Shown: piece after piece, positions 1 to 64,000 of the stretch | Numbering within the stretch: the stretch's first letter is position 1 | Layout of the letters: every line of letters begins with the position of its first letter | NCBI GenBank assembly: GCA_965198225.1 | Contig: CBDAOY010000007.1 | Span: 990,045-1,054,044 of the forward strand | DNA length: 64,000 bases | From: Terriglobia bacterium | GTDB taxonomy: Bacteria > Acidobacteriota > Terriglobia > 20CM-2-55-15 | Reading direction: 5' to 3' | The notes under the pieces: model-generated | What the model saw: the letters and a program-made list of their open reading frames with translations, nothing else | Told to the model about the DNA's origin: nothing | The model's database searches: none | Made by a program: the position numbers and the translations under genes

Positions 1-1669
1 CCCAGTAGTGATCCTCGACGACGACCAACCGGCCCCCTGTTTCCGCGGCTGCACGGATCAGGCCCTCGGCATCGATGGGCTTGACCGAGTATGCGTCGAT
101 GACCCGGATGGAGCAGCCTCGCTCCTTCAGGATGTCGTGTGCCTTCAAGCCTTCGTGGAGCGTGATCCCGGCGCCGACCACCGTGATGTTGTCATCATCG
201 GACTGTCTAAGAGTCTTCGAGCCGCCGATGTCAAAGACCTCGTCGGAGTCATAGATGACCGGTGCTTTCGGGCGGGTCGTGCGCAGATAGGAAATACCAT
301 CTTGATCCGCCAGTCTTGAGACCAGGCGTTCAGTCGAAACCGCGTCGCTCGGATACAGCACCACCGAGTCGGGAATGGCGCGAAACATCGCTATGTCTTC
401 CAAGCCCATCTGGGACGGTCCGTCCTGTCCTATCGAGACGCCGCAGTGGGAACCGACGAAGCGGATGTTCGCCCGGGAAATACGGGCCATCCGGATCTGG
501 TCGAAACTTCTGGTCAGAAAAGCTGCGAACGTCGAAACAAACGGGATCTTGCCGCAGGCGGACATGCCTGCAGCCACACCGACCATGTTCTGTTCCGCGA
601 TGAACATCTCGAAGAACTGATCGGCGTGATCGGCGAGGAGTTTCTGGGAGAATGTCGAGTTCTTCGTGTCGCCGTCGAGCGCAACGACACGCGGATCCTT
701 GTCGGCCAGCTTGACCAGGGCGTCACCGTAGGCCTCCCGCGTCGCGGCCTGATCTCCGCGGTTGCGGGTGACGTCGATGCGGTGTTCGACGTGGGCGGCT
801 TCGATCGGAATGCTCGGTCGCGGAGACGGTTTGTAGCCGTCTGAGCCGAGCGGGGTCGACAACTCCCGGAGTGCCGAGCTGAGTTCGGTCTTCGGTACGG
901 GCTTGCCGTGCCAGCCGTCCTTGTCTTCAAGAAGCGATACGCCTTTGCCCTTGAATGTGCGGGCGACGATCGCGCGGGGCCGATCGCCTCCCTCGGCCCG
1001 ACACTTCTCGAACGCGCCGGTGATCGCCTCGTAGTCGTGCCCGTCGATCGCGAGGGCGTACCATCCGAAAGCCCGGAATCGCTCTGCGTAACGGTCGACG
1101 TCGAAGCCGTACATCGTTCGCTGGCTCTGGCCCATGCCGTTGACATCGACGATGGCATAGAGGTTCTTCGTCTCGTAGAAACTCGCCAGCGCGGCCGCTT
1201 CCCACACCGAGCCCTCGGCGCACTCACCGTCTCCCAGCAGCACGTAAGTATCGTAGGGCGCGTCGTCCATGCGCGCGGCCAGCGCGAGGCCCAGCCCGGC
1301 CGACAGCCCCTGGCCCAGAGATCCCGTTGCCACGTCGACCCACGGGATTCGCGGGGTCGGGTGGCCCTCGAGGTCGCTGTCAAACTTGCGAAGGCTCAGC
1401 GTCGCGTTCTCATCCACAATTCCGGCTTCGGCGTACGCCGCGTACAAGAGCGGTGCCGCGTGGCCTTTCGACAACACGAACCGGTCGTTCGAAGGGTTGT
1501 TCGGCTCCTGCGGGTCGTAATGCATCTGCCGGAAGAATATGACCGAGGCCAGGTCTGCGGCCGACAGGCATGATGAAGGGTGTCCAGAGCCGGCCTCGGT
1601 CGTGGCCTTGATGGAGAGGACGCGCATTCGGCGCGCCTTTTCTTTGAGGACTTCGATGGGCGTGTCCAT
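1..1669 (-). CDS. tkt: Transketolase, N-terminal ~556 codons (3' end lies beyond the window start)
   Basis: Own minus-strand translation from ATG 1669..1667: MDTPIEVLKEKARRMRVLSIKATTEAGSGHPSSCLSAADL..RFVLSKGHAAPLLYAAYAEAG..LLGDGECAEGSVWEAA..FIAEQNMVGVAAGMS. These are classic TPP-dependent transketolase motifs. It is not in the ORF track because there is no stop inside the window. Track ORFs 8..1573 are off-frame shadows of it. Confidence 0.85.
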   Translation of the reverse strand, partial: MDTPIEVLKEKARRMRVLSIKATTEAGSGHPSSCLSAADLASVIFFRQMHYDPQEPNNPSNDRFVLSKGHAAPLLYAAYAEAGIVDENATLSLRKFDSDLEGHPTPRIPWVDVATGSLGQGLSAGLGLALAARMDDAPYDTYVLLGDGECAEGSVWEAAALASFYETKNLYAIVDVNGMGQSQRTMYGFDVDRYAERFRAFGWYALAIDGHDYEAITGAFEKCRAEGGDRPRAIVARTFKGKGVSLLEDKDGWHGKPVPKTELSSALRELSTPLGSDGYKPSPRPSIPIEAAHVEHRIDVTRNRGDQAATREAYGDALVKLADKDPRVVALDGDTKNSTFSQKLLADHADQFFEMFIAEQNMVGVAAGMSACGKIPFVSTFAAFLTRSFDQIRMARISRANIRFVGSHCGVSIGQDGPSQMGLEDIAMFRAIPDSVVLYPSDAVSTERLVSRLADQDGISYLRTTRPKAPVIYDSDEVFDIGGSKTLRQSDDDNITVVGAGITLHEGLKAHDILKERGCSIRVIDAYSVKPIDAEGLIRAAAETGGRLVVVEDHYW

Positions 1670-1925
1670 GATTTCGAACGCTGTTCCTTTTCGAACGGTT
1701 GACGACATGCTAAAGCAGCCCGAGGCCAGGCATCTCCGAGGGAACGCCGGACCGAAATTTGCCTGAGATGAAGTTGTGAATTATACGACACCTCTCGGGC
1801 CAGAAGCGGGGCCTAGAGGCAACGAAAACGGTTGGATGTTCGGCTTAGCCGTATCGCTGGTCCAATGTGATCCAGGTCTCTCCTGGCGGGCAGCCGATTC
1901 TTCTATAAAGACTGTAAAAAATGTA

Positions 1926-1954
1926 TTGACAACAAGATCACGAAAACAGATAAT
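1926..1954 (+). promoter_or_regulatory. Near-consensus sigma-70 promoter (TTGACA-N17-GATAAT)
   Basis: TTGACA at 1926..1931, exactly 17 nt of spacer, GATAAT at 1949..1954. An A/T-rich tract (ctgtaaaaaatgta) lies upstream, in an otherwise GC-rich context. Confidence 0.5.
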
Positions 1955-1960
1955 TCGCGT

Positions 1961-2021
1961 AATCTCATTAATTTGAGCGTTCCCCACACTCCGGGCCCTG
2001 CGCGATGCAGGGCCTTTTTTT
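1961..2021 (+). ncRNA. Candidate ~60-nt small RNA defined by an orphan promoter and an intrinsic terminator
   Basis: The predicted transcription start, about 7 nt after the -10 box, runs directly into the terminator hairpin at 1994..2021. No credible ORF lies between them. I do not recognise the sequence as a known RNA family. Confidence 0.3.
1994..2021 (+). terminator. Rho-independent terminator
   Basis: GGCCCTGC (1994..2001), loop GCGAT, GCAGGGCC (2007..2014), followed by T7 (2015..2021). On the opposite strand no T-tract follows the stem, so it is plus-oriented. Confidence 0.65.
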
Positions 2022-2511
2022 CTGCAGAGACACCGATGATTCTTCACTCTCGGGGCAAACGGGGCGTGCAACCGGGCGTTACCATCTTGCGTGTGCTGTC
2101 GTCGGCGAACTGAGAAACTCGAACCAGCAGCGCCACCGAAACCTGCACGCAGTGGCCGCACTCCGGTTGGGGCTCAAGGTTCGACCAAACCTCGAGGTGA
2201 GCCGTCGCTCGAATCGACAGACGCCAGCACCGATCCGGACGCCGAGGATCGCGGCGTAAAGCACTCCAAGTGATGCCGGCCGTCCTGAGGGACCTACTCG
2301 GTACAGCGACCTTGTCACGAAAGACTTCCCGTTCTTTCTCCATTTCATGTTCCGTTGAGTCGAGTGATGAGCTGGTCTTTTCCCGTCGGTCATAGCATCC
2401 ACGGTATTGCAGCAGTCCAATCCGGTGGGCACGACGAGACCTCCCACCAACAGAATCCCGTCCGATTTTCGACCTGCTTCTCTAGAGCGGAAGTGTCCGC
2501 CAACCGTAATC

Positions 2512-3000
2512 CTAGGCGGTCTTGCCTACATCAAGCCATCTGCGAATCGCTCTGGAGGCGTCGCGCCGGATGATCTCTTCCAAGTACGGCACGAGGCAAG
2601 CATACGGACGCCTCAGCCAGGGCGTGCCCTTCGGATCATCCCCCGCGAAGCCAAAGTCGATCCAATCCTCGCATCCCGCGAAATGTCCGCCCCGGCAGAG
2701 CCGACATATTCGCCAGCGTAGCTTGCTTTTCGCGCCCTGTCCGAGGACTAGGAAAGTCTTTCGTTCGGCCTGCAGCTCCCGAATCTGCCTGAGTTCGTAG
2801 CGAAGAGATTCGGACATCATGTCAATCGTGACAATGACGTGGGACGACAGGCGAACGCACTCGCGGACCAGCTCGCGCCATTTGTCGTCCGGTGCGATTA
2901 GCTTCGGAATTGGCATGGGTCTGGCGGCCAAGTTCAAGGTTGACGAGCCCAAGCCGATAACGGAACACCCTTGACCTCCGGCCACGTAGTTGGGGCGCAC
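2512..3000 (-). CDS. Hypothetical protein (162 aa), family not recognised
   Basis: This is the only ORF of plausible composition in the 1.5-kb gap between tkt and tRNA-Ser. No motif was recognised. Confidence 0.25.
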   Translation of the reverse strand: MRPNYVAGGQGCSVIGLGSSTLNLAARPMPIPKLIAPDDKWRELVRECVRLSSHVIVTIDMMSESLRYELRQIRELQAERKTFLVLGQGAKSKLRWRICRLCRGGHFAGCEDWIDFGFAGDDPKGTPWLRRPYACLVPYLEEIIRRDASRAIRRWLDVGKTA

Positions 3001-3161
3001 CCAACGTCTTGGGCTGGTTCCGTTGCTTGGCAGCGGTGCGAAGATCGAGAACCGGCTGGAGAATCGGGGTAGACCCGTCCAAACTGTGGGGTGAAATGCG
3101 GAGCACAGGACCGACCGTCAATGAATCAACTCTGTTATCAGCAGCTTACAGCTACGGGAAG

Positions 3162-3248
3162 CGGAGAGGGTGGGATTCGAACCCACGGTGGAGTCACCCC
3201 CACACCGGTTTTCGAGACCGGCCTGTTCAACCGCTCCAGCACCTCTCC
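3162..3248 (-). tRNA. tRNA-Ser (anticodon CGA)
   Basis: The reverse complement folds as a cloverleaf: acceptor GGAGAGG/CCTCTCC with discriminator G, anticodon stem CCGGT/ACCGG with loop CUCGAAA (anticodon CGA), a long variable arm (GTGG..CCAC) typical of class II tRNAs, and T arm GTGGG-TTCGAAT-CCCAC. No CCA is encoded. Confidence 0.92.
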
Positions 3249-3402
3249 GTAGTTGATTTTACACCACTTAGCAAGGCCCACCACTTTTCATCGTCAGTCG
3301 ACAGTCCGCCTCCGTGGCAGCGCGGCAAGACAAACGAGGCCCCCCTCGAACATGAAGAAGGACTTGGGGGCCTGGCCTATCGCTGCCCGGGAATCGTGGA
3401 TT

Positions 3403-6400
3403 TCAGTCTTCGCCGCCTTTCCCGGACTTCTTGGACTTATCTGACTTTTCGGATTTGTCCGATTTGCCGGACTTGCCCGACTCCTCAGACTTGTTCGATT
3501 TTCCGGACTTGTCGGACTTACCCGATTTGTCGTCATCGTCGCCTTCGATGTCAGCCTGGATGCGGATCTCTCCCGAGTCGTTGCCGATCGTTAGGTTGAC
3601 CTCGACTGGATTCGAGATACTGTCCAGATTCACGGCCTCCGCCTCGACTCGAAAGTCGAAGGCGTCCGGACCCAGCTCGCGAATCCTCAGCTCCAGCTCG
3701 ATCCCGGCGACCTCGCCTTCAAACTCAAAGATGTCCGCACCACCCTTACGGCGGAACTCCAGCGAACCTGCCGGCAGCGTCAGTTCGAAGACGCCGATGT
3801 TCAGGACAACATCTTCCTGTGACGGGTCGATACCGTCGGAAGCGACGCCCAGCGTGAAAGCTTCCCGGAGGTCGAACTCGCCGTCCGCGCCCGTTTCAAT
3901 CTCAGCGACGGCGGCGAAATCGGCAAATATCTCTGGCTGCGTGTCGCGGATGGTGATCTCCACAGTGTCGTCGACGCAGTCGGAGCGAGAGTTGCAGGCC
4001 CGGAAGGCCGCCGAAACAATGGTATCCGCTCCCACCGACGGTGCGAGGAACGTTGCGCTGGCTCCCGACGTCTCGAAGACGCCGTCGCTGTCTGTGTCCC
4101 ATTCAAGAGTCAGGAACGACACATCGCCCCCTTCCGCGTGGGTAACAGTCCCGTTGAGCGCAATCGACTCTCCTTCGTCGACCTCGTACGGCCCCCCGGC
4201 ATCCGCCGTGATACCGGCGAGATCCTCGTCGCCGAACGTGTCCCCGGGAGCTACTGCTGCTATTTCGTTGCCGTCGGAGTCAACCACCCGAAGTGCAACG
4301 TTGCCCAGATTCTCGACCAGGAACTGTCCCAGCGGGGACTCGGTGACCTTGCCGATCCCGCCCGTCGGGATCGACACGAAGGTGTCAGCGCCGAAGCCGA
4401 CCTCGACTGGCCCACGGAGGACCTCTAAGGTCAGGGACCCGCACAGGAACTTCACGGCATCGTTCTGGTCCAGGTCCACTCCCTGGCCGCACGCCACGAT
4501 GTGCGCCTTTTCGGTCCCGCCCCTGGCGTTGGCGAACAACCCGTTTCCGAACGCGTCCCAAACCGTCACGTGCTGGTCCGCCCGGATCATTATGAAACCG
4601 GAACTAATCCCGTCGCTGAAATCGTCAGAAAAGGTCTGATCGGTGTCCACCTGGTCGATGATCCCGTCGCCGTCCCGGTCTTGCGGACCGATGGCCGTGA
4701 CGCGGCCCCCCACCCCAACGATGGCGCCGACCACCTTGTTCGAAACCGTCCCGTTTTCGTCCACCACCTCGATGACCTGAACGACGGACTCACTGGCCAC
4801 GTAGACCTTCGTCCCGTCCGGACTCACTGTGACGTCACTACCGAACGCCCCCGGCACTGCCGGGACGACGACGTCCTTGACGTTCGTGTCGATAACCGCG
4901 ACTCCAAACGGTCCCATCGCAACGTAGACGAGATGGCCATGGCCGTCTACGGGCTGCGGTGTCACGGCCAGATCGGACGGTACACCTCCAACGCTGATGT
5001 CCTTGACCTTCATGCCGTACTCACTGGTGTTCCTGTCAGCGCCGATGACGGAGACGGTCTTCGCGTTGGCAAAGGTATTCCCCACATAGGCCCACTGACC
5101 GTCGGGCGTCACGAGTACAGGACTGGGCTGGGTACCGACAACGATGTCGAGGGCCTCGGAGGTCTCGGTGTCGATCCGCGTGACCTTTTTCTGTTCGCGC
5201 CGGGTGGCGTAGACCTGAGTGCCGTCCGGGTGCACCGCCACACCGTCGAAGTTTTCCGCTGCTTTACCGGAATGTAAGACGGTCAGACCATGGGTCTCAG
5301 TGTCCATCACGTAGATGTCCGACCTGTTGCCACCCTGGTTGTCATTTTTGTCCTCGTGGACCACGACGAAGAGCTTCGTTCCGTCGGGGCTCACGACCAG
5401 TGCTTCGGGACCTGGTCCAACGACGTCCTCAACGGGGATAGGGACCTTGTGCACCTGTTTGGTGGCCGTGTCGAAGACCACAACGTTTTGGAGGTTGTTA
5501 AGGGAGTCCCGCTCGAGCCCATAGACTTCTGCCCCGTCTGGACGGACTGCGACGGCACCTGGCGCGCGATCAGTCAGGCCCGGCACAAGAGCTCCCGGCA
5601 CCGTTTCGGTGAGCAGGCAGTCATTGGCGGTGTCGATGATGCGGCCGTCGCCGGTATAGGCAAGCGGCCCGCCACCGCCGGTGCACGAAAGGGTGATCTT
5701 CGCGACGAACGCGTCGTTTCCGATTCCAGCGTTTGGCTGCAGCGTATTCCCCTCCTGCGGGAAGTTGGCGGATCCCGTTGTGCCGGCGACATAGACCTCA
5801 CCGAACGGGTTGACCGCGATACCGGAGCCCCTGTCGGCTCCGCTTCCTCCAAGGTAGGTGGAATACACGAGGTCTGTCCCGGAAAGGTTGAACTTGCTGA
5901 TGAAGGCATCGCAGAGCGTGCCATCGTGCAAGTGGGCTACGGGGTCCTCGGGTAGAGGGTCGACGAGTGGGAAACCGGTCATCGGGGCAGTCGTCGAGCA
6001 GCCCTGCCCGGTCACGTAAACGCCCGAGGGGTCTGCCGCGACAGCGTATCCGTAGTCGTCTCCCACGCCGCCCAGGAACGTGGAATACGTGAGATCCGCA
6101 CAGTTGTTGTACTGGACCTGTCCGATCGGGCAGCTCACGAAGGAGGAGTTGCCCGCGGACAGTGCCGCCACAAACACATCGTAAGTCCCACCGCCATGTG
6201 TCTCCTGGTAGGTGCCCGGAAAGCCGAAATTGCTGGAGGAGACAGGGAAGTCCATCGAAATGGTCTCTCCTGTGACCACGATTCCCCACGGACTGAAGGA
6301 TATGCCTCGCGCCAGGTCCCAGCTGGAGCCGCCCAGGTAGGTGGCATACTCCAGACGAGCTATCCCCTGGTTGTTTGTGCCCAGTTCGGCCAGAAAGGCG

Positions 6401-8004
6401 TCGCATCCGCCGCCGTACTGGGTTGAGAAAGGAGTCGCCGAAGGAGGGGTGGGAAAGTCGTCTGAGCAGGTCTGTCCCGTCACGAAGGGGCCGGTCGACT
6501 CGGAGCCGACGATGATTCCCAGACCATCCTCGCTGGACTGGCCCCCAAGGTAGACACCGTAGTCGAAGTCGTGACAGTCGCTGTATTGGATTCCGTTGAT
6601 GTTGCAGGAACTCTCGTTGAAGGGAGTGCTGATATCGAGCTTGACCACGAAGGCGTCCCGGGCAAGCAGCGGATTGTTCACGTCGATGGAGAGCGTGGTC
6701 AGTGCGGATTGGGCGTTGTCGGCAGGGAAGTCCGCCGAGTGGGTTGTGCCGGTAACAAAGACGGAGTTCACGGTGTTCGGTAAGAGCGAGGGTGTCACAG
6801 CCACGCCGAGGGCGAGGTCGTCGCGGCTGCCGCCCAGATAGGTGGAGTACTGGAGTTGCCCGCTGAAGGGCGCGAGCGCAAGCACAAAGCCGTCCAGATC
6901 GGTGCCTCCTAACTTGTTGGGGTCCAATCCCCGGTCAAAGGCGTCGGGAGTCGTGGGGAAGTCCGATGACCTGGTGTGACCTACTACGTACACCGTGCCC
7001 GAGGGCGCCGGGACGATTCCCCTCGCGGACTCGTCGCCTGTCCCTCCGAAGTAGACGGAATAGGCCAGGGCGCCGGAGCTGTCTATCTTGACCACGAAGC
7101 CGTCGTCTCCTGCCGCCGGCGGCACCTGGGTTGCCGGACCGGGCAGTGTGGCGCCCGAGGTGGTCGACCCTGCTACATAAACGTTCCCCTCGCCGTCGAT
7201 GGCGATGCCACGGGCTGAATCCTCGCCCATCCCGCCAAGGTAGCTGGAGTAGCCTAGCTCCAGCACCGGATCGATGACCAGAGTTTTGCTGTCATCGTAT
7301 GCGGCCAGTTGAAAACCGACGACCTGGGATTCTGGATTCAAGAGGTATCCGCCGGGGACCGTTTGCCGCCGACCGTCGATTTCCTGGTAGATGACGGGTT
7401 TTCGAAGTCGAACCTCACCGGTGGAGGTGTCGAGGACGAGGTCCCCGTTCGTGTCGATTTCGACTCTATCCGGACCCTCCAAGGAAACCTTGATGGAGTC
7501 GGGATCAGCCCCGGGCGCAACTATGAAGTCGTGCTCCCAGCGCCGTTGGTTGCCATAGTGAACGAGGTCGATCCCTGGATAGACATTCTGGTATCGGACC
7601 CTTGCGTAGGTTGGGAGGTTGGTGCGCCACTTCTCGGGGTCGCTTCCGATGAAGTAACTGCTCTTGCCTGGCAGCTCCTGGAGGCCGATGATAGCCGATC
7701 CGGAGTCGGCGCCGACGAGCCGCATCCGCACCGCACTTGCCGGGGTTTTGCCGGCGTCGCGCTCACGGAGCAGAAGAACCGCTTCTTCGGAAGTCAGGAA
7801 GAGCGTATAGCCGCTGCCTCGGGAAATGAACCGGACCTCTTCGTCCGCCTGGCCCTGGTTGGGCTCGAAGGCCATCGGTAATTGCACGAAGGTCGCCGGC
7901 AGGCTCTGGTCGACCTTTCCTTCACCCTGGCTGTTGGCCCCCCCGGGGGAAACCACGATTCCGAACAAAAGGCAGACCAAGAAGGCTTTCATCGCCGATC
8001 GCAT
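3403..8004 (-). CDS. Giant secreted beta-propeller repeat protein (SBBP-type and YVTN-type repeats) with a K/S/D-rich C-terminal tail
   Basis: 1533-aa ORF with signal peptide MRSAMKAFLVCLLFGIVVSPGGANSQ. It has many 'YSTYLGGSxxDxxxGIAVxxxGxVYVxGxTxSxDFP' repeats (SBBP beta-propeller signature) and 'VSPDGTKVYVA'-type repeats. The tail is DDDDKSGKSDKSGKSNKSEESGKSGKSDKSEKSDKSKKSGKGGED. Confidence 0.85.
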   Translation of the reverse strand: MRSAMKAFLVCLLFGIVVSPGGANSQGEGKVDQSLPATFVQLPMAFEPNQGQADEEVRFISRGSGYTLFLTSEEAVLLLRERDAGKTPASAVRMRLVGADSGSAIIGLQELPGKSSYFIGSDPEKWRTNLPTYARVRYQNVYPGIDLVHYGNQRRWEHDFIVAPGADPDSIKVSLEGPDRVEIDTNGDLVLDTSTGEVRLRKPVIYQEIDGRRQTVPGGYLLNPESQVVGFQLAAYDDSKTLVIDPVLELGYSSYLGGMGEDSARGIAIDGEGNVYVAGSTTSGATLPGPATQVPPAAGDDGFVVKIDSSGALAYSVYFGGTGDESARGIVPAPSGTVYVVGHTRSSDFPTTPDAFDRGLDPNKLGGTDLDGFVLALAPFSGQLQYSTYLGGSRDDLALGVAVTPSLLPNTVNSVFVTGTTHSADFPADNAQSALTTLSIDVNNPLLARDAFVVKLDISTPFNESSCNINGIQYSDCHDFDYGVYLGGQSSEDGLGIIVGSESTGPFVTGQTCSDDFPTPPSATPFSTQYGGGCDAFLAELGTNNQGIARLEYATYLGGSSWDLARGISFSPWGIVVTGETISMDFPVSSSNFGFPGTYQETHGGGTYDVFVAALSAGNSSFVSCPIGQVQYNNCADLTYSTFLGGVGDDYGYAVAADPSGVYVTGQGCSTTAPMTGFPLVDPLPEDPVAHLHDGTLCDAFISKFNLSGTDLVYSTYLGGSGADRGSGIAVNPFGEVYVAGTTGSANFPQEGNTLQPNAGIGNDAFVAKITLSCTGGGGPLAYTGDGRIIDTANDCLLTETVPGALVPGLTDRAPGAVAVRPDGAEVYGLERDSLNNLQNVVVFDTATKQVHKVPIPVEDVVGPGPEALVVSPDGTKLFVVVHEDKNDNQGGNRSDIYVMDTETHGLTVLHSGKAAENFDGVAVHPDGTQVYATRREQKKVTRIDTETSEALDIVVGTQPSPVLVTPDGQWAYVGNTFANAKTVSVIGADRNTSEYGMKVKDISVGGVPSDLAVTPQPVDGHGHLVYVAMGPFGVAVIDTNVKDVVVPAVPGAFGSDVTVSPDGTKVYVASESVVQVIEVVDENGTVSNKVVGAIVGVGGRVTAIGPQDRDGDGIIDQVDTDQTFSDDFSDGISSGFIMIRADQHVTVWDAFGNGLFANARGGTEKAHIVACGQGVDLDQNDAVKFLCGSLTLEVLRGPVEVGFGADTFVSIPTGGIGKVTESPLGQFLVENLGNVALRVVDSDGNEIAAVAPGDTFGDEDLAGITADAGGPYEVDEGESIALNGTVTHAEGGDVSFLTLEWDTDSDGVFETSGASATFLAPSVGADTIVSAAFRACNSRSDCVDDTVEITIRDTQPEIFADFAAVAEIETGADGEFDLREAFTLGVASDGIDPSQEDVVLNIGVFELTLPAGSLEFRRKGGADIFEFEGEVAGIELELRIRELGPDAFDFRVEAEAVNLDSISNPVEVNLTIGNDSGEIRIQADIEGDDDDKSGKSDKSGKSNKSEESGKSGKSDKSEKSDKSKKSGKGGED

Positions 8005-8081
8005 CTCTTCCCTCCGTTGCCCGGCAGATGTATGAACGCCGGGCTGATTCCATTTCTACGGGAGTGTCGGCGTTGACGGAA

Positions 8082-8102
8082 TCGCATGAACATGCGGTTT
8101 TC
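8082..8102. promoter_or_regulatory. 21-bp motif TCGCATGAACATGCGGTTTTC (core palindrome CGCATG-NN-CATGCG), copy 1
   Basis: Lies about 80 bp upstream of the giant protein start (8004). A near-identical copy sits at 8281..8301. Confidence 0.3.
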
Positions 8103-8280
8103 TCATCTAAGCCGATGGCCGAGACCGCGTATTGAGAACTCGGCAGGGGGACGGTTGCTGGAGCGGCGGTGAATTCTGATGGATGGAAGATGTAAGCCGA
8201 CGTCTCTGATCTATGGACTCAGGCGGCCGAGACCGCCCGTGTATCGCACGGCGCTACGAGCATTTGCAAGCGGGGGAGAC

Positions 8281-8301
8281 TCGCATGAATATGCGGTTTT
8301 C
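8281..8301. promoter_or_regulatory. 21-bp motif TCGCATGAATATGCGGTTTTC, copy 2
   Basis: Matches 8082..8102 at 20 of 21 positions, 199 bp away. GGCCGAGACCGC also occurs next to both copies. Confidence 0.3.
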
Positions 8302-8422
8302 GCTTCGTCCGTAAGAGATCAAATCTGAGAGCCTGGGAAGTGCTGTGATAGCCGCCAGCAAATCAGTAGTCAGTTGCTTTTGGCGCATCCCTAACTGACT
8401 ACCGACTCCTGACTACTAACCA

Positions 8423-9748
8423 TCAATTCTTCCAACTGTCGGCCCACAAAGGCAGGCGCAGCCTGGCCGCACAGCCTTGCCCCTCGCCCCGGTTCTCCAG
8501 TGTCAGGGTACCCTGATGCGCTTCTGCGATCTGTCGGCTCAAAACCAGCCCGATTCCCGAGCCGCCCTTCTTGGTGGTGAAGAAGGGGACGAACAGGTTG
8601 GAGGTGTTCGGCAGGCCCGGGCCTTCGTCTTCAACCCAGATGTGCAGGTGGCCGCCGGAGCGACTCCACCCCGTTCGCACATCACCTCCAGTTTCGAGAG
8701 ACGCGTCGACGGCATTCCGGACCAGGTTGATGAGGAGCTGCTCGATCTGTCCGCCGTCGGCTTCGATCGTGATCGGCGGACCTGGTATCAGGTTGACCGG
8801 CAGGCGCGTCTCCATTCCGACGACTCGACGTACCAGGGTGTCCACATCGACCTCTTCGGGTTTCGGTTGAGGTAGGCGTGCGAGCTTGGAATAGGACTCG
8901 ACGAACTGGATCAGGGAAGCGGATCGGGACGAGATCACCGAGAGACCGTGTTGGACGTCTTCCTCCCAGTCCGCCGGCCGCTGATCGCGCCCGAGCAGGC
9001 TCATGAGACTGCTCGCGATCGAGCTGATCGGTGTCAGGGAGTTGTTCAACTCGTGACCCAGAACGCGCACGATCCTCTGCCAGGTTCGCCTTTCCTCCTC
9101 GCGGAGCGTCCGGCTGAGATCGGACAGAACCAGCAGCTGGTGGGGAAGTCCACCCTGGCGAAAATTTGTCCGGCGGATCTCCCACCGGCCCCCGCCGCCC
9201 GGGAAACCGAACTCGACCAGCCGCGGCGTTTTGCCCTCCAGGCAATGTGCCAGACCCAGTTCGGCGGCGTTCGCGCCGAGCAGGCGTTCCCATGGTCTGT
9301 TCAGGAGGCGTTCGCCGGCACGGTTGACCAGCCGTAGCTTCTGGCCCTCGTCGAAGGAGAGTATCGCGACGTCGATCTCCTCCATGATCTTCTGCAAGAG
9401 CGCGGTTGCCTCGAGCGCGTCCATTCGCTGCCACCGGAGCGTGTCGGCGAGCGCGTTGATTTCTCGCGTCACATCTCCCAGCGCGTCGTCAATTCGGGCA
9501 CTGCTGCCACGGATCGAGTAGTCCCCCTCACGGAGCCCCGCGAGCAGGTTGGAAAGGGTCTGAAGGGGGAAGACCACTTTCTGCCTGGCGCCGAACGCCG
9601 CCCCTAACCAGACCACGAGGATCAACACCGACAGCGTCCACTGGACTTTCGCCGTGTAATCACTGCTCCAGAGGATAATCAGGGAGATGAGCGAGCCGGG
9701 GACCCCGGCGGTGAAGGCGATCCAGAATATGCGCTCTTCGTGTCGCAT
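8423..9748 (-). CDS. Sensor histidine kinase (two TM segments, HAMP, PAS-like, HisKA, HATPase)
   Basis: H-box VLGHELNNSLTPISS. N/G boxes LINLVRNAVDA, VEDEGPGLP, GGSGIGLVLSRQIAEAHQG. N-terminal TM helices. Confidence 0.88.
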   Translation of the reverse strand: MRHEERIFWIAFTAGVPGSLISLIILWSSDYTAKVQWTLSVLILVVWLGAAFGARQKVVFPLQTLSNLLAGLREGDYSIRGSSARIDDALGDVTREINALADTLRWQRMDALEATALLQKIMEEIDVAILSFDEGQKLRLVNRAGERLLNRPWERLLGANAAELGLAHCLEGKTPRLVEFGFPGGGGRWEIRRTNFRQGGLPHQLLVLSDLSRTLREEERRTWQRIVRVLGHELNNSLTPISSIASSLMSLLGRDQRPADWEEDVQHGLSVISSRSASLIQFVESYSKLARLPQPKPEEVDVDTLVRRVVGMETRLPVNLIPGPPITIEADGGQIEQLLINLVRNAVDASLETGGDVRTGWSRSGGHLHIWVEDEGPGLPNTSNLFVPFFTTKKGGSGIGLVLSRQIAEAHQGTLTLENRGEGQGCAARLRLPLWADSWKN

Positions 9749-10246
9749 GGCTCGTTTTAGTTACAAGTAGGCCGTTGTCCGTTATTGTGGCAAATGACTC
9801 GTAGCCGTAAGCTGATCGCTGATGGCCAACTGACCGCCGGCCGGCTGCAGGCCATAGCTATCACCGGCCGCATCGCCGCCACGTGCCACAACAACGGCCT
9901 ACGGATAACGACCTACATCACTCCCACCAACTCATCCTGGCCGGGGACCCGGCGGTGAAGGCAGTCCAGAATATGTAATCGTCGTGTCGCATGGTCCGTT
10001 TCGTTACAAGTAGGCCGTTATCCGTAGGCCGTTATTGTGGTAAATGACTCGTGGCCGGAAGCTGATCGCTGATGGCCGACTTACCCGCCGGCCGGCGGCA
10101 GTCTGGCCACGAGCTATCATCGACCGCTTAGCTGGGACGTGCCACAACAACGGCCTACGGATAACGGCCTACGGCCGCGTCAGCGGCCCAACGGCCTACG
10201 GATAACGACTCACGGCCGCGCCAGCGGCCCAACGGCCTACGCTCAA
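9698..10246. repeat. Two tandem ~245-bp units, each containing a ~150-165-bp palindromic element with ~33-bp GTAGGCCGTTATCCGTAGGCCGTT-type arms, plus two extra 41-bp partial units
   Basis: Unit 1 starts at 9698 and unit 2 at 9943 (GGGGACCC..). The arms are at 9767..9792/9884..9916 and 10010..10042/10140..10172. Unit 1 includes the kinase start codon. Unit 2 carries a diverged decoy copy (MRHDDYIFWTAFTAGSP.. versus MRHEERIFWIAFTAGVPG..). Confidence 0.75.
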
Positions 10247-11617
10247 TCACAACTCGTATCTTTGTATCCGCCTGTACAACGCGCTCCGGCTCAACCCCAG
10301 GGCCTTCGCCGCCTGGCTGACGTTGTTGTCGTACCGCGCGAGAGCCTTGCGGATCAGGAACGCTTCGACCTCCTCCAGGCTCATGTCTTCGACCCGGCCC
10401 GCGGTTTCACGGCCATCGTGCAGACCCAGATCGGCCGAGGTGATCATCTCTCCCTGCGCCATCAGGACGGCCCGCTCGATGGCATGGTCCAGTTCACGAA
10501 CGTTACCCGGCCACGGGTGGTCGACGAGGATCGGCAGTGCTGACGGATCGATACCACGAACCGGCTTGCGATACCGTTTTGCGTAGGTGTTCAAGAAGTG
10601 GATCGCCAGTGGCCGTATATCGTCGCGACGGTCTTTGAGGGAGGGCAGGCGAATCTCGATCGTATTCAGTCGAAACAGCAGGTCCGGGCGGAATCGTCCT
10701 TCGGCAGCTTCCTTGACCAGGTTCGCGTTCGTGGCCGACAGGACACGCACGTTCACGTTGCGTGTCTTGGACGAGCCGACGCGTTCCAACTCCCCGGATT
10801 CCAGGACGCGCAGCAGTTTGGCTTGCTGGGTCAGCGGAACGTTGGCGATCTCGTCGAGAAAGAGCGTTCCGCCGTTGGCCAGCTCAAAGCGCCCGACGCG
10901 GTCGGTCTTGGCATCGGTAAAAGCGCCTTTCACGTGTCCGAACAACTCGCTTTCGAAAACACCTTCCGCAAGTCCGCCGACGTTCACCGTGACCATGGTG
11001 TTCGACGCGCGTTCCGACAGCGCGTGGATGGTGCGTGCGACCACTTCCTTGCCGGTTCCGTGTTCACCTGTGATCAGCACGTTGGCGTCGGAGGGCGCAA
11101 TCCGTGTCATCAACTGGAGCACGGGTTGCATCGTAGCGGACTCGGCGATGAAGCTCGGCCGTCCCTCCGCGCGCAGCAATCGGTTCTCCGCTTCGAGTCG
11201 CTGCTCGTTCCGCAACGTTCGGCAGAGTTCGATCTGCGTGCGCACGATCGCCAGGAGGCGGGGGTTTTCCCACGGCTTCTGGATGAAATCCCGGGCCCCA
11301 CGACGCATTGCCTCGACGGCCAGCTCGATCGTACCCCAGGCCGTCATCACGACCACGGGCAGAGTGCTGTCGATGGTGCTGATTTTGGTCAGCAGGTCGA
11401 GTCCCTCCTGCCCGGAGGTGGTGTCCCTGGCGTAATTGAGATCCACGATCGCGACGTCGAAATCGCGCGCTTCGATCGCACTGAGGATACCCGACGGCGT
11501 CGTCGCGGCCTCGGTTCGATACCCTTCAGCCTTCAACAGAAGCCGCAGGGCCTCGAGGACGTCGGACTGATCATCCGCAATCAAGACCTGGGCCGGGGAA
11601 GCGCTTCGGTTTCTCAT
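10247..11617 (-). CDS. Sigma-54-dependent two-component response regulator (REC + AAA+ + Fis-type HTH)
   Basis: REC domain VLIADDQSDV..DVAIVDLNY. Walker A GEHGTGKE. ESELFGHVKGAFTDA (GAFTGA-type loop). C-terminal HTH AAKALGLSRSALYRRIQRY. Confidence 0.92.
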   Translation of the reverse strand: MRNRSASPAQVLIADDQSDVLEALRLLLKAEGYRTEAATTPSGILSAIEARDFDVAIVDLNYARDTTSGQEGLDLLTKISTIDSTLPVVVMTAWGTIELAVEAMRRGARDFIQKPWENPRLLAIVRTQIELCRTLRNEQRLEAENRLLRAEGRPSFIAESATMQPVLQLMTRIAPSDANVLITGEHGTGKEVVARTIHALSERASNTMVTVNVGGLAEGVFESELFGHVKGAFTDAKTDRVGRFELANGGTLFLDEIANVPLTQQAKLLRVLESGELERVGSSKTRNVNVRVLSATNANLVKEAAEGRFRPDLLFRLNTIEIRLPSLKDRRDDIRPLAIHFLNTYAKRYRKPVRGIDPSALPILVDHPWPGNVRELDHAIERAVLMAQGEMITSADLGLHDGRETAGRVEDMSLEEVEAFLIRKALARYDNNVSQAAKALGLSRSALYRRIQRYEL

Positions 11618-11763
11618 GGTGTCAATCAGGTGATCCTTAAGGTTTCCCGTTTCGGTCGTCGCACGGTGGCTTCCTTTTGTTTAGATTGTATCTCATTGAT
11701 AAGAATGTCCTTAAACTTTCCGGGAGGGAGGGTGCGTCGAGTGGGGTGTTCAGCGACGACAAC

Positions 11764-11785
11764 GGGTGTTCGAAAACGAACACCC
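11764..11785. promoter_or_regulatory. Perfect palindrome GGGTGTTCG-AAAA-CGAACACCC
   Basis: 9-bp arms, lying about 150-170 bp upstream of the response regulator start. It is paired with a second site 35 bp away. Confidence 0.4.
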
Positions 11786-11798
11786 GATCTCGCGTTCT

Positions 11799-11818
11799 CG
11801 TGTTCGAACCCGAACACG
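11799..11818. promoter_or_regulatory. Perfect palindrome CGTGTTCG-AACC-CGAACACG
   Basis: It has the same GTGTTCG-N4-CGAACAC core as 11764..11785. Confidence 0.4.
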
Positions 11819-11873
11819 CTTTGTCTTTAAGGTTGAGAGCCCAATGCAGCAAGATCGGACCGGGCCAGCAGCC

Positions 11874-12536
11874 CTAATCCCGGACCCACCCGTCGAAGAG
11901 CTGGATGATCCGATCGCCGCAGGCCGCGTTGGACTCGGAGTGAGTGACCTGTATGATAGTCGCCCCTTCGTCGTTCAGTTTCTTGAACAGCTCCATGATT
12001 TCGCGGCCCTGGCTGGAGTGCAGGTTGCCAGTTGGCTCGTCGGCGAGGATAACCTTCGGATCGGCGATCACGGCGCGCGCAACGGCGACGAGTTGCTGTT
12101 GACCGCCTGAGAGCTGGTTCGGGAAGAGGTCCTTCTTGCCGACCATCTGAAAACGGTCGAGCGCGTCGGCGACGATGGCCTGGCGTTCGCTACGTTTGAT
12201 GTTCCGGTAGGAGAGGGGAATGTCCAGGTTCTCGGCCACCGTCAGGCTGTCGAGCAGATGGTACTGCTGGAACACGAAGCCGATGTATTGCTTGTTCAGC
12301 TCGACTCGCTGCTTGGGTTTCATGCGGTGGACGGCGTTTTCCAGGAAGAAGAACTCTCCCTGCCAGGAACTGTCGAGCATGCCGAGTATCGCCAGGATCG
12401 TGGACTTGCCGGCCCCGGACGGTCCCATGACCGTCACGAACTCCCCTTGCTTGATGTCCAGATTGATCCGGCGCAGGACGTATGTTCGCCCGGCGCGCGT
12501 GTCGTAGAACTTTTCGAGATTTCGCAGTTGAATCAT
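11874..12536 (-). CDS. ABC transporter ATP-binding protein (MacB/LolD-type ATPase, no fused permease)
   Basis: Walker A GPSGAGKST, signature LSGGQQQLVAVARA, Walker B ILADEPTGNL. 220 aa, ATPase domain only. Confidence 0.9.
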   Translation of the reverse strand: MIQLRNLEKFYDTRAGRTYVLRRINLDIKQGEFVTVMGPSGAGKSTILAILGMLDSSWQGEFFFLENAVHRMKPKQRVELNKQYIGFVFQQYHLLDSLTVAENLDIPLSYRNIKRSERQAIVADALDRFQMVGKKDLFPNQLSGGQQQLVAVARAVIADPKVILADEPTGNLHSSQGREIMELFKKLNDEGATIIQVTHSESNAACGDRIIQLFDGWVRD

Positions 12537-12549
12537 TCAGGGGGCGAAC

Positions 12550-13251
12550 CTACTCGCCCGCACCGATGCTTTCTTCGACGATGGCGCCGTCGAAGAGGTG
12601 GATTTCCCGTTCCGCGTAGCGCGCATACCGCGGGTCGTGCGTCACCATGCAGATCGTCGCGCCTTCCCGGTGGAGGCCGCGCATCAGATCCATGACCGCT
12701 TCACCGTTCTTGGAATCGAGGTTTCCAGTCGGCTCATCCGCCAGCAGGATCGAGGGTGTTCCACCCAAGGCGCGAGCCACCGCGACCCGCTGCTGCTGAC
12801 CACCCGACAACTGCGACGGGTAGTGCTTCATCCGGTGGGCCATCTCGACCTTGTCGAGCGCTTCCTGGACGGCCTTCTTCCGTTCGCTCGAGGGCATCCC
12901 GCGGTAGGTCAGAGGCAGTTCCACGTTTTCATAAACGGTGAGGTCGCCGATGAGGTTGAACGCCTGGAAGATGAAACCGACCTCCCGGTTTCGGATCCGC
13001 GCTCTCTCCGACAGAGACAGGTCAGCGACGGCTTTTCCGCTGAGCCAGTATTCGCCTTCTGTGGGCGAATCCAACAGACCCAGGATCGAAAGCAGCGTCG
13101 ATTTACCACAACCCGACGGGCCGGAAATCGACACGTACTCGCCCTTGTTGATGTTCAGGTGAATCCCCGCCAGCGCGTGAGTCTCCACTTCGTCGGTGTA
13201 GAAGATCTTTTTCACATCCTCCATCTGAATTACCGCTTGCTGCTCTGTCAT
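12550..13251 (-). CDS. ABC transporter ATP-binding protein (MacB/LolD-type ATPase, no fused permease)
   Basis: Walker A GPSGCGKST, signature LSGGQQQRVAVARAL, Walker B LLADEPTGNLD. 233 aa. Confidence 0.9.
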   Translation of the reverse strand: MTEQQAVIQMEDVKKIFYTDEVETHALAGIHLNINKGEYVSISGPSGCGKSTLLSILGLLDSPTEGEYWLSGKAVADLSLSERARIRNREVGFIFQAFNLIGDLTVYENVELPLTYRGMPSSERKKAVQEALDKVEMAHRMKHYPSQLSGGQQQRVAVARALGGTPSILLADEPTGNLDSKNGEAVMDLMRGLHREGATICMVTHDPRYARYAEREIHLFDGAIVEESIGAGE

Positions 13252-13309
13252 TCTTCTCTCCTGCGCTCAATGATGATTTCGATTCTTGTGACGCAACCCT
13301 TTTCTCTGA

Positions 13310-14560
13310 TCAATTCAGTTGGACGCGATCGAACGCATCCCAGGCAGACATGTCGGAGAGGATCACTTCGTCTCCAACGTTGAGCCCCTGGACGATCTCC
13401 ATCGTGCTTACCGACGTCCGGCCCAGCCGGACCTGTGTCCGGACGGCTTCACCGTCAATGCCGAGCCTGAAGATCCCAACCAGGCTGTTTGCCTGTCCGT
13501 ACGCCGGCCGTCCGACGTAGAGGACATCTTCCAGGCGTTCGATCTCGACCGTGCCATCGACACTCAAGTCCGGGCGGGCTCCGCGGGGCAACTCCCCGTC
13601 GAGCCTGACGTCCACTTTGACCGTTCCGTTCAGCACCGCCGGGTCGATCCGGATCACCGTGCCGGGGATGACCCCGTTCCGGGTGTCGATGGAGGCAAAC
13701 TGCCCGACCTGGATGTCCTTGGCCTGAGTCTCTGCGATGTTCAGTTCGGCTTTGAGCTTTCCGGGTTCGGCCACTCGCGCGATCCGGCTGCCCGGCGAGA
13801 GGCGGTCACCGACCTCGATCGGAACCTGTTGCAGCACGCCGTGGATTCCGGCACGTACCCTCAGTTTTTCCAGCTCAGTCAGCCGGAGCTCGTATAGAGC
13901 ATTCAACTGTTCGATGCGGGCTTCCTGCGCTGCCAGCTGAGCTTCGGCGGCCTGCGAAGCGATTTCCAACCGCTGCCCCTCCAGCTTGAGCCGTTCGCTG
14001 AGCTGCTCGGCGTCGACGCGCGACTTGTTCAAGTTCAGTTCCGCGATCAAGCCCTCTTTTGCCAGCTCGGCATCGGCTTCATATTGCAGCCTGGCGCTGT
14101 TGGCCTGGCCTTCGATTGCAGCGGCCCCGGCCCGCTGGGTCAGCAGGTTGCTCTGAAGCTGGACCCGCAGGTTGGCCAGTTCGGCCTCAGCGACGCGGAT
14201 CTGGAGCGCGACGTCCAGCGTGGTCTGTTCCAGGTCGGGGTTGCTCAGCTCAACCACAACCGTCGCCGGGTCGACCGTGACGCCCGGCAGGACGACGATT
14301 CGTTCCACGAGTCCTTCCGTCGTGGCGGCGATCCACCGAATTTCCTCGGGCACGAGTTTGCCGAGTCCCCGAACCTGGCGGAGCATCTCACCTCGTTCCA
14401 CGGTGTCGATGTACACGGTCGCGCGATCGACCCGTGGCGCCGCCGGCTTCAATCGGGACAGACCCAGGGTGATGCCGGAACCGACAAGGATCACCAGCGT
14501 TCCATAGACGATGCGCTTGATCCGCTTCTTTCTGGCTTGAGATGGGCGGGGTTTATCCAT
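13310..14560 (-). CDS. HlyD/MacA-family periplasmic adaptor (membrane fusion protein)
   Basis: N-terminal TM anchor, long coiled-coil hairpin (LQIRVAEAELANLRVQLQ..AQLAAQEARIEQL), and barrel-sandwich/beta-barrel C-terminus. A GGAGG Shine-Dalgarno precedes the ATG. Confidence 0.85.
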   Translation of the reverse strand: MDKPRPSQARKKRIKRIVYGTLVILVGSGITLGLSRLKPAAPRVDRATVYIDTVERGEMLRQVRGLGKLVPEEIRWIAATTEGLVERIVVLPGVTVDPATVVVELSNPDLEQTTLDVALQIRVAEAELANLRVQLQSNLLTQRAGAAAIEGQANSARLQYEADAELAKEGLIAELNLNKSRVDAEQLSERLKLEGQRLEIASQAAEAQLAAQEARIEQLNALYELRLTELEKLRVRAGIHGVLQQVPIEVGDRLSPGSRIARVAEPGKLKAELNIAETQAKDIQVGQFASIDTRNGVIPGTVIRIDPAVLNGTVKVDVRLDGELPRGARPDLSVDGTVEIERLEDVLYVGRPAYGQANSLVGIFRLGIDGEAVRTQVRLGRTSVSTMEIVQGLNVGDEVILSDMSAWDAFDRVQLN

Positions 14561-14723
14561 AAGTCCTCCGATGGTGGATATGCGAATCGCGTTCCAGTCT
14601 GCTGTTTCTGTTAAGTCTATCTGTTTTCATCACTTCCACTTCGTCGAATCCACTAAACCAGGACGCAAGGTGTTCGCTTCTGGGATTGCATTCAGCGAAA
14701 GCGAACGTGTTCACAACCTCGTC

Positions 14724-16436
14724 CTACTGCTGTCCAGCCACTCCCCGGGTTTGCACACTCGCCAGCGAGGGGCGTAACTGCTGCTCGATCTGGATATTGT
14801 TCCGTTCTAGCGTCCGACCCACGGCGCGGTCATAGGACACCACGGCCTTGACGTAATCGACGAGGGACCGGATTTCGGTCGTTTGCGCCTGGGTCAGGTT
14901 CCGCTGCTCCTGCAGCACGAAACGGATCGCCGATGCACCCAATCGGAATTTTCGCTGTTCGGCATCCAGGCGCCGCTCGGCCAGTTCCCTGGCGATCTGC
15001 GCCGCATCGATCCGGGCACGGTTCATCTCGATCTGGTTGTAGGCGTCCCGGACCTCGGTGGCGATCGCCTGCGCGGTTGCGGCCATACGCGATTCGTTGA
15101 GCCGCTTTTGGGTGGTCAACCGCGAATGGTTGGCCTTAGCCGACTTGTTGCTCAACGGAATCTGGAGCGAGAAGCCTACGGAGTAGCCAGTGAAGTCGAA
15201 GCCAAAGATGTCTTCGAACGCACCGCCGATTCCGCCGGGGACCTGTATCACCGAACCCGTGGGTTCTCCGAACACGTTGCCGCGAAGATTCCTCGTTCCG
15301 CCCAATCCGCTCTGAGTGTAGGATGCGCTGACATCCAACTGCGGCAGCAGCTGATTCTTAGCGAACGCGAGGTCGATATCGTTGTTCTGGACCTGCAGGT
15401 CGATCTGTCGCATTTCGGGCCGATTCAGCAGCGCCAGCCGAATCGCCTCCTCGACCGGCAGGATCTGGTCCTCGCGGCGTCCGCGGACATCTTCGATCGG
15501 ATTCAGCGACATCAGGACCAGAGCGGGATCGGGAACCCGGCTGACCATCTTCTTGATGCTGTCCTCGATCCGGGTTTTGGAGTAGTTCGCCAGAACCAGC
15601 CCCTCGCGACGGCTGGCCACCTCCGATTCCGCCTGAACGACTTCGATCGGTGCAAGGGTACCGATCTCGACCTGCTTGCGGTTGTCGTCGAGCGTACGCT
15701 GGGCCAGTTGCAGGGACTCTTGCTGGACCTTGATATCCTCCAGTGAGAAGACGAGGTCCCAGTAGAGGTTGTGAGCCTGGGTTACGAGGTCCATGACCTG
15801 CATTTCAAATTGAATCTCGGAAATATTCAGATTGTTCCGGGCGATCCGAATCTGGTTGGTGTTGTTGAGCCGGCCGAAGTTCCTCAACAGCGGCTGCGAG
15901 AACGAGTACTGCAGGCTGCCGAAGTAGGAGGGGTTTACCGAACTGAACAGGCTGTTGGTCGAACTTCGGTTCATCTGGAACCGCACCTGGTACGACGTTC
16001 CATGTTCGAGGAAGTGGTTGTACGTCACGGCGTAGTTTCCGCCCAGCCTCGAATTGGATGCCGCACCGTCCAGCGCGGATCCTGACGGCGTCGTGTTGCG
16101 GTTTATGTTGCCCGACAGCGTGAGCGTCGGATCAAACCGCCCGTAAAGCGTGTTGATCAGGTATTCCGTGGTCAACGGCGAAAAACGGTTCACACCGATG
16201 TCCATGTTGTTTTCCAGCATGAGCCGGATGACATCGTTCACCGAGAGAGGCAGGCCGCCATCCTGCTGGACCATTGCAACCAGCGATGCCGGTGGCGCGT
16301 CGGTTGTTTCCAGGGCAGCCAGACCGATTTGCGGCGGCCGGTACCGATCCAGGAAACCGGTCACCCAGTTCTGTGCGGAGGCGGTGGAACCCAGCAGCAG
16401 TACCCAGAGGGCGACCAAAGTCACATATTTTTTCAT
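14724..16436 (-). CDS. TolC-family outer membrane efflux protein
   Basis: Signal peptide MKKYVTLVALWVLLLGSTASAQ, reached from the ATG at 16436 that is preceded by AGGAG. It has two OEP-type repeat halves. The track ORF starts 15 codons earlier, at 16481. Confidence 0.85.
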   Translation of the reverse strand: MKKYVTLVALWVLLLGSTASAQNWVTGFLDRYRPPQIGLAALETTDAPPASLVAMVQQDGGLPLSVNDVIRLMLENNMDIGVNRFSPLTTEYLINTLYGRFDPTLTLSGNINRNTTPSGSALDGAASNSRLGGNYAVTYNHFLEHGTSYQVRFQMNRSSTNSLFSSVNPSYFGSLQYSFSQPLLRNFGRLNNTNQIRIARNNLNISEIQFEMQVMDLVTQAHNLYWDLVFSLEDIKVQQESLQLAQRTLDDNRKQVEIGTLAPIEVVQAESEVASRREGLVLANYSKTRIEDSIKKMVSRVPDPALVLMSLNPIEDVRGRREDQILPVEEAIRLALLNRPEMRQIDLQVQNNDIDLAFAKNQLLPQLDVSASYTQSGLGGTRNLRGNVFGEPTGSVIQVPGGIGGAFEDIFGFDFTGYSVGFSLQIPLSNKSAKANHSRLTTQKRLNESRMAATAQAIATEVRDAYNQIEMNRARIDAAQIARELAERRLDAEQRKFRLGASAIRFVLQEQRNLTQAQTTEIRSLVDYVKAVVSYDRAVGRTLERNNIQIEQQLRPSLASVQTRGVAGQQ

Positions 16437-16589
16437 TGAGATACTCCTAGGAACTCGTGCAATAAGGTGCGTCTTAATCAATCATCAAGCTCTTACGCCG
16501 CGGACGGGCGATCCGTTACGTCCGGAGGGCCTATTTAAAAGAAGTTAACAACATTCGCGACCGAATTCCACTGCCCCGGGGGTTTCTCC

Positions 16590-17387
16590 CTACAGGCCAC
16601 TGGACCGGCGCAGCCGGATCGCTCCGTTCACTGTCTTGAGGCGGAGATCCCGTCCGCCGTTTCCGATCGTCCCGTTCAGCCGTCGGCTTCCGAAGCGTCC
16701 CGACACGGTCATCGGGAAATCGCTGGAAATTCCGCCGTTCAGAGTTTCGGCCCGGACGTCTGCGTTGGTGTTGTCTGGGAGTTCAACCGTGATGCGACCG
16801 TTGACGGTTTCGAAAGTCAGGTCGTCCTGCCAGTCGCTCCGTCCCATCGAAACATCGATCGATCCGTTCACGGTCTTTGCCTGAACCAGCCCGGTGGCCG
16901 ATACCTCGACCTGGCCGTTTACGGTGTAGGCCTCGACGTCACCGTCGATCGAGTTGGCCTCGACACCGCCGTTCACGTTGCGTCCGATGAAACGTACACC
17001 CGCCGGAACCCGGACCGTGAAGTCCACTTCCACATCGTTGTCGTGCGTGTTCATGCGGCCGTCTGTGCCGGGTCTGCAATCGTTGGCTCGATCAGAGTTC
17101 CGACTCGGGTATACCGCGCAGATCGTGACGCCGTCGTCGTGCTCTATCGTCTCGATCTGGACAGAGTCGACGTCGCTACGGCGCGAGCTCTTGTTTGCGA
17201 CGACCTGCACCTGATTGCCCGATGCGGATGACGCTTCGACCTTACCGTTGATACCTTTGATTTCGATCGCTTTGCCGGCTGCGATCGTTCCTTCCCATTC
17301 GAAGCGTTCCTGTGCGAACGCGGATGGAATGCCGATGGTGGTGGCCATTCCCAGGACCAGGGCGGTTCGAGTCAGTGTCTGGTACAT
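16590..17387 (-). CDS. DUF4097-type beta-strand repeat protein (secreted)
   Basis: Repeated (V/L)NGxIxV motifs (VNGSIDV, VNGRITV, VNGAIRL). Signal peptide MYQTLTRTALVLGMATTIGIPSAFAQ from the ATG at 17387, preceded by AAGGAGAG. It is a paralog of 37490..38305. Confidence 0.7.
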   Translation of the reverse strand: MYQTLTRTALVLGMATTIGIPSAFAQERFEWEGTIAAGKAIEIKGINGKVEASSASGNQVQVVANKSSRRSDVDSVQIETIEHDDGVTICAVYPSRNSDRANDCRPGTDGRMNTHDNDVEVDFTVRVPAGVRFIGRNVNGGVEANSIDGDVEAYTVNGQVEVSATGLVQAKTVNGSIDVSMGRSDWQDDLTFETVNGRITVELPDNTNADVRAETLNGGISSDFPMTVSGRFGSRRLNGTIGNGGRDLRLKTVNGAIRLRRSSGL

Positions 17388-17705
17388 TTCTCTCTCCTTC
17401 ACGATATTGAGTGCACTTACGGGCAGGGTTACCCGAATGTTCAATACCGTCCACCAGTCCATCGGTTACGCCCGGTTCGGGATTCGCGAGTGCGATCGGT
17501 CGCAAATCGTCGTCCGGTCGCCTGCATGCTCGCATGCGCATCTCCCGTTCCATCGTTCCGATTCACGTAATTCGTTGAAAGCAATACGGCAATGGTTCAC
17601 CCGCGGGTGATGCCCCGCTGTCCCCGTGCCCGTCTGTGGGACGGCCGGTCCGAAAACGAACAGTGGAGTCGAGCAGGGCTGAATTCAGTCTGACGGACGC
17701 GGCGT

Positions 17706-18170
17706 TTACCGGCGCTCGCGAAAAAAGCGCTGCAGGAGATCCCTACATTCGACCCCGCGGACCCCTCCGAGCACTTCAATGCGGTGGTTCAGTCTCGCGT
17801 CGCGGGGCAGGTCGTAGAGCGATCCTGCCGCCCCCGCCTTGGGGTCGGACGCCCCGAACACGAGGCGATCGATCCGGGCGTGCGTCATCGCTCCGGCGCA
17901 CATCGGGCAGGGCTCCAACGTCACATAAAGGATCGTGCGTGCGAGCCGATAGTTGTCCAGCCGGTCGGACGCTTCGCGTATGGCGTTGATTTCGGCATGA
18001 GCCGTAGGATCTTTCAAACCTATCGGACAGTTGCGACCGCGTCCGACGACCTCTCCATCACGAACCACGATGGCGCCGATCGGGACTTCCCCGGCGTTCC
18101 CGGCTTCTTCGGCGAGCCCGAGTGCCAGTCCCATGAAATAGGGGTCATCGGATTGTCGGTCTGGAGGCAT
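17706..18170 (-). CDS. tadA: tRNA-specific adenosine deaminase
   Basis: HAEINAIREA and PCPMCAGA zinc-binding motifs; 154 aa. Confidence 0.9.
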   Translation of the reverse strand: MPPDRQSDDPYFMGLALGLAEEAGNAGEVPIGAIVVRDGEVVGRGRNCPIGLKDPTAHAEINAIREASDRLDNYRLARTILYVTLEPCPMCAGAMTHARIDRLVFGASDPKAGAAGSLYDLPRDARLNHRIEVLGGVRGVECRDLLQRFFRERR

Positions 18171-18191
18171 GATTGCAGTAGAATCTAATCA

Positions 18192-19139
18192 ATGCGTCGT
18201 TTTGTGCTGATGGTAACACTCCTGGTCTTTGCCGCTCCGCTTTCGGCCCAGGGCATCCGGATGACTCCGGATTTTCTGCCCCTGGAAGTCGGAAACGTCT
18301 GGCGCTATGCCGTGACCGACCCGGATGGAGCGACGCTTGACGAGTTCACGATGGAGATCCGACAGCACACCATCGTGGAGGGGAAGAGCCTCTATGTCTT
18401 CACCCAGTTCCCGCTCGCACCCGGAATCGACGGGGGTGTCCCCGTGGGAGTGCGTCACGATCGAAACCTGCGCCAGTACAAGCGTTTTGACGGGGAGCTC
18501 GAAGAAGATCTGTTCCCCTCGGCCGGCGCTTCGACCGAGGTCCTCGAAAGAGACGCAAACGGGTTGCCCTTGAGGGTTGTGTTCGACTTCAGCCCGGGCC
18601 GGCTGACACTGGAGCGGGGCGTCGGCATCGTCGGGGCGGAGGCCGGGCTTCAGGTGATCAAGCTGGTCGGAGCTCGCGTAGGCGCGGTCGCGATCGGCGA
18701 GGTCGTTACGCGATCCCCGGGTCCGCAGGAGACCGCGCGGCCCGATTACCGGGACAACGTCGTCCCGATCACCGAGGAAAACCCGATGCTGGAGGTCGAA
18801 ACCGTCCAGGACGGAGACGGCCATCGCTTTCTGCTCCGGGTCCGGAACACGTCAGACAAGTTGTTGCCTTTTGATTTTTCTTCGAGCCAGAGCTTCGATT
18901 TCGTCGTGGTCGACCCAACCCACGGGCAGGAGATCTGGCGTTGGTCGCGCCGGATGTTCTTTTCCAAGGTCATCCGCAGCGAGGCGATTCGGGCACGTGG
19001 CGAGTGGGTGTTCGAAGCCGTATGGAATCATCGCGACGACAGCATGAACGAAGTCGAGCCCGGTACTTATCAGGTCTTCGCCGTCCTGACTGCTGAAACC
19101 CCTATCGAATCGGAAGCCTTCGACATCGAGGTCCCGTAG
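18192..19139 (+). CDS. Secreted protein with a C-terminal BsuPI-like (proteinase-inhibitor fold) domain
   Basis: Signal peptide MRRFVLMVTLLVFAAPLSAQG. The C-terminus LLRVRNTSDKLLPFDFSSSQSFDFVVVD..GQEIWRWS resembles the BsuPI pattern (from memory, not searched). Confidence 0.55.
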   Translation: MRRFVLMVTLLVFAAPLSAQGIRMTPDFLPLEVGNVWRYAVTDPDGATLDEFTMEIRQHTIVEGKSLYVFTQFPLAPGIDGGVPVGVRHDRNLRQYKRFDGELEEDLFPSAGASTEVLERDANGLPLRVVFDFSPGRLTLERGVGIVGAEAGLQVIKLVGARVGAVAIGEVVTRSPGPQETARPDYRDNVVPITEENPMLEVETVQDGDGHRFLLRVRNTSDKLLPFDFSSSQSFDFVVVDPTHGQEIWRWSRRMFFSKVIRSEAIRARGEWVFEAVWNHRDDSMNEVEPGTYQVFAVLTAETPIESEAFDIEVP

Positions 19140-19314
19140 CCCGGACTCCCAGACAATTGGGACAATTCGGGGACGGAGACCGAATTCGTGGGGTCCGTAA
19201 CCGAACGGTTTAATGGTCCGGGTAATTCGGTCTCCGTCCCCGATCTCAACGCTTCGATCGTGGCCTTGGCGTATTCGGGTGAGAAATGCGCGGCAGCGTC
19301 TATACTGATCGCCG

Positions 19315-20523
19315 ATGAGATCGCCGGATTCGATCGTCACCTCCACCACTGTTCGGTTGCGGCTGCAGCGTCTGCGGTTGGACCCCCGTGTCCAGGCCGC
19401 CATCGAGTTCTTTCGCCGGAACGTTGAGGAGATCGAAGAGGAGCAGGTCCGGATCACCAGGATTCCTGCACCACCGTTCGAGGAAGCCGAGCGGGCTGAC
19501 CACTTCCTCCGACGTCTGACCGATTCCGGCTTTGACGCCACGAGGGACGCCATCGGCAACGTGATTGCGATCTTTGAGGAGTCCGGGTCGGACCCCCTGG
19601 TCGTCGGTGCCCATCTGGACACGGTTTTTCCCCGCGACACCCCCCTGGAACTCGACCGCCGTCCGCCCGTGTTGAGGCTTCCCGGCATCACCGACAACGG
19701 GACGGGTCTGGTGGCGGGAATCTGGCTGTTCCGGGCTGCTCGTGAAGCGGGAATGGAGTTCGAACGGCCTTTGCTGCTCGTCGGTAACGTCGGCGAGGAA
19801 GGGGTCGGCAACCTGAGGGGGATCCGCCATCTGTTTGAGAATCCTCCCTGGTCGGGTGATAGCTGCGAGTTCGTCGCACTCGACGGTGCCGGCCTTCAAC
19901 GCATCACCGTCTGTGGTCTGGGGAGTCGAAGGTTTCGCGTCCGAATGACGGGGCCCGGAGGTCACAGTTGGGCGGACTTCCCCAGGCCGAACCCCATCGA
20001 CGCGCTGGCGGTCGCAATCCAGGATCTGAATCTGGCGCTCCGGGACCCGCCGCCCGGAACCACCCATAATGTCGGCGTCATACACGGTGGCATCTCCGTC
20101 AACGCGATACCGTCAGAGGCGTACATGGAAGTCGATCTCCGTGCAACTTCCGAGACGAACCTCGACGATATGGAGCGTTGCTTCCGCTCTGCTGCGACGC
20201 GCGCCGCCGAGCGGGTCGGCGTAACGTGTGACATCGAGGTGATCGGCAGGCGCCCTTCCGGCGAAACTTCACCGGGAGCGGGCCTGGTACAGACGGCGGT
20301 CGAAGCGACGCGGCTGTGCGGCGTCGAGCCCATCCTGGATATCGGCTCGACCGATGCCAATGTCCCGATGTCTCTGGGTATTCCGGCGTTATCCATCGGA
20401 GGTGGTGGGAGCGGCGGCAACATCCACAGCCTTGAGGAGTGGTTCGACCCGACGGGTCGGCACGTCGGGTTGGAACGCCTTCTGCTGCTGGTCGCTGTCC
20501 TGGCTGGCCTGAAGGCGGCATGA
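19315..20523 (+). CDS. M20-family metallopeptidase (peptidase T / ArgE / DapE-like)
   Basis: IPAPPFEEAERA..GNVIAI..VVGAHLDTVFP..GNVGEEGVGNLRG, with the typical M20 layout. Confidence 0.8.
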   Translation: MRSPDSIVTSTTVRLRLQRLRLDPRVQAAIEFFRRNVEEIEEEQVRITRIPAPPFEEAERADHFLRRLTDSGFDATRDAIGNVIAIFEESGSDPLVVGAHLDTVFPRDTPLELDRRPPVLRLPGITDNGTGLVAGIWLFRAAREAGMEFERPLLLVGNVGEEGVGNLRGIRHLFENPPWSGDSCEFVALDGAGLQRITVCGLGSRRFRVRMTGPGGHSWADFPRPNPIDALAVAIQDLNLALRDPPPGTTHNVGVIHGGISVNAIPSEAYMEVDLRATSETNLDDMERCFRSAATRAAERVGVTCDIEVIGRRPSGETSPGAGLVQTAVEATRLCGVEPILDIGSTDANVPMSLGIPALSIGGGGSGGNIHSLEEWFDPTGRHVGLERLLLLVAVLAGLKAA

Positions 20524-20713
20524 CCGACGTTTCGGAAAGACGAAGCGATTGTGCAACCTCCAGGGCGCGGAGATGCCCGTGACCTTCCCGCCCTGGATCG
20601 GAAAGCGCCCAATCTGAAATCTCAAATCTGCTATTTCGAACTTCCAATATTCCTGGACCGCTCCGTCCTGCCTCGCCATAATCTCAGTTCACCAACTACC
20701 CCAAGGAGACCGA

Positions 20714-22300
20714 ATGATGAAGCGTTCATGGCAAGTACCGTCGCCGCGAGTGTATTTGCCGATCCTGCTTGTCCTCCTGCTGACGTTTCCCATCGCAGCC
20801 CAGATGCAGGAAACCGTGGACCTCGACGCCATTTACCGCATCAAGGACGAAGGGTTCAACCGATCCCAGGTAATGGACATCATGAGTTACCTGACCGACG
20901 TCCACGGGCCGCGGCTGACCGGGTCCCCCAACATCAGGGAAGCGGCAGAGTATGCCAGGAGCAAGCTCATCGAGTGGGAACTGGTCAACGTAGACCTGGA
21001 GAAGTGGGGTCCGTTCGGCCGCGGCTGGACCAACGATCGCTTCTCGGCCCACATGATGACCGGGGGACACGCTTACCCGATCATCGGATACACGAAGGCA
21101 TGGACTCCAGGAACGGACGGGGCCGTCAGTGGTGAAGTCGTGATCGCCGACATCGGGTCGGCCGCGGACTTCGACGAATACCGTGGCCAATTGCGCGGCA
21201 AGTTCGTTCTCATCTCTCCGATGCCGGCCGTTCCGGCGCTTTTTGACCCTCCTGCAGTTCGGCTGACCGACGAAATGCTGACCCAGCGTGCGATGCAGCG
21301 GCAGGCGCGGGGGCGCCGGGGCGGTCGCGGCCGAGGCGGTCGGGGTGGAGCCAGTTTCCGGCAGGAGCGGACACAGTACTTCGTCGATGAAGGCGTGGCG
21401 GCGCTTCTAGAGCCGGGTCGCGGGTCGGGAGGAACCGTGTTTGTCGGCGGCGGCGGTTCGCGCGATCCAGAAGCGGATCCGGTGCCCGTCCAGATCGTGC
21501 TGGCGGTGGAGCATTACGGCCGCATGTACCGGACGCTGCAGAGAAATGTCCCGGTCACGATGCAGATGGATGTCGCCAATACGTTCTACGACGACGACCT
21601 GGATGCCTTCAACGTGATCGGTGAGATACGTGGGGACGACAGGGCCGACGAGGTCGTCATGCTCGGTGCGCACTTCGATTCGTGGCACTCCGGCACCGGC
21701 GCGACCGACAACGCCGCCGGCTCGGCGGTCATGATGGAGGCCGTTCGGATCCTGAAGGAAACAGGACTGCGCATGCGTCGAACTGTCCGGATCGGACTCT
21801 GGACTGGGGAGGAACAGGGGTTGCTCGGTTCCCGGGCCTACGTCGGCGACCACTTCGGGGATCGAAGGACGATGGAGTTGAAGCCCGACCATGAGAAGTT
21901 CTCGGGGTATTTCAATGTCGACAACGGTACCGGCGCCATCCGCGGGGTGTACCTGCAGGGCAACGAGGCGATCGCTCCCGTTTTCGAGGCCTGGATGAAA
22001 CCCTTCGAGAACCTCGGCATGACGACGCTGGCGATTCGCAACACGGGAGGAACCGATCACCTTTCCTTCGACGCGATCGGCCTGCCGGGCTTTCAGTTTA
22101 TCCAGGATCCGGTGGAATACGGCAGCAGGACCCATCATTCCAGCATGGACGTATACGAGCGGATTCAACCCATGGATATGATGAAGAACGCTGTCATCGT
22201 TGCATCGTTCGTCTACCACACGGCCAATCGCGAGGAGCTCCTCCCGCGCAAGCCGCTGCCGCGGCCCCGGGACCGGGGAGGAAGGGGGCGGGGGCAGTAG
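20714..22300 (+). CDS. M28-family aminopeptidase with a PA domain (secreted)
   Basis: Signal peptide. NVIGEIRG..VVMLGAHFDSWHSGTGATDNAAGSAVMMEAVRIL..GLWTGEEQGLLGSRAYV. Confidence 0.85.
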   Translation: MMKRSWQVPSPRVYLPILLVLLLTFPIAAQMQETVDLDAIYRIKDEGFNRSQVMDIMSYLTDVHGPRLTGSPNIREAAEYARSKLIEWELVNVDLEKWGPFGRGWTNDRFSAHMMTGGHAYPIIGYTKAWTPGTDGAVSGEVVIADIGSAADFDEYRGQLRGKFVLISPMPAVPALFDPPAVRLTDEMLTQRAMQRQARGRRGGRGRGGRGGASFRQERTQYFVDEGVAALLEPGRGSGGTVFVGGGGSRDPEADPVPVQIVLAVEHYGRMYRTLQRNVPVTMQMDVANTFYDDDLDAFNVIGEIRGDDRADEVVMLGAHFDSWHSGTGATDNAAGSAVMMEAVRILKETGLRMRRTVRIGLWTGEEQGLLGSRAYVGDHFGDRRTMELKPDHEKFSGYFNVDNGTGAIRGVYLQGNEAIAPVFEAWMKPFENLGMTTLAIRNTGGTDHLSFDAIGLPGFQFIQDPVEYGSRTHHSSMDVYERIQPMDMMKNAVIVASFVYHTANREELLPRKPLPRPRDRGGRGRGQ

Positions 22301-22347
22301 GTCGTAGGCCGTAGGCAGTTGTGCGCGGGGGTCCGTTCAGCTTAACG

Positions 22348-22404
22348 GTCCGCGAGAGAGCCATCGTGAGGGGACAGGGCTAGCCCTGTCCCAGGGTGTT
22401 CGCT
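22348..22404. repeat. Inverted-orientation copy of the GGGGACAGGG..CCCTGTCCCC repeat family
   Basis: gtccgcgagagagccatcgtgaGGGGACAGGGCtaGCCCTGTCCCa aligns with the reverse complement of the units at 32133..32400. Confidence 0.65.
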
Positions 22405-22494
22405 GAGCAGAAAAGTCGGCAAACGACGGAACGCTCTCACGGACAGTTCCGTTATACTGTGATGATAGGCGCCATCTAGAACGGGGAGAAGATC

Positions 22495-23055
22495 ATGAGT
22501 GGTAATCAGGTTGAGGTCACGCGCGATTGTGAGGTAGTCGAAATTCCCGGCGGACAGACGCACCACTTGACGAAGGGAACCGCCGTCGCCATCACGCAGG
22601 CGCTCGGCGGATCCTACACGTTGATGGTGCCTTCACACGGGGGCCTGTTCCGACTGGCAGGGCGCGATGCCGACGCGATCGGCAAGGATCCGACTGAAGA
22701 GTCGACCGAAAGCGGCGCCGCGGCAGAACCTCTGGATTCCGAGCAGCTCGAAACGGAAATCTGGGCGCAGCTCAAAACGTGTTTCGACCCCGAAATCCCG
22801 GTCAACATCGTCGACCTCGGGCTGATCTACGGCATGACAGTGTCTCCTCTCGAAGATGGAGGAAACCACGTTGCGGTTCAGATGACGCTCACGGCTCAAG
22901 GTTGTGGGATGGGTGATTCGATTGCCGCCGACGCCCAGCACAAAATCCGACGCATCCCCCAGGTTGCCACCGCGGACGTGCAGGTGGTATGGGATCCTCC
23001 CTGGACGCCCGATAAGATGTCCTCTGAAGGCAAGGCGATGCTCGGGATCGGCTAG
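22495..23055 (+). CDS. sufT: SufT-like Fe-S cluster assembly protein (DUF59/MIP18 C-terminal domain)
   Basis: The DUF59 core FDPEIPVNIVDLGLIY..TLTAQGCGMG matches well. The N-terminal extension is of the SufT type. Confidence 0.7.
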   Translation: MSGNQVEVTRDCEVVEIPGGQTHHLTKGTAVAITQALGGSYTLMVPSHGGLFRLAGRDADAIGKDPTEESTESGAAAEPLDSEQLETEIWAQLKTCFDPEIPVNIVDLGLIYGMTVSPLEDGGNHVAVQMTLTAQGCGMGDSIAADAQHKIRRIPQVATADVQVVWDPPWTPDKMSSEGKAMLGIG

Positions 23056-23282
23056 CCAGGCCAGCTTCCAACCCAAGAAGGGGGCGGGCGTGACGCGCCC
23101 GCTTCTCCATCAAAGTTTTTGGGATCTTTCGGCAACATAGCGGTCTAATTGCAAACCGCGATATTGACTAATCCGCATTGCATGTTGTTCATTGGAGATT
23201 GCTTCACTTCAAATTTTCGGGAACAAATCTCCCGGGAGTTACCGGCCTTAGCGCTGATCCCGGAACTCCAAGTTTTTCGCTT

Positions 23283-23301
23283 CACTGGTACAGGCCACTA
23301 G
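23283..23301. repeat. Solo copy of the right terminus of the 275-bp MITE-like element
   Basis: CACTGGTACAGGCCACTAG versus the element end CACTGTTACAGGCCACTAG (18 of 19). It directly abuts the ATG at 23302. Confidence 0.5.
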
Positions 23302-25374
23302 ATGACTCGACGAGAGCACGTTGACCTGAACTATCCCGAGTCGAGACGTGTCGATCAGGTCGACGACTATCACGGGCACCCCGTGGCCGATCCCTACCGG
23401 TGGCTCGAAGACATGGATTCGGATGAAACACGCAGCTGGATCGCGGCGCAGAACGAAATCACCGAACAGTTTCTTGATCGGGTGCCCGGAAGGAGCGAGA
23501 TCCTCCAACGCGTGACGGAGCTGTGGAACTTCGAGCGATTCGGGGTTCCGATCAGAGAGGGAGGACGCTACTTCTACTTCCGTAACAGCGGCCTGGAGAA
23601 TCAGGCCGTCCTGTACACGATGGAACAACTGGATGGCGAACCGCGCGTCCTTTTGGATCCGAACACGATGTCGGTGGATGGCACGCTCGCACTTGTGGCA
23701 TACGCGCCCAGCCGTGATGGAAGGTTCCTGGCCTACAGCGTGTCCACCAGCGGGTCCGACTGGCAGCATATACTCGTCCGCGACGTGGCCGGCGGAGCCG
23801 ATCTTGAGGACCGTCTCGATTGGGTCAAATTCTCGGACATTTCATGGACCGCGGACCACGAAGGCTTCTTCTACAGTTGCTACGACGCCCCTTCCGGCGA
23901 CGAATTCGCCGGCGAAAATTATTTCCAGAAGCTCTACTATCACCAGCTTGGAACTTCCCAGTCCGCAGATCGTCTCGTTTACGACAATCCCGACGAGCAG
24001 GAGTGGGGGTTCCTGGGTCACGTGACCGAGGACGGCCGTTACCTGGTCATTCACATCCGCAAAGGCTCGGGACCCAAACACTGCGTCTATTTCAAAGATC
24101 TCGACGAATCCGACGCCATGGACGATTGCGGGATCGTCAAACTGATGGACGGATTCGATGCGCGCTATGAGTTTGTCGGCAACGCTCGAGACGAGTTCTG
24201 GTTCCTTACCGATCGTGACGCTCCCCGTGCGCGGCTCGTGGGGGTCGACCTGGGACGAAGCGATCCGTCCCAGTGGCGGGAGATCATCCCGGAGGGTGAT
24301 GCCACGCTCGAGGCGGTCGTCGCGGCCGGCGAAGGCTTCGTCGCCCGCTTTCTCGAACACGCTCGCAGTCGAGTGGAGCTGTACGGTAGGGACGGCGGGC
24401 ATGTCCGGGAGTTGGAACTCCCCGGCATCGGGTCCGTAGTGGGTTTCTTCGGTAAAGCCGGCGGCACCGAAGCGTTCTACGCGTTTACGGATTTCACCAG
24501 TGCGCCAACCATTTACCGGTACGATGTCGCGACGGGTAAGAACGAGGTTTTCCGGAGTCCTCAGATCGACGTCGTGGGGAGCCGGTTCGAAACCCGACAG
24601 GTCTTCTACCAGAGCAGCGACGGAACGACGGTTCCGATGTTTCTCGTCCACCGGACCGACCTGGAGCTGGACGGGAACAACCCGACCCTGCTCTACGGTT
24701 ACGGCGGCTTCAACATATCGATGACCCCGGCGTTCTCCGTGCGCAACCTTGCCTGGCTCGAGATGGGCGGGGTTTATGCGGTCGCAAACATCCGGGGTGG
24801 CGGCGAATACGGTGAGGAGTGGCACCAGGCCGGAATCCGCCGCAACAAGCAGAACGGGATCGATGATTTCATCGCCGCGGCCGAATGGCTGACATCGAAC
24901 CGCTACACGAGCCCCAACCGCCTCGCGATCCACGGTGGGAGCAACGGCGGAATGCTCGTCGGGGCGTGCATGACGCAGCGACCCGACCTTTTCGCGGCTG
25001 TCGTGTCGGCGGTCGGTGTGATGGACCTGCTGCGTTTCGACAAGTTCACGATCGGATGGGCATGGCGCTCTGATTACGGGTCGCCGGACGATCCGGACGA
25101 CTTCAACATCCTCCGTGCCTGTTCGCCGTACCACAATCTACGAGAAGGAACAGAATACCCGGCGACGATGATCACCACCGGCGACCACGACGACCGTGTC
25201 GTCCCCTGTCACAGTTTCAAGTTCGCGGCAGCACTGCAGTCGGCGCAAGCCGCCAGGAGCGCTGCGGTGATACGGATCGGGGTCTCCGCGGGCCACGGCA
25301 TGGGTAAGCCGACTTCGATGCAGATCGAGGAGGCCGCCGACGTCCTGACCTTCCTCAAGCACTCGGTCATGTGA
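23302..25374 (+). CDS. Prolyl oligopeptidase (S9A family)
   Basis: N-terminus DDYHGHPVADPYRWLED. Catalytic region IHGGSNGGMLVGA and GDHDDRV. Confidence 0.9.
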   Translation: MTRREHVDLNYPESRRVDQVDDYHGHPVADPYRWLEDMDSDETRSWIAAQNEITEQFLDRVPGRSEILQRVTELWNFERFGVPIREGGRYFYFRNSGLENQAVLYTMEQLDGEPRVLLDPNTMSVDGTLALVAYAPSRDGRFLAYSVSTSGSDWQHILVRDVAGGADLEDRLDWVKFSDISWTADHEGFFYSCYDAPSGDEFAGENYFQKLYYHQLGTSQSADRLVYDNPDEQEWGFLGHVTEDGRYLVIHIRKGSGPKHCVYFKDLDESDAMDDCGIVKLMDGFDARYEFVGNARDEFWFLTDRDAPRARLVGVDLGRSDPSQWREIIPEGDATLEAVVAAGEGFVARFLEHARSRVELYGRDGGHVRELELPGIGSVVGFFGKAGGTEAFYAFTDFTSAPTIYRYDVATGKNEVFRSPQIDVVGSRFETRQVFYQSSDGTTVPMFLVHRTDLELDGNNPTLLYGYGGFNISMTPAFSVRNLAWLEMGGVYAVANIRGGGEYGEEWHQAGIRRNKQNGIDDFIAAAEWLTSNRYTSPNRLAIHGGSNGGMLVGACMTQRPDLFAAVVSAVGVMDLLRFDKFTIGWAWRSDYGSPDDPDDFNILRACSPYHNLREGTEYPATMITTGDHDDRVVPCHSFKFAAALQSAQAARSAAVIRIGVSAGHGMGKPTSMQIEEAADVLTFLKHSVM

Positions 25375-25413
25375 CGCTCACGTAGTGGGTCAGCTTGAAT
25401 TCAAACTGAACCA

Positions 25414-25688
25414 CTAGTGACCTGTAACAGTGCTATCGGTACCAGCGTTCGGCGGAACGGCGTCGGATTCTAGGAGTGACGCCCGAGCCAATGCTGTTTC
25501 ATTGCGAGGGCGTTACGACACCGAAGACGGCGCCGTTCCGACGAACCCTTCGGGCCGATGGGGGTTGCGGGCGATCTCTTTGTCGGAAGCCGTCACCGAT
25601 GAAAGAGCATCGCTTTCCGTCTCCCTCCTCGACCTCGCCCGCAAGACCCATCGGCGATGGTGCCGATAGCACTGTTACAGGCCACTAG
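25414..25688 (+). mobile_element. 275-bp MITE-like element with ~30-bp terminal inverted repeats, copy 1
   Basis: CTAGTGACCTGTAACAGTGCTATCGGTACC ... GGTGCCGATAGCACTGTTACAGGCCACTAG (28 of 30 complementary). It has internal long hairpins. It matches 34705..34979 at 271 of 275 positions by eye, in the same orientation. Confidence 0.7.
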
Positions 25689-25760
25689 CACGCTGCCGGC
25701 TGCCTTGATCGAAAGCGTGCTGCGTGATAGTTTTCATCCCGTACGTTACGGAGAATTCCC

Positions 25761-27671
25761 ATGAAAAAGAACCGTCTTCCGGTGCGTTTGCTTACCGTTG
25801 CCGCAGCCACGCTGGCGGTGATCTCTTGCAGCGGCGTTTCAGCCGACAACGAGTTTTTCGGTCGCGTGACACCGCCTGAAGGACAGGTGATGCGCTACAT
25901 TTCGGGATCCGAGCCGGAATCGCTGGATCCGCCGGTATCTTCCGGGCAGCCCGAGGCTCGCCTCTACATGGCGCTGTTCGAGGGGTTGACCGACTACAAC
26001 CCGAAGACCGCCGGTCCGATCCCGGGTGTTGCGGAGAGCTGGGAAGCCAATGCGGACAACTCCGAGTTTGTCTTCCACCTCCGTGAAGATGCCCGTTGGA
26101 GCAATGGCGAACCGGTCAGAGCCGGGGATTTCGTCTACTCCTGGCGTCGTGCGCTATCGCCGGAGCTGGCGTCCAGAAATGCCTACCTCGCCTACGACAT
26201 CAAGTACGCGCAGGCCTACAACGAGGGCGGCGTGTTCGTCCTCGATCCTGAGACCGGGGAATTTCTCCGCGCGGTGGAGACGGCCCAGGGACCGTCCGAT
26301 TCGGAAGAGAACGATGAGTCCACCGGGGACACAGCCTTTCATGTCTTCATCCAGGGACCCACCCGTCTGACGCTCCCCGGGGACGAGGAGAGTCGTCAGG
26401 CGATGTTCGACGAAGATACTGAACTGGCGGGCCGGATGGCTGGGAAGGAATTCGTTCCCGTCCAGGCCGAGAGCATCGGCATCGAAGCCGTCGACGACCA
26501 TACCTTCCGCGCGACTCTGGCTCGACCGGCGCCGTACTTTGTCGGCCTCGTGGCGCACCAGACCTTCATGCCGGTCCTCCAGTGGGTCGTCGAACAGTAC
26601 GGTGAGGCCTGGACAAAGCCGGAAAACATCGTCACGAACGGCGCTTTCAAGCTGGAATCCCGGAAGCCGTACAACGAGATCGTCATGGTTCGGGACCCGA
26701 TGTACTGGGACGCGGACGCAGTGCGTCTCGACAAGCTCATCTTCTACCCGATGGAAGACGCAACGACGATGATGAATCTCTACAAGGCCGGAGAGGTCGA
26801 TGCTGTCTTCAATCATGTCGTTCCGGTGGCCTGGCTGGATCTGATCCGCCCCCTCGCCGACTACATGGATGCGCCCGAGAACGCGGTCGGGTACTACATG
26901 TTCAACGTGACGCGACCTCCTATGGACGACATCCGGGTGCGAAAGGCCTTCAACGCGTCCATCGACAAAGAGGCCCTGGCCCAGTACCGCCGGGTGACCA
27001 AGCCGCTGACTGCCTTCAGCCCCGAGGGAATCTACCCGGGTTACCCCCAGCCGAAGGGAGACCCGTTCGATCGGGAGCGGGCACGGAAGTGGCTCGCCGA
27101 GGCGGGCTACGTCGATGCGGCGGGCAACTACGATCCTTCCACCTTTCCGATTGAAGAGGTCGAACTGACATACAACACTTCGGAAAGCAACCGGCAGGTG
27201 GCGGAGTTCATCCAGGCGCAATGGAAGCAGAACCTGGGCTTGACGGTTCCGCTCAAGAACATGGAATGGAAGACATTCCTGGTTGTACGGGCGGCGCTGG
27301 ACTACAAGGGCATCGGGCGTGCCGGCTGGGTCGGCGACTACATGGATCCGTTTACTTTCCTCAATATCTTCTACACCGCCGGAGGGGACAACGGCACTGG
27401 CTGGTGGGACCCGGAATACGTGCGTTTGCTCGACGAGGCGAACACGACGCTGGATCCGGCGCGACGTTACGAACTGCTCGCTGAAGCCGAAGCATACATG
27501 CTCGCGGCACAGCCGATCATCCCGTTCGAGACCAACGCGACAAACTGGATGAAGAAGCCCTACGTGAAAGGTATGTATCCGAACCCGGGGACCCTCCATG
27601 CCTGGAAGTTCGTCTACATCGAACATGATCCGGCGAAATGGGACAGCGGCGTGCCGGATATGAGTCAGTAG
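25761..27671 (+). CDS. ABC transporter substrate-binding lipoprotein (family 5, peptide/nickel, OppA/DppA-like)
   Basis: Lipobox AVISC. Family-5 substrate-binding layout. First gene of a five-gene importer. Confidence 0.88.
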   Translation: MKKNRLPVRLLTVAAATLAVISCSGVSADNEFFGRVTPPEGQVMRYISGSEPESLDPPVSSGQPEARLYMALFEGLTDYNPKTAGPIPGVAESWEANADNSEFVFHLREDARWSNGEPVRAGDFVYSWRRALSPELASRNAYLAYDIKYAQAYNEGGVFVLDPETGEFLRAVETAQGPSDSEENDESTGDTAFHVFIQGPTRLTLPGDEESRQAMFDEDTELAGRMAGKEFVPVQAESIGIEAVDDHTFRATLARPAPYFVGLVAHQTFMPVLQWVVEQYGEAWTKPENIVTNGAFKLESRKPYNEIVMVRDPMYWDADAVRLDKLIFYPMEDATTMMNLYKAGEVDAVFNHVVPVAWLDLIRPLADYMDAPENAVGYYMFNVTRPPMDDIRVRKAFNASIDKEALAQYRRVTKPLTAFSPEGIYPGYPQPKGDPFDRERARKWLAEAGYVDAAGNYDPSTFPIEEVELTYNTSESNRQVAEFIQAQWKQNLGLTVPLKNMEWKTFLVVRAALDYKGIGRAGWVGDYMDPFTFLNIFYTAGGDNGTGWWDPEYVRLLDEANTTLDPARRYELLAEAEAYMLAAQPIIPFETNATNWMKKPYVKGMYPNPGTLHAWKFVYIEHDPAKWDSGVPDMSQ

Positions 27672-27791
27672 CGTGAGGCCCAATGTCCAAAGTCCGAGGT
27701 TCAAAGTCCGAGGTCCAAAGTCCAAGGTCGAATGTCTGGAGATCAGTTAATGACGTCGGACAGTGGACTTCGGACCGTGGACTGATTCCCG
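27672..27791. repeat. Intercistronic heptamer-phased repeat hairpin (GTCCAAA GTCCGAG GTTCAAA GTCCGAG GTCCAAA GTCCAAG .. inverted GTGGACTTCGGAC)
   Basis: Seven GT-phased 7-mers are followed by an inverted partial copy. It fills the spacer between the binding-protein gene and the first permease gene. Confidence 0.7.
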
Positions 27792-28712
27792 ATGTTGCAT
27801 TTCATAATCCGCCGACTGATGGTGACGCTGCCGATGGTCCTGGTTGTCGTGTCGCTGACCTGGGCTTTGATCCGGCTGGCTCCCGGCAACTTCTACACGG
27901 GCGAGAAGCCGATTCCCCCAGCGATCGAAGCAAACCTCCGCGCCAAGTACGGGCTCGACCAGCCTTGGTACGTCCAGTACGGGAAGATGATCAGCAACAC
28001 GCTGAGGGGGGACTTCGGAAACTCGTTGCGATACCAGGGACAGTCGGTGAACGAGATCCTGGCTGCCTCGCTGCCGGTGTCGGCGGGGATTGGCTTCGCG
28101 GCATACCTGCTGGCCCTTCTCATCGGCGTGCTCGTCGGCACGGTCTCGGCGGTCAAACAGAATTCCAGCATGGACTACACGTCGATGGGCTTTGCCATGG
28201 TCGGCATCTCTGTGCCCAACTTCGTTCTCGGACCGATTCTGGTGCTGGCGTTCGCACTGACGCTGTTCTGGCTGCCTCCGGCCCGGTGGGAAGGCTTTTT
28301 CAGTGTCCATACCATTCTGCCCGTGATCACGCTGTCCGCAGTCTACATGGCCTACATCGCCCGGCTTGCGAGATCGGGAATGCTCGAGGTACTCCGATCC
28401 AACTACATCCGAACCGCGCGGGCCAAGGGTTTGGATGAGAAAACCGTCGTTGTGCGGCATGGCCTGAGGGGTGGACTGCTGCCCGTCGTTTCGTTCTCGG
28501 GTCCGGCTCTGGCCCTGCTCATATCGGGCACCGTAGTCGTCGAGCGCATTTTCGCGCTGCCGGGATTGGGAAACTATTTCATCAACGCCAACCTCAACCG
28601 CGATGAACCGTTGATCATCGGAATCGTCGCGTTTATGTCGATCTCGATCCTGATCTTCAATCTGCTGGTCGACATCGCGTATGGATTCCTGGACCCCAGG
28701 GTGAGGTATTGA
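27792..28712 (+). CDS. ABC transporter permease (OppB/DppB-like)
   Basis: Starts MLHFIIRRL. The EAA-type loop YIRTARAKGL is present. Confidence 0.9.
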   Translation: MLHFIIRRLMVTLPMVLVVVSLTWALIRLAPGNFYTGEKPIPPAIEANLRAKYGLDQPWYVQYGKMISNTLRGDFGNSLRYQGQSVNEILAASLPVSAGIGFAAYLLALLIGVLVGTVSAVKQNSSMDYTSMGFAMVGISVPNFVLGPILVLAFALTLFWLPPARWEGFFSVHTILPVITLSAVYMAYIARLARSGMLEVLRSNYIRTARAKGLDEKTVVVRHGLRGGLLPVVSFSGPALALLISGTVVVERIFALPGLGNYFINANLNRDEPLIIGIVAFMSISILIFNLLVDIAYGFLDPRVRY

Positions 28713-28898
28713 AGAAGTTATGCGTAGGCCGTTATCCGTTGTCGGAAGAGGAGCTACCAACTCACAACGACGTACCAACGGCCTACGGCCTACTGAACCG
28801 AGGAAGTTATGAGTAGTCAGCTGTCAGTAGTCAGTTTTGGGAAAGGGATGGCGTACCGCCCAACGGCCTACGGACAACGGCTTACGACTTATTGACGA
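28713..28898. repeat. Intercistronic repeat cluster (GTAGGCC/GTTATCC and AGTAGTC/AGCTGTC heptamer words with inverted partners)
   Basis: CGTAGGCCGTTATCCGTTGTCGG..CCAACGGCCTACGGCCTAC, then GAGTAGTCAGCTGTCAGTAGTCAGTTTTGG..CCAACGGCCTACGGACAACGGCTTAC. Confidence 0.7.
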
Positions 28899-29837
28899 AT
28901 GTCCCAGGTTACCGAAACCGAAGTTGTGGCCGGAACGTCCTTGTGGCGCGACGCATGGCGCCGCCTGCTTCGCAACAGGTTGGCCGTCATCGGCATGACT
29001 TTCGTCGCCTTGATCGTTCTCGCGTCGATCGTCGGCCCACCGATCATCGAGGCGACAACCGGTTTCACGTACGACTACATACCGGCTGATTCCTCGCAGA
29101 TTCGATCGTTCCCGCCATTCACGGCGCCTGACGGTTCCTTTTCCCTGACTCACCCGATGGGAACCGACGAGGCGGGGCGGGACATCCTCGCGAGAGTTCT
29201 GTTGGGCGGGCGAATCTCTCTCATGGTCGGAAGCATTTCGACGATCGTGTCCCTGCTCATCGGTGTGACATACGGGGCGACGGCCGGTTACGTGGGCGGC
29301 CGGGTCGATGACGGGATGATGCGCATCGTCGACGTGCTCTACGCGATTCCATACATGATGGTTGTGATCGTCCTGCTGGCTTTCTTCGGAGGTCAGTCGC
29401 CGCTGGGTCAGTTGTTTCTGTTGTTCTTCGCTCTCGGCGCCGTGTCGTGGCTGACGATGGCCCGAATCGTGCGGGGACAGGTGATCTCGTTGAAGAACCA
29501 GGAATTCGTCCTCGCCGCGCGCGCCGGGGGCGTGTCGACTCCAAAGATCATCTTCAGGCATCTCGTTCCGAACACGCTCGGACCGGTCGTCGTCTACGCG
29601 ACGTTAACGATCCCGTCCGTCATGCTGCTCGAGGCGTTCCTGTCTTTCCTGGGTCTCGGTGTCCAGGCTCCGCTCGCCTCGTGGGGGAGTCTCGCCGCGG
29701 ACGGCATCCGAAACATCGCCGTCTTCCCGTGGCAGCTGATCTTTCCCGGAGTGACGATGGCCGCGACGCTGTTCTCGTTGAACTTCATGGGTGACGGGCT
29801 CCGGGACGCCTTGGATCCGCAGATGCGAAAGATGTAA
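28899..29837 (+). CDS. ABC transporter permease (OppC/DppC-like)
   Basis: Typical OppC N-terminus (WRDAWRRLLRNRLAV) and permease core. Confidence 0.9.
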   Translation: MSQVTETEVVAGTSLWRDAWRRLLRNRLAVIGMTFVALIVLASIVGPPIIEATTGFTYDYIPADSSQIRSFPPFTAPDGSFSLTHPMGTDEAGRDILARVLLGGRISLMVGSISTIVSLLIGVTYGATAGYVGGRVDDGMMRIVDVLYAIPYMMVVIVLLAFFGGQSPLGQLFLLFFALGAVSWLTMARIVRGQVISLKNQEFVLAARAGGVSTPKIIFRHLVPNTLGPVVVYATLTIPSVMLLEAFLSFLGLGVQAPLASWGSLAADGIRNIAVFPWQLIFPGVTMAATLFSLNFMGDGLRDALDPQMRKM

Positions 29838-29999
29838 GCACGGATTACACGGATGGACTTACACATACAGGAGGAAGACAAGCCACGGATTGCACGGATT
29901 ACACGGACAGGAAGAAGCCCGTGGTCTGCATTCCGAAAAGACTACTCCTAATCCGTTAAATCCGTGTAATCCGTGGCTTAGCAGTCTGAACATCAACGT
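29838..29999. repeat. Intercistronic repeat hairpin (CACGGATT-type direct repeats with an inverted copy AATCCGTGTAATCCGTGGC)
   Basis: gCCACGGATTGCACGGATTACACGG .. CCGTTAAATCCGTGTAATCCGTGGc. Confidence 0.7.
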
Positions 30000-31034
30000 A
30001 TGAACGAGGCTACGCTACTTTCGGTCCGATCACTAAGGACCTACTTCGAAACCGAGGACGGTACCGTCAGGGCGGTCGACGGTATCGATTTCGACCTCGC
30101 CTGCGGACGGACGCTCGGTATCGTCGGAGAATCCGGGTCCGGGAAGTCGGTCACCAACCTTTCGATCATGCGCCTGATCCCGTCGCCACCAGGTCGCATC
30201 GCTTCGGGCGAGATCGACTTCGACGGCCGGGATCTCCTGTCCCTGTCTGAGGAGGACATGCGCGGCGTTCGCGGCGATCGCATCGCGATGATCTTCCAGG
30301 ACCCTATGACTTCGTTGAACCCGTTCATGCGGATCTCGGACCAGCTCATGGAAGTGACCCGCCTCCACCTCGGGCACGGCAGGGCCGAGGCGCTCGAACA
30401 CGCGGTCGGAATGTTGGAGCTGGTCGGTATTCCGGATGCGCGCGAACGCGCGGGGAACTATCCACACGAGTTTTCCGGAGGAATGCGCCAACGCGTGATG
30501 ATAGCGATGGCATTATCGTGCGAGCCGAAACTGCTCATCGCCGACGAGCCAACGACGGCTCTGGACGTCACGATTCAGGCGCAGATTCTCGAACTGATCC
30601 GAAAACTGAAACGGGAGACAGGCACGAGCGTCATCCTGATCACCCACGACCTCGGCGTTGTAGCCGGTATGACCGACGACATCGTGGTCATGTACGCCGG
30701 CAAGGTCTTTGAACAGGCGCCGACACGCAGGCTGTTTGCCAATCCGGCCAATCCGTACACCGAAGGGTTGTTGCGCTCGGTCCCTGGACCGTCGTCGAAC
30801 GGCGGGGAGCTGTACCAGATTCCTGGTCTGCCTCCCGACCTCACGCGGCTCGGACCCGGCTGTCCGTTCGCGCCCCGATGCGACAGGGCGCAAGAGATCT
30901 GCAACAGCGAATTCCCGCCCTTCGTGGAACTCGGGCCCGACCATCACTCGCTGTGTCACTTCGCCGCCGAGGTTTACGCCGCGAACGGCGGGAGACAATA
31001 TGACGCCGGCTCGCCGTCCGAAACCGGTGATTGA
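30000..31034 (+). CDS. ABC transporter ATP-binding protein (OppD/DppD-like)
   Basis: [35 protein letters not shown], and an oligopeptide-type C-terminal extension. Confidence 0.9.
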
Positions 31035-31039
31035 GAGAC

Positions 31040-32122
31040 ATGGCTGAAAGCGCAACAGGACCGGACGTGGCCCACAACGGAACGCTTCTCTCGATCCGGG
31101 ATCTCAAGGTGCATTTCGATCTGGGCGGCGGAACCCTGTGGGATAGGGCCACAGGGGGGAGTCCGGTCCGGCGCGTCGTCAAGGCTGTCGACGGTGTGAC
31201 CATCGACATCCGCGCCGGCGAGACCCTGGGCCTGGTCGGAGAATCCGGATGCGGCAAGTCCACCCTCGGGCGTGCGCTGCTACGTTTGGAAGAGCCGACT
31301 GCCGGCGCGGTCGTTTTTCGCGGAGTGGACCTCCGCGGCCTGGCGCCGGCCGCGATGCGCGAGCAGCGGCGTCATCTGCAGATGATTTTCCAGGATCCGT
31401 ACGCGTCCCTGAACCCGCGCATGACGGTCGGGCAGATCGTCTCGGAGCCGATCGAGACCTTCGGACTGGCATCCGGCGCGGAAAAGGCCGGCCGGGTGAA
31501 TGAGCTGATGGAAACGGTCGGGCTCAGCCAGAGGTTCGTCAAGCGGTACCCGCACGAGTTCTCCGGCGGACAGCAACAGCGCATCGGCATCGCGCGCGCA
31601 CTGGCGGCCAATCCTGATTTCATTGTCGCCGACGAGCCCATATCGGCCCTGGACGTGTCGATCCAGGCGCAGATCATCAACTTGATCGAGCGGTTGCGCC
31701 GGGAACGAAACCTGACATACCTGTTCATCTCACACGATCTCCGCGCTATCCGGCACACTGCCGATCGCGTCGCGGTGATGTATCTGGGAAAGCTCGTCGA
31801 GCTGGGTGACGCCGAGACTCTCTACAACGACCCGCTCATGCCGTACACGAAGGCGCTGATCTCGGCGGTTCCCATTCCCGACCCCGAACGGGAGTTGGCG
31901 CGCGAGCGTGTCGTGCTGGAAGGTGACGTTCCGTCCCCCATCAACCCGCCCTCTGGCTGTCGCTTCCACACCCGCTGTCCTTATGCCATCCACGCTTGCA
32001 GGGAGAACGTGCCTGAGCTCGTCGAAATCAAGCCGGACCACATGGCCGCGTGCATCCGGATCAGTTCCGAGCAGCCCGACATCGACGGGGTTGCGCCTGA
32101 TTCGGCCCCGGGACTTGGTTGA
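31040..32122 (+). CDS. ABC transporter ATP-binding protein (OppF/DppF-like)
   Basis: [37 protein letters not shown] prefer the ATG at 31040 over the TTG at 31031 used by the track. Confidence 0.9.
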
Positions 32123-32132
32123 GAAATTCCTG

Positions 32133-32400
32133 TCTGAAAAGTTTTGGGTAAGTAGACACCCGAGGACAGGGCTATACCCCTGTCCCCCTCACATTGGCTC
32201 TTTCACGGACTTTTCGCGTAGCGACCGGAAAACCCTCTGTGCCTCCGCGCCTTTGCGGTGAGATCGCCGCTCTGAAGAGTTCTGCGTAAGCAGACACCCG
32301 GGGACAGGGCTATACCCCTGTCCCCCTCACATTGGCTCTCTCACGGACATCCCGCGTAACGACAGGAAAACCCTCCGTGCCTCCGCGCCTCCGTGGTTAG
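32133..32400. repeat. Two tandem 138-bp repeat units with a central palindrome GGACAGGG-ctatac-CCCTGTCC
   Basis: The units start at 32133 and 32271 (TCTGAARAGTT..GTAAGYAGACACCC..). The second unit abuts the stop codon of the convergent permease gene. Confidence 0.8.
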
Positions 32401-33713
32401 TCTTCTTTCATCACCAGTGTTTTTGCGTGTTTCGAGCGGAACAGGTAGGCCACGTAGCCGAGGGTGAGCGTGGCGATTCCGGTCAGAGTCGAGATCGGTT
32501 GGGACTGGATGCTCCACACGGTGATCCAGAGGGCAAAGATCGTGAAGATCAGCGGCGGGATGGGGTAGCCGATACAGATGCGGTGAGTGGAGCGGCCGGA
32601 TCGGCGGAGGCGGAACAGGCTGATCACCGTCAGCGCCGCAAAAATGTTCAGAGTGAAACCGATGTAGATCAGCAACGCGGTGAACGACGACGTCAGCGCA
32701 ATCAGCACCGCAAGGGTTGCCTGGAAGAACACGGCGAAACTGGGGACATTCCGATGATTGAGTCTGCCGAAACGCTCGGGAAGAAACCCGTCCCGGGCCA
32801 TGGCCTCGGCGACGCGCGGGCCGGTCAGGAGCATGGCGCTGATCGGAGCGATCAGGGTCACGGCGATCAAGGTCGACACGAGCCGCCCGCCCTCGGGTCC
32901 CCAGACGGTCCTCGCGACGAGGTAGCCGACTTCTTCGACGCCGGAGAGTTCCTCGAGTCCTACGGATCGCAAAAAGGAAAGGTTGACGAGAAAATACAGG
33001 AGCGTGACGCCGCCCGCGCCCCATAGCAAAGAGCGAGGCAGGTTGCGCTCCGGCCGATCGATCTCCGTCCCGATGTATGCCGCAGCATTCCAACCGCTGT
33101 AGGCGAACGAGATGAACACAAGAACGACCGCGAACGACGACGAGGTCCAGAATCCGGGATTGAACGTCAGGGGGGACCCCGACCTGACGTCCGGTCCGGC
33201 GAAGAGGATGCCGAACACGAACGCCAGGAGCAGGAGCACCTTGATGGCGATCATGATGGTCTGTACCCGGCTTCCGAGTTTCAGATCATATGCGTGGAGC
33301 AGGGCGAGCAACAGAATCGTTCCCGCCGCCATCCCCCGGACGGGCCAGTTCGGCAAAATGGTGCCGACGTAGAGATGCATGGCCATGGCCGATGCTGCGA
33401 TCGGGGCGGCAAACCCGACGATCAGGGAAACCCAGCCGGAAATGAAACCTGCGGCCGGGTGGAGAAGCCGGCTCAGATAATGGTATTCGCCGCCCGAGGC
33501 CGGGAAGTGTGCACCGATCTCCCCGTAACAGAGGGCGCCGCACAGGGCGATTGCGCCGCCGACCAGCCACCCGAGGAGAATGTCGCCGCCTTCGGCACCC
33601 ATGGACACCATCAACCCGGTCGTCGTGAAGATGCCGGTGCCGATCATGCTCGAGACGACGATCGCCGAAGCCGGTATCGCGCCCAGAACACGGCGGTTTT
33701 CGGTGTCTCTCAC
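32397..33713 (-). CDS. APC-superfamily amino acid permease
   Basis: 438 aa with about 12 hydrophobic segments. The N-terminus IPASAIVVSSMIGTGIFTTTG is typical of APC transporters. Confidence 0.85.
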   Translation of the reverse strand: MRDTENRRVLGAIPASAIVVSSMIGTGIFTTTGLMVSMGAEGGDILLGWLVGGAIALCGALCYGEIGAHFPASGGEYHYLSRLLHPAAGFISGWVSLIVGFAAPIAASAMAMHLYVGTILPNWPVRGMAAGTILLLALLHAYDLKLGSRVQTIMIAIKVLLLLAFVFGILFAGPDVRSGSPLTFNPGFWTSSSFAVVLVFISFAYSGWNAAAYIGTEIDRPERNLPRSLLWGAGGVTLLYFLVNLSFLRSVGLEELSGVEEVGYLVARTVWGPEGGRLVSTLIAVTLIAPISAMLLTGPRVAEAMARDGFLPERFGRLNHRNVPSFAVFFQATLAVLIALTSSFTALLIYIGFTLNIFAALTVISLFRLRRSGRSTHRICIGYPIPPLIFTIFALWITVWSIQSQPISTLTGIATLTLGYVAYLFRSKHAKTLVMKED

Positions 33714-33783
33714 GTCCAGGGAATCCTACCAGACTTGCCACGCGGGCCAGATGAAATGATGTAATACGAGTGAGGTCTGTTCG

Positions 33784-34683
33784 ATGCGTGTCTGTTACGG
33801 TCCCGGCTACACCATCCCTCTGCCGCACACCCATCCGTTTCCGATGGGCAAGTACGAGGCGCTCTACCGGATTCTGATCGAAGAGGGCTTGATCGTTCCC
33901 GCCGACGCGCACGATCCCGGCGAAGCGGATTGGAGCGACCTGGCCTTGGTGCATACCTACCAGTACCTCGATACGCTCCGCCGAGGCAGTCTCGACAGGG
34001 ATGCTGAACGGCGTCTGGGTCTGCCGTTTTCCGAAGTTCTTCTACGCCGCTCGCGCCTGGCCGTCCAGGGTACGATCGACGCCGGACAGTTTGCCCTCGA
34101 GGAAGGAATCGCAGCCAACCTGGCCGGCGGCACCCACCACGCGTTTCCGGGCCACGGTGAAGGCTACTGCCTGCTGAACGACGTCGCCGTCGCCGTGCGG
34201 GTCTTGAAACGCTCGAAGGCAATCGAGAACACCCTGGTGGTGGATCTGGACGTACATCACGGGAACGGCAGTGCCAGCATCTTTGCCGAGGACCCATCGA
34301 CCTTCACGTTGTCGATCCACGGCGCGAAGAATTACCCGTGGGTGAAACCTCCCTCCTCGATCGATGTGGCGCTTCCGGACGGGACCGGAGACGAAGAATA
34401 TGTCACAGCGCTCGTCAGCCACCTGGATACCGCGGTATCAGAGTCCTGCCCGGACCTGATCTTCTACCTGGCCGGCGTTGACGCCGCGGCCGGAGATCGT
34501 TTCGGCCGGCTCTCGCTCAGTCCGGAAGGCCTGCGTCGGAGGGACCGCTACGTTCTGGATGCTGCGAGACGTCACGGCATTCCGATCACGCTCCTGCTCT
34601 CGGGGGGGTATGCGAAAACGCCGCAGATGACTGCCGAGTTGCATGCCATCGTTCATCGTGAACGGTGCGCCGTCTACGGGTGA
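33784..34683 (+). CDS. Histone deacetylase-family (class II-like/AcuC-like) deacetylase
   Basis: GGTHHAFPGHGEGYCLLNDVAVA and DLDVHHGNG. Confidence 0.85.
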   Translation: MRVCYGPGYTIPLPHTHPFPMGKYEALYRILIEEGLIVPADAHDPGEADWSDLALVHTYQYLDTLRRGSLDRDAERRLGLPFSEVLLRRSRLAVQGTIDAGQFALEEGIAANLAGGTHHAFPGHGEGYCLLNDVAVAVRVLKRSKAIENTLVVDLDVHHGNGSASIFAEDPSTFTLSIHGAKNYPWVKPPSSIDVALPDGTGDEEYVTALVSHLDTAVSESCPDLIFYLAGVDAAAGDRFGRLSLSPEGLRRRDRYVLDAARRHGIPITLLLSGGYAKTPQMTAELHAIVHRERCAVYG

Positions 34684-34704
34684 CCCAGACCGCTGCGGAG
34701 CATC

Positions 34705-34979
34705 CTAGTGACCTGTAACAGTGCTATCGGTACCAGCGTTCGGCGGAACGGCGTCGGATTCTAGGAGTGACGCTCGAGCCAATGCTGTTTCATTGCGAGG
34801 GCGTTGCGACACCGAAGACGGCGCCGTTCCGCCGAACCCTTCGGGCCGATGGGGGTTGCGGGCGATCTCTTTGTCGGAAGCCGTCACCGATGAAAGAGCA
34901 TCGCTTTCCGTCTCCCTCCTCGACCTCGCCCGCAAGACCCATCGGCGATGGTGCCGATAGCACTGCTACAGGCCACTAG
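34705..34979 (+). mobile_element. 275-bp MITE-like element, copy 2
   Basis: Same element as 25414..25688, with four substitutions. It starts 22 bp after the stop codon of the deacetylase gene. Confidence 0.7.
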
Positions 34980-35073
34980 GGTCCTTCTGGTTGTGGTACC
35001 TCGCCGTCCGCTTGCTATAATTGCGACTCTCCAGTCACCCAGAGAAGCGTATGCCGTTCGGCAGGTTGTCAGG

Positions 35074-36888
35074 ATGGAAGAAGAGAAGCTCGACGAAATC
35101 TTGAAAGGACAGGACGAAGCGCCCGTCGTCGAAGAGAAGCTGCGCACGCCGATGACGATTCTCTTCAGCGACATCAAGGGGTCGACCGCGTACTTCGAAC
35201 GGTATGGCGACGTCGAAGGGCTCGCGATGGTCCAGCGCCACAACGATCTCCTGTTTCCCTGCGTCGAGAACAACCACGGTCGGATCATCAAAACGATCGG
35301 CGATGCGATCATGGCGCTTTTCAACAATCCTGTTGATGCCATGAAGGCGGCAGCCGCCATGCAGCGCTCACTGTTCGACGACCGGAGCAACCGGTCGGAA
35401 TCGCAACGGGTCCACATCCGCATCGGCCTTCACACCGGCTTGGGATTGATGCAGGACAACGACGTGTTCGGCGACGTCGTCAACGCCTCGGCCAGGGTAC
35501 AGAGCCAGTCCGAACCCGACCAGATACTGATCACCGACAGCCTGCTGCATGCCGCCGAGACGGCCGGCATGCAGGTGGGTAAGCTCGGGCGGGCCCGGAT
35601 GAAGGGTAAGGATGAGCCGATCGACATCTACGCGGTGGCCTGGTCCGGGTGGGCGACCCAGCAGTTGATCGACGAGCTGCAGAGGAAGTTCGACGGTGCG
35701 TTGAGGGGGGCGAAAGAGAGACACAAGGCCCTGGAGGAAGAATTCGACGCCGCCCGCGACGGGTGGCGTGATGAACGGCGCCGTCTAAACGCCGAAGTCG
35801 AGCGCCTCGAGGAAGGTGCTCTCGACGCGATGGAAACGGCGCGAAACCAGGTATCCGAAGAGTTCCAGAAACAGCACCAGTTCAAGCAGGAAGCGACCGA
35901 CAAGGCCCGCGGGCAGGCCGAGGAGGATCTCAAAGGCACTCAGGAACGATTCGAGGCCGAGCGCGTCTCACTGAAGGCTCAGATCGCCAACCTGGAGGGG
36001 CGCCTCGTCGAAGCGATGGAGCGGAGCAACAACCCTGCGCGGGCTGCGACCCAGATTCGAGAACAGGTTCAAACGCGGTTGGACCAGGCCAAGAAGGAAT
36101 GGCAAGCCCAGTGGGAAGTCGAGCGGAAAAGGCTGGAAGCCGAGATCGAGAATGCAAAGACTGCCGGTCAGCCCAAGGATCCGATGGCCGAGGCGCGCCG
36201 GTTGATGATGGAGAAAATCAAGGCCAAACAGGAGGGCCGGGAGCCGGGCACACCGGGCGCCGAACTGGCCGCTGCGAAGGAAAAAGCGGAGAAAGAGCGT
36301 GACGAACTGCAGGCTCGCGTCGCGGGTCTCGAAAAAGAGGTCCAGAATGCCGAGGAAATAATCCGCCAGGAGGTTTACAACGACCTGCGTCACAAGTACG
36401 ACCAGAAGCTCGAGGCCGCGGATCGGATCAAGAAGCAACTTCAGCACGAAGTCCAGTCGCTCTCCGAGCAGCTCCAGGGCGAACGGGAGTCGCTTTCAGC
36501 GAGAATCAATCAGCTCGAAGCGGATGTGTCCGAGGCTGAGAACGCAGCCCGCGTCCAGGCGTCGGCTGAGGTCCGTTCCGACTACGAAAGCAAACTCGAC
36601 GACGCGGAGCGCGCGCGCTCCCGGCTGGAACGCCGCCGTCAGGAAGCCGTCGAAGAGATGGAACTGGAACGTTCCCGCCTGGAGAAACAGGTGAAGACCC
36701 TCGAGGCCGGCGTGCAGGAGGCCCGTGAAATGGCCTTCAAACGATCAAGCGATCCGACGATCGAGGAGCTCAACCGGTTGAGGCATCACCTGGAAGAAGA
36801 ATTTCGCGAGAAGACCGCTGCGTGGGAAGACGAGAAGCGCCACCTGCTGGAAAAGATTGCCCGCCTCGAAAACCCTGAAGGCGATTGA
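35074..36888 (+). CDS. Class III adenylate/guanylate cyclase domain fused to a ~450-aa coiled coil
   Basis: MTILFSDIKGSTAYFERYGD..IKTIGDAIMALF..RIGLHTG. This is followed by E/R/K/Q-rich heptad-like sequence. I prefer the ATG at 35074, because the track start at 34948 lies inside the MITE-like element. Confidence 0.8.
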   Translation: MEEEKLDEILKGQDEAPVVEEKLRTPMTILFSDIKGSTAYFERYGDVEGLAMVQRHNDLLFPCVENNHGRIIKTIGDAIMALFNNPVDAMKAAAAMQRSLFDDRSNRSESQRVHIRIGLHTGLGLMQDNDVFGDVVNASARVQSQSEPDQILITDSLLHAAETAGMQVGKLGRARMKGKDEPIDIYAVAWSGWATQQLIDELQRKFDGALRGAKERHKALEEEFDAARDGWRDERRRLNAEVERLEEGALDAMETARNQVSEEFQKQHQFKQEATDKARGQAEEDLKGTQERFEAERVSLKAQIANLEGRLVEAMERSNNPARAATQIREQVQTRLDQAKKEWQAQWEVERKRLEAEIENAKTAGQPKDPMAEARRLMMEKIKAKQEGREPGTPGAELAAAKEKAEKERDELQARVAGLEKEVQNAEEIIRQEVYNDLRHKYDQKLEAADRIKKQLQHEVQSLSEQLQGERESLSARINQLEADVSEAENAARVQASAEVRSDYESKLDDAERARSRLERRRQEAVEEMELERSRLEKQVKTLEAGVQEAREMAFKRSSDPTIEELNRLRHHLEEEFREKTAAWEDEKRHLLEKIARLENPEGD

Positions 36889-36963
36889 ATACGACCATCC
36901 GAATCCCTCCTTCGCGCGTCTAACCAGTTGACGCACCAGAAACGGTCAGCCACGGTGAGAGAT

Positions 36964-37194
36964 ATGGTCAAGAATTTCATCCCGAACTGCGACCTGTGCG
37001 GTCGAGAGATTCCCGAAGGGAAGTACCCGCAACGAAGGGTGCCGACGAACGGGATCGAACTGTTGATCGTGCTCCTGGAGAATTCCGATCCGGAACTGGA
37101 ACTGCGGGAAAACGAAGACGGGACCGTCGACCTGGACACGTGTCTGGACTGCTACACGCGGATGGCTTTTTCGCATAGCCACGCGGTGAATTAA
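36964..37194 (+). CDS. Small hypothetical protein with paired CxxC motifs (zinc-ribbon-like)
   Basis: MVKNFIPNCDLCGREIP...LDTCLDCYTRM. It is followed by the hairpin GTGCGCTC-tatat-GAGCGCAC (37200..37220). Confidence 0.35.
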   Translation: MVKNFIPNCDLCGREIPEGKYPQRRVPTNGIELLIVLLENSDPELELRENEDGTVDLDTCLDCYTRMAFSHSHAVN

Positions 37195-37236
37195 GTGTGG
37201 GTGCGCTCTATATGAGCGCACATCGTTTCGGCTCAA

Positions 37237-37486
37237 AGAATGTGCGGTCATAGACCGCAGCTACACCTATCGCAAATTGCGATATTTGAAAGAATCCACA
37301 TTGCAGGTTGCTCATTGGAGATTGTTTCATTTTAGATTTCCGACCAATAAGAAATCGAGCAATTTGCAATCTCCAAATTTCCAATGCGGAATCGTCCAAT
37401 GACCAATCTGCAATAGCTGTCAGACGAGGTCCCAGCCACCTCCCTCGATCGAGTAGAATGTGCGGTCATAGAGCGCACCTACACTT
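37237..37486. repeat. Composite repeat: ~30-bp direct repeats (GAATGTGCGGTCATAGASCGCA..CTACAC) flanking a palindromic CATTGGAGATTG / CAATCTCCAAAT core
   Basis: The direct repeats are at 37237..37266 and 37456..37486. The left half of the core (AATCCACATTGCAGGTTGCTCATTGGAGATTGTTTCA) recurs at about 23170..23215. Confidence 0.6.
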
Positions 37487-37489
37487 CCA

Positions 37490-38305
37490 CTAATTTCCCC
37501 TCCGAATATAAATATTTCCGTTGAACGTGGTGAGCTGGAACTCCGGTCCGCCGCCGTTGATGTTGCCCGTGATCGTCTTGTCGATTCGGATTCGGCTACG
37601 GTCGCCGCGCGATTCGTCGATGACTTCCTGCGTTCCGCCGGACTGCCGCTCGATCTCGAAGTCGCTGTAGATCTCTCCGTTGTCGGTCTTCATCTTGATC
37701 GTGGCGTTGACGTTGCCGGGGAGCGTGACGTCGATTTCACCGTTGAGGGTACTGAAAGACATCGGTGTGTCGGGGGTGACGCTCGTGAACGTGACCACGA
37801 CCTCGCCGTTCAAAGCGTTCGCGATGGCCGATCCGCCGATGTTCGTCAGCCGTACTGCGCCGTTGGTGTTGTCGACCTCGATCTCGCCGCGAACATCGGA
37901 CACCACGATATCGCCTCCGCTGACCGTGTCCAGCTCCAACGAGGTGTCGAAGGGAACCCGGAGCCTCACGTTCGTGACACGGGACATCGCGCTGCTTTCG
38001 ATCGTCATCACGTTGTTCCGTTCTTCTACTTCCAGCCCGGTCGACAGGTTCGGAATTCGTCGCAGGCCGCGTGCCCTGGGAGGTGCCTCTCGCCGCGATT
38101 CAGAATCCTGCCCGGCGGCCTCGATCACGACGTCGGAACCGTCGTAGCCCTCGACGGTGATCCCTCCCATGAGGATATCGGCGACGACGCGTCCCGGACG
38201 TGATGGGTCGGAAAACGGAAGCGTGATCTGTTCCTGCGCCGCTACGGGCAGCGCCGTGGCGAGGAGCAACGGGATGATCACAGTTGCGAGATTGGCTTTG
38301 TTCAT
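37490..38305 (-). CDS. DUF4097-type beta-strand repeat protein (secreted)
   Basis: Signal peptide MNKANLATVIIPLLLATALPVAAQ. Repeats TNGAVRL, LNGEVVV, LNGEIDV, DNGEIYS, FNGNIYI. Confidence 0.7.
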   Translation of the reverse strand: MNKANLATVIIPLLLATALPVAAQEQITLPFSDPSRPGRVVADILMGGITVEGYDGSDVVIEAAGQDSESRREAPPRARGLRRIPNLSTGLEVEERNNVMTIESSAMSRVTNVRLRVPFDTSLELDTVSGGDIVVSDVRGEIEVDNTNGAVRLTNIGGSAIANALNGEVVVTFTSVTPDTPMSFSTLNGEIDVTLPGNVNATIKMKTDNGEIYSDFEIERQSGGTQEVIDESRGDRSRIRIDKTITGNINGGGPEFQLTTFNGNIYIRRGN

Positions 38306-38360
38306 GGTCTTCTTCCTTCGAGGCAGAATCGCCGCATTCTCCTCTAATCGTGACGAGTGA

Positions 38361-39179
38361 TCACAAGTTCAGTTGATCGAGCCCCCACGCGGCGCGTTCG
38401 CGCACGCTTTCATGGACGGCTCCGTTCTGCCTCAGTTGTTCGAAAACCCCGATAGACCGCTGCTCCCGGATGTCGACCAGAAAATTGATCAATGAGATCT
38501 GGACCAGTGGCGACTCCTGCCGGGCCAGGGAATTCAAAACCCCCTCCCGAACGGAGGGCGTGTCGCTGAATTCCACGAGAGCATCGATGACGGCGAGCCT
38601 CACGTTCACGTTGGGGTCGTAGTTCAGCGTGCTCAACAGGGAAGTCAGGATCTCTTGGTTCGGTCGAGCGATTTGCGAAGTCCAGTTCACGCCACGCAGG
38701 CGCTGGCTGGCCGATTGCTGTTCGAGAAGGGAGAGGGCGACGAGCTGTCTGAGGCTCTGGACTTCTCCCTCCAGAGTGCGCAGGTCCCCGTTCGGAGCCT
38801 CTGTCACCATGAACTGCGTACCAACGACGAGTCCGACGACGAGAAGCGTCAGTGCCGAACCGAGCTGAACCAGCGGTTGGCTGGGCCACCATCCCGCTAT
38901 CCACTCATTGAGAGATTCGTGCCATCGCGGTCCTGGATGGGCGTTGGCCAGGCCTTCCTCGTAAGCCTCCAACATGGCTTCGAAACGGGCTCGAACTTTG
39001 GGTGAAGGTTCCTCCGTCGGGATCGAACCGAGCTTCGTCCAGATGCCCCTGAGGCTATCCGCCTCCTGCTGGCATGCCGAGCAGGTGTTCCAGTGAGTCT
39101 GGAGGGCTGTCTTGGAGAGCTCATCCAGACTATCGGTCAGATAATCGGGGAGTTTTTCTCTTACTTTTGCGCATTCCAT
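38361..39179 (-). CDS. Anti-sigma factor (zf-HC2 N-terminus, one TM segment, HEAT-like repeat C-terminus)
   Basis: MECAKVREKLPDYLTD...HWNTCSACQQE (C-x..-H-x3-C-x2-C). TM segment LVQLGSALTLLVVGLVVG. It overlaps the upstream sigma gene by 19 nt. Confidence 0.7.
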   Translation of the reverse strand: MECAKVREKLPDYLTDSLDELSKTALQTHWNTCSACQQEADSLRGIWTKLGSIPTEEPSPKVRARFEAMLEAYEEGLANAHPGPRWHESLNEWIAGWWPSQPLVQLGSALTLLVVGLVVGTQFMVTEAPNGDLRTLEGEVQSLRQLVALSLLEQQSASQRLRGVNWTSQIARPNQEILTSLLSTLNYDPNVNVRLAVIDALVEFSDTPSVREGVLNSLARQESPLVQISLINFLVDIREQRSIGVFEQLRQNGAVHESVRERAAWGLDQLNL

Positions 39180-39745
39180 GACTTTTTCTCACCTGCAATC
39201 CTGAAATAGACCTTCCTCAGTTCCTGCGTTGCCCGGAAGACTCGAACCTTGACGGTTCCGGTGTCGCAGCCCATGACCTCGCCGATCTGATCGTATTTCA
39301 TGTTCTGAAACCGGCTCAGAATCAACACCTCGCGCTTCTCGTCGGGAAGATCCGCCAGAGCCCGTCGCAACAGCGCGGCCTCCTGCTTTTTCCCAAGGTC
39401 CTCGGGCGCGACCGACGGGCTCATCACCTCCAGCAGCGTGTCTTCGAAGTAGTACTCCCGCTTGTGCTTGTTGAGGTGGTCGATCCGGGCGTTCCGCGCG
39501 ATGTGGTACATCCACGTCGTGAACCGGCTGCTGGCTCGAAACGTAGCACGGTACTTCAGAATCCGGAAGAAGACGTCTTGAACGAGATCCTCGCTCACTT
39601 CGCGGCTGCCGGTCATCCGGATGAAGAAGTCGAACAGCTTCCTGTGATTCCGGTCAAACAGCACCCCCAGCTTGGCCACCTGCCCCTTGCTCACGTCGAG
39701 CATCAGGGCATCATCGCTGACGGAACTGACTTCCTGCGCCTTCAT
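39161..39745 (-). CDS. ECF-type sigma-70 family RNA polymerase sigma factor
   Basis: Region 2 DLVQDVFFRILKY..FTTWMYHIARN. Region 4 VLILSRFQNMKYDQIGEVMGCDTGTVKVRVFRA. Confidence 0.85.
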   Translation of the reverse strand: MKAQEVSSVSDDALMLDVSKGQVAKLGVLFDRNHRKLFDFFIRMTGSREVSEDLVQDVFFRILKYRATFRASSRFTTWMYHIARNARIDHLNKHKREYYFEDTLLEVMSPSVAPEDLGKKQEAALLRRALADLPDEKREVLILSRFQNMKYDQIGEVMGCDTGTVKVRVFRATQELRKVYFRIAGEKKSWNAQK

Positions 39746-40342
39746 TCTTCCGATTCCAATCCTGAAAACCGATCGATTGTCAAAAGGTTACAGAAAACCG
39801 CAACCAAAAGGGGCGATGATTTCAGAGTCGGTTTCAGAAGTTGGAGACCAGGGCTTAAAGGATTGATCACAAGCGTCTTATCGCCTGCCGACAGGCAAGA
39901 TTGCGACGACGTGGACGATGTGCCGAATGGAAAGGGACTTCGCAGTTGTGCAGGGAACGGCTCCAGGCCATAACCGACTTCGATCCAGATCCGGCGTTCC
40001 TCGATCGACGTCAGTATCAGGACACCGTTGTCTTCACCCCGCTGCCCGATGCCCCAGCGTTCGAAAAGACGGTTGGCGAAGTCCGCAATCTCCCCGCCCT
40101 GGAGCGACGGCAGCGTGACGACGGCCACCTGCGGACCGGTCTTCTGCTCGAGCTACGCCAGAAACGGTTCCACCTGACCCCGCTCGGCACTCATCACATT
40201 CGCGAAGTCATTGACGTATCCGCCGGGCTCCAGCTGATTGTGGAGCGCATCGCCCGTCTTGGGCCGAGAGCGGGGTCTGGCCGACGCAGACGGTCAGTGA
40301 CAGGAGCAGGGGCAGGAACAGCTTTGTCGTCGGGCGAAGCAT
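39742..40342 (-). pseudogene. Decayed TPM-domain (YgcG-like) protein gene
   Basis: Own translation. The signal peptide MLRPTTKLFLPLLLSLTVCVG from ATG 40342 is out of frame with the TPM core ..YVNDFANVMSAERGQVEPFLA*LEQKTGPQVAVVTLPSLQGGEIADFANRLFERWGIGQRGEDNGVLILTS..IEVGYGLE. That core contains an in-frame TAG (40155..40153). Similarity is lost after GYGLE. Confidence 0.5.
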
Positions 40343-40390
40343 CGCTCTTCCTATTGTATGCGACAGGGGAGGATGTTGTGATTTCTGGAT

Positions 40391-40422
40391 AAAATAGGGA
40401 CAGACTCCTGTGTCCCTATTTT
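40391..40422. promoter_or_regulatory. Perfect 12-bp-arm palindrome AAAATAGGGACA-N8-TGTCCCTATTTT
   Basis: It sits in the ~100-bp divergent spacer between the TPM pseudogene and the glycosyltransferase gene. It could be an operator or a hairpin. It shares GGGACAG/TGTCCC with the 138-bp repeat family. Confidence 0.4.
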
Positions 40423-40448
40423 ATCGGCAACATTTTGAACCACTTAAA

Positions 40449-41150
40449 ATGCCGGCTATGAAGATCTCTGTCATCATCCCAGCCTACAACGAAGCGGACC
40501 AGATCGGGCTGACACTGGACGCCGTCCACGCCGCAGGCCTTGATGACGTTCTGGTGGTCGACGGCGGCAGTGCCGACGAAACGGTTCTGCACGCACAGGC
40601 CGCCCGGGTGACGACGATGGAGGGTCCCCGGGGAAGGGCGAGCCAGATGAACGCCGGCGCGCGAGTCAGCAGCGGGGAGGTCCTGCTGTTTCTCCACGCC
40701 GACACGCGCCTGCCGCCGGACGCGGGCCGGCTTGTCGAGAACGCCCTCGCGGACGATCGCGTCCTCGGTGGTGCCTTCCACCTGCGATTCGACTCCGGCG
40801 GCTGGCTCATGCGTCTGGTGAGCTTCCAGACCAACGTGCGTTCCTACATTCTCGCCCCCTGGGGGGATCAAGCTCTTTTCGTCCGCCGCACCTTCTTCCT
40901 CGAAACCGAAGGCTACCGGCAATGGCGCTTGATGGAGGACGTCGAAATGGCTCATCGCATCAAGAAGAACGGACGATTCACAATGATCCGGACCCCGGTG
41001 GTGACTTCCGGTCGACGATTTCGCGAGCAAGGCTTCATCCGAAACGGAGTCCGCAACCAGATGCTGATGGCGGCATACTATGCAGGCATTGCGCCGGACC
41101 GCCTGGCTCGATTCTATTCCTATGACCGGCGAACAAGAGAGGAACGCTGA
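40449..41150 (+). CDS. Family-2 glycosyltransferase of the 'rSAM/selenodomain-associated transferase 2' type (TIGR04283-like, by recollection)
   Basis: ISVIIPAYNEA..VVDGGSADET..GRASQMNAGA..LLFLHADTRLP..GGAFHLRFD..WGDQALFVRR..MEDVEMAHRIKK..TSGRRF. Confidence 0.75.
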   Translation: MPAMKISVIIPAYNEADQIGLTLDAVHAAGLDDVLVVDGGSADETVLHAQAARVTTMEGPRGRASQMNAGARVSSGEVLLFLHADTRLPPDAGRLVENALADDRVLGGAFHLRFDSGGWLMRLVSFQTNVRSYILAPWGDQALFVRRTFFLETEGYRQWRLMEDVEMAHRIKKNGRFTMIRTPVVTSGRRFREQGFIRNGVRNQMLMAAYYAGIAPDRLARFYSYDRRTREER

Positions 41151-41830
41151 TGAAGGCGCCGCTGGCGACCTCGCTTGTCATCATGGCCAAGGCGCCACGT
41201 GCCGGCCGCACGAAAACGCGCCTGTTTCCCGCTTTGACCCCTGATGAAGCCGCCGGTTTGTATCGGTCGATGTTGCTGGACACGATCGAGCGGCTCCGTT
41301 CGCTGTCCGGGTTCGAGCTCTGGCTGGCATTCACGCCGGAGGACGAACGGGCCTGGTTCGAGACGAACATCGATCCGCCGATCCCGTTGATGCCTCAGCG
41401 GGGCGACGATCTGGGCCAGCGTATGCACCACATCGTCGAAGACAGGTGCTCCGATGGAGCTGAAGCTGTGCTGCTCGTCGGAACCGACCTGCCCACGCTT
41501 CCCGCCGACTATGTGCGTCAGGCGGCGGATTTACTGCACGAGGACGACAGGGTCGTCCTCGGCCCGACCGAAGACGGGGGCTACTACCTGATCGGATTGT
41601 GCGAGCCGGACATCCGTCTGTTCGAACGAATCGAATGGAGCACGGATTCGGTCTTCCAGCAGACCGTCTGTCAGGCCGAGGCGGCAGGAAAGTCCGTCTC
41701 GACGGTTCCGTCCTGGTTCGACATCGACGAGCCTGCCGACCTCGAACGTCTCCGGAGCGCGCTCGAACACAGCGACGAGCAAACCCATCCCCCGCACACC
41801 GCGAACTTTCTGGCGTGTCTCGGAGGCTAG
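41150..41830 (+). CDS. DUF2064-family transferase of the 'rSAM/selenodomain-associated transferase 1' type (TIGR04282-like, by recollection)
   Basis: VIMAKAPRAGRTKTRL..PQRGDDLGQRM..LVGTDLPTLP..VLGPTEDGGYYLIGL..IEWSTDSV. Its ATG overlaps the upstream TGA by 1 nt. Confidence 0.75.
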   Translation: MKAPLATSLVIMAKAPRAGRTKTRLFPALTPDEAAGLYRSMLLDTIERLRSLSGFELWLAFTPEDERAWFETNIDPPIPLMPQRGDDLGQRMHHIVEDRCSDGAEAVLLVGTDLPTLPADYVRQAADLLHEDDRVVLGPTEDGGYYLIGLCEPDIRLFERIEWSTDSVFQQTVCQAEAAGKSVSTVPSWFDIDEPADLERLRSALEHSDEQTHPPHTANFLACLGG

Positions 41831-41869
41831 ACCATTTCGGGCCGTTCGATCGCGCCATAGCTGGCTCGA

Positions 41870-42514
41870 TCACTCCTCCGCTCCCGAATCTCCTTCAGTT
41901 GCGTCCTCCGTGAACTCCGCCAGCGAACGTCGCGCCATCTGTGTCAGCAGCACGGCGACGATCACGGTAGCACCGAGCCCGAACCAATAGAGGACGGTTT
42001 CTCCGGTCGTGGCCTCGCGTTGACCCGACAACATTTCCGCAATGTTGAAAGCGACGGACCCGATGTAGACGTACATCGCGGTGGCAGGGAACATTCCCAG
42101 AAAAGACGCCAATACATAGTCACGCAGGCGGACCCGCGTCAGGCCCAGCGAATAGTTCAGGAAGACGAAAGGAAAGACGGGCGACAGGCGGAGGAGTGTG
42201 ATCAGCTTGAATCCCGATTCTTCCGCGGCCTGGTTCAGCCGGTCGAGGAACGGCTGATTGCGGATCCGCCGCTCTATCCGGTGGCGGAACGCGGTACGAA
42301 CGAGTAGAAACGCGATCGTCGCGGCCAGGACGCTCACGGGAGAAACCAGAGCCGTTCCGAGAATCGGCCCGTATATGAATCCGGCGATCAGCGTCATCGC
42401 AGAGCCTGGAATCAGGGCGATGGTTGCAACTACGTATATAAGTGCGAAAGCGAGGGGACCGATCCAGCCCAGACCCCGGATCGTTTCGACAGCGATTATG
42501 ATCCAGTCGTCCAT
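41870..42514 (-). CDS. TVP38/TMEM64 (DedA-related, VTT domain) membrane protein
   Basis: PLAFALIYVVATIALIPGSAMTLIAGFIYGP..LRLSPVFPFVFLNYSLGLT. The start is uncertain (ATG 42514 or 42574; the track gives 42679). Confidence 0.8.
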   Translation of the reverse strand: MDDWIIIAVETIRGLGWIGPLAFALIYVVATIALIPGSAMTLIAGFIYGPILGTALVSPVSVLAATIAFLLVRTAFRHRIERRIRNQPFLDRLNQAAEESGFKLITLLRLSPVFPFVFLNYSLGLTRVRLRDYVLASFLGMFPATAMYVYIGSVAFNIAEMLSGQREATTGETVLYWFGLGATVIVAVLLTQMARRSLAEFTEDATEGDSGAEE

Positions 42515-42623
42515 GAGTAAGTGGCCACCAGGCCATATCGCGCATGGCTTGCGCACGAACTCGACGTGGGCCATCGGCGTGAAGAAAGCGCCCGGCTCCA
42601 CAAATGTCGCCGGGTGCGGCCTA

Positions 42624-45077
42624 TCAGCAGCACTCGCCGGGTTCGCAACACTCAACGCTGGACAGCGCCGCGTCAGCATCCTTGGCCATCACCAGGAAAG
42701 ATCCCGCGTAAGGCTCTCGCGACAGTTTCGCAGCGGTATCGGTGCACACCTGGACGGGTTCGTTTCGGGGAAAGAGGTGGCCTTCCTCGTCGACGACCGC
42801 CTTCAGCGGGCCCAGATAGACGGCGCGCTGGCCTTCGAAGTTGCACACTCCGTTCTTCCCGAACTTGAAGCCCTGGATGATCAGCGAGTAGAAACGGTAG
42901 CCTTCGATCTCTTTCCAGAAGGTTTTCTCGACGAGCGACAGGCCGTAGAAACCCACCTGCTCGAGCATGGCGAAGTATTCATCTTCGGTCAGTGCTCCCG
43001 AGACGCACTCTCCCCACAGCCGGGGGTTGGCTTTCATGTGGTGGGGAATCTTCGATTCGGACACCGTGTCGGAGATGATCGCGCGGCCGTGATTCTTCAG
43101 AACCCGCCACATCTGCGAAAGTACGCGGCGTTTATCGGGCGAAAGGTTGATCACGCAGTTGGACGTCACGATATCGGCCTTCTGATCCTCCAGCGGAAGC
43201 TGTTCGAGGTATCCGCGCCGGAATTCGACGACGTCGTACCCGAGGGATTCGGCGACGATGCCCCGATTCCGTTCGGCCCGCTCGATCATTTCCGTCGTCA
43301 TGTCGATGCCGATCACACGACCGCTGGACCCGACGCGCTGTGCCGCGATAAAGCAGTCGATACCGCCTCCCGAACCGAGATCGACGTATGTTTCGCCCGG
43401 CTTGATGTCGGCGAACCGAATCGGGCTGCCGCAGCCGTAGGACACCTCGACGACTTCCTTCGGCAGTGCCCGAAGCTCGGCGGGGTCGTAGGCGGTCGGA
43501 CAGCACAGCGCTTCCTGAGGCTCGACGGCCGCCTGGGCGTAGAACTGGCGGACTTTCTCACGCGATCGTTCCAAGTCGACGGAGAGGACGCACGTGGAAC
43601 GGGATGTGGCGATCTCGAACCCCTCCGCTTCAATGGTTTCCATCTCAGAAAGCGATTCACCCATCGCGGCCACGACGGTCGGGGAATCGTATCCGGATGG
43701 GCCCTCATGGCTCTTGTTCTCAGAGGCGATCTGCTCGATCGCTCGGAGCAGCAGCCATTCGTGAACCTTCGAAAACGGGTCTTTTCCAAGGACGGTGCCG
43801 GAGTAGAAGAATGAATGTTCGACGTCACCGCCGCCGCACACGTAGCGCAGGTAGCATTCCTGACAGTCTTCTTTCGCGATGACGCTGGCTCGGCGCAGCG
43901 CGCGCGCGCGCGCGGATGTTTTCCAGATTTCCGCCAGCGGCTGTTCCTCGACGTTGCCCATAAGCAGTTCGGGGACACCGGCCAGCGCCGCGGAAGGATA
44001 GACGGTGCCGTCCGCGTAGACGCAGCAGCTGCTCGTGGCCGCGACCGACAGGTCCATCTTGACCCCGCGTCGGCCCTGAGCCCTTTCCCGGGCGACCTCG
44101 TAGTTGTCGAGCTCGATTCCCTTCGAAGATGCGTTTTCCAGGTATCGTTCCAGCATCTCGATGATGTCGGCGGTGAACGGACTCTGCATCTGGTCGTCTT
44201 CCAGAGCCCTGCCCTGTTTGTGGTCCCACAGCAGGTGATGACGCCGGACGCCGAGTTTGTCCAGGAACTCCGGGAATCGAGGAAGCGTGTCGAGGTTCGA
44301 GCGAGTCACGACAGTGGACACGGTCGGTTCAAACGCGGCGTCCAGCAGGGCGCCGATGCCTTCGACGGTTCGCTCGAACCCGGATCCGCGGATCGCGTGG
44401 TGGGTCTCGCGGTCGGGTCCGTCGATGCTGACCTGTAGGGCCACGTTGCCGTTCGCGGCGGCTTTGAGATTGGCCAGGGTATCGCCCCGGAAGAACATGG
44501 CGTTGGTCAGGATGACGAGTTCGCTGTCGGTGCAGATGGCCCGAACGATGTCGATCAGGTCGCGCCGTAAGAACGGCTCTCCACCGGTGATGTAAAATTG
44601 CCGAACACCCATCTGTTTCGCGTCGTCGACGATCTTCAGCCATCGATCAGTTGGAAGTCCCTCGATCCCTTTCGGGGAAGAATCCACGAGGCAGTGGGCG
44701 CAAGTCAGGTTGCAGCGGTTCGTCAGGTGCAGCCACATCTCTTGCGGCTCGTGGCGCTCGATCAACGCCCCGCGACCCGGATAGGTCGGGTGCTGGAACG
44801 GCTCGCTTCTCAGGAAGTCGGTCCGCAGTGCATGGTTGAGCAGCGTGCTGACGTCGAGCCAGGCTTCGGCCCAGTCCTTGCCCGCGTGGGACCGGTAGCG
44901 GCCCACAAGGTCCGAGACCCTCCGCTGTCCGTCGATCCAGCCGAGTATTTCGACGCCCGCTCGGTTCGTCACGATCCAGTTTGGCGCCTCGGGGTCGAAC
45001 ATCAGTCCGAATTCTCCGATCAGCCGCTCTTCGTAACGTGGGGGCGCGTGAAGTACCTGTTCAGGCAAGATAGTCAT
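42624..45077 (-). CDS. Fusion protein: PqqD-like N-terminus + radical SAM/SPASM domain + complete ArsM-type As(III) S-adenosylmethionine methyltransferase + Cys-rich tail
   Basis: Radical-SAM motif TNRCNLTCAHC. SPASM-like CCVYADGTVYPS..CQECYLRYVCGGG. ArsM hallmarks VRQFYAQAA..ALCCPTAYD..YGCGSP..VDLGSGGGIDCF..NCVINLSPDK..WGECVSGA, with all four As-binding Cys positions present. Tail VECCEPGECC. A GGAG Shine-Dalgarno precedes the ATG. Confidence 0.85.
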   Translation of the reverse strand: MTILPEQVLHAPPRYEERLIGEFGLMFDPEAPNWIVTNRAGVEILGWIDGQRRVSDLVGRYRSHAGKDWAEAWLDVSTLLNHALRTDFLRSEPFQHPTYPGRGALIERHEPQEMWLHLTNRCNLTCAHCLVDSSPKGIEGLPTDRWLKIVDDAKQMGVRQFYITGGEPFLRRDLIDIVRAICTDSELVILTNAMFFRGDTLANLKAAANGNVALQVSIDGPDRETHHAIRGSGFERTVEGIGALLDAAFEPTVSTVVTRSNLDTLPRFPEFLDKLGVRRHHLLWDHKQGRALEDDQMQSPFTADIIEMLERYLENASSKGIELDNYEVARERAQGRRGVKMDLSVAATSSCCVYADGTVYPSAALAGVPELLMGNVEEQPLAEIWKTSARARALRRASVIAKEDCQECYLRYVCGGGDVEHSFFYSGTVLGKDPFSKVHEWLLLRAIEQIASENKSHEGPSGYDSPTVVAAMGESLSEMETIEAEGFEIATSRSTCVLSVDLERSREKVRQFYAQAAVEPQEALCCPTAYDPAELRALPKEVVEVSYGCGSPIRFADIKPGETYVDLGSGGGIDCFIAAQRVGSSGRVIGIDMTTEMIERAERNRGIVAESLGYDVVEFRRGYLEQLPLEDQKADIVTSNCVINLSPDKRRVLSQMWRVLKNHGRAIISDTVSESKIPHHMKANPRLWGECVSGALTEDEYFAMLEQVGFYGLSLVEKTFWKEIEGYRFYSLIIQGFKFGKNGVCNFEGQRAVYLGPLKAVVDEEGHLFPRNEPVQVCTDTAAKLSREPYAGSFLVMAKDADAALSSVECCEPGECC

Positions 45078-45256
45078 GGGGTGTCTCCTGATTCAATGCG
45101 AAGGGCAAGTTCTCCGAACGAATCATTTGATCGACTTTTCTTCAGCCGATATTGTAAGCGAAGTCACCGAGATGGGAAGGGTAGCGTGGATGTCAAAGAC
45201 GAGAGAGGTGAGGGGCGCCGGCAGACGATGACGCGACCTGCCGGCGTCTGCGCCTT

Positions 45257-45915
45257 ATCCCGGGCGTCGACGCATCTCTTCCCGGGTGATGAATCCATCA
45301 TCGTCCGCGTCGAGGCGGTCGAAGGCCTCAGTCGGTCGGGTCCACTCGTCACGAGAAACCTTGCCGTCGCCGTCTTCATCCATCTGGAGCATCGCGGCTC
45401 CCCGGCCACGTCCGCCTCTGCCCGGGCGGGAGTTCTGCATCTCTTCGAGAGTGATGAAGCCGTCGCCATCGGCGTCCATGGTCTCGAACATCTGCGCGGG
45501 ACCCGGAAACTCCTGCTGCGACACGCGTCCATCGCCATCGCTGTCGAGCCCCTGGAAACGGGCTTGAGGGTCTGCGCCTCTTCCGCCTCTATCCCGGGCG
45601 TCGCCATCTCTTCCCGAATCCATCATCGTCCGCGTCGAGGCGGTCGAAGGCCTCAGTCGGTCGGGTCCACTCGTCACGAGAAACCTTGCCGTCGCCGTCT
45701 TCATCCATCTGGAGCATCGCGGCTCCCCGGCCACGTCCGCCTCTGCCCGGGCGGGAGTTCTGCATCTCTTCGAGAGTGATGAAGCCGTCGCCATCGGCGT
45801 CCATGGTCTCGAACATCTGCGCGGGACCCGGAAACTCCTGCTGCGACACGCGTCCATCGCCATCGCTGTCGAGCCCCTGGAAACGGGCTTGAGGGTCTGC
45901 GCCTCTTCCGCCTCT
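45257..45915. repeat. Tandem direct duplication (334 bp + 325 bp) inside the EF-hand coding region
   Basis: 45257..45590 and 45591..45915 are identical by eye except for a roughly 9-10-nt indel cluster at the start of each unit (..GACGCATCTCTTCCCGGGTGATGAATCC versus ..GCCATCTCTTCCCGAATCC). Confidence 0.85.
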
Positions 45916-46746
45916 GCCGCGGCCGCCCCCGAATTGCCGCTGGATTTCGTCACGAGCGAGGAGACCATCATCGTTTCGATCGAGCCGGTCGAACGTCTCG
46001 CCGTCGCCCGTCCACTCTTCCCGTGAGATTGTACCGTCCTCGTTCGTGTCCATGACGCCCATACCGCCCGCAGTCCCGGGCCTCTGCCCCGGCCGAGGGC
46101 GCATACCACGCATGCCGCGGCCGCGACGCTGTCCCTGTTCCTGTCCGTAGGCGGTGATCTCCCCTCTGAGAGCGACCTCGAGCGCTGCCCTGGCTTCGGG
46201 GACATCGAACCCGGCCGGCCCGGGGCGTCCCTTGAAGGCGATGGTGCCGTCGGAGCCCACGACATAGATCCGGTCGGGAAACGCGGCGTACGCATTCGCC
46301 GTCCGGTCGTCGATCTTGTCCAGAATGGTCGGCATCGAGATGTCCAAGGCGGTCGTACAGATGTTGGCTGCTTCCTGGCGCTGCTCGTCGGTTTTGGCTT
46401 GTTCGATCAGGATGCCGTCGATAACATTCGCCGCTCCGAGGTTGCCGTCGGTGGGATGCGCTTCTCGAATGTAGACGAAGAAGAAATTGGCGCGGTCCTT
46501 GTAAGCCTGGTACCAGTTTTCGATGTCCACGACATCGCGGCGGAACGGGCCTCAGGTATAGCTGGCGAAGATCAGCGCGGTCGGTCTGCCCGTCATCTCA
46601 GAAAGCGTAATCTTTTGCTTTCCGTCTTTTGTACTGAGCGTGAAATCAGGCGCCGTATCTCCAGGCGTGGGGCCGCCGCCTCGCCGCTGGGCCGTGGCAG
46701 GGCTCACCAGGACGAGGACCAATAACGCAGACGCGAATGTTCTCAT
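45589..46746 (-). CDS. Candidate selenoprotein: secreted deiodinase-like thioredoxin-fold domain (in-frame TGA = Sec) fused to EF-hand repeats
   Basis: Track ORFs 46552..46788 and 45589..46530 are in one frame. Read through TGA 46554..46552 they give ..TALIFASYT-U-GPFRRDVVDIENWYQAYKDRANFFFVYIREAHPTDG... The ATG at 46746 is preceded by GGAGGAG and is followed by signal peptide MRTFASALLVLVLVSPATAQ. There are five intact EF-hand loops plus one truncated loop. Confidence 0.6.
46521..46537 (-). promoter_or_regulatory. Candidate bacterial SECIS hairpin
   Basis: The RNA CGAUGUC-GUG-GACAUCG starts 14 nt after the UGA. It is a 7-bp perfect stem with G/U in the apical loop. Confidence 0.4.
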
Positions 46747-46845
46747 GGGTTTACTCCTCCGTCGACTATAGACAGGGCGGAGCGGCACGGGTTTAAGAGC
46801 GTTTTCAAATCGAATGAGGACCGCGTCCAGCGGTACGAGCTAGCT

Positions 46846-47016
46846 TCAGCCCCCTCCGCCAAGGAGGAAGCCTCCTGCGGCGCCGCGCGCTGTTCCCGAC
46901 GCCAGGTCTCCCAGGAGCAGACCGCCTATTGCGCCGACAACGGCAAACACCGCGATCGTGCCCATCTTGGCTGCTGCGGACTTCTTAGCGCAGCTTTGTT
47001 CTTCGTTCTCTGTCAC
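46846..47016 (-). CDS. Possible small glycine-zipper membrane protein (56 aa)
   Basis: Own translation from GTG 47016 (GAGG lies 8 nt upstream): VTENEEQSCAKKSAAAKMGTIAVFAVVGAIGGLLLGDLASGTARGAAGGFLLGGGG*. It is below the ORF-track size cutoff. Confidence 0.25.
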   Translation of the reverse strand: MTENEEQSCAKKSAAAKMGTIAVFAVVGAIGGLLLGDLASGTARGAAGGFLLGGGG

Positions 47017-47152
47017 GAAAGAGCCTCAGTTTCCCCGTTCAGTCGATGATACCGGTGTTGTAACGGGATTTCTTCAAAAAAGCCGGGGTCTGCCGGGGCG
47101 TCGCCCGGATGCGGTAACATTAGGCTGACTTGAGTGTGATGGAGGCAGGTTC

Positions 47153-47431
47153 ATGAAAGCAATATGGCAGGGCGCGGTCTTGGCCGAAAGCGAAGATACC
47201 ATCGTCGTGGAAGGGAACCACTACTTCCCACCGGAGTCGACCGACACCTCCCACTTTCGGCAGAGCCGGACCCACACGGTCTGCCCGTGGAAAGGACAGG
47301 CCAGCTACTACGACATCGTCGTCGACGGCGACACCAATAAGGACGCCGCCTGGTTCTACCCCGAGACGAAGGAAGCCGCCGACCAGATTCGCGGTTATGT
47401 CGCGTTCTGGCACGGAGTCGAAATCACCTAA
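47153..47431 (+). CDS. DUF427 domain protein
   Basis: AIWQGAVLAESEDTIVVEGNHYFP..CPWKGQASYYDIVVDG..NKDAAWFYPE..FWHGVEI. The hairpin GGGGGC-aga-GCCCCC follows. Confidence 0.8.
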   Translation: MKAIWQGAVLAESEDTIVVEGNHYFPPESTDTSHFRQSRTHTVCPWKGQASYYDIVVDGDTNKDAAWFYPETKEAADQIRGYVAFWHGVEIT

Positions 47432-47539
47432 AACGGGGGCAGAGCCCCCATTTCCCTCTTTCGTTCTCAACTTATTTCTGTTTTGGGCAGCGTCCGACGA
47501 CGCTTCAAAACGATCTTGAGCTTGACAGAAAGCCACCCT

Positions 47540-47555
47540 ATGTAGAAATCTACAT
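47540..47555. promoter_or_regulatory. PadR-type operator ATGT-N8-ACAT (ATGTAGAAATCTACAT)
   Basis: A perfect 16-bp palindrome 4 bp upstream of the padR ATG and 12 bp downstream of a TTGACA (47522..47527). ATGT-N8-ACAT is the operator pattern reported for PadR-family repressors. Confidence 0.5.
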
Positions 47556-47558
47556 TCG

Positions 47559-47864
47559 ATGCCTCGAAACTACATGACATATCCGTCCGGTCTGGTCCTG
47601 CAGGCAATCGCTTCGGGGCATCGGTATGGTTTCGATGTGATGGATGTGACGGGATTGCCGAGTGGTACGGTTTACCCGGCACTTCGGAAGCTGGAACGAG
47701 AGGGCTATGTCCGTTCCAGGTGGGAAGGCGAAGATGTGGCCCGCCAGGCAGGGCGTCCACCGCGGCGTTACTACGAGGTTAGCGGCCCTGGCTCGGCGGC
47801 CTTGACCCAGCTGCTGAAACGGTTTCCAGGACTGGCCCGGGCCCTTGCCGCGGAGGTCTTGTGA
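47559..47864 (+). CDS. PadR-family transcriptional regulator
   Basis: LVLQAIASGHRYGFDVMDVTGLPSGTVYPALRKLEREGYVRSRWE..GRPPRRYYEVS. Confidence 0.88.
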   Translation: MPRNYMTYPSGLVLQAIASGHRYGFDVMDVTGLPSGTVYPALRKLEREGYVRSRWEGEDVARQAGRPPRRYYEVSGPGSAALTQLLKRFPGLARALAAEVL

Positions 47865-48475
47865 GGTGGGCAGGCGGCGAGCGGTCTCTCCGCGTCTGCC
47901 TGTTGTGGATTCGCGCTCTGTCGTTCCTCGTCCCGCCCCCGGGCCGGGACGAATGGATGCGGGAGTGGCGTGGCGAGCTTCTGCATCACTGGAGTGAGTT
48001 CGAGACAGGAGTTCAAAAGTCCCGTGCTGCAAGATTCGATTTGTTCCTACATTCGATGGGCGCCTTGCCTGATGCACTGTGTCTGCTGCGTCAGGAGTGG
48101 AGACTGGACATGCTGATGCAGGATCTGACCTATGCGGTACGGACGCTCGGCGCTCGACCGGGCTTCACCTTCGTAGTGATTTTCATTCTGGCGCTGGGTA
48201 TCGGGGCCAACACCGTCGTGTTCAGCGTCGTCGATGCCGTCCTGTTTCGACCCCTACCGTTTCCCGAGCCGGAGAGGCTGGTTGCGATCTGGGACGAAAA
48301 CACCCAAAAGTCGATGCTTCGTCAGGGTCCGGCGCCCGGCAATCTGCTGGACTGGCGTGACCAGTCACGGGTGTTCGATGGTATCGGAGCCTGGTACGCG
48401 GGCGAGCCCAGGACTGTGCGCGACGAGTCCAGTGCGGAGAAAGTGTCCGCCACTATAGGATTTTATTATGTCTAA
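47861..48475 (+). pseudogene. ADOP-type (duplicated MacB/FtsX-like) permease gene, truncated after ~197 codons by island insertion
   Basis: MLMQDLTYAVRTLGARPGFTFVVIFILALGIGANTVVFSVVDAVLFRPLPFPEPERLVAIW..NLLDWRDQSRVFDGIG matches the ADOP N-terminus. Similarity ends at ..AEKVSA (about 48451), where AT-rich foreign sequence supplies a stop. Confidence 0.75.
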
Positions 48476-48535
48476 TAATATCCATAAGTCTTATTTATAT
48501 CAACAGTATATCGTCCTAGACAATCCAGCGCCGTC

Positions 48536-48544
48536 TGGTATAAT
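48536..48544 (+). promoter_or_regulatory. Extended -10 element TGGTATAAT upstream of the integrase
   Basis: A TGnTATAAT match about 70 nt upstream of the integrase ATG, within the AT-rich junction. Confidence 0.35.
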
Positions 48545-48613
48545 CCAAGCCTGTTGGGGGATATATTGGGGGAGTGCTGGAGTGCCTCTGCCCCATCGGT
48601 CGAGGGCTCTGCA

Positions 48614-49792
48614 ATGGCCATTCACAAACTCTCCCAACGCAAGGTAGACACCGCCGGTCCCGGCAAATACGAAGACGGCGGCGGGCTCCGCTTGGTGGTG
48701 TCCAATTCAGGCGCCAGGAGATGGGTCCTGCGTTACACCGTCCACGGCAAACGCCGGGAAATGGGTCTGGGCCGTTATCCCGATGTCGGGTTGGCCGATG
48801 CCCGCACGCAAGCGCTACGGCACCGGAGGCAGTTGGCGACGGGCGTAGATCCCATCGCAGCCCGCCGGGCGGCCCCGGAGACGCTACCCACCTTCACCAT
48901 CTGCGCCGCCCGGTATATCCGGGCCCATCGACGGAGTTGGCACAATGCCAAGCACGCGCGGCAATGGGTCCGGAGCCTGAAGACCTATGCCCGGCCCGTC
49001 ATCGGGGCCAAACGGGTCGACGCCATTGAGACTGAAGACATTGTAAAGATACTCTCTTCGATCTGGAACACCAAGACCGAAACGGCCAAGCGCGTGCAGG
49101 GGCGCATCGAAAATGTCCTGGACTTCGCCGCCGCGCACCAATACTGCGGTCCCCTGAACCCGGCCCGCTGGCGGGGCCATCTGGACAAGTTGCTCCCGAA
49201 GCCCTCCCGGGTGAAGCAAGTCACCCACCACCCGGCCATGCCGTATCCCGAGGTGGCGGACTTCCTGCAGGAGCTGTCCGGACACCGGAGTGTATCGGCG
49301 CAGGCGCTGCGGTTTTTGATCCTGACCGCCACGCGCACCAGTGAAGTCTTAGAGGCGCAGTGGCCGGAAATCGATCGGACCGCCGGTATATGGATCCTTC
49401 CCGCCTCCCGGATGAAAGCCCGACGGGAACATCGAGTTCCCTTATCGGATGCGACCCTGGCGGTTCTGGAAGACCTACCCCGCATGGCAGGCCACCCGTA
49501 TGTCTTCGCCGGATCTCGCCACGGACGCCCTCTGTCGAACATGGCCCTACTGAAATTGATGCGAGACATGGGATATTGCGTTGAGGGTTCCCGGGCTCAC
49601 TACGTGCCGCATGGATTTCGCTCCAGTTTTCGGGATTGGTCCGGCGAGGTGTCGAGCTTCCCGCGAGAAGTTGCGGAAATGGCCTTGGCCCACGTGGTGG
49701 AGAACAAGGTGGAAGCGGCCTACCGGCGGGGGGATCTGTTCGCCAAACGGCGCAGCATGATGCAGGCCTGGGCCGACTACCTCAAGAAGTAG
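48614..49792 (+). CDS. Tyrosine recombinase / P4-type integrase (DUF4102 arm-binding N-terminus)
   Basis: MAIHKLSQRKVDTAGPGKYEDGGGLRLVVSNSGARRWVLRY..GRYPDVGLADAR. Catalytic region TATRTSEV, HGFRSSFRDW, AYRRGD. Confidence 0.9.
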   Translation: MAIHKLSQRKVDTAGPGKYEDGGGLRLVVSNSGARRWVLRYTVHGKRREMGLGRYPDVGLADARTQALRHRRQLATGVDPIAARRAAPETLPTFTICAARYIRAHRRSWHNAKHARQWVRSLKTYARPVIGAKRVDAIETEDIVKILSSIWNTKTETAKRVQGRIENVLDFAAAHQYCGPLNPARWRGHLDKLLPKPSRVKQVTHHPAMPYPEVADFLQELSGHRSVSAQALRFLILTATRTSEVLEAQWPEIDRTAGIWILPASRMKARREHRVPLSDATLAVLEDLPRMAGHPYVFAGSRHGRPLSNMALLKLMRDMGYCVEGSRAHYVPHGFRSSFRDWSGEVSSFPREVAEMALAHVVENKVEAAYRRGDLFAKRRSMMQAWADYLKK

Positions 49793-50066
49793 AAGGGCGG
49801 GTGCGCAAGGTCGACGGGCGGCCAACAATTCATGCATTCCGATGATTCCTTGAAGGAGCCCACTGCTTCCGAGGTGTGAAAGAATTCAGGCTGGTGCGGA
49901 TTCGACGCGGAAGTGGTCGGCGGAGTGAAAGGAGATGCGACAGAATCTGAGGATCTACGATTCCCGACCGAACCCCAGTGGGGCTAGTGTAGGCCGTCAC
50001 CAAAGGGCACCGCGGACTCGGTCGATGTGACTTTGATCAGGGAAAATCATGGACGGAACGGGTCCC

Positions 50067-50708
50067 TCAATGGATCGTCGGCTTCTCCACGCCGATGGTG
50101 GACAGTGCGTGTTGGCGGGCTCGCGTGCAGGCAACCACAACGGCATGAAGCTCTTTCTCCGCGATCCGTGAGAGTTCCCGCACGTTCTTGAGGCTCCGCG
50201 CCAGATCCATCTCCGAGCGCGACGATGTTCTCTCCAGACACTCCACCATGCTGTGCATCATGGCGTTGATCTCCCCGAGATTGTCCATGGCTTCGTGAGC
50301 CCGTTCGGGGAGATCCAGCACCTCCTCGGCACCGAACAGGCCGTCGATGAAACCTTCCAGCTCTTCCATGCGGGTGCGGCAGAGGCGACTCAGATCATCG
50401 AGCTCCGCCTTGGCGGCCATCGGTGTCAAACGGAACGGCCGGGTTCCCGATTGATGCTTTGCCAATTCGTTCCAGAGGCCCATGAGAGCCTCAAACAGCT
50501 CGTTGGCGGCAGCGACATCGTCAAACTTCGGCAGTTCTCCTCCCCAGAAAGCTGCTACGGTCGGGAGGGGCGACGCATCAAGATTGGGACTGGCGATGTT
50601 GCCGAGGAAGCGTGTGCGCACGACATGGAATGGAGTCGGACAGGCATAACCGTCCAATAGCCCGCGGACTCGTTCGTCGCCCTGATATCTGTGGGAACGT
50701 TTCTTCAT
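50067..50708 (-). CDS. UPF0149/YecA-like family protein
   Basis: LDGYACPTPF..ASPLPTVAAFWGGELPKFDDVAAANELFEALMGLWNEL resembles the UPF0149 N-terminal pattern (recollection). Confidence 0.45.
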   Translation of the reverse strand: MKKRSHRYQGDERVRGLLDGYACPTPFHVVRTRFLGNIASPNLDASPLPTVAAFWGGELPKFDDVAAANELFEALMGLWNELAKHQSGTRPFRLTPMAAKAELDDLSRLCRTRMEELEGFIDGLFGAEEVLDLPERAHEAMDNLGEINAMMHSMVECLERTSSRSEMDLARSLKNVRELSRIAEKELHAVVVACTRARQHALSTIGVEKPTIH

Positions 50709-50795
50709 GCCCGATTAACTTCCGGCCGGCGTTGTGCCATTTCACCTTGTCCCTGCGGAAGCAGATTAGTCCGAAGAAGTTCGAGAATTTCCCGT

Positions 50796-51380
50796 TTACG
50801 TCCCACAGTTCTGGTAGTCCGAGGCCATACACGTGCGCGCCCACTCAATGGCGCGGCTGATCTGGGCACGGGTCATTTCACGTTCAAGGTTGCCCCGCGA
50901 CTCCTCGGGCCCAACGCCGGCGACGCTGACCCTCCCATTGGCGCTGGCGATATTGAACCACATGTGCGCGAGCACGTCGTCCTCGATGCCGCCCAAGCCG
51001 TTGTAGTACATCAACCCGAGGTTGAACTGCGCGCTCGCGTGCCCCTGCTCGGCCGCCATGCGGTACCATCGCGCCGCTTCCGCATCGTCTTCGATGACAC
51101 CCTCGCCGTGGGCATACATGGTTCCGAGATTGAATTGCGCACGCGCGTCCCCCTGCTCGGCCGCTATGCGGAACCACCGCATTGCTTCACGGTCATCCTC
51201 CATGGCGGCCTCGTCATCGTCGTAGGTGCTCCCGAGGCTGTCCGGCGTATCCGCGTTCCCCTGCTCGTCTTCGGCCTGAAAGCGTCCTGGTTCGTCCTGC
51301 GCCGGAACACATGCCGCGGCCAGCAGCCAGGAGCCGCAGAGCAGTGTCATCGCGATCCATCGGTTACGGTGTTTCTTCAC
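50796..51380 (-). CDS. Sel1-repeat (TPR-like) protein, secreted, possibly a lipoprotein
   Basis: Signal sequence ..LLAAAC. Three Sel1 repeats (AMRWFRIAAEQGDARAQFNLGTMYAHGEGV.., AARWYRMAAEQGHASAQFNLGLMYYNGLG..). Confidence 0.85.
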   Translation of the reverse strand: MKKHRNRWIAMTLLCGSWLLAAACVPAQDEPGRFQAEDEQGNADTPDSLGSTYDDDEAAMEDDREAMRWFRIAAEQGDARAQFNLGTMYAHGEGVIEDDAEAARWYRMAAEQGHASAQFNLGLMYYNGLGGIEDDVLAHMWFNIASANGRVSVAGVGPEESRGNLEREMTRAQISRAIEWARTCMASDYQNCGT

Positions 51381-51620
51381 GGCAGCCTCCCATGTCCTGG
51401 TGATCTTATGCCTTGAGACTGGATCGTCGATTGTAGGCGATCCAGGACGCGACCCTACAAGTACTTGGCGACTCTAGTGTAATGGGATCCGCAGGTTACG
51501 TTGCGTGCCGAACACGGATCACCGCTGGAGTGTGGACACAGCGGAAGGTTCACCGTGCCGACGGACGGGTAAGCCAGCCACCTTGAGCAGGATCATCTTG
51601 GGACGCCATCGGCGGCACAC

Positions 51621-51971
51621 CTAACGTCGGCGGCCGCAGGACACGAATATCTCCACGTCGGCCCTCAGCGCGCGCTCCGTGTTGTGGCTGAAGGCACCCC
51701 GGGCCGCTTTGAAGTAGGCGGCCAGTTGGTCCCCTGCCTCCGCAGCGTATTCAACACGGAACGAGAGCGTTCTCGAGCGGGTTGGTCTGCCCGATCGCCT
51801 TGTGCAGCGTGGCGATGCTGGAGACGTAGCGGCGCACCGTCGCCGGGGCCTTGACGCGCGCCATGTCGTCGATGAAGGCGACCAGGGTGGGGGCGTTGGC
51901 GGGCAACGCCGGCACGACCTGCTGCCGGCAGCCAGGATCTCCATCTCGCATGTCATCTCTGAAATCAGCAT
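51621..51971 (-). pseudogene. Fragments of a tyrosine-recombinase N-terminal (SAM-like) domain, frameshifted and in permuted order
   Basis: The frame A segment ..CRQQVVPALPANAPTLVAFIDDMARVKAPATVRRYVSSIATLHKAIGQTNPLENA is followed by the frame B segment ..AAYFKAARGAFSHNTERALRADVEIFVSC. In intact integrases of this type the B-like segment precedes the A-like segment. Confidence 0.45.
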
Positions 51972-52009
51972 CGGGCGGCCTCCGGTTCAGTCGAAAAAGG
52001 CCGCGAATT

Positions 52010-52041
52010 TTACTCGCGATAATTCCAGTTATCGCGAGTAA
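52010..52041. repeat. Perfect 13-bp-arm palindrome TTACTCGCGATAA-ttccag-TTATCGCGAGTAA
   Basis: Read directly from the sequence. It lies about 40 bp upstream of the integrase fragments. Confidence 0.6.
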
Positions 52042-52611
52042 AGCCCCGAGATAACGCTTTCCTCGCCGTTGATCACACGGCGCGGCGGATTTTTTTCGAT
52101 CCGGCGCCTGCTGCCCATCAGCTCAGGGGGGGCGGGACGCAACGAGGTCTGTCTACCGAACGGGGGAGTTGTGGTGCCTTCTACGGCCCGAATGAGCGCG
52201 ACCAGATATCGCCAGCGAACCGGAGAAAGGGACATCGACTTGGCAGAACACCGTGAAATCGCGGCGTCACGCGTCACAGGGATAGACACGAAAGCGGTGG
52301 CGAAGGACTGAGGTGGCCGTATCGATACGGTCGTGGCGGCGCGCTCACCCGCAGCCGTGGCTGCGCCGATGATTTGTCCATGGGGCGATCCGCCGCGTGA
52401 CCGCAAGCCGCTGGCGATGAGTGCCTGCCCGGTTCACGGAAATCGGGCTATGGGCTCTGCCGTGCAGCGCCGCCCGCCTGTTCCGTGCCGAGCCCGTTGG
52501 CAGGACATGAGCAGTTTCGCCGCCGATACCGTCGATCAACGTGCGACCGTCATCACCGGTCCCCGGGTGTCGGTCCGCGGACGTCAATTCACAAGGGCGA
52601 CGCGCTACCGC

Positions 52612-53751
52612 ATGCGCGTGCTCTCTTTTTCGCTGCAAGGCCTTAAAACCGGGTTATTTCTGCTATTCGCATCACTGCTGGCCGTGTCGGCGCCGATTCA
52701 GGCCAGCGCGCAGGCGAACAGCCCTCCGGCGGTGACGGGGCCAACCAGCGTCGACTACGCCGAGAACAGCGAGGAGACGGTGGCCACGTATATCGCTACG
52801 GACCCGGAGGCCGAAGCAATCGCGTGGAGCGTGTCCGGGACGGACCATGCGCTGTTTTCCATCACTGCGGGTGTCCTGGAGTTCCTGAGCCCGCCGAACT
52901 ACGAGAGGCCTATCGACGAGGGCGAAGACAACGCGTATGAGGTGGGCGTCACGGCCACGGATTCCTCCGGGGCGGCCGCCACCGTTGCGGTCACCGTGAC
53001 GGTAACAGACGTCAACGACCCGAACATCGTCCTCATCATGGCGGACGATGTCGGTTATGAGGCCTTTGGGGCATACGGTAGCGCACAGTACAGAACGCCG
53101 CGAATTGATGAGCTTGCAGCCGCGGGAGTTCGCTTCACGAACGCTTACTCAAACCCGGTATGCACCCCGAGCAGAGTTGCCTTGATGACGGGTAAGAGCA
53201 GTGTCAGGAACTATGTGGATTTCGGAGTTCTACTCCCCGGAGAATACACGATTACTGATCTCTTTAGTGGGGCCGGATACGCAACGGCCATCGCCGGAAA
53301 GTGGCAGCTTCACGGTAGTGTCGTAGGTAGTGACGTAGTGGCTGGTGTCCCTGCCGGAACCGGATTCGACACGTATTCCTTGTGGAATACAGCCAACACG
53401 GGTCGTAGTCGCTACTGGAATCCTTCCATCGAACGCGACGGTGAAATCATCGATCTGGGCAGCGAGGATTACGGGCCCGACATATTCACGAATTTCCTGC
53501 TGGAATTCATAGAGTCCAACAGAGATAAACCGTTTTTCGCCTACTACCCGATGGTGCTTCCTCATGATCCGTTCGGCTCGCCGCCGCAAGCCCAATGCGT
53601 CGATACCGCTGACGGACAGTGCAATTTCGAGGACATGGTCGCGTATCTCGATTACAACGTCGGCCGCATACGCGACAAGCTGGCGGACCTGGAGCTACTC
53701 GACAACACAATCCTCATATTCACCTCCGACAACGGAACTCACGCACGCTGA
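52612..53751 (+). CDS. Signal peptide + cadherin-like domain + sulfatase N-terminal part (continues in the +1 frame; see 53738..58837)
   Basis: MRVLSFSLQGLKTGLFLLFASLLAVSAPIQASA. VTVTDVNDPNIVLIMADDVGY. Formylglycine motif CTPSR. The frame ends ..IFTSDNGTHAR*, in the middle of the sulfatase domain. Confidence 0.8.
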   Translation: MRVLSFSLQGLKTGLFLLFASLLAVSAPIQASAQANSPPAVTGPTSVDYAENSEETVATYIATDPEAEAIAWSVSGTDHALFSITAGVLEFLSPPNYERPIDEGEDNAYEVGVTATDSSGAAATVAVTVTVTDVNDPNIVLIMADDVGYEAFGAYGSAQYRTPRIDELAAAGVRFTNAYSNPVCTPSRVALMTGKSSVRNYVDFGVLLPGEYTITDLFSGAGYATAIAGKWQLHGSVVGSDVVAGVPAGTGFDTYSLWNTANTGRSRYWNPSIERDGEIIDLGSEDYGPDIFTNFLLEFIESNRDKPFFAYYPMVLPHDPFGSPPQAQCVDTADGQCNFEDMVAYLDYNVGRIRDKLADLELLDNTILIFTSDNGTHAR

Positions 53752-56700
53752 TCTGATTTCAGAACTCGGGGGAGAAATGATCCATGGGGATAAGAACATG
53801 CCCAACAATGGCGGCACGCGGGTACCGCTGATAGTCAGCGTTCCAGGAGGTGAGGGGGGACGGGTGTTCGACGACCTGATCGACTTCACCGACTTTCTCC
53901 CGACTCTGGCTGATGCGGCAGGTCTTACGATTCCTGACGTCAATATGCTGGACGGCGTGAGTTTTTGGGACAGGCTTCAAGGCCGAACCGGCCAACCGCG
54001 GGAATGGATATATACCTATTACTTCCCACGTCCGTTCGCCGATAGGTTCGACAATCCGCAACGTCATCCAGAGGCGTCGTATGTCCGAGACAAGCGGTAC
54101 CAGCTCTACGGAACAGGAGAGTTCTTCGACATTTCCGTAGACCCTCACCAAGTGCATCCGTTGCCGAGTGACGATGAAGAGTCCAGCGCCGCCCGTACCA
54201 AGCTGCAAGCGGTTCTCGACTCGATGCCGGGGAGAGGTGAGGAGATTTACCCATATTTGATAGGAACTGTCCCGGACTCTGAGCCGCGCCCGCGATGGCG
54301 GCCCGTCCTGTCGAAAGCAACTGTGAACGGCGGCCAATTGACGCTCACTTACGCCGGAATTCTGGACTCAAGAGAAGCGCCTCCCGCAGATTCCTTCATT
54401 GTGAACGTTGATGGTTCCGAGCGTGCGGTCTCCACAGTTTCGATAAGCAAAACAGCGGTTACGCTTACACTCGCTTCGGCGGTTACAGTTGGCCAGACGG
54501 TGACGTTGAATTACACGCCGGGAACGAATGCGATTCAGCACGCGAACAGGCCATTCGGGCACAAAGCGGCACCCCTGGTTCGCCAAGGGGTGACGAACAA
54601 CACTGTGGACACGACGGCGCCGGCGGTGTTGTCGATCACGAGCGACGCGACGCACCCGACGAAGAACGCTTTCACGGTGACGATAACCTTTTCGGAGGAG
54701 GTGAGGGGACTCACGGCGGGGGAGATCGCGGTCACCAATGGCACGGGCTCGAACTTTGCGGGCACAGGCGCGAGCTACATGCTCGACATCGAACCCAGCG
54801 ACGATATCGAAGCCGACGTGACGGTCCGGGTTCCGGCCGATGCGGCGATGGACGCCGCGAACCTCGGCAACATCGAGGGGATCGAGACCTTCGCGGTGGA
54901 CACCCAGGCGCCGGCGGTGTTGTCGATCACGAGCGACGCGACACACCCGACGAAGGATGCTTTCAGGGTGACGATCACCTTTTCGGAGGCGGTGACGGAG
55001 CTCACGTCGCAGGATATCGCGGTCATGAACGGAGTGGGCTCGAACTTCGCGGGCACGGACGCGCGCTACACGCTCGACATCGAGCCCAGCGCCAATACCG
55101 AAGACGATGTGACGGTCCGGGTTCGGGCCAACGCGGCGGTGGACGGCGTGAACATCGGCAACGTCGAGGGGATCGAAACCTTTGCGGTGGACACCCAGGT
55201 GCCGAGGGTGTTGTCGATCACAAGCGACGCGGCGCACCCGACGAAGGATACTTTCACGGTAACGATCACCTTTTCGGAAGAGGTGACGGGGCTGACGGCG
55301 AGTGAGATCGTGGTCAGCAATGGCCGTGGCTCGAACTTCGCGGGCACGGGCGCACGCTACACGCTCGACATCGCTCCGAACGCCAACCTTGAAGCCGATG
55401 TGACGGTCCGGGTTCGAGCCAACGCGGCGGTGGACGGCGCGAACAACAGCCACGTCGACGAGGGCGAGACCTTCGCTGTGGACACGCGGGCACCGGTGTT
55501 GATGAGCGCTGCGGTGGATGGCGACACGCTGACGCTGAGCTATGGGGAGGCGCTGGGCAACCCGACACCGGAGCCGGGCGATTTCACGATGAATGTGGAG
55601 AGCGCTGGGCGGAGCGTTTCCAGGGTGGCGGTGAGCGGAAGAGCGGTGACTTTGACGCTTGCCTCGGCCGTGGCGCATGGCGAGACGGTGAGAGTGAGCT
55701 ACAGCCCGGGGACGAACCCGATCCAGGACGCGGTGGGCAACCAGGCTCTGGGACTGAGCAACGCGTCGGCCACCAACACTACGGATGCACCCAACACGGA
55801 TCCGATGATCACGAGTCCGGGGCCGTTCAATGTCACTGAGAATCAAGCGCGGGTGACCCGGCTGATGGCGGCCGACGCCGACCCGGGGGACGAGGTCACC
55901 GGCTATACGCTTGTCGGCGGAGCCGATCGGGCCCAGTTCACGGTCGGTGAGGATACCGGAGATCTGGGCTTCCGGGCGGTTCCGAACTTTGAAGCGCCCA
56001 CGGATGCCTTCAGTAACGATCCGCCAAGTGGGGCAGGAGACAACGAGTACATCGTGGTGGTCCAGGTCAGCAGCGGGGCAGGAACGCGGGTGCGGACGGC
56101 GGAACAGACGATTCGCGTGCGGGTGAGTGACGTGGAGGAGCTTCCAGCGGCGCCGGAGGAGCCGACTTTTCCGAGGGCGACGCCGGACAGCCTGACGGTG
56201 GCGTGGACGGAGCCGGACAACACCGGGCCGCCCATCACCGGCTATGACGTGCAATACCGGGAAGGCGTCAGCGGCGGCTTCACGGATGCGCCGCACTCCG
56301 GGACGGCCCAAACCACAACGCTCATGGGGTTGAGCGAGGGCACGGCCTACCAGGTGCAGGTGCGGGCGAGGAACGCGGAAGGAACAGGTGACTGGTCGGA
56401 GCCGGGCGAAGGACGGACCGTGGCCCCGCTGAGGGTTCGGATGACGCCGGAGCTGGAGCCGCCGGTGGAGGGCCCGTTCTCGGTGAGGTTCAGCTTTTCG
56501 GAGACGGTGACGGGTTTCAGCGGAAGCGACATCGAGACGGGTCAGGACCTTGCCTGCATGGACGATCAGAACAACCCGGTGTTCTGCAACCCCGGCTTTG
56601 CGGCATTCGAGACCACGGATAGCCGGGTCTTCACCACCCGCGTGACCCCGAGGACCGGCGGGGTGGCCAATAACTACAAGCTCACGCTCACGGTGCGTGC

Positions 56701-58837
56701 CGGCGGAGTGAGATCGTCTGTCGGCAATAAGCCTAACGAGGAGGCGACGCTTGAGGTGCCGGTGGCGCCGCCGGGGGTGACGGTGCCGATCGGGCCGCTG
56801 GGGCTGACGGCGAGCGGGGGAAACGGCCAGGTGGCGCTCCGGTGGAATGCCCCGGGGGACACCGGGGGCGCCGCGATGGTCCGCTACGAATACCGGGTGG
56901 CGGATGGCGTCGGCGGGGAGTTCGGCGCCTGGATGCGGGTGGATGCGGCGGCGAGGTCCGCGCCGGTCCCCGATCTGACGAACGGCCGGGAATACGTCTT
57001 CGAGCTGAGGGGGGTGAACGCCCTGGGCTACGGCGGGGTGGAGACCGTGCGAGCCACCCCGGTGCGCACCACCACCGGGGACGGAGGAGGCAGAGGAGGC
57101 GGCGGGGGTGGGGGCGCCCTCCGCGGGACAGTGCCGGGCGCGCCGACGAACCTGACGGCTGAGGGCGGGGACGGCCAGGTCGTACTGAGTTGGGACGCCC
57201 CGGAAAGCGACGGCGGGGCGGCGATCACCGATTACGAGTATTGGAACGGCGGGAGTCGGACCTGGACCTCCATCGGTTCCACGAACACCACCCATACGGT
57301 CACCGGCCTCGACAACGGAACGGAATACACCTTCCAGGTGCGGGCGGTCAACCGAAGGGGCCGGAGCCGGGCTTCCAACCGGGCTACGGCGACGCCGGAC
57401 GTGTTTATCCTGGACTTTGCGCATTTCGCCAATGGCGCGTCCATTACCTCCGATCTGGTGCTGGTGAACCCGGGAAGCATCCCGATCCGGCCCGTCGTTT
57501 ATTTCTACGACACCGGGGGCAATCCAATTAACGCCGAATCGGTGGTGGACGTCACCGGTGATCTGACGGTCGCCGAGGACGGTGCCTTGACGGTCCTGGC
57601 GGATATGGAGCCACTCAGAGAACTCACGATTGCGACCCACGGTCGGGGAGCGCTCGTGAGTGGATCGGTGAAGGTTGTCTCTTACGGTCCTGTCGGCGGG
57701 TTCCTGCGCTATAACGTCCCGGATGTCGGCGTGGCCGGTGTGGGAGCGAGCCCGCCCACACGGGATGTCCTTTTCCCGGCCCGCCGCGAGGCGGGAGGCA
57801 TCAATACGGCGGCGGCGATCCAGAACCTGGGAGAGGCACCGCTGGAGGTGAGCTGCCGATTGATGCGCGCGGGCGCGGTGCTGGAAGAGGCGGAGATCGC
57901 TCTTGCGCCCAACGGGCAGTCGAGTGTCTTTATCGACGAACAATTCCCCGCCACCGATACGTCCGACTTCGCGGGGTCGATGCACTGCGACGCCCCAGCG
58001 ACGTTCACCGGTGTGGCGGTCGAGATGGATGCTGTCCACCGCATCTTTACGGCACTGCCGGTGGTTTCCGCGGATCGGCTCAGCGGCGGCAGTGCGACGG
58101 TCCTGGACTTTGCGCATTTCGCCAATGGAGGTTCCATCACCTCCGATCTGGTGTTCGTGAATCTGAAGACCCGTCCGAGCGGGCCCGCGCCCACTCCCTT
58201 TCAGATGGCCATCCCTCCGAGCCGCCCTGCCATCCATTTCTACGACACGGAGGGCAATCCGATGGCGACCGAATCGGTGGTGGACATCACCGGCGATCTG
58301 GAAGTCACCGAAGACGGCGCCCTGACGGTCCGGACGGAGATGGAGCCCTTGGGCGTGCTCACGATTTCGACTCACAGCCGGGGCGATCTGGTGACCGGAT
58401 CGGTGAAGGTGGTCTCGGAGGGTCCCATCGGCGGGATGCTCCGCTTTGACCTCCCCGGCATCGGCGAGGCCGTGGTGGGGGCCAGCGAGCCCCTCAGCGA
58501 CTTCCTCTTCCCGGTGCGCCGCCAGGAGGGAGGCATCAACACGGGGGTCGCGATCCACAACCTGGAATCGAGTCCGGAGTTGGTGCGCTGCGAACTGCTG
58601 CGCGAGGGCGTGCTGCTCGATACCGTGAGCATCCCTCTTGAGGCCAACGGGCAGACCTCCGGGTTCATCGACGGGCGATTCCCCAGCGTCGATACGTCCG
58701 ACTTCGTGGGGTTGGTACGCTGCAATGCAGTCGGTGAGGGGCTCTTCAGTGCCGTCGCCCTGGAACTGGATGCCGCCAACCGCATCTTTACCACACTGCC
58801 AGTGATCCCGCTGCAAGAGACGATGTCTCAGGAATAG
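53738..58837 (+). CDS. Sulfatase C-terminal part + SwmB-like, Ig-like x3, cadherin-like, FN3 x3 and two ~220-aa C-terminal beta domains (giant surface protein)
   Basis: The frame-2 sequence THADLISELGGEMIHGDKNMPNNGGTRVPLIVSVPGG..DFLPTLADAAG continues the sulfatase fold, followed by the repeat domains. The track ORF start at 53564 is upstream filler. Confidence 0.8.
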   Translation, partial: LTHADLISELGGEMIHGDKNMPNNGGTRVPLIVSVPGGEGGRVFDDLIDFTDFLPTLADAAGLTIPDVNMLDGVSFWDRLQGRTGQPREWIYTYYFPRPFADRFDNPQRHPEASYVRDKRYQLYGTGEFFDISVDPHQVHPLPSDDEESSAARTKLQAVLDSMPGRGEEIYPYLIGTVPDSEPRPRWRPVLSKATVNGGQLTLTYAGILDSREAPPADSFIVNVDGSERAVSTVSISKTAVTLTLASAVTVGQTVTLNYTPGTNAIQHANRPFGHKAAPLVRQGVTNNTVDTTAPAVLSITSDATHPTKNAFTVTITFSEEVRGLTAGEIAVTNGTGSNFAGTGASYMLDIEPSDDIEADVTVRVPADAAMDAANLGNIEGIETFAVDTQAPAVLSITSDATHPTKDAFRVTITFSEAVTELTSQDIAVMNGVGSNFAGTDARYTLDIEPSANTEDDVTVRVRANAAVDGVNIGNVEGIETFAVDTQVPRVLSITSDAAHPTKDTFTVTITFSEEVTGLTASEIVVSNGRGSNFAGTGARYTLDIAPNANLEADVTVRVRANAAVDGANNSHVDEGETFAVDTRAPVLMSAAVDGDTLTLSYGEALGNPTPEPGDFTMNVESAGRSVSRVAVSGRAVTLTLASAVAHGETVRVSYSPGTNPIQDAVGNQALGLSNASATNTTDAPNTDPMITSPGPFNVTENQARVTRLMAADADPGDEVTGYTLVGGADRAQFTVGEDTGDLGFRAVPNFEAPTDAFSNDPPSGAGDNEYIVVVQVSSGAGTRVRTAEQTIRVRVSDVEELPAAPEEPTFPRATPDSLTVAWTEPDNTGPPITGYDVQYREGVSGGFTDAPHSGTAQTTTLMGLSEGTAYQVQVRARNAEGTGDWSEPGEGRTVAPLRVRMTPELEPPVEGPFSVRFSFSETVTGFSGSDIETGQDLACMDDQNNPVFCNPGFAAFETTDSRVFTTRVTPRTGGVANNYKLTLTVRAGGVRSSVGNKPNEEATLEVPVAPPGVTVPIGPLGLTASGGNGQVALRWNAPGDTGGAAMVRYEYRVADGVGGEFGAWMRVDAAARSAPVPDLTNGREYVFELRGVNALGYGGVETVRATPVRTTTGDGGGRGGGGGGGALRGTVPGAPTNLTAEGGDGQVVLSWDAPESDGGAAITDYEYWNGGSRTWTSIGSTNTTHTVTGLDNGTEYTFQVRAVNRRGRSRASNRATATPDVFILDFAHFANGASITSDLVLVNPGSIPIRPVVYFYDTGGNPINAESVVDVTGDLTVAEDGALTVLADMEPLRELTIATHGRGALVSGSVKVVSYGPVGGFLRYNVPDVGVAGVGASPPTRDVLFPARREAGGINTAAAIQNLGEAPLEVSCRLMRAGAVLEEAEIALAPNGQSSVFIDEQFPATDTSDFAGSMHCDAPATFTGVAVEMDAVHRIFTALPVVSADRLSGGSATVLDFAHFANGGSITSDLVFVNLKTRPSGPAPTPFQMAIPPSRPAIHFYDTEGNPMATESVVDITGDLEVTEDGALTVRTEMEPLGVLTISTHSRGDLVTGSVKVVSEGPIGGMLRFDLPGIGEAVVGASEPLSDFLFPVRRQEGGINTGVAIHNLESSPELVRCELLREGVLLDTVSIPLEANGQTSGFIDGRFPSVDTSDFVGLVRCNAVGEGLFSAVALELDAANRIFTTLPVIPLQETMSQE
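54605..55477 (+). repeat. Three tandem 291-bp (97-aa) Ig-like domain repeats within the giant CDS
   Basis: Units start at GTGGACAC (54605, 54896, 55187) and the array ends at 55477. The protein repeat is VDTxAPxVLSITSDAxHPTKxxFxVTITFSEEV.. Confidence 0.85.
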
Positions 58838-58873
58838 ACGGACGCGCCTGACAGGCTAGGCGACGGCGTCGCC

Positions 58874-59803
58874 ATGAGCTTCGAACCGGGCGTCGACGCC
58901 CAACGCGGGAGAGCCCGAGTCAGGGGGGCACGGACCACGGCATGCCTGGACGGTTCACGGCGCGCCGGCGGTAGACATCCGATCCGTGGACACCGTGGGC
59001 CGGGGGCGCCCCCGGATGCATACCGGAGGCCGGCGGGGGTCCATCATGCCTGGGATGACTGTGATGTCGATGTTGCCGTGCTCGGTCGCGTGCCTCGTCG
59101 CAGCCGGCATCCGCGGTGTTGCGGAATGGCTCCACGCGTTGAGGCTCGACGACAGCTCGCGCTGGCTGGGCCCATCCTCCGAAAACCTCTGCTATCCGTA
59201 TCGCGAAAGGCGCTGGCCTCCGGCGAGCCGGAAGATCCCCCCGGCTGGGAACGGATCTATGAAGGCTCGTTCCTGGAAGCAGCGCTGGTCACACAGCTTT
59301 CCGGCGACTTTCCCGGCCCGGTGCTGGCCGTGGTTTCGGTGCCCTTTTACTCGGCAGACCGGCAGCGGATTTTAGTCCCGCGAGGGGCGCGAGTCGTGGG
59401 CACGGCTCAGGCCGTGGCGAATCAGGACCAATCGCGCCTTGCCGTCAGTTTCCACCGTTTGATCTATCCGGACGGGCGTTGGGTGTCGCTGGAATTCAAC
59501 GGCCTCAATCAGGTCGGCGAGGGAGCCTTGAAAGATCAGGTCAACCGCCATTACCTATCCACGTTCGCCGCAGTCGGCGCGGTCGGCATCCTGAGCGGGC
59601 TGACCTTGCGCGGCTCCAATCCCTATGGCGGCGGGCAGCAGAGCCTTCAGGCTGGGGCCGGACAAGGGCTCGGCCAGGCCGCGACGCGCATCCTGGATCG
59701 TTTCCTGAATCGTTTGCCCACCCTCACCATTCGGGCCGGGCATCGGCTTCGCGTTTGGTTCACTTCCGACGTGCTGGTTCCCCGGCCCCAACAAGGAGAT
59801 TGA
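58874..59803 (+). CDS. VirB10/TrbI-like protein, C-terminal barrel domain only (N-terminus not credible, probably truncated)
   Basis: GSFLEAALVTQLSGDFPGPVLAVVSVPFYSADRQRILVPRGARVVG..RLAVSFHRLIYPDGRWVSL..LPTLTIRAGHRLRVWFTSDV. No TM or Pro-rich N-terminal region was found. A possible start is the ATG at 59126. Confidence 0.6.
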   Translation: MSFEPGVDAQRGRARVRGARTTACLDGSRRAGGRHPIRGHRGPGAPPDAYRRPAGVHHAWDDCDVDVAVLGRVPRRSRHPRCCGMAPRVEARRQLALAGPILRKPLLSVSRKALASGEPEDPPGWERIYEGSFLEAALVTQLSGDFPGPVLAVVSVPFYSADRQRILVPRGARVVGTAQAVANQDQSRLAVSFHRLIYPDGRWVSLEFNGLNQVGEGALKDQVNRHYLSTFAAVGAVGILSGLTLRGSNPYGGGQQSLQAGAGQGLGQAATRILDRFLNRLPTLTIRAGHRLRVWFTSDVLVPRPQQGD

Positions 59804-59804
59804 A

Positions 59805-60722
59805 ATGAAAATGTACCGAAAAGCCTTCACCGTTGTTGTCATGGTTCCGATCCTCATCATGCTCACCACCACGCCCGCGCATGCCCTCTTCGGCTCGATC
59901 CTTGCGGGCATCCAACGCGCCCAGATGATCGCCAATCAGGGGATCCAGATCTACAAGGACACAATGGCGAAGATCACCCTGGACGGCCAATTGACCCAGA
60001 TGACGGATCAGTTCAACCACCTGCAAGAACAGGCGCTCGGAAGTGTCGGGGCGCTCACCGATCCGTTTACGCAGTTGGCTTCGGTGCCGACGCAGTTCAT
60101 CGGCGTGGGTCTCGCGTGGAAGAACGATTTTACCGGCGTTGCCGCGGAGCTTGTCTCGTCGGTGGAACAGATGGGCGAAACCGGCACGAGCTTTACCGAG
60201 TCGTGGCGTGATCGGCTCACCGCCGCCGACACGGTGACTGAGAGCGACATCATTGGTCTGTACAACTCTCAGCGGCCCGAAATGGCCCAGAGAGCGGCAC
60301 GGGGCTACCTTGCGGCGCGAGAGGAAGGCGAGAAACGCCTGGTCCTCGATCACGCCACGAGCGATGCGGCGGCGAATCTCATGATTGCGGCGCGTGAGGC
60401 TGTGGCCTCCTACGAAGGACTGCGAAACAACACCAATACTTCCAACACCGCGCTCGCTCAATCGCAGGTGGCCGGGACCCTGACCCAGGGGAACCTCACC
60501 GCGGCCATGGCGCAGTTGATGGCGTTCGATACAGCAAAGGCGGCAGCGGAAGATTACGAACGCGAGATCGCCCGGCGCGACGCGCTGGCGGAATGGGTCG
60601 AGGCCCAGCGCCGCGCGCGCGTCACCTTCGACGCGCAACAGGCCGGGCTCGATGCCCGGCGCGATGCGATGCGGGAAGGGTTGCTCTTCCAGATTCATCC
60701 GTTCTATCGCGGCGGGAACTAA
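59805..60722 (+). CDS. VirB5/TrbJ-like type IV secretion protein
   Basis: A signal peptide followed by long helical/coiled sequence, in the position between the VirB10-like and VirB6-like genes. Assignment is by layout and context. Confidence 0.45.
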   Translation: MKMYRKAFTVVVMVPILIMLTTTPAHALFGSILAGIQRAQMIANQGIQIYKDTMAKITLDGQLTQMTDQFNHLQEQALGSVGALTDPFTQLASVPTQFIGVGLAWKNDFTGVAAELVSSVEQMGETGTSFTESWRDRLTAADTVTESDIIGLYNSQRPEMAQRAARGYLAAREEGEKRLVLDHATSDAAANLMIAAREAVASYEGLRNNTNTSNTALAQSQVAGTLTQGNLTAAMAQLMAFDTAKAAAEDYEREIARRDALAEWVEAQRRARVTFDAQQAGLDARRDAMREGLLFQIHPFYRGGN

Positions 60723-60734
60723 CCCGGTACGCCG

Positions 60735-61736
60735 ATGCAAATCCAACTCGACCCGGCGATCCCGGCCCAGGTCCCCCCGGAGCAGCTTCGGGATTTCAAG
60801 TCGTTTCTCGATACCGTTCTCGAGGGAATCATCGGCCCGGCGGCCAACCCTCTGCTGGAGACCGGAAACCTGCTGTGGACAGGGTTAGCCGCAATCGTGG
60901 TGGTGTTGACCGGCGCGAAGATCGCGTACAGCGGGAACATTCAGCCGTGGGACATCGTCCGGCTCGTCATCGGTCTGTGGGTGCCGTGGGTCATGTTGCA
61001 GTTCTACTCGACGCCCATCCCGGGGCTGGTCTTCACGTTCCCGGGGGTCATCACGGCGGGCGGGAATTGGTTGCACAATTTCTTGCTTGCGGACACGGCC
61101 TGGTCCATGCATAGCGAACTCGGAAACCTCGTCACCAACCTCGCGGAGGATCTTCAGGTGCAAGCGAATCAGGGGAGTATTCTCGGCGTGCTCACCGGCG
61201 GCGCTCACGCCGTGCTGACGCTCGTTGCCGGAGCCGTCATCATGCTGTTCGTCGTGACCTGTCTCGTCGTTTTGTTCGCGGTTACCTACGCTCAGGTGAT
61301 CTGGGCCCAGATCGCCCTGGCGATCCTCACGCTCCTGGGTCCGATCTTCATTCCCTGGCTGGTGTTTGAGCCGATGAGCTTCATGTTCTGGGGATGGTTC
61401 CGGGCGATGCTGACGTATTCGCTCTACGCCGTGATCGCCGGGGCCGTCATGCGCGTGTTTTCCGGCGTGGGCCTCGCCTACGTCACGACCCTGGGCACCG
61501 CCCAACTCAACTGGCAGTCCATTGGCGATCTCGGTTTGTGGCTCCTGGCGGTCCTGCCCCTGTTCGTGGCCGGGATCCTGTCATCGCTCAAGTGCGGGGA
61601 GCTCGCCTCGATGCTCGTCACCGGTGCCGGTGCATCGGGAAGCGGGCTCATGGGCATGGCGGGGATGGCGGGAACGGTTGCCACCGGCGCCAGCGTGCGC
61701 GCGGCCGCGAAAGCGGGGGCGGGAGGTCTGAAATGA
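60735..61736 (+). CDS. VirB6/TrbL-family type IV secretion membrane protein
   Basis: A polytopic membrane protein of 333 aa with a Gly/Ala-rich C-terminus (GAGASGSGLMGMAGMAGTVATGA), as in TrbL. Confidence 0.7.
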   Translation: MQIQLDPAIPAQVPPEQLRDFKSFLDTVLEGIIGPAANPLLETGNLLWTGLAAIVVVLTGAKIAYSGNIQPWDIVRLVIGLWVPWVMLQFYSTPIPGLVFTFPGVITAGGNWLHNFLLADTAWSMHSELGNLVTNLAEDLQVQANQGSILGVLTGGAHAVLTLVAGAVIMLFVVTCLVVLFAVTYAQVIWAQIALAILTLLGPIFIPWLVFEPMSFMFWGWFRAMLTYSLYAVIAGAVMRVFSGVGLAYVTTLGTAQLNWQSIGDLGLWLLAVLPLFVAGILSSLKCGELASMLVTGAGASGSGLMGMAGMAGTVATGASVRAAAKAGAGGLK

Positions 61737-62404
61737 GCAAGAAGGAAACCCAAGACGCCGGGGTCGAATACGCCGAAATCTGGGGCGAGGCCATCCACGC
61801 GAACCACCACCTGCGGGTGCTCTCTGTCGGGCTGGGGGCGTTGTGCCTGTTGCTCGTCATCGTCGTCATCCGCATCGTGTCGGTCGCTCCCCCGCGCCCC
61901 ATCGTCGTGCGGGTGGATGAAGTCGGCCGCGCCGAGGCCGTCGCCTATGAAGCGATGGAGGCCCAGGCGGACCCCCTCGACCCCACCACCAAATACTTTC
62001 TCAATCGCTTTATCTATGACTTCTACTCCCGGCGGCGGGCCACGGTCGAAGAGAACTGGTCCCGGAGTCTGCGCTTCCTAACGACGGAACTTGCCGGTGC
62101 CTCGTTCCGGGCCGAGAGCCAGAACATCGCCCTTCTCGCGGCGGGCGCGGCGCGGGATGAACTGCAAGTGGATCGCGTCGTTTTGCGGATTCAAGCCAAC
62201 CCCCGGGAGCCCCACAGCGCGACGGCCGATTTCGATCTGGTGCGGCTGGTGGCGCAGAACGAAGTGGGCCGGGAACGCTGGACCCTCTCGCTTCAATTTC
62301 TGTTCCTCGATGAGATCCCGCCGGACCTGATCGTCCACAACCCGATGGGGATCGTGATCACCTATCTGCAAGGAGATCGGGCGATAGTCAGCGGCGAACC
62401 ATGA
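61733..62404 (+). CDS. VirB8/TrbF-like type IV secretion protein
   Basis: The ATG at 61733 overlaps the upstream TGA, with a GGGAGG Shine-Dalgarno. MSKKETQ.., one TM segment (LSVGLGALCLLLVIVVIRIV), then an NTF2-like region YFLNRFIYDFYSRR.. The track ORF start at 61394 is upstream out-of-gene sequence. Confidence 0.65.
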   Translation: MSKKETQDAGVEYAEIWGEAIHANHHLRVLSVGLGALCLLLVIVVIRIVSVAPPRPIVVRVDEVGRAEAVAYEAMEAQADPLDPTTKYFLNRFIYDFYSRRRATVEENWSRSLRFLTTELAGASFRAESQNIALLAAGAARDELQVDRVVLRIQANPREPHSATADFDLVRLVAQNEVGRERWTLSLQFLFLDEIPPDLIVHNPMGIVITYLQGDRAIVSGEP

Positions 62405-63345
62405 TGATCGAGCATTTGCGGGGGAGGGAGCAAAAACTGGAACCGCTCGGTTGGACAGGGCGCGATGCGGAATGGATCGCGCTGGTGTGTTTGCATAGTG
62501 GCGTTTTCACCCGCGCACAATTCTGTTTCTACTTTGATACCCGCCGCGACCGCGCCCATCGGTTTGTACAGGCATTGGTGAAGCGGAGGTCGGCGGTCGA
62601 AACCGATGCCCTCACCTTCAATGGAGGAGGGAAGACGTGCCGGATATCGAGCAAACCGATCTACCGGGCGCTGGGGGTCGAGAACATCCGCCACCGCCGA
62701 AAAGCCCAACCGCCGGTGGTGATGCGGCGGCTCCTATCGCTGGATTTCGTTCTGGAACATCCGGGCATGAACTGGCTTCCCGCCGAGATGGAAAAGGTCG
62801 AGTTTTTTGACGGGCTCGGCCTCTCGCGGCGGTTGATTCCCCGCCGGATTTATTACGGGGCCGTGGGGGCCCAGAAACGCTACTTTGCGCTCAAACTTCC
62901 CCTTGCCGTGGACGCTCGAACCGTCACCTTCGCCTACGTCGATCCGGGGCACAGTACCGCTTCGGAATTGCACTCCTGGGGAGCCGCGCATGGGCCGCTT
63001 TGGGATGCGCTGCGGAAGACGGGGCGGCAGGTCCGGGTGATCGCCATTGCCGCCGAAAACAAGACGGTCGAGCGGGCGGAGCGGGTGTTGCGCGCATGGG
63101 CGGCGGCGGTCCCAGGGGAGCCCAGCGAGGAGCTGACGGTGAAGCGGGAAATCAAGGCGATTGACGAAGCGATGACCCACAAAGACCGGGAATTTCTGGC
63201 CCGGTACGGGGGATTCGGTGGAGCCATGAAACGGTCCGCGGCGCTCCAAAGTCTGCCCGAAGCGAAGGTGACGGAAGGGGTCTCGATTGACGACTACGGG
63301 ACGTGGTTTGCGGAGCGTTTTGCCGGTCCCGAAGGAATACTGTAA
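62401..63345 (+). CDS. Island protein, possibly of the replication-relaxation family (winged-helix N-terminus)
   Basis: LGWTGRDAEWIALVCLHSGVFTRAQFCFYF..AHRFVQALVKRR resembles that family's N-terminus. This is a weak recollection. Confidence 0.3.
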   Translation: MMIEHLRGREQKLEPLGWTGRDAEWIALVCLHSGVFTRAQFCFYFDTRRDRAHRFVQALVKRRSAVETDALTFNGGGKTCRISSKPIYRALGVENIRHRRKAQPPVVMRRLLSLDFVLEHPGMNWLPAEMEKVEFFDGLGLSRRLIPRRIYYGAVGAQKRYFALKLPLAVDARTVTFAYVDPGHSTASELHSWGAAHGPLWDALRKTGRQVRVIAIAAENKTVERAERVLRAWAAAVPGEPSEELTVKREIKAIDEAMTHKDREFLARYGGFGGAMKRSAALQSLPEAKVTEGVSIDDYGTWFAERFAGPEGIL

Positions 63346-63395
63346 TGGGGTTCAAAAGCAATGGGAAATGTGGCAGGATTCGAGGGATTTTTTCT

Positions 63396-63656
63396 TGCAA
63401 CACCTTCCGATCCAGGATGCAACACCCTCAGAGAGGGGGGTGTTGCAGGATTCGGACAAAAGGTGTTGCAATGCCACATCCTCCTATCTCCTTAATTCTT
63501 TTTTGGTTATCCCATACCAATCGGCCTCCACCGTGCCGATCCAGCGAAATCGGGGAGGACGATAGCGACCCCCCTAAAAAGCGCGGGGTCATGTGGCCCG
63601 GATAGAGGCGAGGTGTTGCACGCCTCTATCCGGCCCCATGAGGGTCGCTATCGTCC
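63396..63656. promoter_or_regulatory. oriT-like non-coding region: five TGCAACACC iterons plus nested perfect inverted repeats
   Basis: Iterons lie at 63396..63404(+), 63418..63427(+), 63438..63447(-), 63462..63470(-) and 63612..63620(-). Outer inverted repeat GGACGATAGCGACCC (63557..63571) / GGGTCGCTATCGTCC (63642..63656). Inner inverted repeat CCGGATAGAGGCG (63598..63610) / CGCCTCTATCCGG (63621..63633), with an iteron in its loop. Confidence 0.5.
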
Positions 63657-64000
63657 TTAATTGATCCCTGCGGGAAGGCTCGGAAAACGCCCCCAACGGG
63701 GGCCTTGACGGAAGGGAGACAGACCTATGAAATGGCGTCGATTCATCCCTCATATCCTTCTGTTTTTCGGCGGTCTCGGCTACGCCGTGTGGAGCTTTGT
63801 CCGGCGTCCCTTCCCCATGCTTGGCCGGGCGCATGAGAAGCGCCTGGAGCCAGGCGTTCTTGAGCATGACGCCCACGGCGCGGGCCAGCGCCGGATTGAT
63901 ACCGGCGGGCATGTTCAACGCCAGCACCTTGCCCCCCTCGATCAGTTCATAGAGTGGGGGCAGATGGCGCGGCCCCTCGATTCGTTCCTCTTCGACCGGC
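63589..64000 (-). CDS. Partial ORF (5' end beyond the window); possibly a fragment of a conjugative coupling/ATPase protein
   Basis: Own translation: ..RIEGPRHLPPLYELIEGGKVLALNMPAGINPALARAVGVMLKNAWLQALLMR.. looks protein-like. The 3' third runs through the inverted-repeat region and is doubtful. A competing plus-strand start (ATG 63727 with GGGAGA, MKWRRFIPHILLFFGGLGYAVW) overlaps it. Confidence 0.3.
   Translation of the reverse strand, partial: PVEEERIEGPRHLPPLYELIEGGKVLALNMPAGINPALARAVGVMLKNAWLQALLMRPAKHGEGTPDKAPHGVAETAEKQKDMRDESTPFHRSVSLPSRPPLGAFSEPSRRDQLRTIATLMGPDRGVQHLASIRAT

Follow-up and report, generated by a model that had tools for sequence, protein, structure and literature searches.

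A predicted exported deiodinase-like selenoprotein with a conserved C-terminal EF-hand array in Terriglobia

Introduction

Does an in-frame UGA between two adjoining open reading frames end one gene and precede another, or does it encode an amino acid in the middle of a single gene? This question is raised by a locus on the minus strand of a 64,000-nucleotide stretch of DNA from a Terriglobia bacterium (the whole stretch analysed here, hereafter "the window"), where a short reading frame that ends in TGA is followed, in the same frame, by a long one. An initial annotation had joined the two into one gene for a secreted deiodinase-like protein fused to EF-hands, with the UGA at its catalytic position, and had proposed it as a candidate new selenoprotein.

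The novelty of that proposal does not extend to the enzyme family. Bacterial deiodinase-like selenoproteins with the PF00837 domain were first reported in 2005 from the Sargasso Sea metagenome, with four sequences (PMC1088965), and the family is listed in prokaryotic selenoproteome reviews of 2022 and 2026 (PMC9312934, PMC13188914). In these three papers, the function of the bacterial proteins is only presumed to be redox, and term searches within them found no mention of EF-hands in the family. Here, we ask how the UGA of the window gene is read, what the protein on either side of it is, and which of its features set it apart. We find that the TGA at 46554..46552 is best read as a selenocysteine (Sec) codon, as judged from sequence comparisons, and we consider it highly probable that the locus is a single gene for an exported, deiodinase-like (DIO-like) PF00837 selenoprotein, decoded and acting along the lines proposed in the Discussion.

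One reading frame across the TGA

Reading through the TGA gives a gene with the following elements:

45589..46746, minus strand: read-through coding sequence of 385 codons, with the ATG at 46746, the UGA as predicted Sec65 and a TAG stop at 45591..45589
46754..46760, minus strand: Shine-Dalgarno-like GGAGGAG, 7 nt 5' of the ATG at 46746, read directly from the sequence
46687..46746, minus strand: predicted Sec-type signal peptide MRTFASALLVLVLVSPATA followed by Q, from sequence features (hydrophobic N-terminus)
46552..46554, minus strand: in-frame UGA at codon 65, predicted Sec65, in the motif S62-Y-T64-U65-G-P-F-R; a Cys column in the alignment and a conserved TGA
46177..46668, minus strand: iodothyronine-deiodinase-like thioredoxin-fold domain, residues 27-190, from PF00837 and Dio3/Dio2 PDB matches

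The sequence statements of the initial annotation (the Shine-Dalgarno element, the ATG at 46746, the TGA, the shared frame and the hairpin discussed below) all held on re-reading. The frame is uninterrupted by other stops up to the TAG at 45591..45589, the same layout is found in the orthologs, and the 385 codons of the window allele compare with 388 in an undisrupted allele. The hydrophobic N-terminus on which a signal peptide had been claimed is likewise present; it carries neither a lipobox nor a twin-arginine motif, and many of the listed family members, like the orthologs, have a similar hydrophobic N-terminus. The predicted signal peptide suggests that the protein is exported.

With the TGA replaced by Cys, the protein scored 85.5 bits for PF00837 (T4_deiodinase; cut-off 27, E = 4.5e-24). 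The match covers residues 27-190, and this one domain therefore spans the TGA. A sequence search of the PDB returned mouse Dio3 (4TR3, E = 1.7e-17) and Dio2 (9H48) as the best matches, and their active-site residue aligns with the TGA: FASYT-U-GPF of the window protein lies opposite FGSCT-C-PPF of 4TR3, which is a Sec-to-Cys mutant. The placement of the UGA at the catalytic Sec/Cys position, as originally suggested, is thus borne out. Bacterial homologs agree, since the column of the UGA holds Cys in the full-length proteins P0014, P0016, P0017, P0019, P0021-24 and P0029, giving a Sec/Cys pair. A search for related loci was seeded with 7 aligned sequences, and 68 homologs from GTDB species representatives entered a codon count at this position. 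TGA was found in 67 of them and TGT in the remaining one (L045), across phyla that include Acidobacteriota, Planctomycetota, Verrucomicrobiota, Chloroflexota, Armatimonadota and Poribacteria. Within the EF-hand clade, both flanks of the TGA are conserved as coding sequence with synonymous variation (8 species), and conserved residues 5' of the TGA are written with 2 to 4 synonymous codons each across these species, which indicates purifying selection.

These observations bear on the reading that the locus is a nonsense pseudogene, or else two genes, one for a 64-residue secreted peptide and one for a cytoplasmic EF-hand protein starting at GTG 46530. Standard gene callers make exactly such a split, and the Sec machinery is not seen in the 64-kb window (see below), both of which would fit this reading. 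However, 67/68 homologs across phyla have a TGA at the same codon, with protein conservation on both of its flanks; a single Pfam domain and a single predicted fold span the TGA, the downstream piece by itself would have no active site and would miss the opening strands of the fold, and the homologs with Cys run through uninterrupted. We regard a pseudogene or a pair of genes as highly improbable, and treat the locus as one gene read through the TGA. Database matches to this gene are mostly C-terminal fragments, cut at the TGA by gene callers, and one JGI gene call writes Trp (W) where the DNA reads TGA. A 313-aa form, P0116, matches the truncated reading frame of the window.

An error of sequencing or assembly, with TGA standing for TGC or TGT, would be another way to obtain an interrupted frame, and a second apparent assembly-level anomaly, the 325-nt duplication described below, lies 600 nt from the TGA. 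Yet four independent assemblies of the source species, namely the window, L001, L002 and L084, all carry the identical TGA; they derive from different samples (one contig bears the label 18x). The TGA is also kept in seven other species of the EF-hand clade. Such an error is exceedingly unlikely.

A constrained hairpin downstream of the UGA

Bacterial decoding of UGA as Sec would call for a SECIS element downstream of the codon, and the initial annotation had pointed to a hairpin there:

46521..46537, minus strand: candidate bacterial SECIS minihelix CGAUGUC-GUG-GACAUCG, 17 nt, with a perfect 7-bp stem and a 3-nt loop containing G

This perfect 7-bp hairpin is confirmed. It starts 14 nt 3' of the UGA (46537..46521), and its stem is invariant in 8 species of the EF-hand clade. 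Synonymous sites are constrained across these species as well: six of the seven codons +5 to +11 (R D V. D I E) specify a conserved residue with one codon each, the loop codon +8 being the variable one, in comparison with the 2-3 codons that comparable conserved positions elsewhere in the gene typically show (8 species). The equivalent hairpin of the wider family covaries, with 61 two-sided changes against 22.8 ± 3.6 in shuffles (0/500 as high) and a covariation score of 0.41 against 0.14 (again 0/500 shuffles as high), while controls slid along the alignment gave at most 0.17. Compared with most of the deiodinase-like family, the hairpin of the window gene sits 4 nt further from the UGA.

The presence of a hairpin says little by itself, as about 1% of the TGA triplets in the window are followed, 8-20 nt downstream, by the start of a perfect hairpin of 7 bp or more, and the 50 nt 3' of the UGA folded no better than shuffled sequence (z = -0.06). 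The evidential weight of the hairpin therefore lies in its conservation and not in its stability. Because the hairpin lies within the coding sequence, part of this conservation reflects the peptide RDVxDIE. No Rfam family, SECIS models included, matched the hairpin, either when the whole window was searched at gathering thresholds or in a permissive search of 46400..46650.

Selenocysteine machinery

No selA, selB or selD was found in the 64-kb window (about 50 genes annotated; tblastn with SelA, SelB and SelD of other loci), nor was a tRNA-Sec found in it, and the 20-kb flanks of the loci of clade relatives likewise contain none of the four. We therefore infer Sec decoding in the source genome from conservation. 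In other members of the family the machinery lies close at hand: a tRNA-SeC stands at most 10 kb from the homolog in L026, L039 and L048, in all three of which selA and selB were confirmed and selD is present, and the homolog in L059 adjoins selA-selB.

The UGA could conceivably be decoded in some other way, as Cys through a SelB-dependent variant of the tRNA-Cys(UCA) type, or as Trp or Gly through near-cognate or suppressor reading, and some bacteria are reported to have natural variants of the Sec system with altered recoding. Against such decoding stands the use of TGA as a normal stop in the source organism, where it ends 25 of the 60 predicted genes in the window, some of them with Pfam domains running to the end. 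Moreover, canonical tRNA-SeC(UCA), selA, selB and selD adjoin homologs in other genomes, and the constrained SECIS-like hairpin points to SelB-type decoding. We consider a residue other than Sec very unlikely here, and retain Sec as the best reading of the UGA.

No convincing case emerged when the window was scanned for further genes split by a TGA with high GC3 on both sides, at thresholds that missed even the true one. A second Sec codon had seemed conceivable at the end of the neighbouring radical SAM (rSAM)-ArsM gene, which reads CC-TGA-TAG; it was rejected because the orthologs in L005 and L006 end in QCC-TAG.

A deiodinase-like active site

Two further elements of the catalytic domain are relevant to its chemistry:

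46453..46473, minus strand: motif Y92-I-R-E95-A-H97-P, equivalent to Dio YI(E/D)EAHPSDG, from alignment to the Dio3/Dio2 motif
46357..46359, minus strand: Cys130 (TGT), the sole Cys of the mature protein and candidate resolving cysteine

A proton relay of Ser, Thr, Tyr, Glu, His and a second His has been proposed for Dio (PMC11592359). Five of these six residues (S62, T64, Y92, E95 and H97) show little or no variation in the family, and the second relay His aligns with Lys118 in the window protein. The Y92-I-R-E95-A-H97-P motif is invariant in 68/68 family sequences, a count to be read with the fact that the loci had been selected through this same motif. The column of Cys130 holds Cys in 57/68 family sequences, and this residue may serve as the resolving cysteine. 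Compared with most of the family, the window protein has N instead of W after HPTDG.

The likeness to Dio1-3 comprises the Sec position, the S-x-T-U-x-P-F and Y-I-x-E-A-H-P-x-D-G motifs and five of the six relay residues, at only about 23-26% sequence identity. In contrast to Dio1-3, the window protein has a predicted cleavable signal peptide in place of the membrane anchor, and the alignment shows no conservation of the Cys168/Cys239 positions or the Arg275 clamp of Dio3. A soil bacterium would not be expected to have thyronine substrates.

An AlphaFold model of an ortholog that is 78% identical (P0001; pLDDT 86.8) gave 4TR3 (target TM-score 0.76) and 9H48 as its best PDB matches, followed by ResA/TlpA-type oxidoreductases and peroxiredoxins. 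The window protein has in common with ResA/TlpA/DsbE-type oxidoreductases and peroxiredoxins a thioredoxin-fold redox domain that is exported (by prediction in its own case). Unlike the ResA/TlpA/DsbE type, it has no CxxC, and a predicted Sec directly after Thr would be the nucleophile. Nor does this Thr-Sec resemble the PxxxTxxC of peroxiredoxins: the peroxidatic PxxxT/SxxC motif is absent from the window protein, where Thr directly adjoins Sec, and the AhpC-TSA and Redoxin matches are marginal at 28-29 bits (AhpC/TSA, PF00578: 29.1 bits against 26, far under PF00837).

The C-terminal EF-hand array

Downstream of the catalytic domain, the reading frame encodes repeated Ca2+-binding motifs, the last of which is affected by a duplication:

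45592..46150, minus strand: Gly/Arg-rich linkers and EF-hand array, with five canonical loops and a damaged sixth
46050..46015, 45981..45946, 45870..45835, 45801..45766 and 45705..45670, minus strand: canonical EF-hand loops
45636..45601, minus strand: damaged (truncated) sixth EF-hand loop
45591..45915, no strand assigned: 325-nt insertion that repeats the 3' coding end in tandem, from a repeat search and alignments to L001 and L084
45255..45590, minus strand: second, untranslated copy of the 3' coding end, with the original C-terminus ending in DADDDGFITREEMRRRPG and a TAA at 45257..45255, in another frame

We took as EF-hands paired 12-residue loops of the form D-x-[DN]-x-[DG]-G-x-x-x-x-x-E (PF13499, PF13202, PF00036). 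The five canonical loops of the initial annotation were confirmed by Pfam, with matches to EF-hand_5, EF-hand_1, EF-hand_6 and EF-hand_7 at E = 1e-16 to 1e-21, and a sixth, damaged loop was found in addition. The orthologs and the undisrupted allele have six canonical loops, arranged in the orthologs as three pairs, and L010 scores five by the loop pattern. The C-terminal six-EF-hand tail is conserved in L004-L010.

The damage to the sixth loop is particular to the window. The 325-nt insertion, which contains one of two exact 300-nt copies (45291-45590 and 45616-45915), changes the C-terminus before the stop from GFITREEMRRRPG to GFGKRWRRPG and thereby damages the sixth EF-hand. It is missing from three other assemblies of the source species and unique to the window; L084 otherwise differs from the window by 0-1 mismatches over 6.4 kb. 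The second 3' copy (45255..45590) exactly matches the true 3' end of the gene in both L001 and L084.

How unusual is this architecture? More than 590 matches to the family were found in GTDB species representatives, and in a table of 67 loci EF-hand loops occur C-terminally in 11 rows and N-terminally in 11 rows, with fusions to Sec-containing DIO-like domains in Terriglobia, Planctomycetota and Verrucomicrobiota. The NCBIfam model NF038285 ("deiodinase family protein", a hypothetical equivalog of 347 positions) scores the whole protein at 247 bits, so that it falls slightly short of the cut-off for membership, 250 bits. The DIO domain matches its positions 174-344 and the EF-hand tail alone its positions 45-138, so that NF038285 already covers an EF-hand-like region together with a DIO-like domain. 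The order is reversed, however: the EF-hand-like region of the profile is N-terminal, whereas the EF-hands of the window protein are C-terminal. The pairing with EF-hands, which the initial annotation had not recognised as described, is accordingly not unique to this gene.

Compared with the PF00837 family of 2005, as far as the three papers describe it, the window protein has in common the Pfam domain, the Sec/Cys active-site position and a bacterial-type SECIS hairpin after the UGA, and it adds a predicted signal peptide and a conserved C-terminal six-EF-hand array with Gly/Arg-rich linkers. Because the enzyme family has been known since 2005, only the six-EF-hand tail is unusual. As an architectural variant, the form with six C-terminal EF-hands, which is conserved in Terriglobia, is undescribed; the window gene does not open a new category of system.

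The arsenic-type gene cluster

The selenoprotein gene had also been noted to sit directly next to an arsenic/selenium-associated cluster. Downstream and co-directional with it lies the following gene:

42624..45077, minus strand: gene for an 817-aa radical SAM/SPASM and ArsM-like methyltransferase protein, from NCBIfam

Together with 41150..41830 and 40410..41150, this gene forms a cluster of arsenosugar type, with NCBIfam matches to arsenite methyltransferase (241.8 bits) and to the glycosyltransferase models TIGR04282 and TIGR04283, both above cut-off. The arsenic-type cluster is real; the link to the selenoprotein gene holds only in its nearest syntenic relatives.

Such an arrangement could mean that the selenoprotein is an accessory enzyme of an organoarsenical (arsenosugar-type rSAM-ArsM) pathway, for example in the extracytoplasmic reduction of pentavalent arsenic species. 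The selenoprotein gene lies directly upstream of the rSAM/SPASM-ArsM gene in the same direction, with the two glycosyltransferase matches nearby, and the adjacency is kept in L001, L002, L004, L005, L006 and L084. However, the entire region is syntenic in those genomes, unrelated genes included, and shared ancestry therefore explains the adjacency. The orthologs in L007-L010 have no such neighbour within 10 kb, and no arsenic gene recurs beside the family elsewhere. Radical SAM and ArsM domains are probably those of cytoplasmic enzymes, whereas the selenoprotein is predicted to be exported, and a promoter-like site between both genes is further, weak evidence against such a role. We consider a role in arsenic metabolism unlikely. 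When the neighbours of about 65 family loci were clustered for a conserved partner gene, only fragments of DIO-like genes and lineage-specific synteny emerged.

Discussion

The data are consistent with the following scheme for the single read-through gene. The UGA at 46554..46552 would be read as Sec, guided by the 17-nt minihelix that lies in the coding sequence 14 nt downstream, through SelB and tRNA-Sec, which we infer because they are not seen in the window. The product would consist of a Sec-type signal peptide, a peroxiredoxin/thioredoxin-like catalytic domain, and flexible Gly/Arg-rich linkers with three EF-hand pairs. In the catalytic domain, Sec65 in S-x-T-U-x-P-F would adjoin the Y-x-x-E-x-H residues of the proton relay proposed for animal deiodinases. 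Outside the cytoplasm, the Sec65 selenolate might attack an electrophile, be it a peroxide, a disulfide-type oxidant or a halogenated aromatic, and either the semi-conserved Cys130 or an external thiol might then resolve the oxidised selenium. Through the EF-hand array, activity, conformation or envelope attachment could become Ca2+-dependent. Because the comparison of neighbourhoods yielded neither a substrate nor a conserved partner gene, the functional part of this scheme is put forward tentatively.

A eukaryotic protein offers an analogy. SELENON is a selenocysteine oxidoreductase joined to an EF-hand in the ER lumen, where Ca2+ binding has been reported to tune its redox activity; it has an unrelated catalytic domain with an SCUG motif, a single EF-hand, and a eukaryotic SECIS in its 3' UTR. 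We draw on SELENON only as an analogy for how the bacterial protein might work, with no homology implied. It is a speculative and rather doubtful suggestion that the recurrent fusions of EF-hands with DIO-like domains are bacterial selenoenzymes that work outside the cytoplasm, with a redox or dehalogenating activity that Ca2+ switches or localises, as a bacterial counterpart of SELENON. Because the Ser-Thr-Sec/Tyr-Glu-His core of Dio is retained, they might act on halogenated phenolics in soil.

For annotation, the gene is a selenoprotein gene of the sort that is routinely split or truncated in metagenome-assembled genomes (MAGs): the database entries of its clade are nearly all C-terminal fragments, called "hypothetical" or "EF-hand protein" where they are named at all. 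The more than 590 matches give the family a much wider distribution among soil and aquatic phyla than the four sequences of the 2005 report (PMC1088965) would suggest. The EF-hand fusions, the predicted extracytoplasmic location and the Dio core together lead to a testable hypothesis, namely that members of this family may carry out Ca2+-dependent Sec chemistry outside the cell.

An in-frame TGA interrupts a conserved deiodinase-like domain

The gene under study contains an in-frame TGA on the minus strand (46746..45589), and its elements, as read from the sequence, are as follows.

46760..46754, minus strand: Shine-Dalgarno-like GGAGGAG, 7 nt before the ATG
46746, minus strand: ATG, starting a hydrophobic N-terminus, MRTFASALLVLVLVSPATA followed by Q
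46554..46552, minus strand: in-frame TGA, codon 65, ending the first ORF
46537..46521, minus strand: perfect hairpin CGAUGUC-GUG-GACAUCG, beginning 14 nt after the TGA
45636..45601, minus strand: damaged sixth EF-hand loop, DADDDGFGKRWR
45591..45589, minus strand: TAG, up to which the frame stays open past the TGA

Rereading the minus strand over 45500..46900 bore out every sequence statement of the initial annotation. With Cys placed at the TGA, the protein matched the Pfam family T4_deiodinase (PF00837, E = 4.5e-24) over residues 27-190, so that the deiodinase domain runs across the TGA, and it also matched several EF-hand families (E = 1e-16 to 1e-21), with five 12-residue EF loops intact.

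A protein search with the read-through domain as query yielded 115 relatives, most of them limited to the region after the TGA, as expected when gene callers terminate at a Sec codon. The full-length minority carried Cys at exactly the TGA position (F[GA]S[YCLF]T-C-[PGN][PR]F), which is the alignment that the initial annotation had proposed as a check; one JGI gene call had Trp there, where the underlying DNA reads TGA. When each GTDB species was scanned through a single genome, more than 590 relatives emerged, and among the best 80 of these, the 68 bearing the VYIREAHP motif had TGA at the same codon in 67 cases and TGT in one, 26 codons upstream of the motif and with conserved peptide on both sides. 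Their sources include Acidobacteriota, Planctomycetota, Verrucomicrobiota, Chloroflexota, Armatimonadota, Poribacteria, and others. The window's own species is represented by another three assemblies, all with the TGA: L001 and L002 (99% identical proteins), and L084, with 0-1 mismatches over 6.4 kb. Neither a nonsense mutation, nor a sequencing error, nor a pair of unrelated ORFs accounts for this conservation and the Cys alignment. Nor is TGA reassigned in the organism: 25 of the 60 predicted window genes end in TGA, some with Pfam domains reaching their last residues. On this comparative evidence, the UGA is very probably decoded as selenocysteine.

Comparative evidence for a SECIS hairpin

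The folding energy of the 50 nt after the UGA was uninformative (z = -0.06), no Rfam family matched the hairpin, and ~1% of the window's TGA triplets are followed by a perfect 7-bp hairpin at a comparable distance. The evidence for a SECIS element is thus comparative. The 56 homologs that do not belong to the EF-hand clade (alignment A3) have a 7-bp stem beginning 10 nt past the UGA (columns 17-23 with 27-33), with 61 two-sided changed cells compared to 22.8 ± 3.6 in shuffles. Its covariation score of 0.41 (0.14 in shuffles) was reached by 0 of 500 shuffles; slid registers all scored ≤0.17. Pairing was kept while the encoded peptide varied (RRQVGAL, RSQAGIL, RREVPAL, and others), and a minority of sequences used a register 4 nt further downstream, which is that of the window hairpin. 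The eight species of the EF-hand clade, whose proteins are 68-95% identical, all have the same stem, CGAUGUC/GACAUCG. Of the seven codons from +5 through +11 (R D V. D I E), six have a conserved residue and a single codon only, loop codon +8 being variable, while two to three codons are typical for conserved residues in other parts of the gene (single-codon in only 10 of 84 such columns). The loop occurs as GUG, GGU, GGG, or GGC, always with G first.

Association with selenocysteine machinery

The ~50 annotated window genes include no selA, selB, or selD, the single window tRNA is for Ser, and the flanks of the clade relatives hold no Sec-machinery genes. The flanks of 60 family loci contained five tRNAs in all, three of which were tRNA-SeC (loci L026, L039, and L048). 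In these three loci, NCBIfam models identified selA and selB beside the deiodinase-like gene, with selD in L026, and tblastn added selD in L039 and L048 as well as selA-selB in L059. The deiodinase-like UGA gene lies ≤10 kb from selA and selB in four genomes of Verrucomicrobiota and Planctomycetota, L048 having the order selC-selA-selB-deiodinase-like gene with selD on the opposite strand. This strongly links the family, at the family level, to the Sec machinery. The SelD ORF of L026 begins at profile position 31, which suggests its own Sec/Cys N-terminus upstream of a stop.

Catalytic domain and predicted location

By sequence, the best-matching solved structures were mouse Dio3 (4TR3, E = 1.7e-17) and Dio2 (9H48), in both cases the catalytic core. 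FGSCT-C-PPF of 4TR3, a Sec-to-Cys mutant, aligns with FASYT-U-GPF of the window protein, and YIEEAHPSDG of Dio with YIREAHPTDG. An AlphaFold model of the ortholog P0001 (78% identical to the window protein; pLDDT 86.8) had the same two structures as its top PDB fold matches, followed by ResA/TlpA-type oxidoreductases and peroxiredoxins. Invariant or nearly so among 68 family members were S62, T64, U/C65, P67, F68, R69, Y92-P98, D143, P157, R159, and G176. Of the six residues proposed for the Dio proton relay (PMC11592359), five are matched by S62, T64, Y92, E95, and H97, and the sixth aligns with Lys. Cys130, the sole Cys of the mature window protein, recurs in 57 of the 68 members and is a candidate resolving residue. 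Many of the listed family members have a hydrophobic N-terminus similar to a signal peptide or membrane anchor, so an extracytoplasmic site of action seems likely for the family. There, the selenolate of Sec65 would be the nucleophile, Cys130 may resolve the oxidised selenium, and Ca2+ would act via the EF-hands.

EF-hand tail and family architecture

In seven other Terriglobia/Solibacteraceae species (L004-L010), the orthologs are built alike, from signal peptide and T-U-GPFRRDV motif through the deiodinase-like domain and a Gly/Arg-rich linker to three pairs of EF-hands with RG-rich linkers between them; each has six loops, except five by loop pattern in L010. Compared with L001, L002, and L084, the window carries an insertion of 325 nt (45591..45915), which accounts for the damaged sixth loop of its protein. 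The insertion duplicates the 3' end of the gene in tandem, its exact 300-nt copies lying at 45291-45590 and 45616-45915 (within 45255..45915). It replaced the ending ...GFITREEMRRRPG-TAA by ...GFGKRWRRPG-TAG, rewriting the last 11 residues so that the sixth EF-hand loses its last ligand positions, and left a second, untranslated copy of the 3' end silent (45255..45590). Since L084 (contig labelled 18x) lacks the insertion and is otherwise identical, the duplication either arose very recently or is an artefact of assembly; the Sec codon and catalytic domain are unaffected.

C-terminal EF loops occurred in 11 of 67 locus-table rows, namely the EF-hand clade (with the three same-species assemblies) and one Planctomycetia genome. 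Another 11 rows (Planctomycetota, Verrucomicrobiota) had two to four N-terminal EF loops: L014, L024, L031, L032, L045, L057, L060, L061, L069, L073, and L082, all with TGA except L045 (Cys). This order, the reverse of that in the window, suggests repeated or rearranged fusions. In the NCBIfam model NF038285 ("deiodinase family protein"), the deiodinase domain occupies profile positions 174-344, and the window EF tail alone matches positions 45-138, so the curated model already covers an EF-hand-like region N-terminal to that domain; the window protein scored 247 bits (cut-off 250). The initial annotation did not recognise the architecture as described, and none of the literature searched pairs a bacterial deiodinase-like protein with EF-hands; the fusion itself extends beyond the clade.

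Genomic context

An arsenic-type cluster lies next door, as the initial annotation had it.

42624..45077, minus strand, downstream of the gene under study: 817-aa radical SAM/SPASM and ArsM-like methyltransferase fusion, Cys-rich end CCEPGECC
40410..45077: arsenosugar-type cluster, the fusion followed by a VTT/DedA-type membrane protein, TIGR04282, and TIGR04283

Both "arsenosugar biosynthesis glycosyltransferases" (TIGR04282, TIGR04283) scored above cut-off. The adjacency is kept in L001, L002, L004, L005, L006, and L084, where unrelated flanking genes are syntenic too, and is absent from L007-L010; clustering the neighbours of ~65 family loci gave no recurrent partner gene, and a weak promoter-like site lies between the gene under study and the fusion. 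We therefore treat a functional arsenic link as unproven and improbable. The TGA-TAG double stop of the fusion, considered as a possible Sec codon, is a plain stop, its orthologs ending QCC-TAG.

The window also has an ECF sigma factor, anti-sigma factor, and DUF4097 "toastrack" trio (37490..39745), whose synteny with the cluster extends to L001 and L004, L005 keeping only sigma and anti-sigma; a second DUF4097 protein lies at 16590..17462. On the other side, a tyrosine integrase (48554..49792) follows a 204-aa ORF (region 47861..49792) that corresponds to the N-terminus of a permease-like ORF of 907 aa in L004, and type IV secretion genes TrbI and TrbL lie further on (58874..63345); the arrangement resembles an insertion of an integrative conjugative element beside the locus. 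L001 instead has IS256-type (Transposase_mut) transposases and T4SS genes there. The end of a sulfatase ORF (52333..53751) overlaps the beginning of an Ig-like/fn3 protein of 1757 aa (region 52333..58837) whose N-terminus carries the sulfatase C-terminal domain SGSH_C; a frameshift or indel near 53564..53751 has probably split what is a single gene.

A known family with an undescribed variant

A 2005 Sargasso Sea study (PMC1088965) reported the bacterial deiodinase-like proteins as selenoproteins, a family that has both Cys-containing homologs and SECIS elements of the bacterial type, and suggested a redox function; the 2022 and 2026 selenoproteome reviews (PMC9312934, PMC13188914) list the family. 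The earlier designation as a new selenoprotein is thus untenable. The gene is very probably a real single selenoprotein gene of this known family, not a new kind of system, and its C-terminal six-EF-hand form is a conserved, undescribed architectural variant. The finding corrects a systematic annotation error, in which gene callers stop at the Sec codon, shows the deiodinase-like family to be very widespread, and offers a testable Ca2+/Sec hypothesis.

Follow-up and report, generated by a model that had tools for sequence, protein, structure and literature searches.

The last third of a gene for a probable secreted, deiodinase-like selenoprotein with an EF-hand tail is present twice, head to tail, at positions 45256-45915 of the 64,000-nt stretch of DNA analyzed here (the window). 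This is an ordinary, non-conserved duplication of the 3' end of a gene, of a kind already known and without a mechanism of interest; it reflects either an error of assembly or an accident of very recent date, and not a functional device. We infer a technical origin as more probable than not, and favor an assembly artefact or a variant carried by a minority of reads, to which we assign about an even chance, over a genuine duplication fixed in the strain, which we regard as a serious possibility that stays short of an even chance.

Anatomy of the repeat and its reading frames

A direct-repeat search and TRF identify a 300-nt direct repeat with 100% identity (45291-45590 and 45616-45915; period 325, TRF score 1250). 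No other long tandem repeat in the 64-kb window is perfect, the remaining tandem arrays being 64-92% identical. The repeat at 45256-45915 is real, and chance is excluded as its source. The gene lies on the minus strand. X1, the downstream copy in gene sense, occupies 45256-45589 (334 nt), and X2, the upstream copy, occupies 45590-45915 (325 nt), with a boundary between them that is ambiguous by 1 nt. The first-pass annotation had reported direct repeats at 45257..45590 and 45591..45915, coordinates that are one base off but otherwise sound, and had described them as identical except for an indel cluster of roughly 9-10 nt at the junction end. This cluster corresponds to three deletions in X2, of 7, 1 and 1 nt, which are the sole differences between the copies, the repeat bodies showing zero changes across 2 x 300 nt. 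The two units are adjacent, head-to-tail and nearly identical, with a single-copy ancestor, flanks that are collinear on both sides and one novel junction, as in a tandem segmental duplication; the corresponding single-copy locus of a same-species assembly (L003) aligns to X1, X2 and both flanks. A GC-rich hairpin (45216-45246, minus strand; z = -2.2) lies just past the original stop codon, outside the duplicated unit, and occurs only after X1.

The three deletions, here termed the lesion, fall at the 3' end of X2 in gene sense (45597..45621, minus strand), where X2 departs from X1 and from all relatives. They comprise a 7-nt deletion (ATCACCC in gene sense, placed between plus-strand positions 45615 and 45616) and the loss of single C and T bases at 45604/45605, in the left arm of the palindrome GCGTCGACGC; the lesion thereby removes half of a CCCGGG site and damages that arm. 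Because the net loss amounts to 9 nt, the reading frame is restored before the stop codon in X2, which reads GF-GKRW-RRPG-TAG where X1 reads GF-ITREEM-RRRPG-TAA. The exchange of ITREEM for GKRW destroys the sixth calcium-binding loop, which in X2 fails the PROSITE pattern PS00018 at position 12 (Arg instead of Glu), leaving five PS00018 loops in the window's 313-aa product versus six in the single-copy form.

The duplicated unit spans EF-hands 3-6 together with the stop codon. X2 is the translated copy, encoding EF-hands 3-5 and a damaged EF-hand 6 (GFGKRWRRPG), and the 313-aa ORF has the C-terminus ...DADDDGFGKRWRRPG, closed by TAG at 45591..45589. X1 retains an intact EF-hand 6 (DADDDGFITREEM) and the original TAA at 45257..45255; since the unit holds a stop codon and 334 = 3 x 111 + 1, X1 is untranslated, out-of-frame 3' sequence without a function. 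Relative to the translated ORF its frame is +1, which is why an alternative-frame ORF of 346 aa (45255..46295), with the C-terminus ...DADDDGFITREEMRRRPG and the TAA of X1, overlaps the 313-aa ORF. The 346-aa ORF is spurious. The translations bear out the first-pass description of an upstream copy with a cut last EF-hand (stop at 45591..45589) and an intact, out-of-frame downstream copy, as well as its explanation of the ORF overlap. They do not sustain its suggestion that the duplication truncated the protein: because the stop codon lies within the unit, the duplication itself leaves the protein unchanged, and it is the 9-nt lesion, a separate change beside the junction, that breaks the last EF-hand.

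The window contains further repeats. Three in-frame tandem repeats of 291 nt (54605-55496; 81-86% identity) encode Big_12 Ig-like domains in a giant surface protein. A dispersed repeat of 275 nt (25414-25688 and 34705-34979; 99% identity), containing an inverted segment, lies upstream of an SBP_bac_5 gene in one copy and of an adenylate/guanylate cyclase gene in the other; a small mobile element is one possibility and a regulatory leader common to both genes another. Intergenic REP-like repeats with CAACGGCCTACGGATAACG as their building block occur at 9699-10241 and 28861-28901, including a 250-nt tandem block at 9.7-10.2 kb.

The host gene and its relatives

The translation of the whole gene (46746..45589, minus strand) comprises a signal-peptide-like N-terminus, a T4_deiodinase/thioredoxin-fold domain (Pfam PF00837, E = 4.5e-24), a Gly/Arg-rich linker and the EF-hand tail, for a total of 385 residues in the window versus 388 in relatives. 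An in-frame TGA (codon 65; 46554..46552, minus strand), in the motif ASYT-U-GPF, probably encodes selenocysteine. In the alignment with mouse Dio3 it falls in the column of the catalytic Sec, a residue replaced by Cys in the 4TR3 crystal construct, and the codon is kept in L006 and L007, which represent two further species (at about 2980 in each). Gene callers cut the gene at this TGA into 64-aa and 316-aa products in every assembly examined. A candidate bacterial SECIS element, the 7-bp hairpin CGAUGUC-GKK-GACAUCG, lies 14 nt past the TGA (46521..46537, minus strand); it is conserved in L006 and L007, but shows no covariation, a z-score that is not significant (-0.4) and no Rfam match. An Rfam search of the 44-48 kb region returned sub-threshold chance matches only, and no tRNA-Sec gene was found within the window. 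Deiodinase-like selenoproteins have been predicted in prokaryotes since the analysis of Sargasso Sea data (Zhang et al. 2005, PMC1088965; review PMC9312934). The host gene resembles them in combining the T4_deiodinase/thioredoxin fold with an in-frame UGA at the catalytic Sec position, and differs from them by its C-terminal tail of six EF-hands. The tail consists of three EF-hand pairs repeated with a period of about 165 nt (68-75% local and 54-61% global identity), which are themselves older internal duplications; the first pair (EF1-2; 45916..46080, minus strand) lies outside the new one.

The comparison with related genomes proposed in the first-pass annotation was carried out, and the unit is present in one copy in the same-species assemblies L001 (ERZ25072076, 6x), L002 (ERZ25067264, 6x) and L003/L010/L012 (ERZ25069191, 18x, 2.78-Mb contig), and in the Terriglobia MAGs L006 and L007, which represent other species (88% nucleotide identity in the unit and 60% amino acid identity, respectively). 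The three same-species contigs carry a 316-aa gene followed by a 177-nt spacer and an 817-aa radical-SAM/methyltransferase gene, and in the window the distance from the X1 stop codon to the 817-aa gene is also 177 nt. The closest database protein, P0001 (316 aa), equals the window product except for one Thr/Ser change and an intact ITREEM C-terminus. Nine aligned protein orthologues, down to 57% identity, contain all six EF-hands, stop at the same place and have one copy; none of the nine carries both copies in one continuous frame or reads through the stop codon. A search of GTDB genome contigs for a representative of the species yielded other species only. Apart from the duplication and its lesion, 4 substitutions and one 2-nt indel separate the window from L010 over 15.3 kb. 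These comparisons show that the single copy is ancestral, and that the duplication occurs in this assembly alone and postdates a lineage split of at most 0.03%.

The relatives also bear on whether the two frames could be used jointly. If ribosomes shifted by +1, read through the stop codon or initiated internally close to the X2/X1 junction, the product would be a ten-EF-hand isoform or a separate four-EF-hand protein, and the layout offers some basis for such recoding: the second copy is intact, the frame is open across the junction (the 346-aa ORF), two ATG codons lie in the X1 frame 14 codons upstream of the junction, and the stop codon follows C CCG GGA, formally a heptamer of the X XXY YYZ type. 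The heptamer, however, would shift by -1 into a junk frame (a 147-aa ORF), whereas the EF-hand frame is +1; it also precedes the stop codon in single-copy genes, and the sequence has none of the known +1 motifs. Long open alternative frames are moreover expected at 61-63% GC, no relative has a second copy and the nine orthologues share their stop position, so that we consider recoding extremely improbable. Of the three options that the first-pass annotation had left open, frame switching as a conserved function is therefore removed by the relatives, and a recent duplication and an assembly artefact remain.

We also considered the locus as a programmed frameshift site and rejected it, since the two-frame layout is not conserved (relatives stop after RRRPG or its equivalent) and the heptamer would shift into the wrong frame. 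Known programmed sites, such as those of prfB (+1) and dnaX (-1), likewise have two overlapping frames with coding potential and a slippery heptamer before the stop; here the arrangement is unconserved, and the downstream frame repeats what the upstream frame encodes instead of specifying a domain of its own.

The neighborhood of the gene varies among strains. Immediately downstream, the 817-aa gene (42624-45077, minus strand) encodes a radical SAM and SPASM protein fused to a class I methyltransferase and ending in CCEPGECC; its pairing with the selenoprotein gene is kept in L001-L003 and L006 (95% amino acid identity), and the partner was not found within 3 kb in L007. On the other side, the L001/L002 strain has a 1.4-kb IS256-family element (Transposase_mut) in place of 12.9 kb of the window (47008-59883 versus L001 4146-5523). 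The replaced 12.9 kb carry a tyrosine integrase, a sulfatase and a giant fn3/Big_12 protein and border T4SS-like genes (VirB8, TrbL), and the region looks like a mobile-element hotspot next to the duplication. The L003/L010 strain presents a third structural haplotype, with another IS256-type transposase and different content past window position 53622 (L010 about 15011 onward). Within the replaced segment, a 4-nt tandem duplication (CACG CACG, 53740-53747) splits ORFs 52333-53751 and 53564-58837, separating a sulfatase N-domain from its SGSH_C continuation, which is fused to a 1,700-aa fn3/Big_12/SWM repeat protein; this frameshift is probably real and the gene a pseudogene, because an independent assembly, L011, has the same sequence.

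Origin of the junction and the lesion

The single novel junction (...CCCGGGATA/GAGGCGGAAG..., 45580..45600, minus strand) shows exact microhomology of at most 1 nt (A) and an imperfect AGGCG match with a one-base offset, the breakpoint sequences being CGGGATA-AGGCG and GCGGCAGAGGCG. It is absent from all related loci fetched. It also lacks a match in JGI metagenomes, where a control pattern taken from inside the unit has no match either and the species itself is missing. The lesion sequence is missing from all 12 related loci, with no single-copy lesion allele among the siblings, and the window contains no second copy of the lesion segment at up to 3 mismatches. Sibling assemblies differ by about one indel event per 12-15 kb, and against this background the three deletions, all of them less than about 30 nt from the sole new junction, are not independent. 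The lesion was made by the same process as the junction.

Two sources were tried and discarded. Gene conversion, as the origin of the lesion, lacks a template: the window offers none at up to 3 mismatches, and no sibling has the lesion in a single-copy allele. Had the two copies of the perfect 10-nt repeat AGGCGCAGAC, 324 nt apart, served for slippage, the junction would differ from the one observed.

Tandem duplications are among the commonest bacterial mutations, and a real, extremely recent duplication in the strain chromosome could have arisen through illegitimate (microhomology or slipped-strand) recombination or error-prone break repair, with the same event leaving the small deletions beside the junction. 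The simple anatomy, with flanks equal to the ancestor and one novel junction, and the imperfect homology at the breakpoints are consistent with this origin, as are the older duplications with a period of about 165 nt in the same gene tail. So are the in-frame net loss of 9 nt, the high quality of the flanking sequence, and the capacity of long reads to span the region, whereby at least one read probably contained the duplication. RecA-independent tandem duplications, as generally known, share with this locus the head-to-tail copies, the single novel junction, the short imperfect breakpoint homology, the zero divergence between copies and the absence from close relatives. Bacterial slippage duplications, however, normally leave clean junctions, whereas here three deletions lie 8-35 nt inside the junction, and their clustering within 30 nt alongside two unchanged 300-nt bodies demands a single complex event. 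The duplication is also missing from all three same-species assemblies, including one that is only 4 substitutions and one other indel away over 15.3 kb; a perfect 300-nt repeat is unstable, and the damaged copy is the translated one, an arrangement that would not be favored by selection. We accordingly hold a genuine duplication to be plausible, but place it somewhat below an even chance.

The technical reading, which we prefer, posits that a long-read metagenome assembler generated a false duplication or followed a variant with very few supporting reads. Reads from single-copy molecules could then have polished both 300-nt bodies, but would not have aligned to the last ~35 nt of X2; because they cannot align there, uncorrected indels would persist only in these ~35 nt beside the junction. 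The single copy and identical 177-nt spacer of the three same-species assemblies point to such an origin, as does L010, which at 18x is nearly identical to the window over 15.3 kb and yet single-copy; X1 matches the single copy of L003 at 334 of 334 positions. The cluster of three deletions, tied to how the junction was made, argues in the same direction. The sibling contigs bear names of the form ctgN_Cx_l, which appears to be the header style of metaMDBG.

Two low-coverage sibling contigs, L005 (2x) and L008 (5x), display apparent structural errors that further support a technical origin. In L005 a trigger-factor gene runs straight into the middle of the EF-hand unit (segments 1-1120 and 1121-6912, with a breakpoint corresponding to window position 45415), and this contig is most likely chimeric, with its break inside this same repeat. 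L008 is missing two stretches: 30 nt that encode the strand ahead of the Walker A motif in an ABC ATPase (window 30095-30124) and have a GGTATCG repeat on their flanks, and 81 nt from a REP-like intergenic region (window 28771-28851); these losses are either low-coverage assembly errors or slippage polymorphisms.

False duplications in long-read assemblies have been documented by Trigodet et al. (bioRxiv 10.1101/2025.04.22.649783), who report that metaMDBG and other long-read assemblers produce direct-repeat duplications and indels without read support, contigs that follow a minority variant present in a single read, and concatenated haplotypes, and that such errors arise at loci with haplotype variation. 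The present locus offers that setting, with two haplotypes in these samples (AGT/ACT, and the IS256-type replacement). It shares with the published cases a long perfect direct repeat confined to a single contig, small frame-changing indels, a spurious ORF, coexisting haplotypes and sibling contig names apparently in the metaMDBG style. The published cases are nevertheless defined by read clipping or lack of read support and are mostly longer, while the present one is known from assembled sequence.

Several observations run against a technical origin. Long reads easily span 660 nt, and a minimizer-graph assembler normally needs at least one read with the duplication, that is, a real molecule. 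The remainder of the window has high base quality, and the net change of -9 nt preserves frame and stop codon, which random error does one time in three. The ACT allele of the window strain is present in both X1 and X2, so simply joining the two known haplotypes does not explain the repeat. A narrower version of the artefact, in which a single-copy allele with an in-frame 9-nt deletion and a wild-type allele were assembled in tandem, would account for the in-frame lesion, and the joining of subpopulation variants is documented (bioRxiv 10.1101/2025.04.22.649783) and the locus polymorphic among samples. A single-copy allele with the lesion, however, did not turn up in the 12 related loci and the 313-aa product is recorded on one contig only, and we therefore judge this version unlikely, though less remote than recoding.

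Implications for annotation and for the gene family

The duplication matters mainly for annotation. The deposited MAG contains a 313-aa product with a broken last EF-hand and invites the prediction of a spurious overlapping ORF of 346 aa, neither of which should be propagated.

Were the duplication real, the protein would be altered by the lesion alone, which would shorten it by 3 residues and remove its sixth Ca2+ loop, and the intact X1 would constitute silent 3' sequence. Through RecA recombination between the 300 identical bases of X1 and X2, one unit would be lost and the wild type regained. A functional extension of this scenario, with the repeat acting as a reversible RecA toggle of one calcium site in a secreted selenoenzyme, or with the second copy expressed through +1 recoding or internal initiation, strikes us as highly improbable. 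A real duplication would represent a snapshot of the growth of an EF-hand array by tandem duplication, here off-register and unproductive.

A by-product of the analysis is more useful than the duplication itself: the gene family to which the host belongs encodes a UGA-containing, and probably selenocysteine-containing, deiodinase-like protein.

Follow-up and report, generated by a model that had tools for sequence, protein, structure and literature searches.

Islands led by a P4-type integrase are said to have been described by Williams in 2002 as residents of tRNA and tmRNA genes, and P4-type integrase islands in such genes are held in the Islander database (PMC4383910). In the DNA studied here, a stretch of 64,000 nucleotides from a Terriglobia bacterium that is called the window throughout, an integrase gene of this type follows directly on a broken gene for an ADOP permease (acidobacterial duplicated orphan permease, TIGR03434). 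This raises the question of how the island came to lie within a protein-coding gene, and whether the permease gene or something contained in it served as the target.

The ADOP gene breaks off where the composition of the DNA changes

The left junction of the island comprises the following features:

47559..47864, + strand: gene of a PadR-family regulator (PF03551, E 6e-10), the upstream partner of the ADOP gene
47861..48475, + strand: 5' fragment of the ADOP permease gene, an ORF of 204 aa (TIGR03434)
48451..48613, + strand: AT-rich left arm (P' arm) of the island
48614..49792, + strand: gene of a P4-type (DUF4102-type) tyrosine integrase of 392 aa (PF13356, PF22022 and PF00589)
49793..64000, no strand assigned: island body, with Pfam matches, extending past the end of the window

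The product of the PadR gene is a weak match to TIGR03433 (padR_acidobact), and its gene overlaps the ADOP ORF by 4 bp. When the ADOP fragment was compared with the NCBIfam profile TIGR03434, residues 85-197 matched positions 1-111 of 803 (E 4.6e-32) with a score of 111 bits, far from the cutoff of 622 that marks a full-length ADOP. A match to the full profile takes in about 800 residues with a duplicated MacB_PCD/FtsX arrangement, of which the ORF in the window covers positions 1-111 only. By this comparison, the 204-aa ORF is the N-terminal fragment, about a quarter, of a permease that measures 892 aa in orthologs. Codons 1-197 of the ORF are genuine, while its final 7 codons and the stop codon belong to the island DNA. 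Right after ...SSAEKVSA, DNA of 64% GC (48252-48451) gives way to DNA of 34% GC (48452-48552), and the homology of the window to the uninterrupted orthologous loci L085 and L086 ends at 48453. The initial annotation had placed the cut at codon ~197 and a P4-type integrase gene about 160 bp beyond it, and both statements proved correct: 197 codons are followed by AT-rich DNA from 48451, which supplies the stop at 48473-48475, and the integrase gene starts at 48614, 163 bp past the break. In having PadR upstream and orthologs of 892 aa with MacB_PCD and FtsX duplicated, the target gene is a typical ADOP; unlike a typical one, it keeps only its first 197 codons in the window, and the ortholog is also decaying independently in relatives.

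The order of PadR gene, ADOP fragment and integrase gene was also present in the independent assemblies L001, L002 and L004. The first two, both ENA metagenome contigs, are ~99.9% identical to the window and encode the same integrase protein, L001 being part of a contig of 2.78 Mb. In L004, the 204-aa fragment recurs at 99% identity beside a frameshifted copy of the integrase gene. Since the left junction is common to four assemblies and three related genomes are free of the island, a mis-join of the contig, against which the initial annotation had cautioned, does not account for it.

The missing 3' half and the empty sites

A search for the 3' part of the gene, for a direct repeat around 48440..48470 and for uninterrupted orthologs had been proposed with the initial annotation, and all three came to light. 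When the window and all loci were searched by tblastn with the restored ADOP ortholog, the 3' part did not appear in the window. It is present, with a length of 698 aa, in four further assemblies from this same population (L088, L089, L095 and L096); the 698-aa halves P0241-P0243 are three members of the 90%-identity cluster of P0123. This half opens with the 16 bp CGGAGAAAGTGTCCGC, the same 16 bp that close the 5' half. When window 47861-48450 was joined to 10009-12097 of L088, an open frame of 892 codons was obtained, without stop or frameshift. It aligns to the intact ortholog P0122 at 86.3% identity and without a single gap column, and it is collinear with the 892-aa orthologs, in which PF12704 and PF02687 each occur twice. 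At the junctions no base is missing and the repeat alone is duplicated, as is characteristic of conservative site-specific recombination. The 204-aa and 698-aa ORFs should be annotated as two halves of a single pseudogene.

Downstream of the 3' part, the same four assemblies contain a 117-aa ORF followed by genes for an M14 peptidase, a radical SAM protein and an AMP-binding protein, and these match the genes present at the empty-site loci. The island body showed no homology to the DNA after ADOP in empty-site loci (L085, L086, L088). In three related genomes the left-hand gene order is kept and there is no integrase at the site:

L086/L087, 82-87% nucleotide identity to the window flank: ADOP intact, 892 aa (P0122)
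L085, 91% nucleotide identity to the window flank: ADOP reads through the break point (P0123), and the equivalent of window 47458-48113 is lacking
L003, 68-74% nucleotide identity to the window flank: ADOP reads on and contains an insertion element of ~310 bp and an in-frame TAA

The deletion in L085 takes away padR and the first 84 codons of ADOP. Since the ortholog has been inactivated independently by this deletion in L085 and by the insertion element and stop in L003, it looks dispensable. The small element of L003, which lies 21 bp downstream of the break in the window, was considered as a possible relic of the island and rejected, because its terminal inverted repeats and target duplication are its own and it bears no similarity to the island arms; its nearness to the break is treated as coincidence.

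Anatomy of the attachment site

The two junctions and the empty site can be aligned on the 16-bp repeat:

48434..48450, + strand: attL core, GCGGA-GAAAGTG-TCCGC, a perfect 5-bp inverted repeat with a 7-bp spacer
48439..48445, + strand: putative 7-bp crossover (overlap) region GAAAGTG, placed by the swap of flanks between attL and attR
attL (window): ...GTCCAGTG-CGGAGAAAGTGTCCGC-CACTATAGGATTTT
attR (L088): ...AACAATAACATATAT-CGGAGAAAGTGTCCGC-TACCCAGGTGACAACC
empty site (L085): ...AGCG-CGGAGAAAGTGTCCGC-TACACAGGTGACAACC

The 17-bp core, which folds as a hairpin of 5 bp and 7 nt, corresponds to the ADOP codons Ala-Glu-Lys-Val-Ser-Ala (AEKVSA). The direct repeat occupies window 48435-48450, and its exact copy lies at 9993-10008 of L088 and L089, adjoining the ADOP 3' part; in the window itself, direct-repeat and pattern searches returned one copy and no second. 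To the left of the 7-bp spacer, attL has chromosomal sequence and attR island sequence. To the right of it, attL continues as island (TCCGC-C-ACTATAGG) and attR as chromosome (TCCGC-T-ACCCAGG), and the first differing base, at 48451, is C in attL and T in both attR and the empty site. Because the flanks of attL and attR swap across the spacer, strand exchange would have taken place within it or at its edges. The spacers of attL and attR both read GAAAGTG, and the left half-site on the island side, as taken from attR, is ATCGGA versus GGCGGA in the family.

Both arms are AT-rich and contain a tandem pair of GGGGGA motifs. In the left arm, TTGGGGGA is found in tandem at 48554-48561 and 48566-48573, as candidate arm-type integrase sites, and the corresponding pair in the right arm is TGTGGGGGA..TTCGGGGGA (L088, ~9912-9935). 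Homologous pairs occur in L005, L090 and L094 as well as in both arms of L011 and L020, and these tandem motifs are probably arm-type binding sites of the integrase. No IS end was present at the left junction. The attP junction of the excised element is predicted to read ...AACATATATCGGAGAAAGTGTCCGCCACTATAGG..., and the restored attB, with window-type flanks, ...CCAGTGCGGAGAAAGTGTCCGCTACCCAGG....

Relatives of the integrase are found at tRNA-Ser

The integrase is made up of the domains Arm-DNA-bind_3 (PF13356, E 7e-24), Phage_int_M (PF22022, E 2.5e-27) and Phage_integrase (PF00589, E 4e-15), and it matches the integrase domain of NCBIfam PRK09692 with an E value of 2e-46. Its predicted catalytic residues R..HxxR..H..Y, read off the translation, lie in TATRTSE, PHGFRSSFRDW, LAH and AAYRRG.

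The surroundings of integrase relatives were scanned in one genome per species. In 9 of the 23 nearest genome relatives, the core TGGCGGA-N7-YCCG was found 162-194 nt upstream of int, TGGCGGA being the reverse complement of the ...TCCGCCA end of tRNA-Ser. A tenth relative, L005 (72% identical), shares this core except that its left side is AAACGGA. In five loci (L010, L011, L015, L020 and L022), an intact tRNA-Ser is encoded on the opposite strand, 5-10 kb downstream from int, and in each of them 14-17 bp from the 3' end of the tRNA are directly repeated upstream of the integrase gene, although L015 lacks the dyad. The closest relatives, of 72-94% identity (L005, L090, L091, L093 and L094; among them, from metagenomes, P0253, 82% identical, in L090, L091 and L093, and P0252, 94% identical, in L094), contain CGGAG-RRR-TGTCCG at -174 to -179. 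The distance from the break to int in the window, ~175 nt, equals the distance from core to int in these relatives (about -174 to -180). More distant relatives are neighbours of tRNA-SeC, Ala, Ser, Arg, Leu, Thr, Met, Lys or tmRNA genes, at 150-250 bp from the 3' end. As the cores and repeats of the nearer relatives show, the integrase group inserts at the acceptor end (3' end) of tRNA-Ser, with int at the end of the island that is far from the regenerated tRNA.

The core of the family can be written as GGCGGA-N7-TCCGCC. The ADOP site matches both half-sites of this core, whereas the tRNA itself does not (its right half is GGATT), and compared with the core of the relatives L091, L005 and L094 (GCGGA/CGGA-GAGGGTG-TCCG[C]) it differs by 2 bases, which lie in the spacer. 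An attachment site in a tRNA or tmRNA gene was found for L010, L011, L015, L020, L022 and L094 and not for the copy in the window, which is therefore an off-target member of the P4-type integrases. It had been stated that the island does not have a tRNA target, and this holds for the present copy, with no tRNA within 45 kb, but not for its relatives, which are at the tRNA-Ser 3' end. The choice of target had also been called unusual; a protein-coding gene has indeed been hit, but what was hit in it is a 17-bp copy of the tRNA-Ser core of the group, so that the choice is less unusual than it looks.

The window contains one tRNA gene:

3161..3248, - strand: tRNA-Ser(cga), detected by ARAGORN, the canonical site of the integrase group, unoccupied in the window

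It is located 45 kb from the junction, and the spacer of its site is GAGGGTG. In L094, positions 6311-9482 are identical (100.000%) to window 1-3172, and after GCGGAGAGGGTG, the last 12 nt of tRNA-Ser(cga), the sequence runs into a sister island. The left arm and integrase gene of this sister island are 93% identical to window 48434-49805, the integrase proteins of the two islands are 94% identical, and the host is a co-occurring strain. This co-occurring pair, with one island in tRNA-Ser and the other in ADOP, is useful for studying the drift of attachment-site specificity.

The ADOP family is not the target as such

The initial annotation had described the interrupted gene as a member of a large paralogous permease family. 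As a multi-copy target the family was rejected, since AEKVSA stands at this position in only 4 of 120 ADOP homologs, all of them orthologs. At the DNA level, the full inverted repeat is confined to the window and the lineage of L085, the equivalent sequences being GCTGAAAAAGTTTCCGCG in L086 and GCCGAAAAGGTGTCTGCG in L003. No ADOP fragment was detected by tblastn beside any relative of the integrase in the window and all loci, and among the truncated N-terminal ADOP matches none ends at the motif except through the end of a contig. We also considered the core as a remnant of a tRNA gene and rejected this, because its flank is in-frame ADOP coding sequence that is common to the orthologs with an empty site.

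Contents and present state of the island

The following genes were recognised by Pfam matches in the island body:

50796-51380, - strand: Sel1-repeat protein
52333-53751: sulfatase
53564-58837: giant fn3/Big_12 surface protein of 1757 aa
58874-59803: TrbI, type IV secretion
60735-61736: TrbL, type IV secretion
61394-62404: VirB8, type IV secretion

The type IV secretion genes mark the island as a probable integrative conjugative element. In its visible 15.5 kb, genes for a relaxase, VirB4 or a coupling protein were not found. What is seen of the island of the window genome runs from its left end to the end of the window, which falls inside the type IV secretion genes. As in an integrative element, there are an integrase and direct-repeat att sites at both ends, and the ends are non-contiguous on the sole contig that holds both junctions. 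On this contig, ctg587049 of ERZ25069191, attL (~47.3 kb) and attR (~1,987.8 kb) share one orientation and are separated by 1.94 Mb, and the island body is interrupted by an IS256-family element at the equivalent of window 53622. In L088, L089 and L095, ~130 bp of the right arm of the island are followed by IS256-family fragments, with an additional IS in one of them, while L096 is a contig of 2.3 kb that begins within the right arm; none of these four right-arm contigs has an intact right end of the island. The separation of the ends may reflect either an IS-mediated rearrangement or the path of the assembler through copies of the IS. The insertion of an island, as initially proposed, is upheld, but on the one contig with both junctions it is no longer a simple contiguous insert.

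The 26-mer of the attP junction, which would mark the excised circular form, was absent from JGI metagenome contigs. With 1.94 Mb between its ends and IS256-family fragments bordering its right arm, the element is probably no longer mobile, or trapped, in at least the strain represented by the ERZ25069191 contig. For ICEBs1, a selective disadvantage of insertions at secondary sites has been reported, and the probable immobilisation seen here agrees with it.

Probable insertion at a look-alike site and competing explanations

We consider it highly likely that a mobile island was inserted in the ADOP gene by the adjacent integrase, through site-specific recombination at a look-alike of the tRNA-Ser core. 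The P4-type integrase, belonging to a group that uses the tRNA-Ser 3' end, would have met the ADOP codons AEKVSA, which copy the core of the group. Presumably catalysed by this enzyme, strand exchange in the 7-bp spacer would have left the 16-bp direct repeat at both junctions and cut the ADOP gene after codon ~195 of 892, and, unlike on insertion in a tRNA gene, the target is not restored. As expected of a look-alike site, the family has a primary site, the site used resembles the core, and tRNA-Ser(cga) is present in the window. If the spacers of an element and its target do not match, different spacers are expected at attL and attR after replication (PMC3715440), but here both are GAAAGTG. 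Identical spacers suggest either that the spacer was matched before the island arrived, that is, that the island had been retargeted, or that the two were homogenised later.

True retargeting, in which the site of the island already carried GAAAGTG and ADOP was its best or primary target in this host, is a reading that we entertain tentatively and with some doubt. On this view the insertion would not be a chance event of low efficiency by an element with a spacer that fitted the tRNA. It refines the explanation by insertion at a look-alike rather than contradicting it. Besides the identical spacers, it would fit with the canonical tRNA-Ser(cga), of spacer GAGGGTG, being empty in the same genome while the island sits in ADOP, and with the JGI contig L103, in which TGGCGGAGAAAGTGTCCGCCAC combines the family left arm, the GAAAGTG spacer and the right arm seen here. 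However, no integrase lies nearby in L103, the spacers could also have been equalised by mismatch repair or by gene conversion at a later time, and neither a free attP in the JGI metagenomes nor a second host with this insertion came to light; with the full inverted repeat present in the window and the L085 lineage only, the range of hosts open to such a specificity is also narrow. A scan for the 19-mer core returned 9 contigs, none of them related to the window and none with an integrase or ADOP gene. The fuller version, a naturally retargeted element whose GAAAGTG perhaps matched the tRNA-Ser of a previous host, and for which the ADOP mimic was the only perfect match here and so the effective primary site, appears rather unlikely to us. 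If true, the island would form with its sister a natural before-and-after pair, with a shift in specificity through two bases of the crossover spacer.

Phage-mediated switches are known in comK and sigK, and by analogy the interruption of the permease gene could be regulated and reversed by precise excision. The rejoined frame of 892 codons is intact and would be re-formed precisely if the island were excised across the 16-bp repeat, but we judge a switch of this kind very improbable, given that 1.94 Mb separate attL from attR and IS fragments adjoin the right arm, that the ortholog has been independently inactivated in L085 and L003, and that no excised form was detected in the JGI metagenomes. 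An assembly artefact, or an IS-mediated deletion or rearrangement that placed the island beside a broken ADOP gene, might be suspected from metagenome assemblies in which IS are abundant around the island and its ends are far apart on one contig. This is hardly credible, since four assemblies out of three samples agree fully on attL and four contigs on attR, the break is precise to a single base, with 16 bp duplicated and no codons missing, the distance of ~175 nt from break to int is that of the core in all relatives, and there is no IS end at the junction. Insertion at a look-alike site is an explanation that is ordinary in kind and unusually well resolved: a tRNA-Ser-specific island at a site resembling its own in a dispensable permease gene.

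Relation to known systems

The closest parallel is ICEBs1 of Bacillus subtilis (Menard & Grossman 2013, PMC3715440), whose attB is a 17-bp stem-loop of 5+7+5 in tRNA-Leu, and which uses secondary sites in protein-coding genes, the most used of them differing from attB by 2 bp. Here, too, a tRNA-specific element lies in a protein-coding gene at a 5-bp repeat with a 7-bp spacer, with the target not restored, and the putative crossover geometry is the same as at the experimentally defined ICEBs1 site (PMC3715440). The best secondary sites of ICEBs1 are 2-3 bp off the primary one (PMC3715440), and impaired excision is expected there as it is here. In contrast to ICEBs1, the ADOP island has inserted naturally and is fixed, in a bacterium that is uncultured and apparently one of the Acidobacteria, and it is known from sequence alone; its integrase is of P4-type (DUF4102) and tRNA-Ser-specific, a site of the primary type is present and empty, and the spacers are identical. 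It offers a natural instance of what ICEBs1 predicts for a tRNA-specific element in a protein-coding gene that mimics the 5+7+5 core: such an insertion destroys the gene and the element is probably trapped, with IS separating its two ends in the present case.

With the P4-type islands of tRNA genes, the ADOP island shares the domain architecture of the integrase, int ~175 nt from the core, terminal direct repeats and AT-rich arms with tandem repeats. It differs from them in having a protein-coding target, for which no replacement of the displaced part is provided, so that the gene is destroyed. Island finders that start from tRNA genes would miss it. Tyrosine-integrase islands in open reading frames are also known at the 5' end of dusA (PMC4482086) and, in the case of SGI1, at the 3' end of trmE and at a secondary chromosomal site (PMC2297512, PMC8409611). 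Each of those families is dedicated to a single conserved housekeeping gene, which it enters in hundreds of genomes and usually leaves functional, whereas no relative of the present integrase was found beside ADOP and the site exists in one lineage of one ortholog. For the ADOP island, the core, the spacer, both arms, the empty sites and the canonical tRNA-Ser site could all be identified, in a host lineage (apparently Acidobacteria) whose mobile elements are little studied.

Separated island ends and the core site in other contigs

On contig ctg587049 of ERZ25069191, both ends of the island were found together with both halves of the interrupted ADOP gene, in the same orientation and 1.94 Mb apart, at these record positions:

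about 47.3 kb: attL end (locus L001)
about 1,987.8 kb: attR end (locus L088)

At L088, the right arm is adjoined by fragments of the IS256 family in opposite orientations. The 1.94-Mb spacing reflects either a real rearrangement or an assembly path.

The exact 19-mer core was also present in JGI metagenome contigs, among them L100, L101, L103 (1959-1980) and L104. In L103 the sequence TGGCGGAGAAAGTGTCCGCCAC combines the left arm of the family with the spacer and the right arm of the window, and no integrase was found near this core. L100, L101 and L104 have in common an AT-rich flank adjoining the core. The core in these contigs may be a remnant of a related element, or it may match by chance.

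Integrase relatives and tRNA-Ser genes

The integrase P0253, 82% identical to that of the window, was recovered from ERZ28763718 and ERZ25074053 (loci L090-L093). Since this single identical protein occurs in at least three distinct genomic contexts, with three kinds of spacer (GAGAGTG, GAGGGTG and GAGGATG) and with an ISL3 transposase, AlpA and primase genes, or a second integrase as neighbours, tandem or serial insertions at multiple tRNA-Ser genes are suggested for these elements.

A sister island was observed in a contig of a co-occurring strain (L094):

window 3161-3248: tRNA-Ser(cga) site, empty
L094 9471-12469: sister island, occupying the tRNA-Ser(cga) of the window organism

Its integrase shows 94% protein identity to that of the window and its spacer is GAGGGTG. 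Its cargo beyond int (DUF5131) is unlike that of the window island.

Decay of the ADOP ortholog in relatives

In two relatives without an island at this site, L085 and L003, the ortholog of the ADOP gene has been independently inactivated:

L085 9798-9800: deletion of 656 bp, removing padR and the first 84 ADOP codons
L003 10597-10920: insertion element of about 310 bp inside the ortholog
L003 near 10943: additional in-frame stop (TAA)

The L003 element, with terminal repeat CCGCAGAATTTGTGGG and target duplication CAGATTTTT, lies just 21 bp away from the position of the break in the window. A related copy of its terminal repeat is found downstream of the ADOP stop codon.

Variable and repeated sequences in the window

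45255-46295, minus strand: gene for an EF-hand/T4-deiodinase-like protein
53564-58837: island cargo gene for a 1757-aa protein
54368-58816: long antisense ORF opposite the latter
25414-25688 and 34705-34979: miniature insertion element of 275 bp, present twice

The first gene is variable among strains, the window differing from L001 and L085 by a tandem duplication of roughly 335 bp. In the 1757-aa protein, SWM, Big_12, cadherin and fn3 repeats come after a sulfatase C-terminal domain, and the gene contains 291-bp tandem DNA repeats (54605-55486); the antisense ORF is probably a by-product of high GC content. The miniature element is bounded by 34-nt terminal inverted repeats, CTAGTGACCTGTAACAGTGCTATCGGTACCAGCG, and three further copies with 83-98% identity were found in L085.

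Follow-up and report, generated by a model that had tools for sequence, protein, structure and literature searches.

A probable non-functional remnant of a widespread ~16-kb Acidobacteriota ICE within a mosaic region

Does the partial set of type IV secretion genes near the right end of this 64,000-nucleotide sequence (hereafter, the window) form a conjugation system with an unusual gene order, or is it what is left of a decayed element? Comparisons with related loci argue for the latter. Positions 59222 to 64000, about one third of an ICE of ~16 kb that is widespread in Acidobacteriota, are very probably a non-functional remnant. Five genes are left in it, coding for the C-terminal part of VirB10, a 305-aa protein, VirB6, VirB8, and a 314-aa protein, together with an intact candidate oriT. 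The remnant itself is ordinary: a non-transmissible leftover of a common, multi-copy transfer element of soil Acidobacteriota.

With the 314-aa protein as the query, 61 genome loci of this ICE family were found in Acidobacteriota MAGs (Terriglobia, Bryobacterales, and Acidiferrales). The element is often multi-copy, with eight loci on one contig. Its native order is 63aa, ArdC, 295aa, 107aa, VirB2, VirB3, VirB4, VirB9, VirB10, 305aa, VirB6, VirB8, 314aa, an intergenic region (iterons and hairpin), the coupling protein (T4CP), VirB11, Xis, and a tyrosine integrase. This order was derived from gene calls and Pfam searches for two relatives (L002 and L064), from Pfam matches to ORFs of a third (L004; T4CP, T2SSE/VirB11, and integrase), and from synteny matrices across the 61 loci. 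All eleven core genes are kept in 32 loci, and every one of these shares the order B2, B3, B4, B9, B10, 305aa, B6, B8, 314aa, T4CP, B11. Another 21 of the 61 lack B2 to B9 and represent left-truncated copies that retain the 314-aa gene. The position of VirB10 ahead of 305aa-B6-B8, which a first-pass annotation of the window had considered atypical and possibly produced by cargo insertion, is therefore the family norm. The family targets tRNA genes, with the integrase usually ~100 nt from the tRNA gene 3' end; of 18 integrase-bearing loci that were scanned, 12 had a tRNA gene at about this distance, and for most of these 12 the integrase end was cross-checked by comparison with the family integrases.

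Intact relatives resemble the MPF_T systems of diderm bacteria in their Pfam matches (VirB2/TrbC, VirB3, VirB4, VirB9/CagX, VirB10/TrbI, VirB6/TrbL, VirB8, VirB11 [T2SSE], and the VirD4/TraG-type T4CP), and MPF_T ICEs in having a tyrosine integrase that adjoins a tRNA gene. The succession of VirB10, the gene in the VirB5 position, and VirB6 also resembles the trbI-trbJ-(trbK)-trbL order of RP4. The family differs in that VirB8 follows VirB6, VirB1 and VirB7 were not identified, and VirB5/TrbJ was not recognized by HMM, whereas the window copy differs further in holding only the five genes named above and a 33-codon T4CP stump. Guglielmini et al. (2012, PMC3548315) noted the basal position of an acidobacterial MPF_T system in the tree of this type.

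The left break of the window copy lies within VirB10. As the first-pass annotation had noticed, only the C-terminal barrel domain of VirB10/TrbI is encoded (59222 to 59803, plus strand; Pfam TrbI, 3.7e-38, residues 128 to 300 of the ORF at 58874 to 59803), while full-length relatives have 430 to 450 aa. Family homology begins at residue 117 of this ORF, that is, at nucleotide 59222 or VirB10 codon ~256 of 448, and both DNA (blastn) and protein homology set in at 59221 to 59232 in every relative. The identity to VirB10 homologs, 85 to 96%, is confined to the C-terminal 62% of the query; among the matches listed, ~110 of 120 are 420 to 456 aa long, and a few are shorter, truncated copies. The first 116 codons of the ORF, which are spurious and devoid of any transmembrane helix, come from a spacer without ICE-family homology (58838 to 59221). 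By protein alignment, ~255 N-terminal VirB10 codons are deleted, and with them the cytoplasmic tail, the transmembrane helix, and the linker; the N-terminus is absent and not merely divergent, as the first reading had allowed.

To the right of VirB10, three genes on the plus strand follow in family order. The 305-aa gene (59805 to 60722) is conserved between VirB10 and VirB6 in relatives and occupies the VirB5/TrbJ position, which is its putative identity. Its product has no match in Pfam, NCBIfam, or PDB sequences, and the label "VirB5-like" given to it earlier draws on position and a signal-peptide-like N-terminus. VirB6/TrbL (60735 to 61736; Pfam TrbL, 5.4e-15) is full length, with 333 aa versus 327 aa in the intact relative L064, as is the 224-aa VirB8 (61730 to 62404; Pfam VirB8, 1.5e-14), which is 83% identical to that of L064; the first-pass assignments of these two genes hold.

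The second break interrupts the coupling-protein gene. What had been listed as a doubtful coupling-protein-like fragment is real: the first 33 codons of a VirD4/TraG-type T4CP (63727 to 63824, plus strand) are collinear with L002, L003, and L060 until 63824 and are followed by an inverted internal piece of the same gene (63825 to 64000, minus strand; codons ~446 to 509). This piece was recognized both by tblastn, in which residues 446 to 509 of the L064 protein matched on the minus strand, and by DNA comparison, as positions 63823 to 64000 are the reverse complement of positions 12688 to 12865 in L003 (96% identity). The T4CP of relatives has 700 to 709 aa with TraG-D_C and TrwB_AAD_bind domains, and in L060, a close relative, the gene has its normal orientation. 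Microhomology of only a few bases was detected at the 63824 junction, with no inverted repeat. Among 64 loci the junction occurs in this window alone; L001, an independent assembly, stops before it. L001 is 99.3% identical to the window across positions 48874 to 63248 (97 substitutions and 6 gap positions) and, at a coverage of only ~2x as judged from its contig name, reproduces the left truncation at 59221, the cargo junction, and the frameshift in the cargo gene described below.

Because VirB2, VirB3, VirB4, VirB9, and the 295-aa gene lie upstream of the left break in relatives, they have been deleted from the window copy. The earlier remark that VirB4, VirB9, VirB11, and a relaxase are missing from 15.5 kb extends to the whole 64-kb window, in which no further ICE genes were found. 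With VirB4, the pilin, VirB9, the relaxase candidate, and the membrane-spanning portion of VirB10 all missing and the T4CP no longer intact, the remnant would be unable to assemble a channel or to transfer on its own. Everything to the left of VirB10 codon ~256 was removed by an illegitimate deletion or fusion, which joined the truncated ICE end to unrelated DNA with a frameshifted sulfatase/adhesin gene, and an inversion-type junction breaks the coupling-protein gene after codon 33.

Between the two breaks, the DNA-processing region appears to be preserved. The 314-aa protein (62401 to 63345, plus strand) comprises an N-terminal winged helix, closest in fold to MarR/ArsR repressors, and an alpha/beta domain, and it has no Pfam match. 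The first-pass proposal of a replication-relaxation protein was ruled out, as none of 40 members of the 314-aa family matched PF13814 (Replic_Relax) even at E values of ≤10. The iteron zone that follows (63369 to 63486) contains TGCAACACC at 63396 and 63418, GGTGTTGCA at 63439 and 63462, and degenerate copies at 63369 and 63472. Its architecture is conserved family-wide, and the iteron core differs between loci. Across loci, the recognition helix of the 314-aa protein tracks the neighboring iterons, a correlation confounded by linkage and phylogeny, and we consider the protein a putative iteron-binding relaxosome protein. Mosaic loci within this helix-iteron comparison include L018, L026, L028, and L011.

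Further downstream lies a conserved branched hairpin of ~100 nt (63556 to 63657), whose outer stem is accompanied by two hairpins, one small (C/G) and one long with GGTGTTGCA in its loop; the iteron/hairpin region reported earlier is thus present at 63369 to 63657. As single-stranded DNA the hairpin folds at -41.6 kcal/mol (z, -9.1). Across 43 sequences, 86% of cells were paired, compared with 41 to 47% in slid controls, and 15 pairs showed double-sided changes, with a covariation score of 0.147 (≤0.037 in slid controls). Outer-stem pair variants included AT/AT, AG/CT, TG/CA, and GG/CC, and several pairs tolerate G-U. The hairpin matched no Rfam family and showed no sign of a terminator (no terminator-like T-run). 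In the window, its loop and the iterons share 14 exact 7-mers, the most among loci. One motif is present both in the double-stranded iterons, where it takes either orientation, and in the hairpin loop, which fits DNA recognition. On the basis of fold and covariation, the hairpin is a candidate oriT core, and no other oriT candidate or recognizable relaxase-adjacent site was evident in the ~16-kb core.

Which protein would process such a site? HUH-type relaxase (MOBF, P, Q, V), MOBH, and MOBT domains were all lacking among the Pfam matches of the core genes. The 295-aa core protein, whose gene is absent from the window, gave sub-threshold PF13814 matches in 4 of 27 members and shows HD, PD, and ExE-like motifs; being weakly MOBC-like, it is the likelier relaxase candidate. 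PF13814 proteins are MOBC relaxases (PMC5357655) and belong to the PD-(D/E)XK family (PMC3424549). In the scheme that we propose, the 314-aa winged-helix protein would bind the variable iterons and set specificity, the conserved branched hairpin, ~150 to 215 nt from the iterons, would be the processing site, and the 295-aa protein of intact relatives would be the nuclease, a division likened to the oriT of pAD1 with TraX. The N-terminus of TraX is a winged helix, and the direct repeats to which TraX binds lie 70 to 120 bp from nic (PMC12857230). The ICE family shares with pAD1 a large conserved inverted repeat beside about five short element-specific repeats (PMC12857230), located 100 to 200 nt from the presumed processing site, and shares with TraX the winged-helix N-terminus of its candidate DNA-processing proteins and, in the 295-aa protein, the weak PF13814 similarity and motifs (PMC5357655, PMC3424549). 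Unlike in pAD1, the ICE repeats occur in both orientations with one copy in a hairpin loop, and the oriT proposed here is without a mapped nic. Unlike TraX, the 314-aa protein beside the repeats is without PF13814 similarity and the 295-aa matches are sub-threshold, with that gene missing from the window; two separate winged-helix proteins may divide the roles that TraX combines.

Several other readings of these data were weighed. The hairpin and repeats might regulate the T4CP-VirB11 operon, as an operator array and a 5'-UTR structure, instead of serving as an oriT. The hairpin region lies immediately 5' of the T4CP start codon, the winged helix is repressor-like, and G-U pairs are tolerated, all of which suit such an element. 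We nevertheless regard it as unlikely given the lack of an Rfam family or T-run, the motif shared by iterons and loop, the pAD1-like layout (PMC12857230), and the want of another oriT candidate in the core; the regulatory and oriT roles are not mutually exclusive. The remnant could also be a mobilizable unit that retains its oriT and the cognate 314-aa specificity protein and is moved in trans by intact sibling ICEs of the same cell, and its intact, single-type iterons and hairpin, its intact 314-aa gene, the multi-copy nature of the family, and the retention of this gene in the left-truncated loci would favor that view. We hold it to be improbable, however: the loci were found via a 314-aa query, so retention is an ascertainment artifact, no excision module of the remnant is visible, the 295-aa relaxase candidate is missing, and intact ORFs may simply mean recent decay.

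The decay itself could be overstated if the 63824 inversion and the adhesin frameshift were long-read assembly or sequencing artifacts. This has slightly more to commend it than mobilization in trans and is still rather unlikely. Every related record comes from a long-read MAG assembly, the junction is unique and without an inverted repeat, the window differs from L001 at the positions counted above, and the frameshift could be a homopolymer or systematic error, shared by L001 at low coverage only. Against this, the truncation, cargo, and frameshift recur in L001, and even with the inversion set aside, ArdC through the VirB10 N-terminus would still be missing. Least plausible by far is that B10, 305aa, B6, and B8 form a working, oddly ordered or minimal T4SS with the missing genes just past the window. 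The five remaining genes are uninterrupted and of family-typical length, and the sequence is seen only up to 64000. However, B10 is preceded by B2 to B4 and B9 in all full-set relatives, exactly in the replaced part, so in family order they could not come from sequence past 64000. VirB10 lacks its N-terminal parts, the T4CP gene breaks off after codon 33, and the B10-first order is no oddity of this copy; the reading is already contradicted.

The remnant remains our preferred interpretation, and the DNA to its left suggests that it is not the only element present. An AT-rich stretch begins at 48453, and the left boundary of the foreign DNA lies at ~48443 to 48452 inside a host ADOP-family permease gene, downstream of a PadR regulator. 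Of the permease gene only a 5' stump is left (47861 to 48475, plus strand; NCBIfam TIGR03434, 4.6e-32; profile positions 1 to 111 of 803). An intact P4-like tyrosine integrase follows (48554 to 49792, plus strand; start probably ATG at 48614), in agreement with the earlier annotation, with Arm-DNA-bind_3, Phage_int_M, and Phage_integrase domains and a match to PRK09692 (NCBIfam, 2.2e-46). It aligns with ICE-family integrases at 29% identity over 52 aa only and is of another type. Homologs with 44% identity occur in L005, L012, and L015, and in L005 the integrase homolog adjoins a 71%-identical homolog of its 213-aa partner (50067 to 50708, minus strand), as in the window. This partner, formerly called UPF0149-like, has no match in Pfam, NCBIfam, or PHROG. 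As the integrase and the 213-aa protein represent a different type of mobile element, the region is a mosaic made up of two or more elements, the ICE remnant lying inside or beside a P4-like-integrase island. The first-pass description of a decayed, mosaic ICE is borne out to this extent, the module having lost its left part at 59222 and being interrupted a second time at 63824. The domain architecture of the integrase and its location at the very edge of the foreign DNA, where the end is AT-rich, are shared with P4/CP4-57-type islands. The window island differs from them in abutting the truncated permease gene with no adjoining tRNA gene, in that the window yielded no attR repeat, and in that the related modules of L005, L012, and L015 are located inside the ICE hairpin.

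The remaining DNA of the island is heterogeneous. A Sel1-repeat gene is confirmed at 50796 to 51380 (minus strand; Pfam Sel1, 8.1e-25). The supposed second integrase in pieces (51624 to 52122, minus strand) amounts to possible remnants, in noncanonical order, of a tyrosine-recombinase N-terminal SAM-like domain: singly the pieces had no match, no catalytic domain was found within them, and artificial rejoining in canonical order gave a Phage_int_SAM_1 match below the cutoff (E, 0.028; 15.1 versus 22.3 bits). The surface-protein gene, claimed to be frameshifted and ~6.2 kb long, proved to be a single secreted sulfatase/adhesin-like gene of ~6.5 kb (52333 to 58837, plus strand) with Pfam domains in two frames. 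Sulfatase profile positions 1 to 244 of 301 lie within the ORF at 52333 to 53751, and SGSH_C, SWM_repeat, Big_12, cadherin, and fn3 domains lie in the other frame (53564 to 58837). The frame changes at ~53735 to 53755, after FTSDNG, and the gene in L001 is split identically.

The region at window positions 59222-64000 is an ordinary dead fragment of an ICE, the remnant of one copy of an Acidobacteriota family of elements of approximately 16 kb. It is collinear with its relatives from VirB10 through a 305-aa protein, VirB6, VirB8, a 314-aa protein, and an iteron and hairpin region to the start of the coupling protein (T4CP) gene. Nucleotide identity over 59221-63824 is 90% to L002, a family locus with a longer gene set, and 75 to 90% to many other loci, and the remnant proteins are 55 to 89% identical to those of an intact locus (L064). 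The genes with Pfam matches are those for VirB10 (ORF 58874-59803; TrbI/VirB10 domain at residues 128 to 300 only), TrbL/VirB6 (60735-61736), and a 224-aa VirB8 (61730-62404); the 305-aa (59805-60722) and 314-aa (62401-63345) ORFs had no match. The first-pass annotation had described a mosaic, decayed ICE and was largely right, but it misread a family-typical gene order as atypical: the position of VirB10 ahead of the 305-aa, VirB6, and VirB8 genes is the norm in the synteny of relatives, and the succession VirB10, 305-aa protein, VirB6 parallels trbI-trbJ-(trbK)-trbL of RP4. The proposed VirB5-like identity of the 305-aa protein was not confirmed: 12 family members showed no match to VirB5/TrbJ profiles at an E value of ≤10 and a profile search of PDB sequences returned nothing relevant as a solved VirB5 homologue.

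The left end of the remnant is a truncation of VirB10. DNA homology to every relative begins at 59221-59232, and the first homologous VirB10 residue is residue 117 of the window ORF (nucleotide 59222), which faces approximately residue 256 of 448 in the protein alignment (A1). The 116 ORF codons upstream resemble nothing in the ICE family and encode no transmembrane helix, so the family N terminus, including its transmembrane helix, is absent, as the first reading had supposed; the alternative that this N terminus is merely divergent was ruled out by the alignment. A search with the ORF retrieved >3,000 homologues. The best 120 of these were 72 to 100% identical (mostly 85 to 96%), mostly over the C-terminal 60 to 69% of the query only, and about 110 of the 120 were 420 to 456 aa long, with a few shorter, truncated copies. 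Relative to other loci, the genes for ArdC, the 295-aa and 107-aa proteins, VirB2, VirB3, VirB4, VirB9, and the VirB10 N terminus have been lost upstream, and they were found nowhere else in the 64-kb window. The L064 VirB4 had no tblastn match in the window, the ORFs of the region lacked a Pfam VirB4 domain, no ORF at 48.5 to 64 kb matched a relaxase family of Pfam or NCBIfam, and the 295-aa gene (weakly MOBC-like) had no match in the window; the reported lack of VirB4, VirB9, VirB11, and a relaxase extends to all 64 kb.

At the right end, homology crosses the intergenic region into the T4CP gene (start at 63727) and ends at 63824. The remaining bases of the window, up to 64000, correspond to the interior of this T4CP gene in reverse-complement orientation (96% identical to L003 from 12865 down to 12688; T4CP residues about 446 to 509). 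The coupling protein fragment suspected previously is therefore genuine, consisting of plus-strand codons 1 to 33 followed by the inverted internal piece, with the rest of the gene beyond the window. Microhomology at the 63824 junction amounts to no more than a few bases, which suggests an illegitimate and not a site-specific event; the inversion is seen in the window alone, since L001, a near-identical locus from another assembly, ends before 63824. L001 matches window positions 48874-63248 at 99.3% identity and includes the adhesin cargo, its frameshift, and the VirB10 truncation, which are therefore not artefacts of one assembly. L001 also carries an insertion of approximately 1.38 kb (14378-15759) in the 3' end of the 314-aa gene that encodes a Transposase_mut (IS256-family) protein; its flanks share 7 bases (window 63242-63248), like a target-site duplication. 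With VirB10 truncated, the upstream genes lost, and the T4CP gene broken, the diagnosis of a decayed ICE stands. What the region holds is a dead piece of an ICE joined to other mobile DNA, not an unusual secretion system; counts of T4SSs or of conjugative elements should leave it out, and for the window itself the main result is a correct annotation.

The relatives reveal a compact, highly conserved, multicopy ICE family in soil Acidobacteriota, and the interest of the region lies with this abundant family and its noncanonical DNA-processing module rather than with the window. Using the 314-aa protein as bait and one genome per species, we found 61 loci (remnants without a 314-aa gene are invisible to this count), all but two of them in Acidobacteriota MAGs (Terriglobia, Bryobacterales, and Acidiferrales). 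With each gene counted at ≥40% coverage, 32 loci had all eleven core genes, 21 had none of VirB2 to VirB9, and 8 were otherwise partial. Gene order was constant throughout the tblastn synteny matrices. It is exemplified by L002, whose VirB10 is 96% identical to that of the window: ArdC, 107-aa protein, TrbC/VirB2, VirB3, VirB4, CagX/VirB9, VirB10 (448 aa), 305-aa protein, TrbL/VirB6, VirB8, and 314-aa protein. In intact loci, the 314-aa gene is followed by a VirD4/TraG-type T4CP of 700 to 709 aa (TraG-D_C, TrwB_AAD_bind) and, further 3', by VirB11 (T2SSE), a small HTH_17 protein, and a tyrosine integrase of 386 to 390 aa. Of the 18 integrase-bearing loci scanned, 12 have a tRNA gene (Arg, Val, Pro, or Ala) approximately 100 nt beyond the integrase, and in 11 of these 12 its 3' end points toward the integrase. 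This conserved gene set and the placement of the integrase by a tRNA gene identify the family as a compact, tRNA-targeting ICE of approximately 16 kb with an MPF_T-like system. Acidobacterial MPF_T systems have been on record since 2012 (PMC3548315); no published description of the family was found in literature searches that were mostly directed at other questions. In this soil phylum, dominant yet poorly cultivated, the elements are probably among the main carriers of gene flow.

Up to 8 family loci occur on one contig, and contig CBDCKA010000002.1 (Terriglobia) has at least eight element copies (L004, L005, L009, L011, L012, L027, L028, and L051). In two cases (L009/L027 and L010/L018), a pair of copies is arranged tail to tail within approximately 12 kb; every locus of these pairs has two opposed matches to family-type integrases approximately 0.3 kb apart, and a tRNA-Arg gene lies between those of L009. 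The tail-to-tail copies suggest repeated integration at one hotspot. Distant relatives of the element are found outside Acidobacteriota: L061 (Longimicrobiales, Gemmatimonadota) has a 314-aa protein of 36% identity and a full T4SS set with ArdC downstream, and L062 (Latescibacterota) is an element fragment only; the host range of the family therefore reaches neighbouring phyla.

Between the 314-aa and T4CP genes, the window retains an array of iterons followed by a hairpin. Within 63346-63726, the iteron TGCAACACC occurs at 63396 and 63418 and GGTGTTGCA at 63439 and 63462, with degenerate copies at 63369 and 63472. The branched hairpin (100 nt; 63556-63657) has a terminal loop in which GGTGTTGCA appears again, and as single-stranded DNA it has a folding energy of -41.6 kcal/mol (z -9.1). 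This architecture is common to about 50 loci. In an alignment of 43 hairpin sequences, 86% of cells were paired versus 41 to 47% in slid controls, 15 pairs showed double-sided changes versus 2 to 9 in the controls, and the covariation score was 0.147 versus at most 0.037; outer-stem variants included ATAGC/GCTAT, AGAGC/GCTCT, TGAGC/GCTCA, and GGAGC/GCTCC. The iteron core differs by locus (TGTTGCA, TGTGGCA, TGCGGCA, TGTGACA, TGTTCCA, TGGGACA, and others), and the core found in the iterons of a locus usually recurs in its hairpin loop; loops and iterons share a mean of 3.2 exact 7-mers within a locus versus 0.59 across loci. The region matched no Rfam family and showed no sign of a terminator. 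A conserved inverted repeat with signs of selection for pairing, located next to putative protein-binding repeats, makes the structured hairpin a well-supported oriT candidate of the family. Mosaic exceptions (L018, L026, L028, and L011) have a loop motif unlike the iteron core, e.g., a TGTTCCA loop with GTGCCAC iterons, and suggest recombination between iteron zone and hairpin, i.e., modular exchange of specificity. In L032, two different hairpin versions lie 5 kb apart (5879-5981 and 11071-11172; outer stems GAGAGC and GTGAGC), implying two adjacent ICE remnants or a duplication.

The 314-aa protein encoded beside the iterons had no match in Pfam, NCBIfam, or PHROG, and profile searches found nothing relevant among PDB sequences. 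Its proposed assignment to the replication-relaxation family is unsupported: no PF13814 match was obtained at an E value of ≤0.01, and none of 40 diverse family members matched PF13814 at ≤10. At 50% identity this large family comprises 1,931 clusters, and a tblastn search of 72,556 plasmids gave no match. The confident AlphaFold2 model (pLDDT, 89.7; pTM, 0.82), obtained from a deeper, diverse alignment (A4) where a shallow alignment gave a pLDDT of 53.5, combines an N-terminal winged helix, a predicted HTH element, with an alpha/beta domain. The predicted recognition helix (TRRDRAHRF in the window, about residues 46 to 54) tracks the iteron core across loci: DRK[RQ]AL occurs with TGCCACA, ESKRAH with TGCCGCA, QR[IM]TAS and RRNRA[HFL] with TGGAACA, and RRDRAH with TGCAACA. 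This tracking agrees with iteron binding by the 314-aa protein, as far as a correlation confounded by linkage can indicate. In three 50%-identity clusters (P0276, P0286, and P0316), an ArdC N-terminal domain and an MPTase metallopeptidase are fused to the 314-aa domain, and in L048 (7.4 to 10.9 kb) the entire T4SS between the ArdC and 314-aa genes is deleted; together these suggest either that such products arise repeatedly by deletion or that ArdC and the 314-aa protein are functionally linked.

Pfam matches to the family core included no HUH, MOBH, or MOBT domain. The likeliest relaxase of the family, judging from its sequence, is the 295-aa protein, whose gene lies between those for ArdC and the 107-aa protein in most intact loci (4890-5777 in L064). 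It has no Pfam assignment; its sequence combines a winged-helix-like N terminus with conserved ELSHD and YPDAQLEY...GRVNIEIATEHY motifs, which are of the HD, PD, and ExE type (alignment A5). Four of 27 members matched PF13814 below threshold (best E value, 0.0046), and the copy of L064 itself had no match at ≤0.01. PF13814, a PD-(D/E)XK family (PMC3424549), is the counterpart of the MOBC relaxases in CONJscan (PMC5357655). The MOBC prototype, TraX of pAD1, carries a winged helix at its N terminus and binds five direct repeats 70 to 120 bp from nic (PMC12857230). The intergenic region of the ICE family is thus similar to a pAD1-type oriT. The possibility that the 295-aa and 314-aa proteins are paralogues was considered and rejected, as hhalign gave only a weak match (probability, 7.6%) confined to the winged-helix region. 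Both the hairpin and the helix of the 295-aa protein (alignment A5) hardly vary, whereas the helix of the 314-aa protein changes along with the iterons. From this pattern we infer a division of labour in which the 314-aa protein, at the iterons, would determine specificity and processing of the conserved hairpin would fall to the 295-aa protein. The covariation of iterons, hairpin loop, and recognition helix yields a directly testable hypothesis of how oriT specificity is determined in the family. Standard profiles miss this DNA-processing module, and probably the 295-aa relaxase candidate as well, and CONJscan-type tools would therefore probably call the family relaxase-less.

The left part of the region has a different origin. 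AT-rich sequence, the left edge of foreign DNA, begins at approximately 48443-48452, near the end of a truncated host ADOP permease ORF (47861-48475); this ORF matches only positions 1 to 111 of the 803 of the ADOP model (E value, 4.6e-32), and the host gene has therefore been cut at that edge. The adjoining tyrosine integrase (48554-49792) is intact, as first described, and of the P4 type, with arm-binding (PF13356, Arm-DNA-bind_3), central (PF22022, Phage_int_M), and catalytic (PF00589, Phage_integrase) domains all above cutoffs. It is followed on the minus strand by a 213-aa ORF (50067-50708), for which no family match bore out the UPF0149-like label, and by a Sel1-repeat gene (50796-51380) that Pfam confirmed. 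Support is weak for a second, fragmented integrase (51624-52122, minus strand): the pieces alone had no match, and when rejoined canonically they reached only a subthreshold Phage_int_SAM_1 match (E value, 0.028). The P4-like integrase was rejected as the ICE's own, because the family integrase is a different protein that lies by tRNA genes at the other end of the element; the two are 29% identical over 52 aa only and would occupy opposite ends of the region. This bears out the claim of mosaicism. The sole tRNA gene of the window is at 3161-3248. No repeat of the left junction (att) was found elsewhere within the window, and a search at k=11 detected no direct repeats flanking L064. Immediately upstream of the PadR and ADOP genes, positions 45255-46295 (minus strand) encode a 346-aa protein that has at least four EF-hand calcium-binding motifs and no relation to the island.

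Homologues of the P4-like integrase (44% identity) occur in L005, L012, and L015, and in L005 the integrase homologue adjoins a homologue of the 213-aa partner (71% identical). In all three loci the island lies within the left arm of the ICE hairpin (L005, 11146-11330; L012, about 11127; L015, about 11121) at one identical junction, at which GGACGATAGC runs into TCCGCCCTA..., and T4CP and VirB11 are replaced or displaced there. The left junction of the window (48440-48553), where ...GTCCGCCAC is followed by TATAGG...TTATTATGTCTAA, is like that island end. Since the homologues share this hairpin location and alike junctions, the module belongs to a separate kind of island, one that occurs both in a host gene (the window) and in the ICE hairpin (L005, L012, and L015). 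The three hairpin insertions, from two genomes, may represent an island that parasitises the oriT of the ICE, or hitchhikes on it, in a site-specific manner; alternatively, they may go back to a single ancestral insertion that later spread.

Taken jointly, these observations admit a reading that we regard as possible though rather unlikely, namely, that intact relatives represent an undescribed type of relaxosome and oriT, with a hairpin-targeting island and a window copy that can be mobilised in trans. The 314-aa winged-helix family would read the variable iterons through a few recognition-helix residues, and the near-invariant branched hairpin would be cut by the 295-aa protein as a very divergent MOBC-like nuclease. 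The P4-like-integrase island would insert specifically into the hairpin and so parasitise or disable the ICE, and the window remnant, having kept a matched oriT and specificity factor, would remain mobilisable in trans.

The cargo DNA between the integrase module and the remnant includes one very large gene spread over two frames, in agreement with the earlier description of a frameshifted surface protein. ORF 52333-53751 encodes a sulfatase part (profile positions 1 to 244 of 301; Pfam), and ORF 53564-58837 encodes SGSH_C, SWM_repeat, Big_12, cadherin, and fn3 domains (Pfam); the frame shifts right after an FTSDNG motif, at approximately 53735-53755. Self-comparison of the window revealed no repeat common to the 3' end of this adhesin and the 314-aa gene. 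The adhesin ends in two tandem copies of a domain of approximately 230 aa (57408-58804; FAHFANG...SITSDLV...) that are about 70% identical at the DNA level. Homologues of this domain (about 61% identity) lie directly upstream of the ICE remnant in L048 (3369-5088), and fragments of it occur in L033, L047, and L063; its presence beside ICE remnants may be a coincidence or may reflect a recurrent neighbour or cargo.
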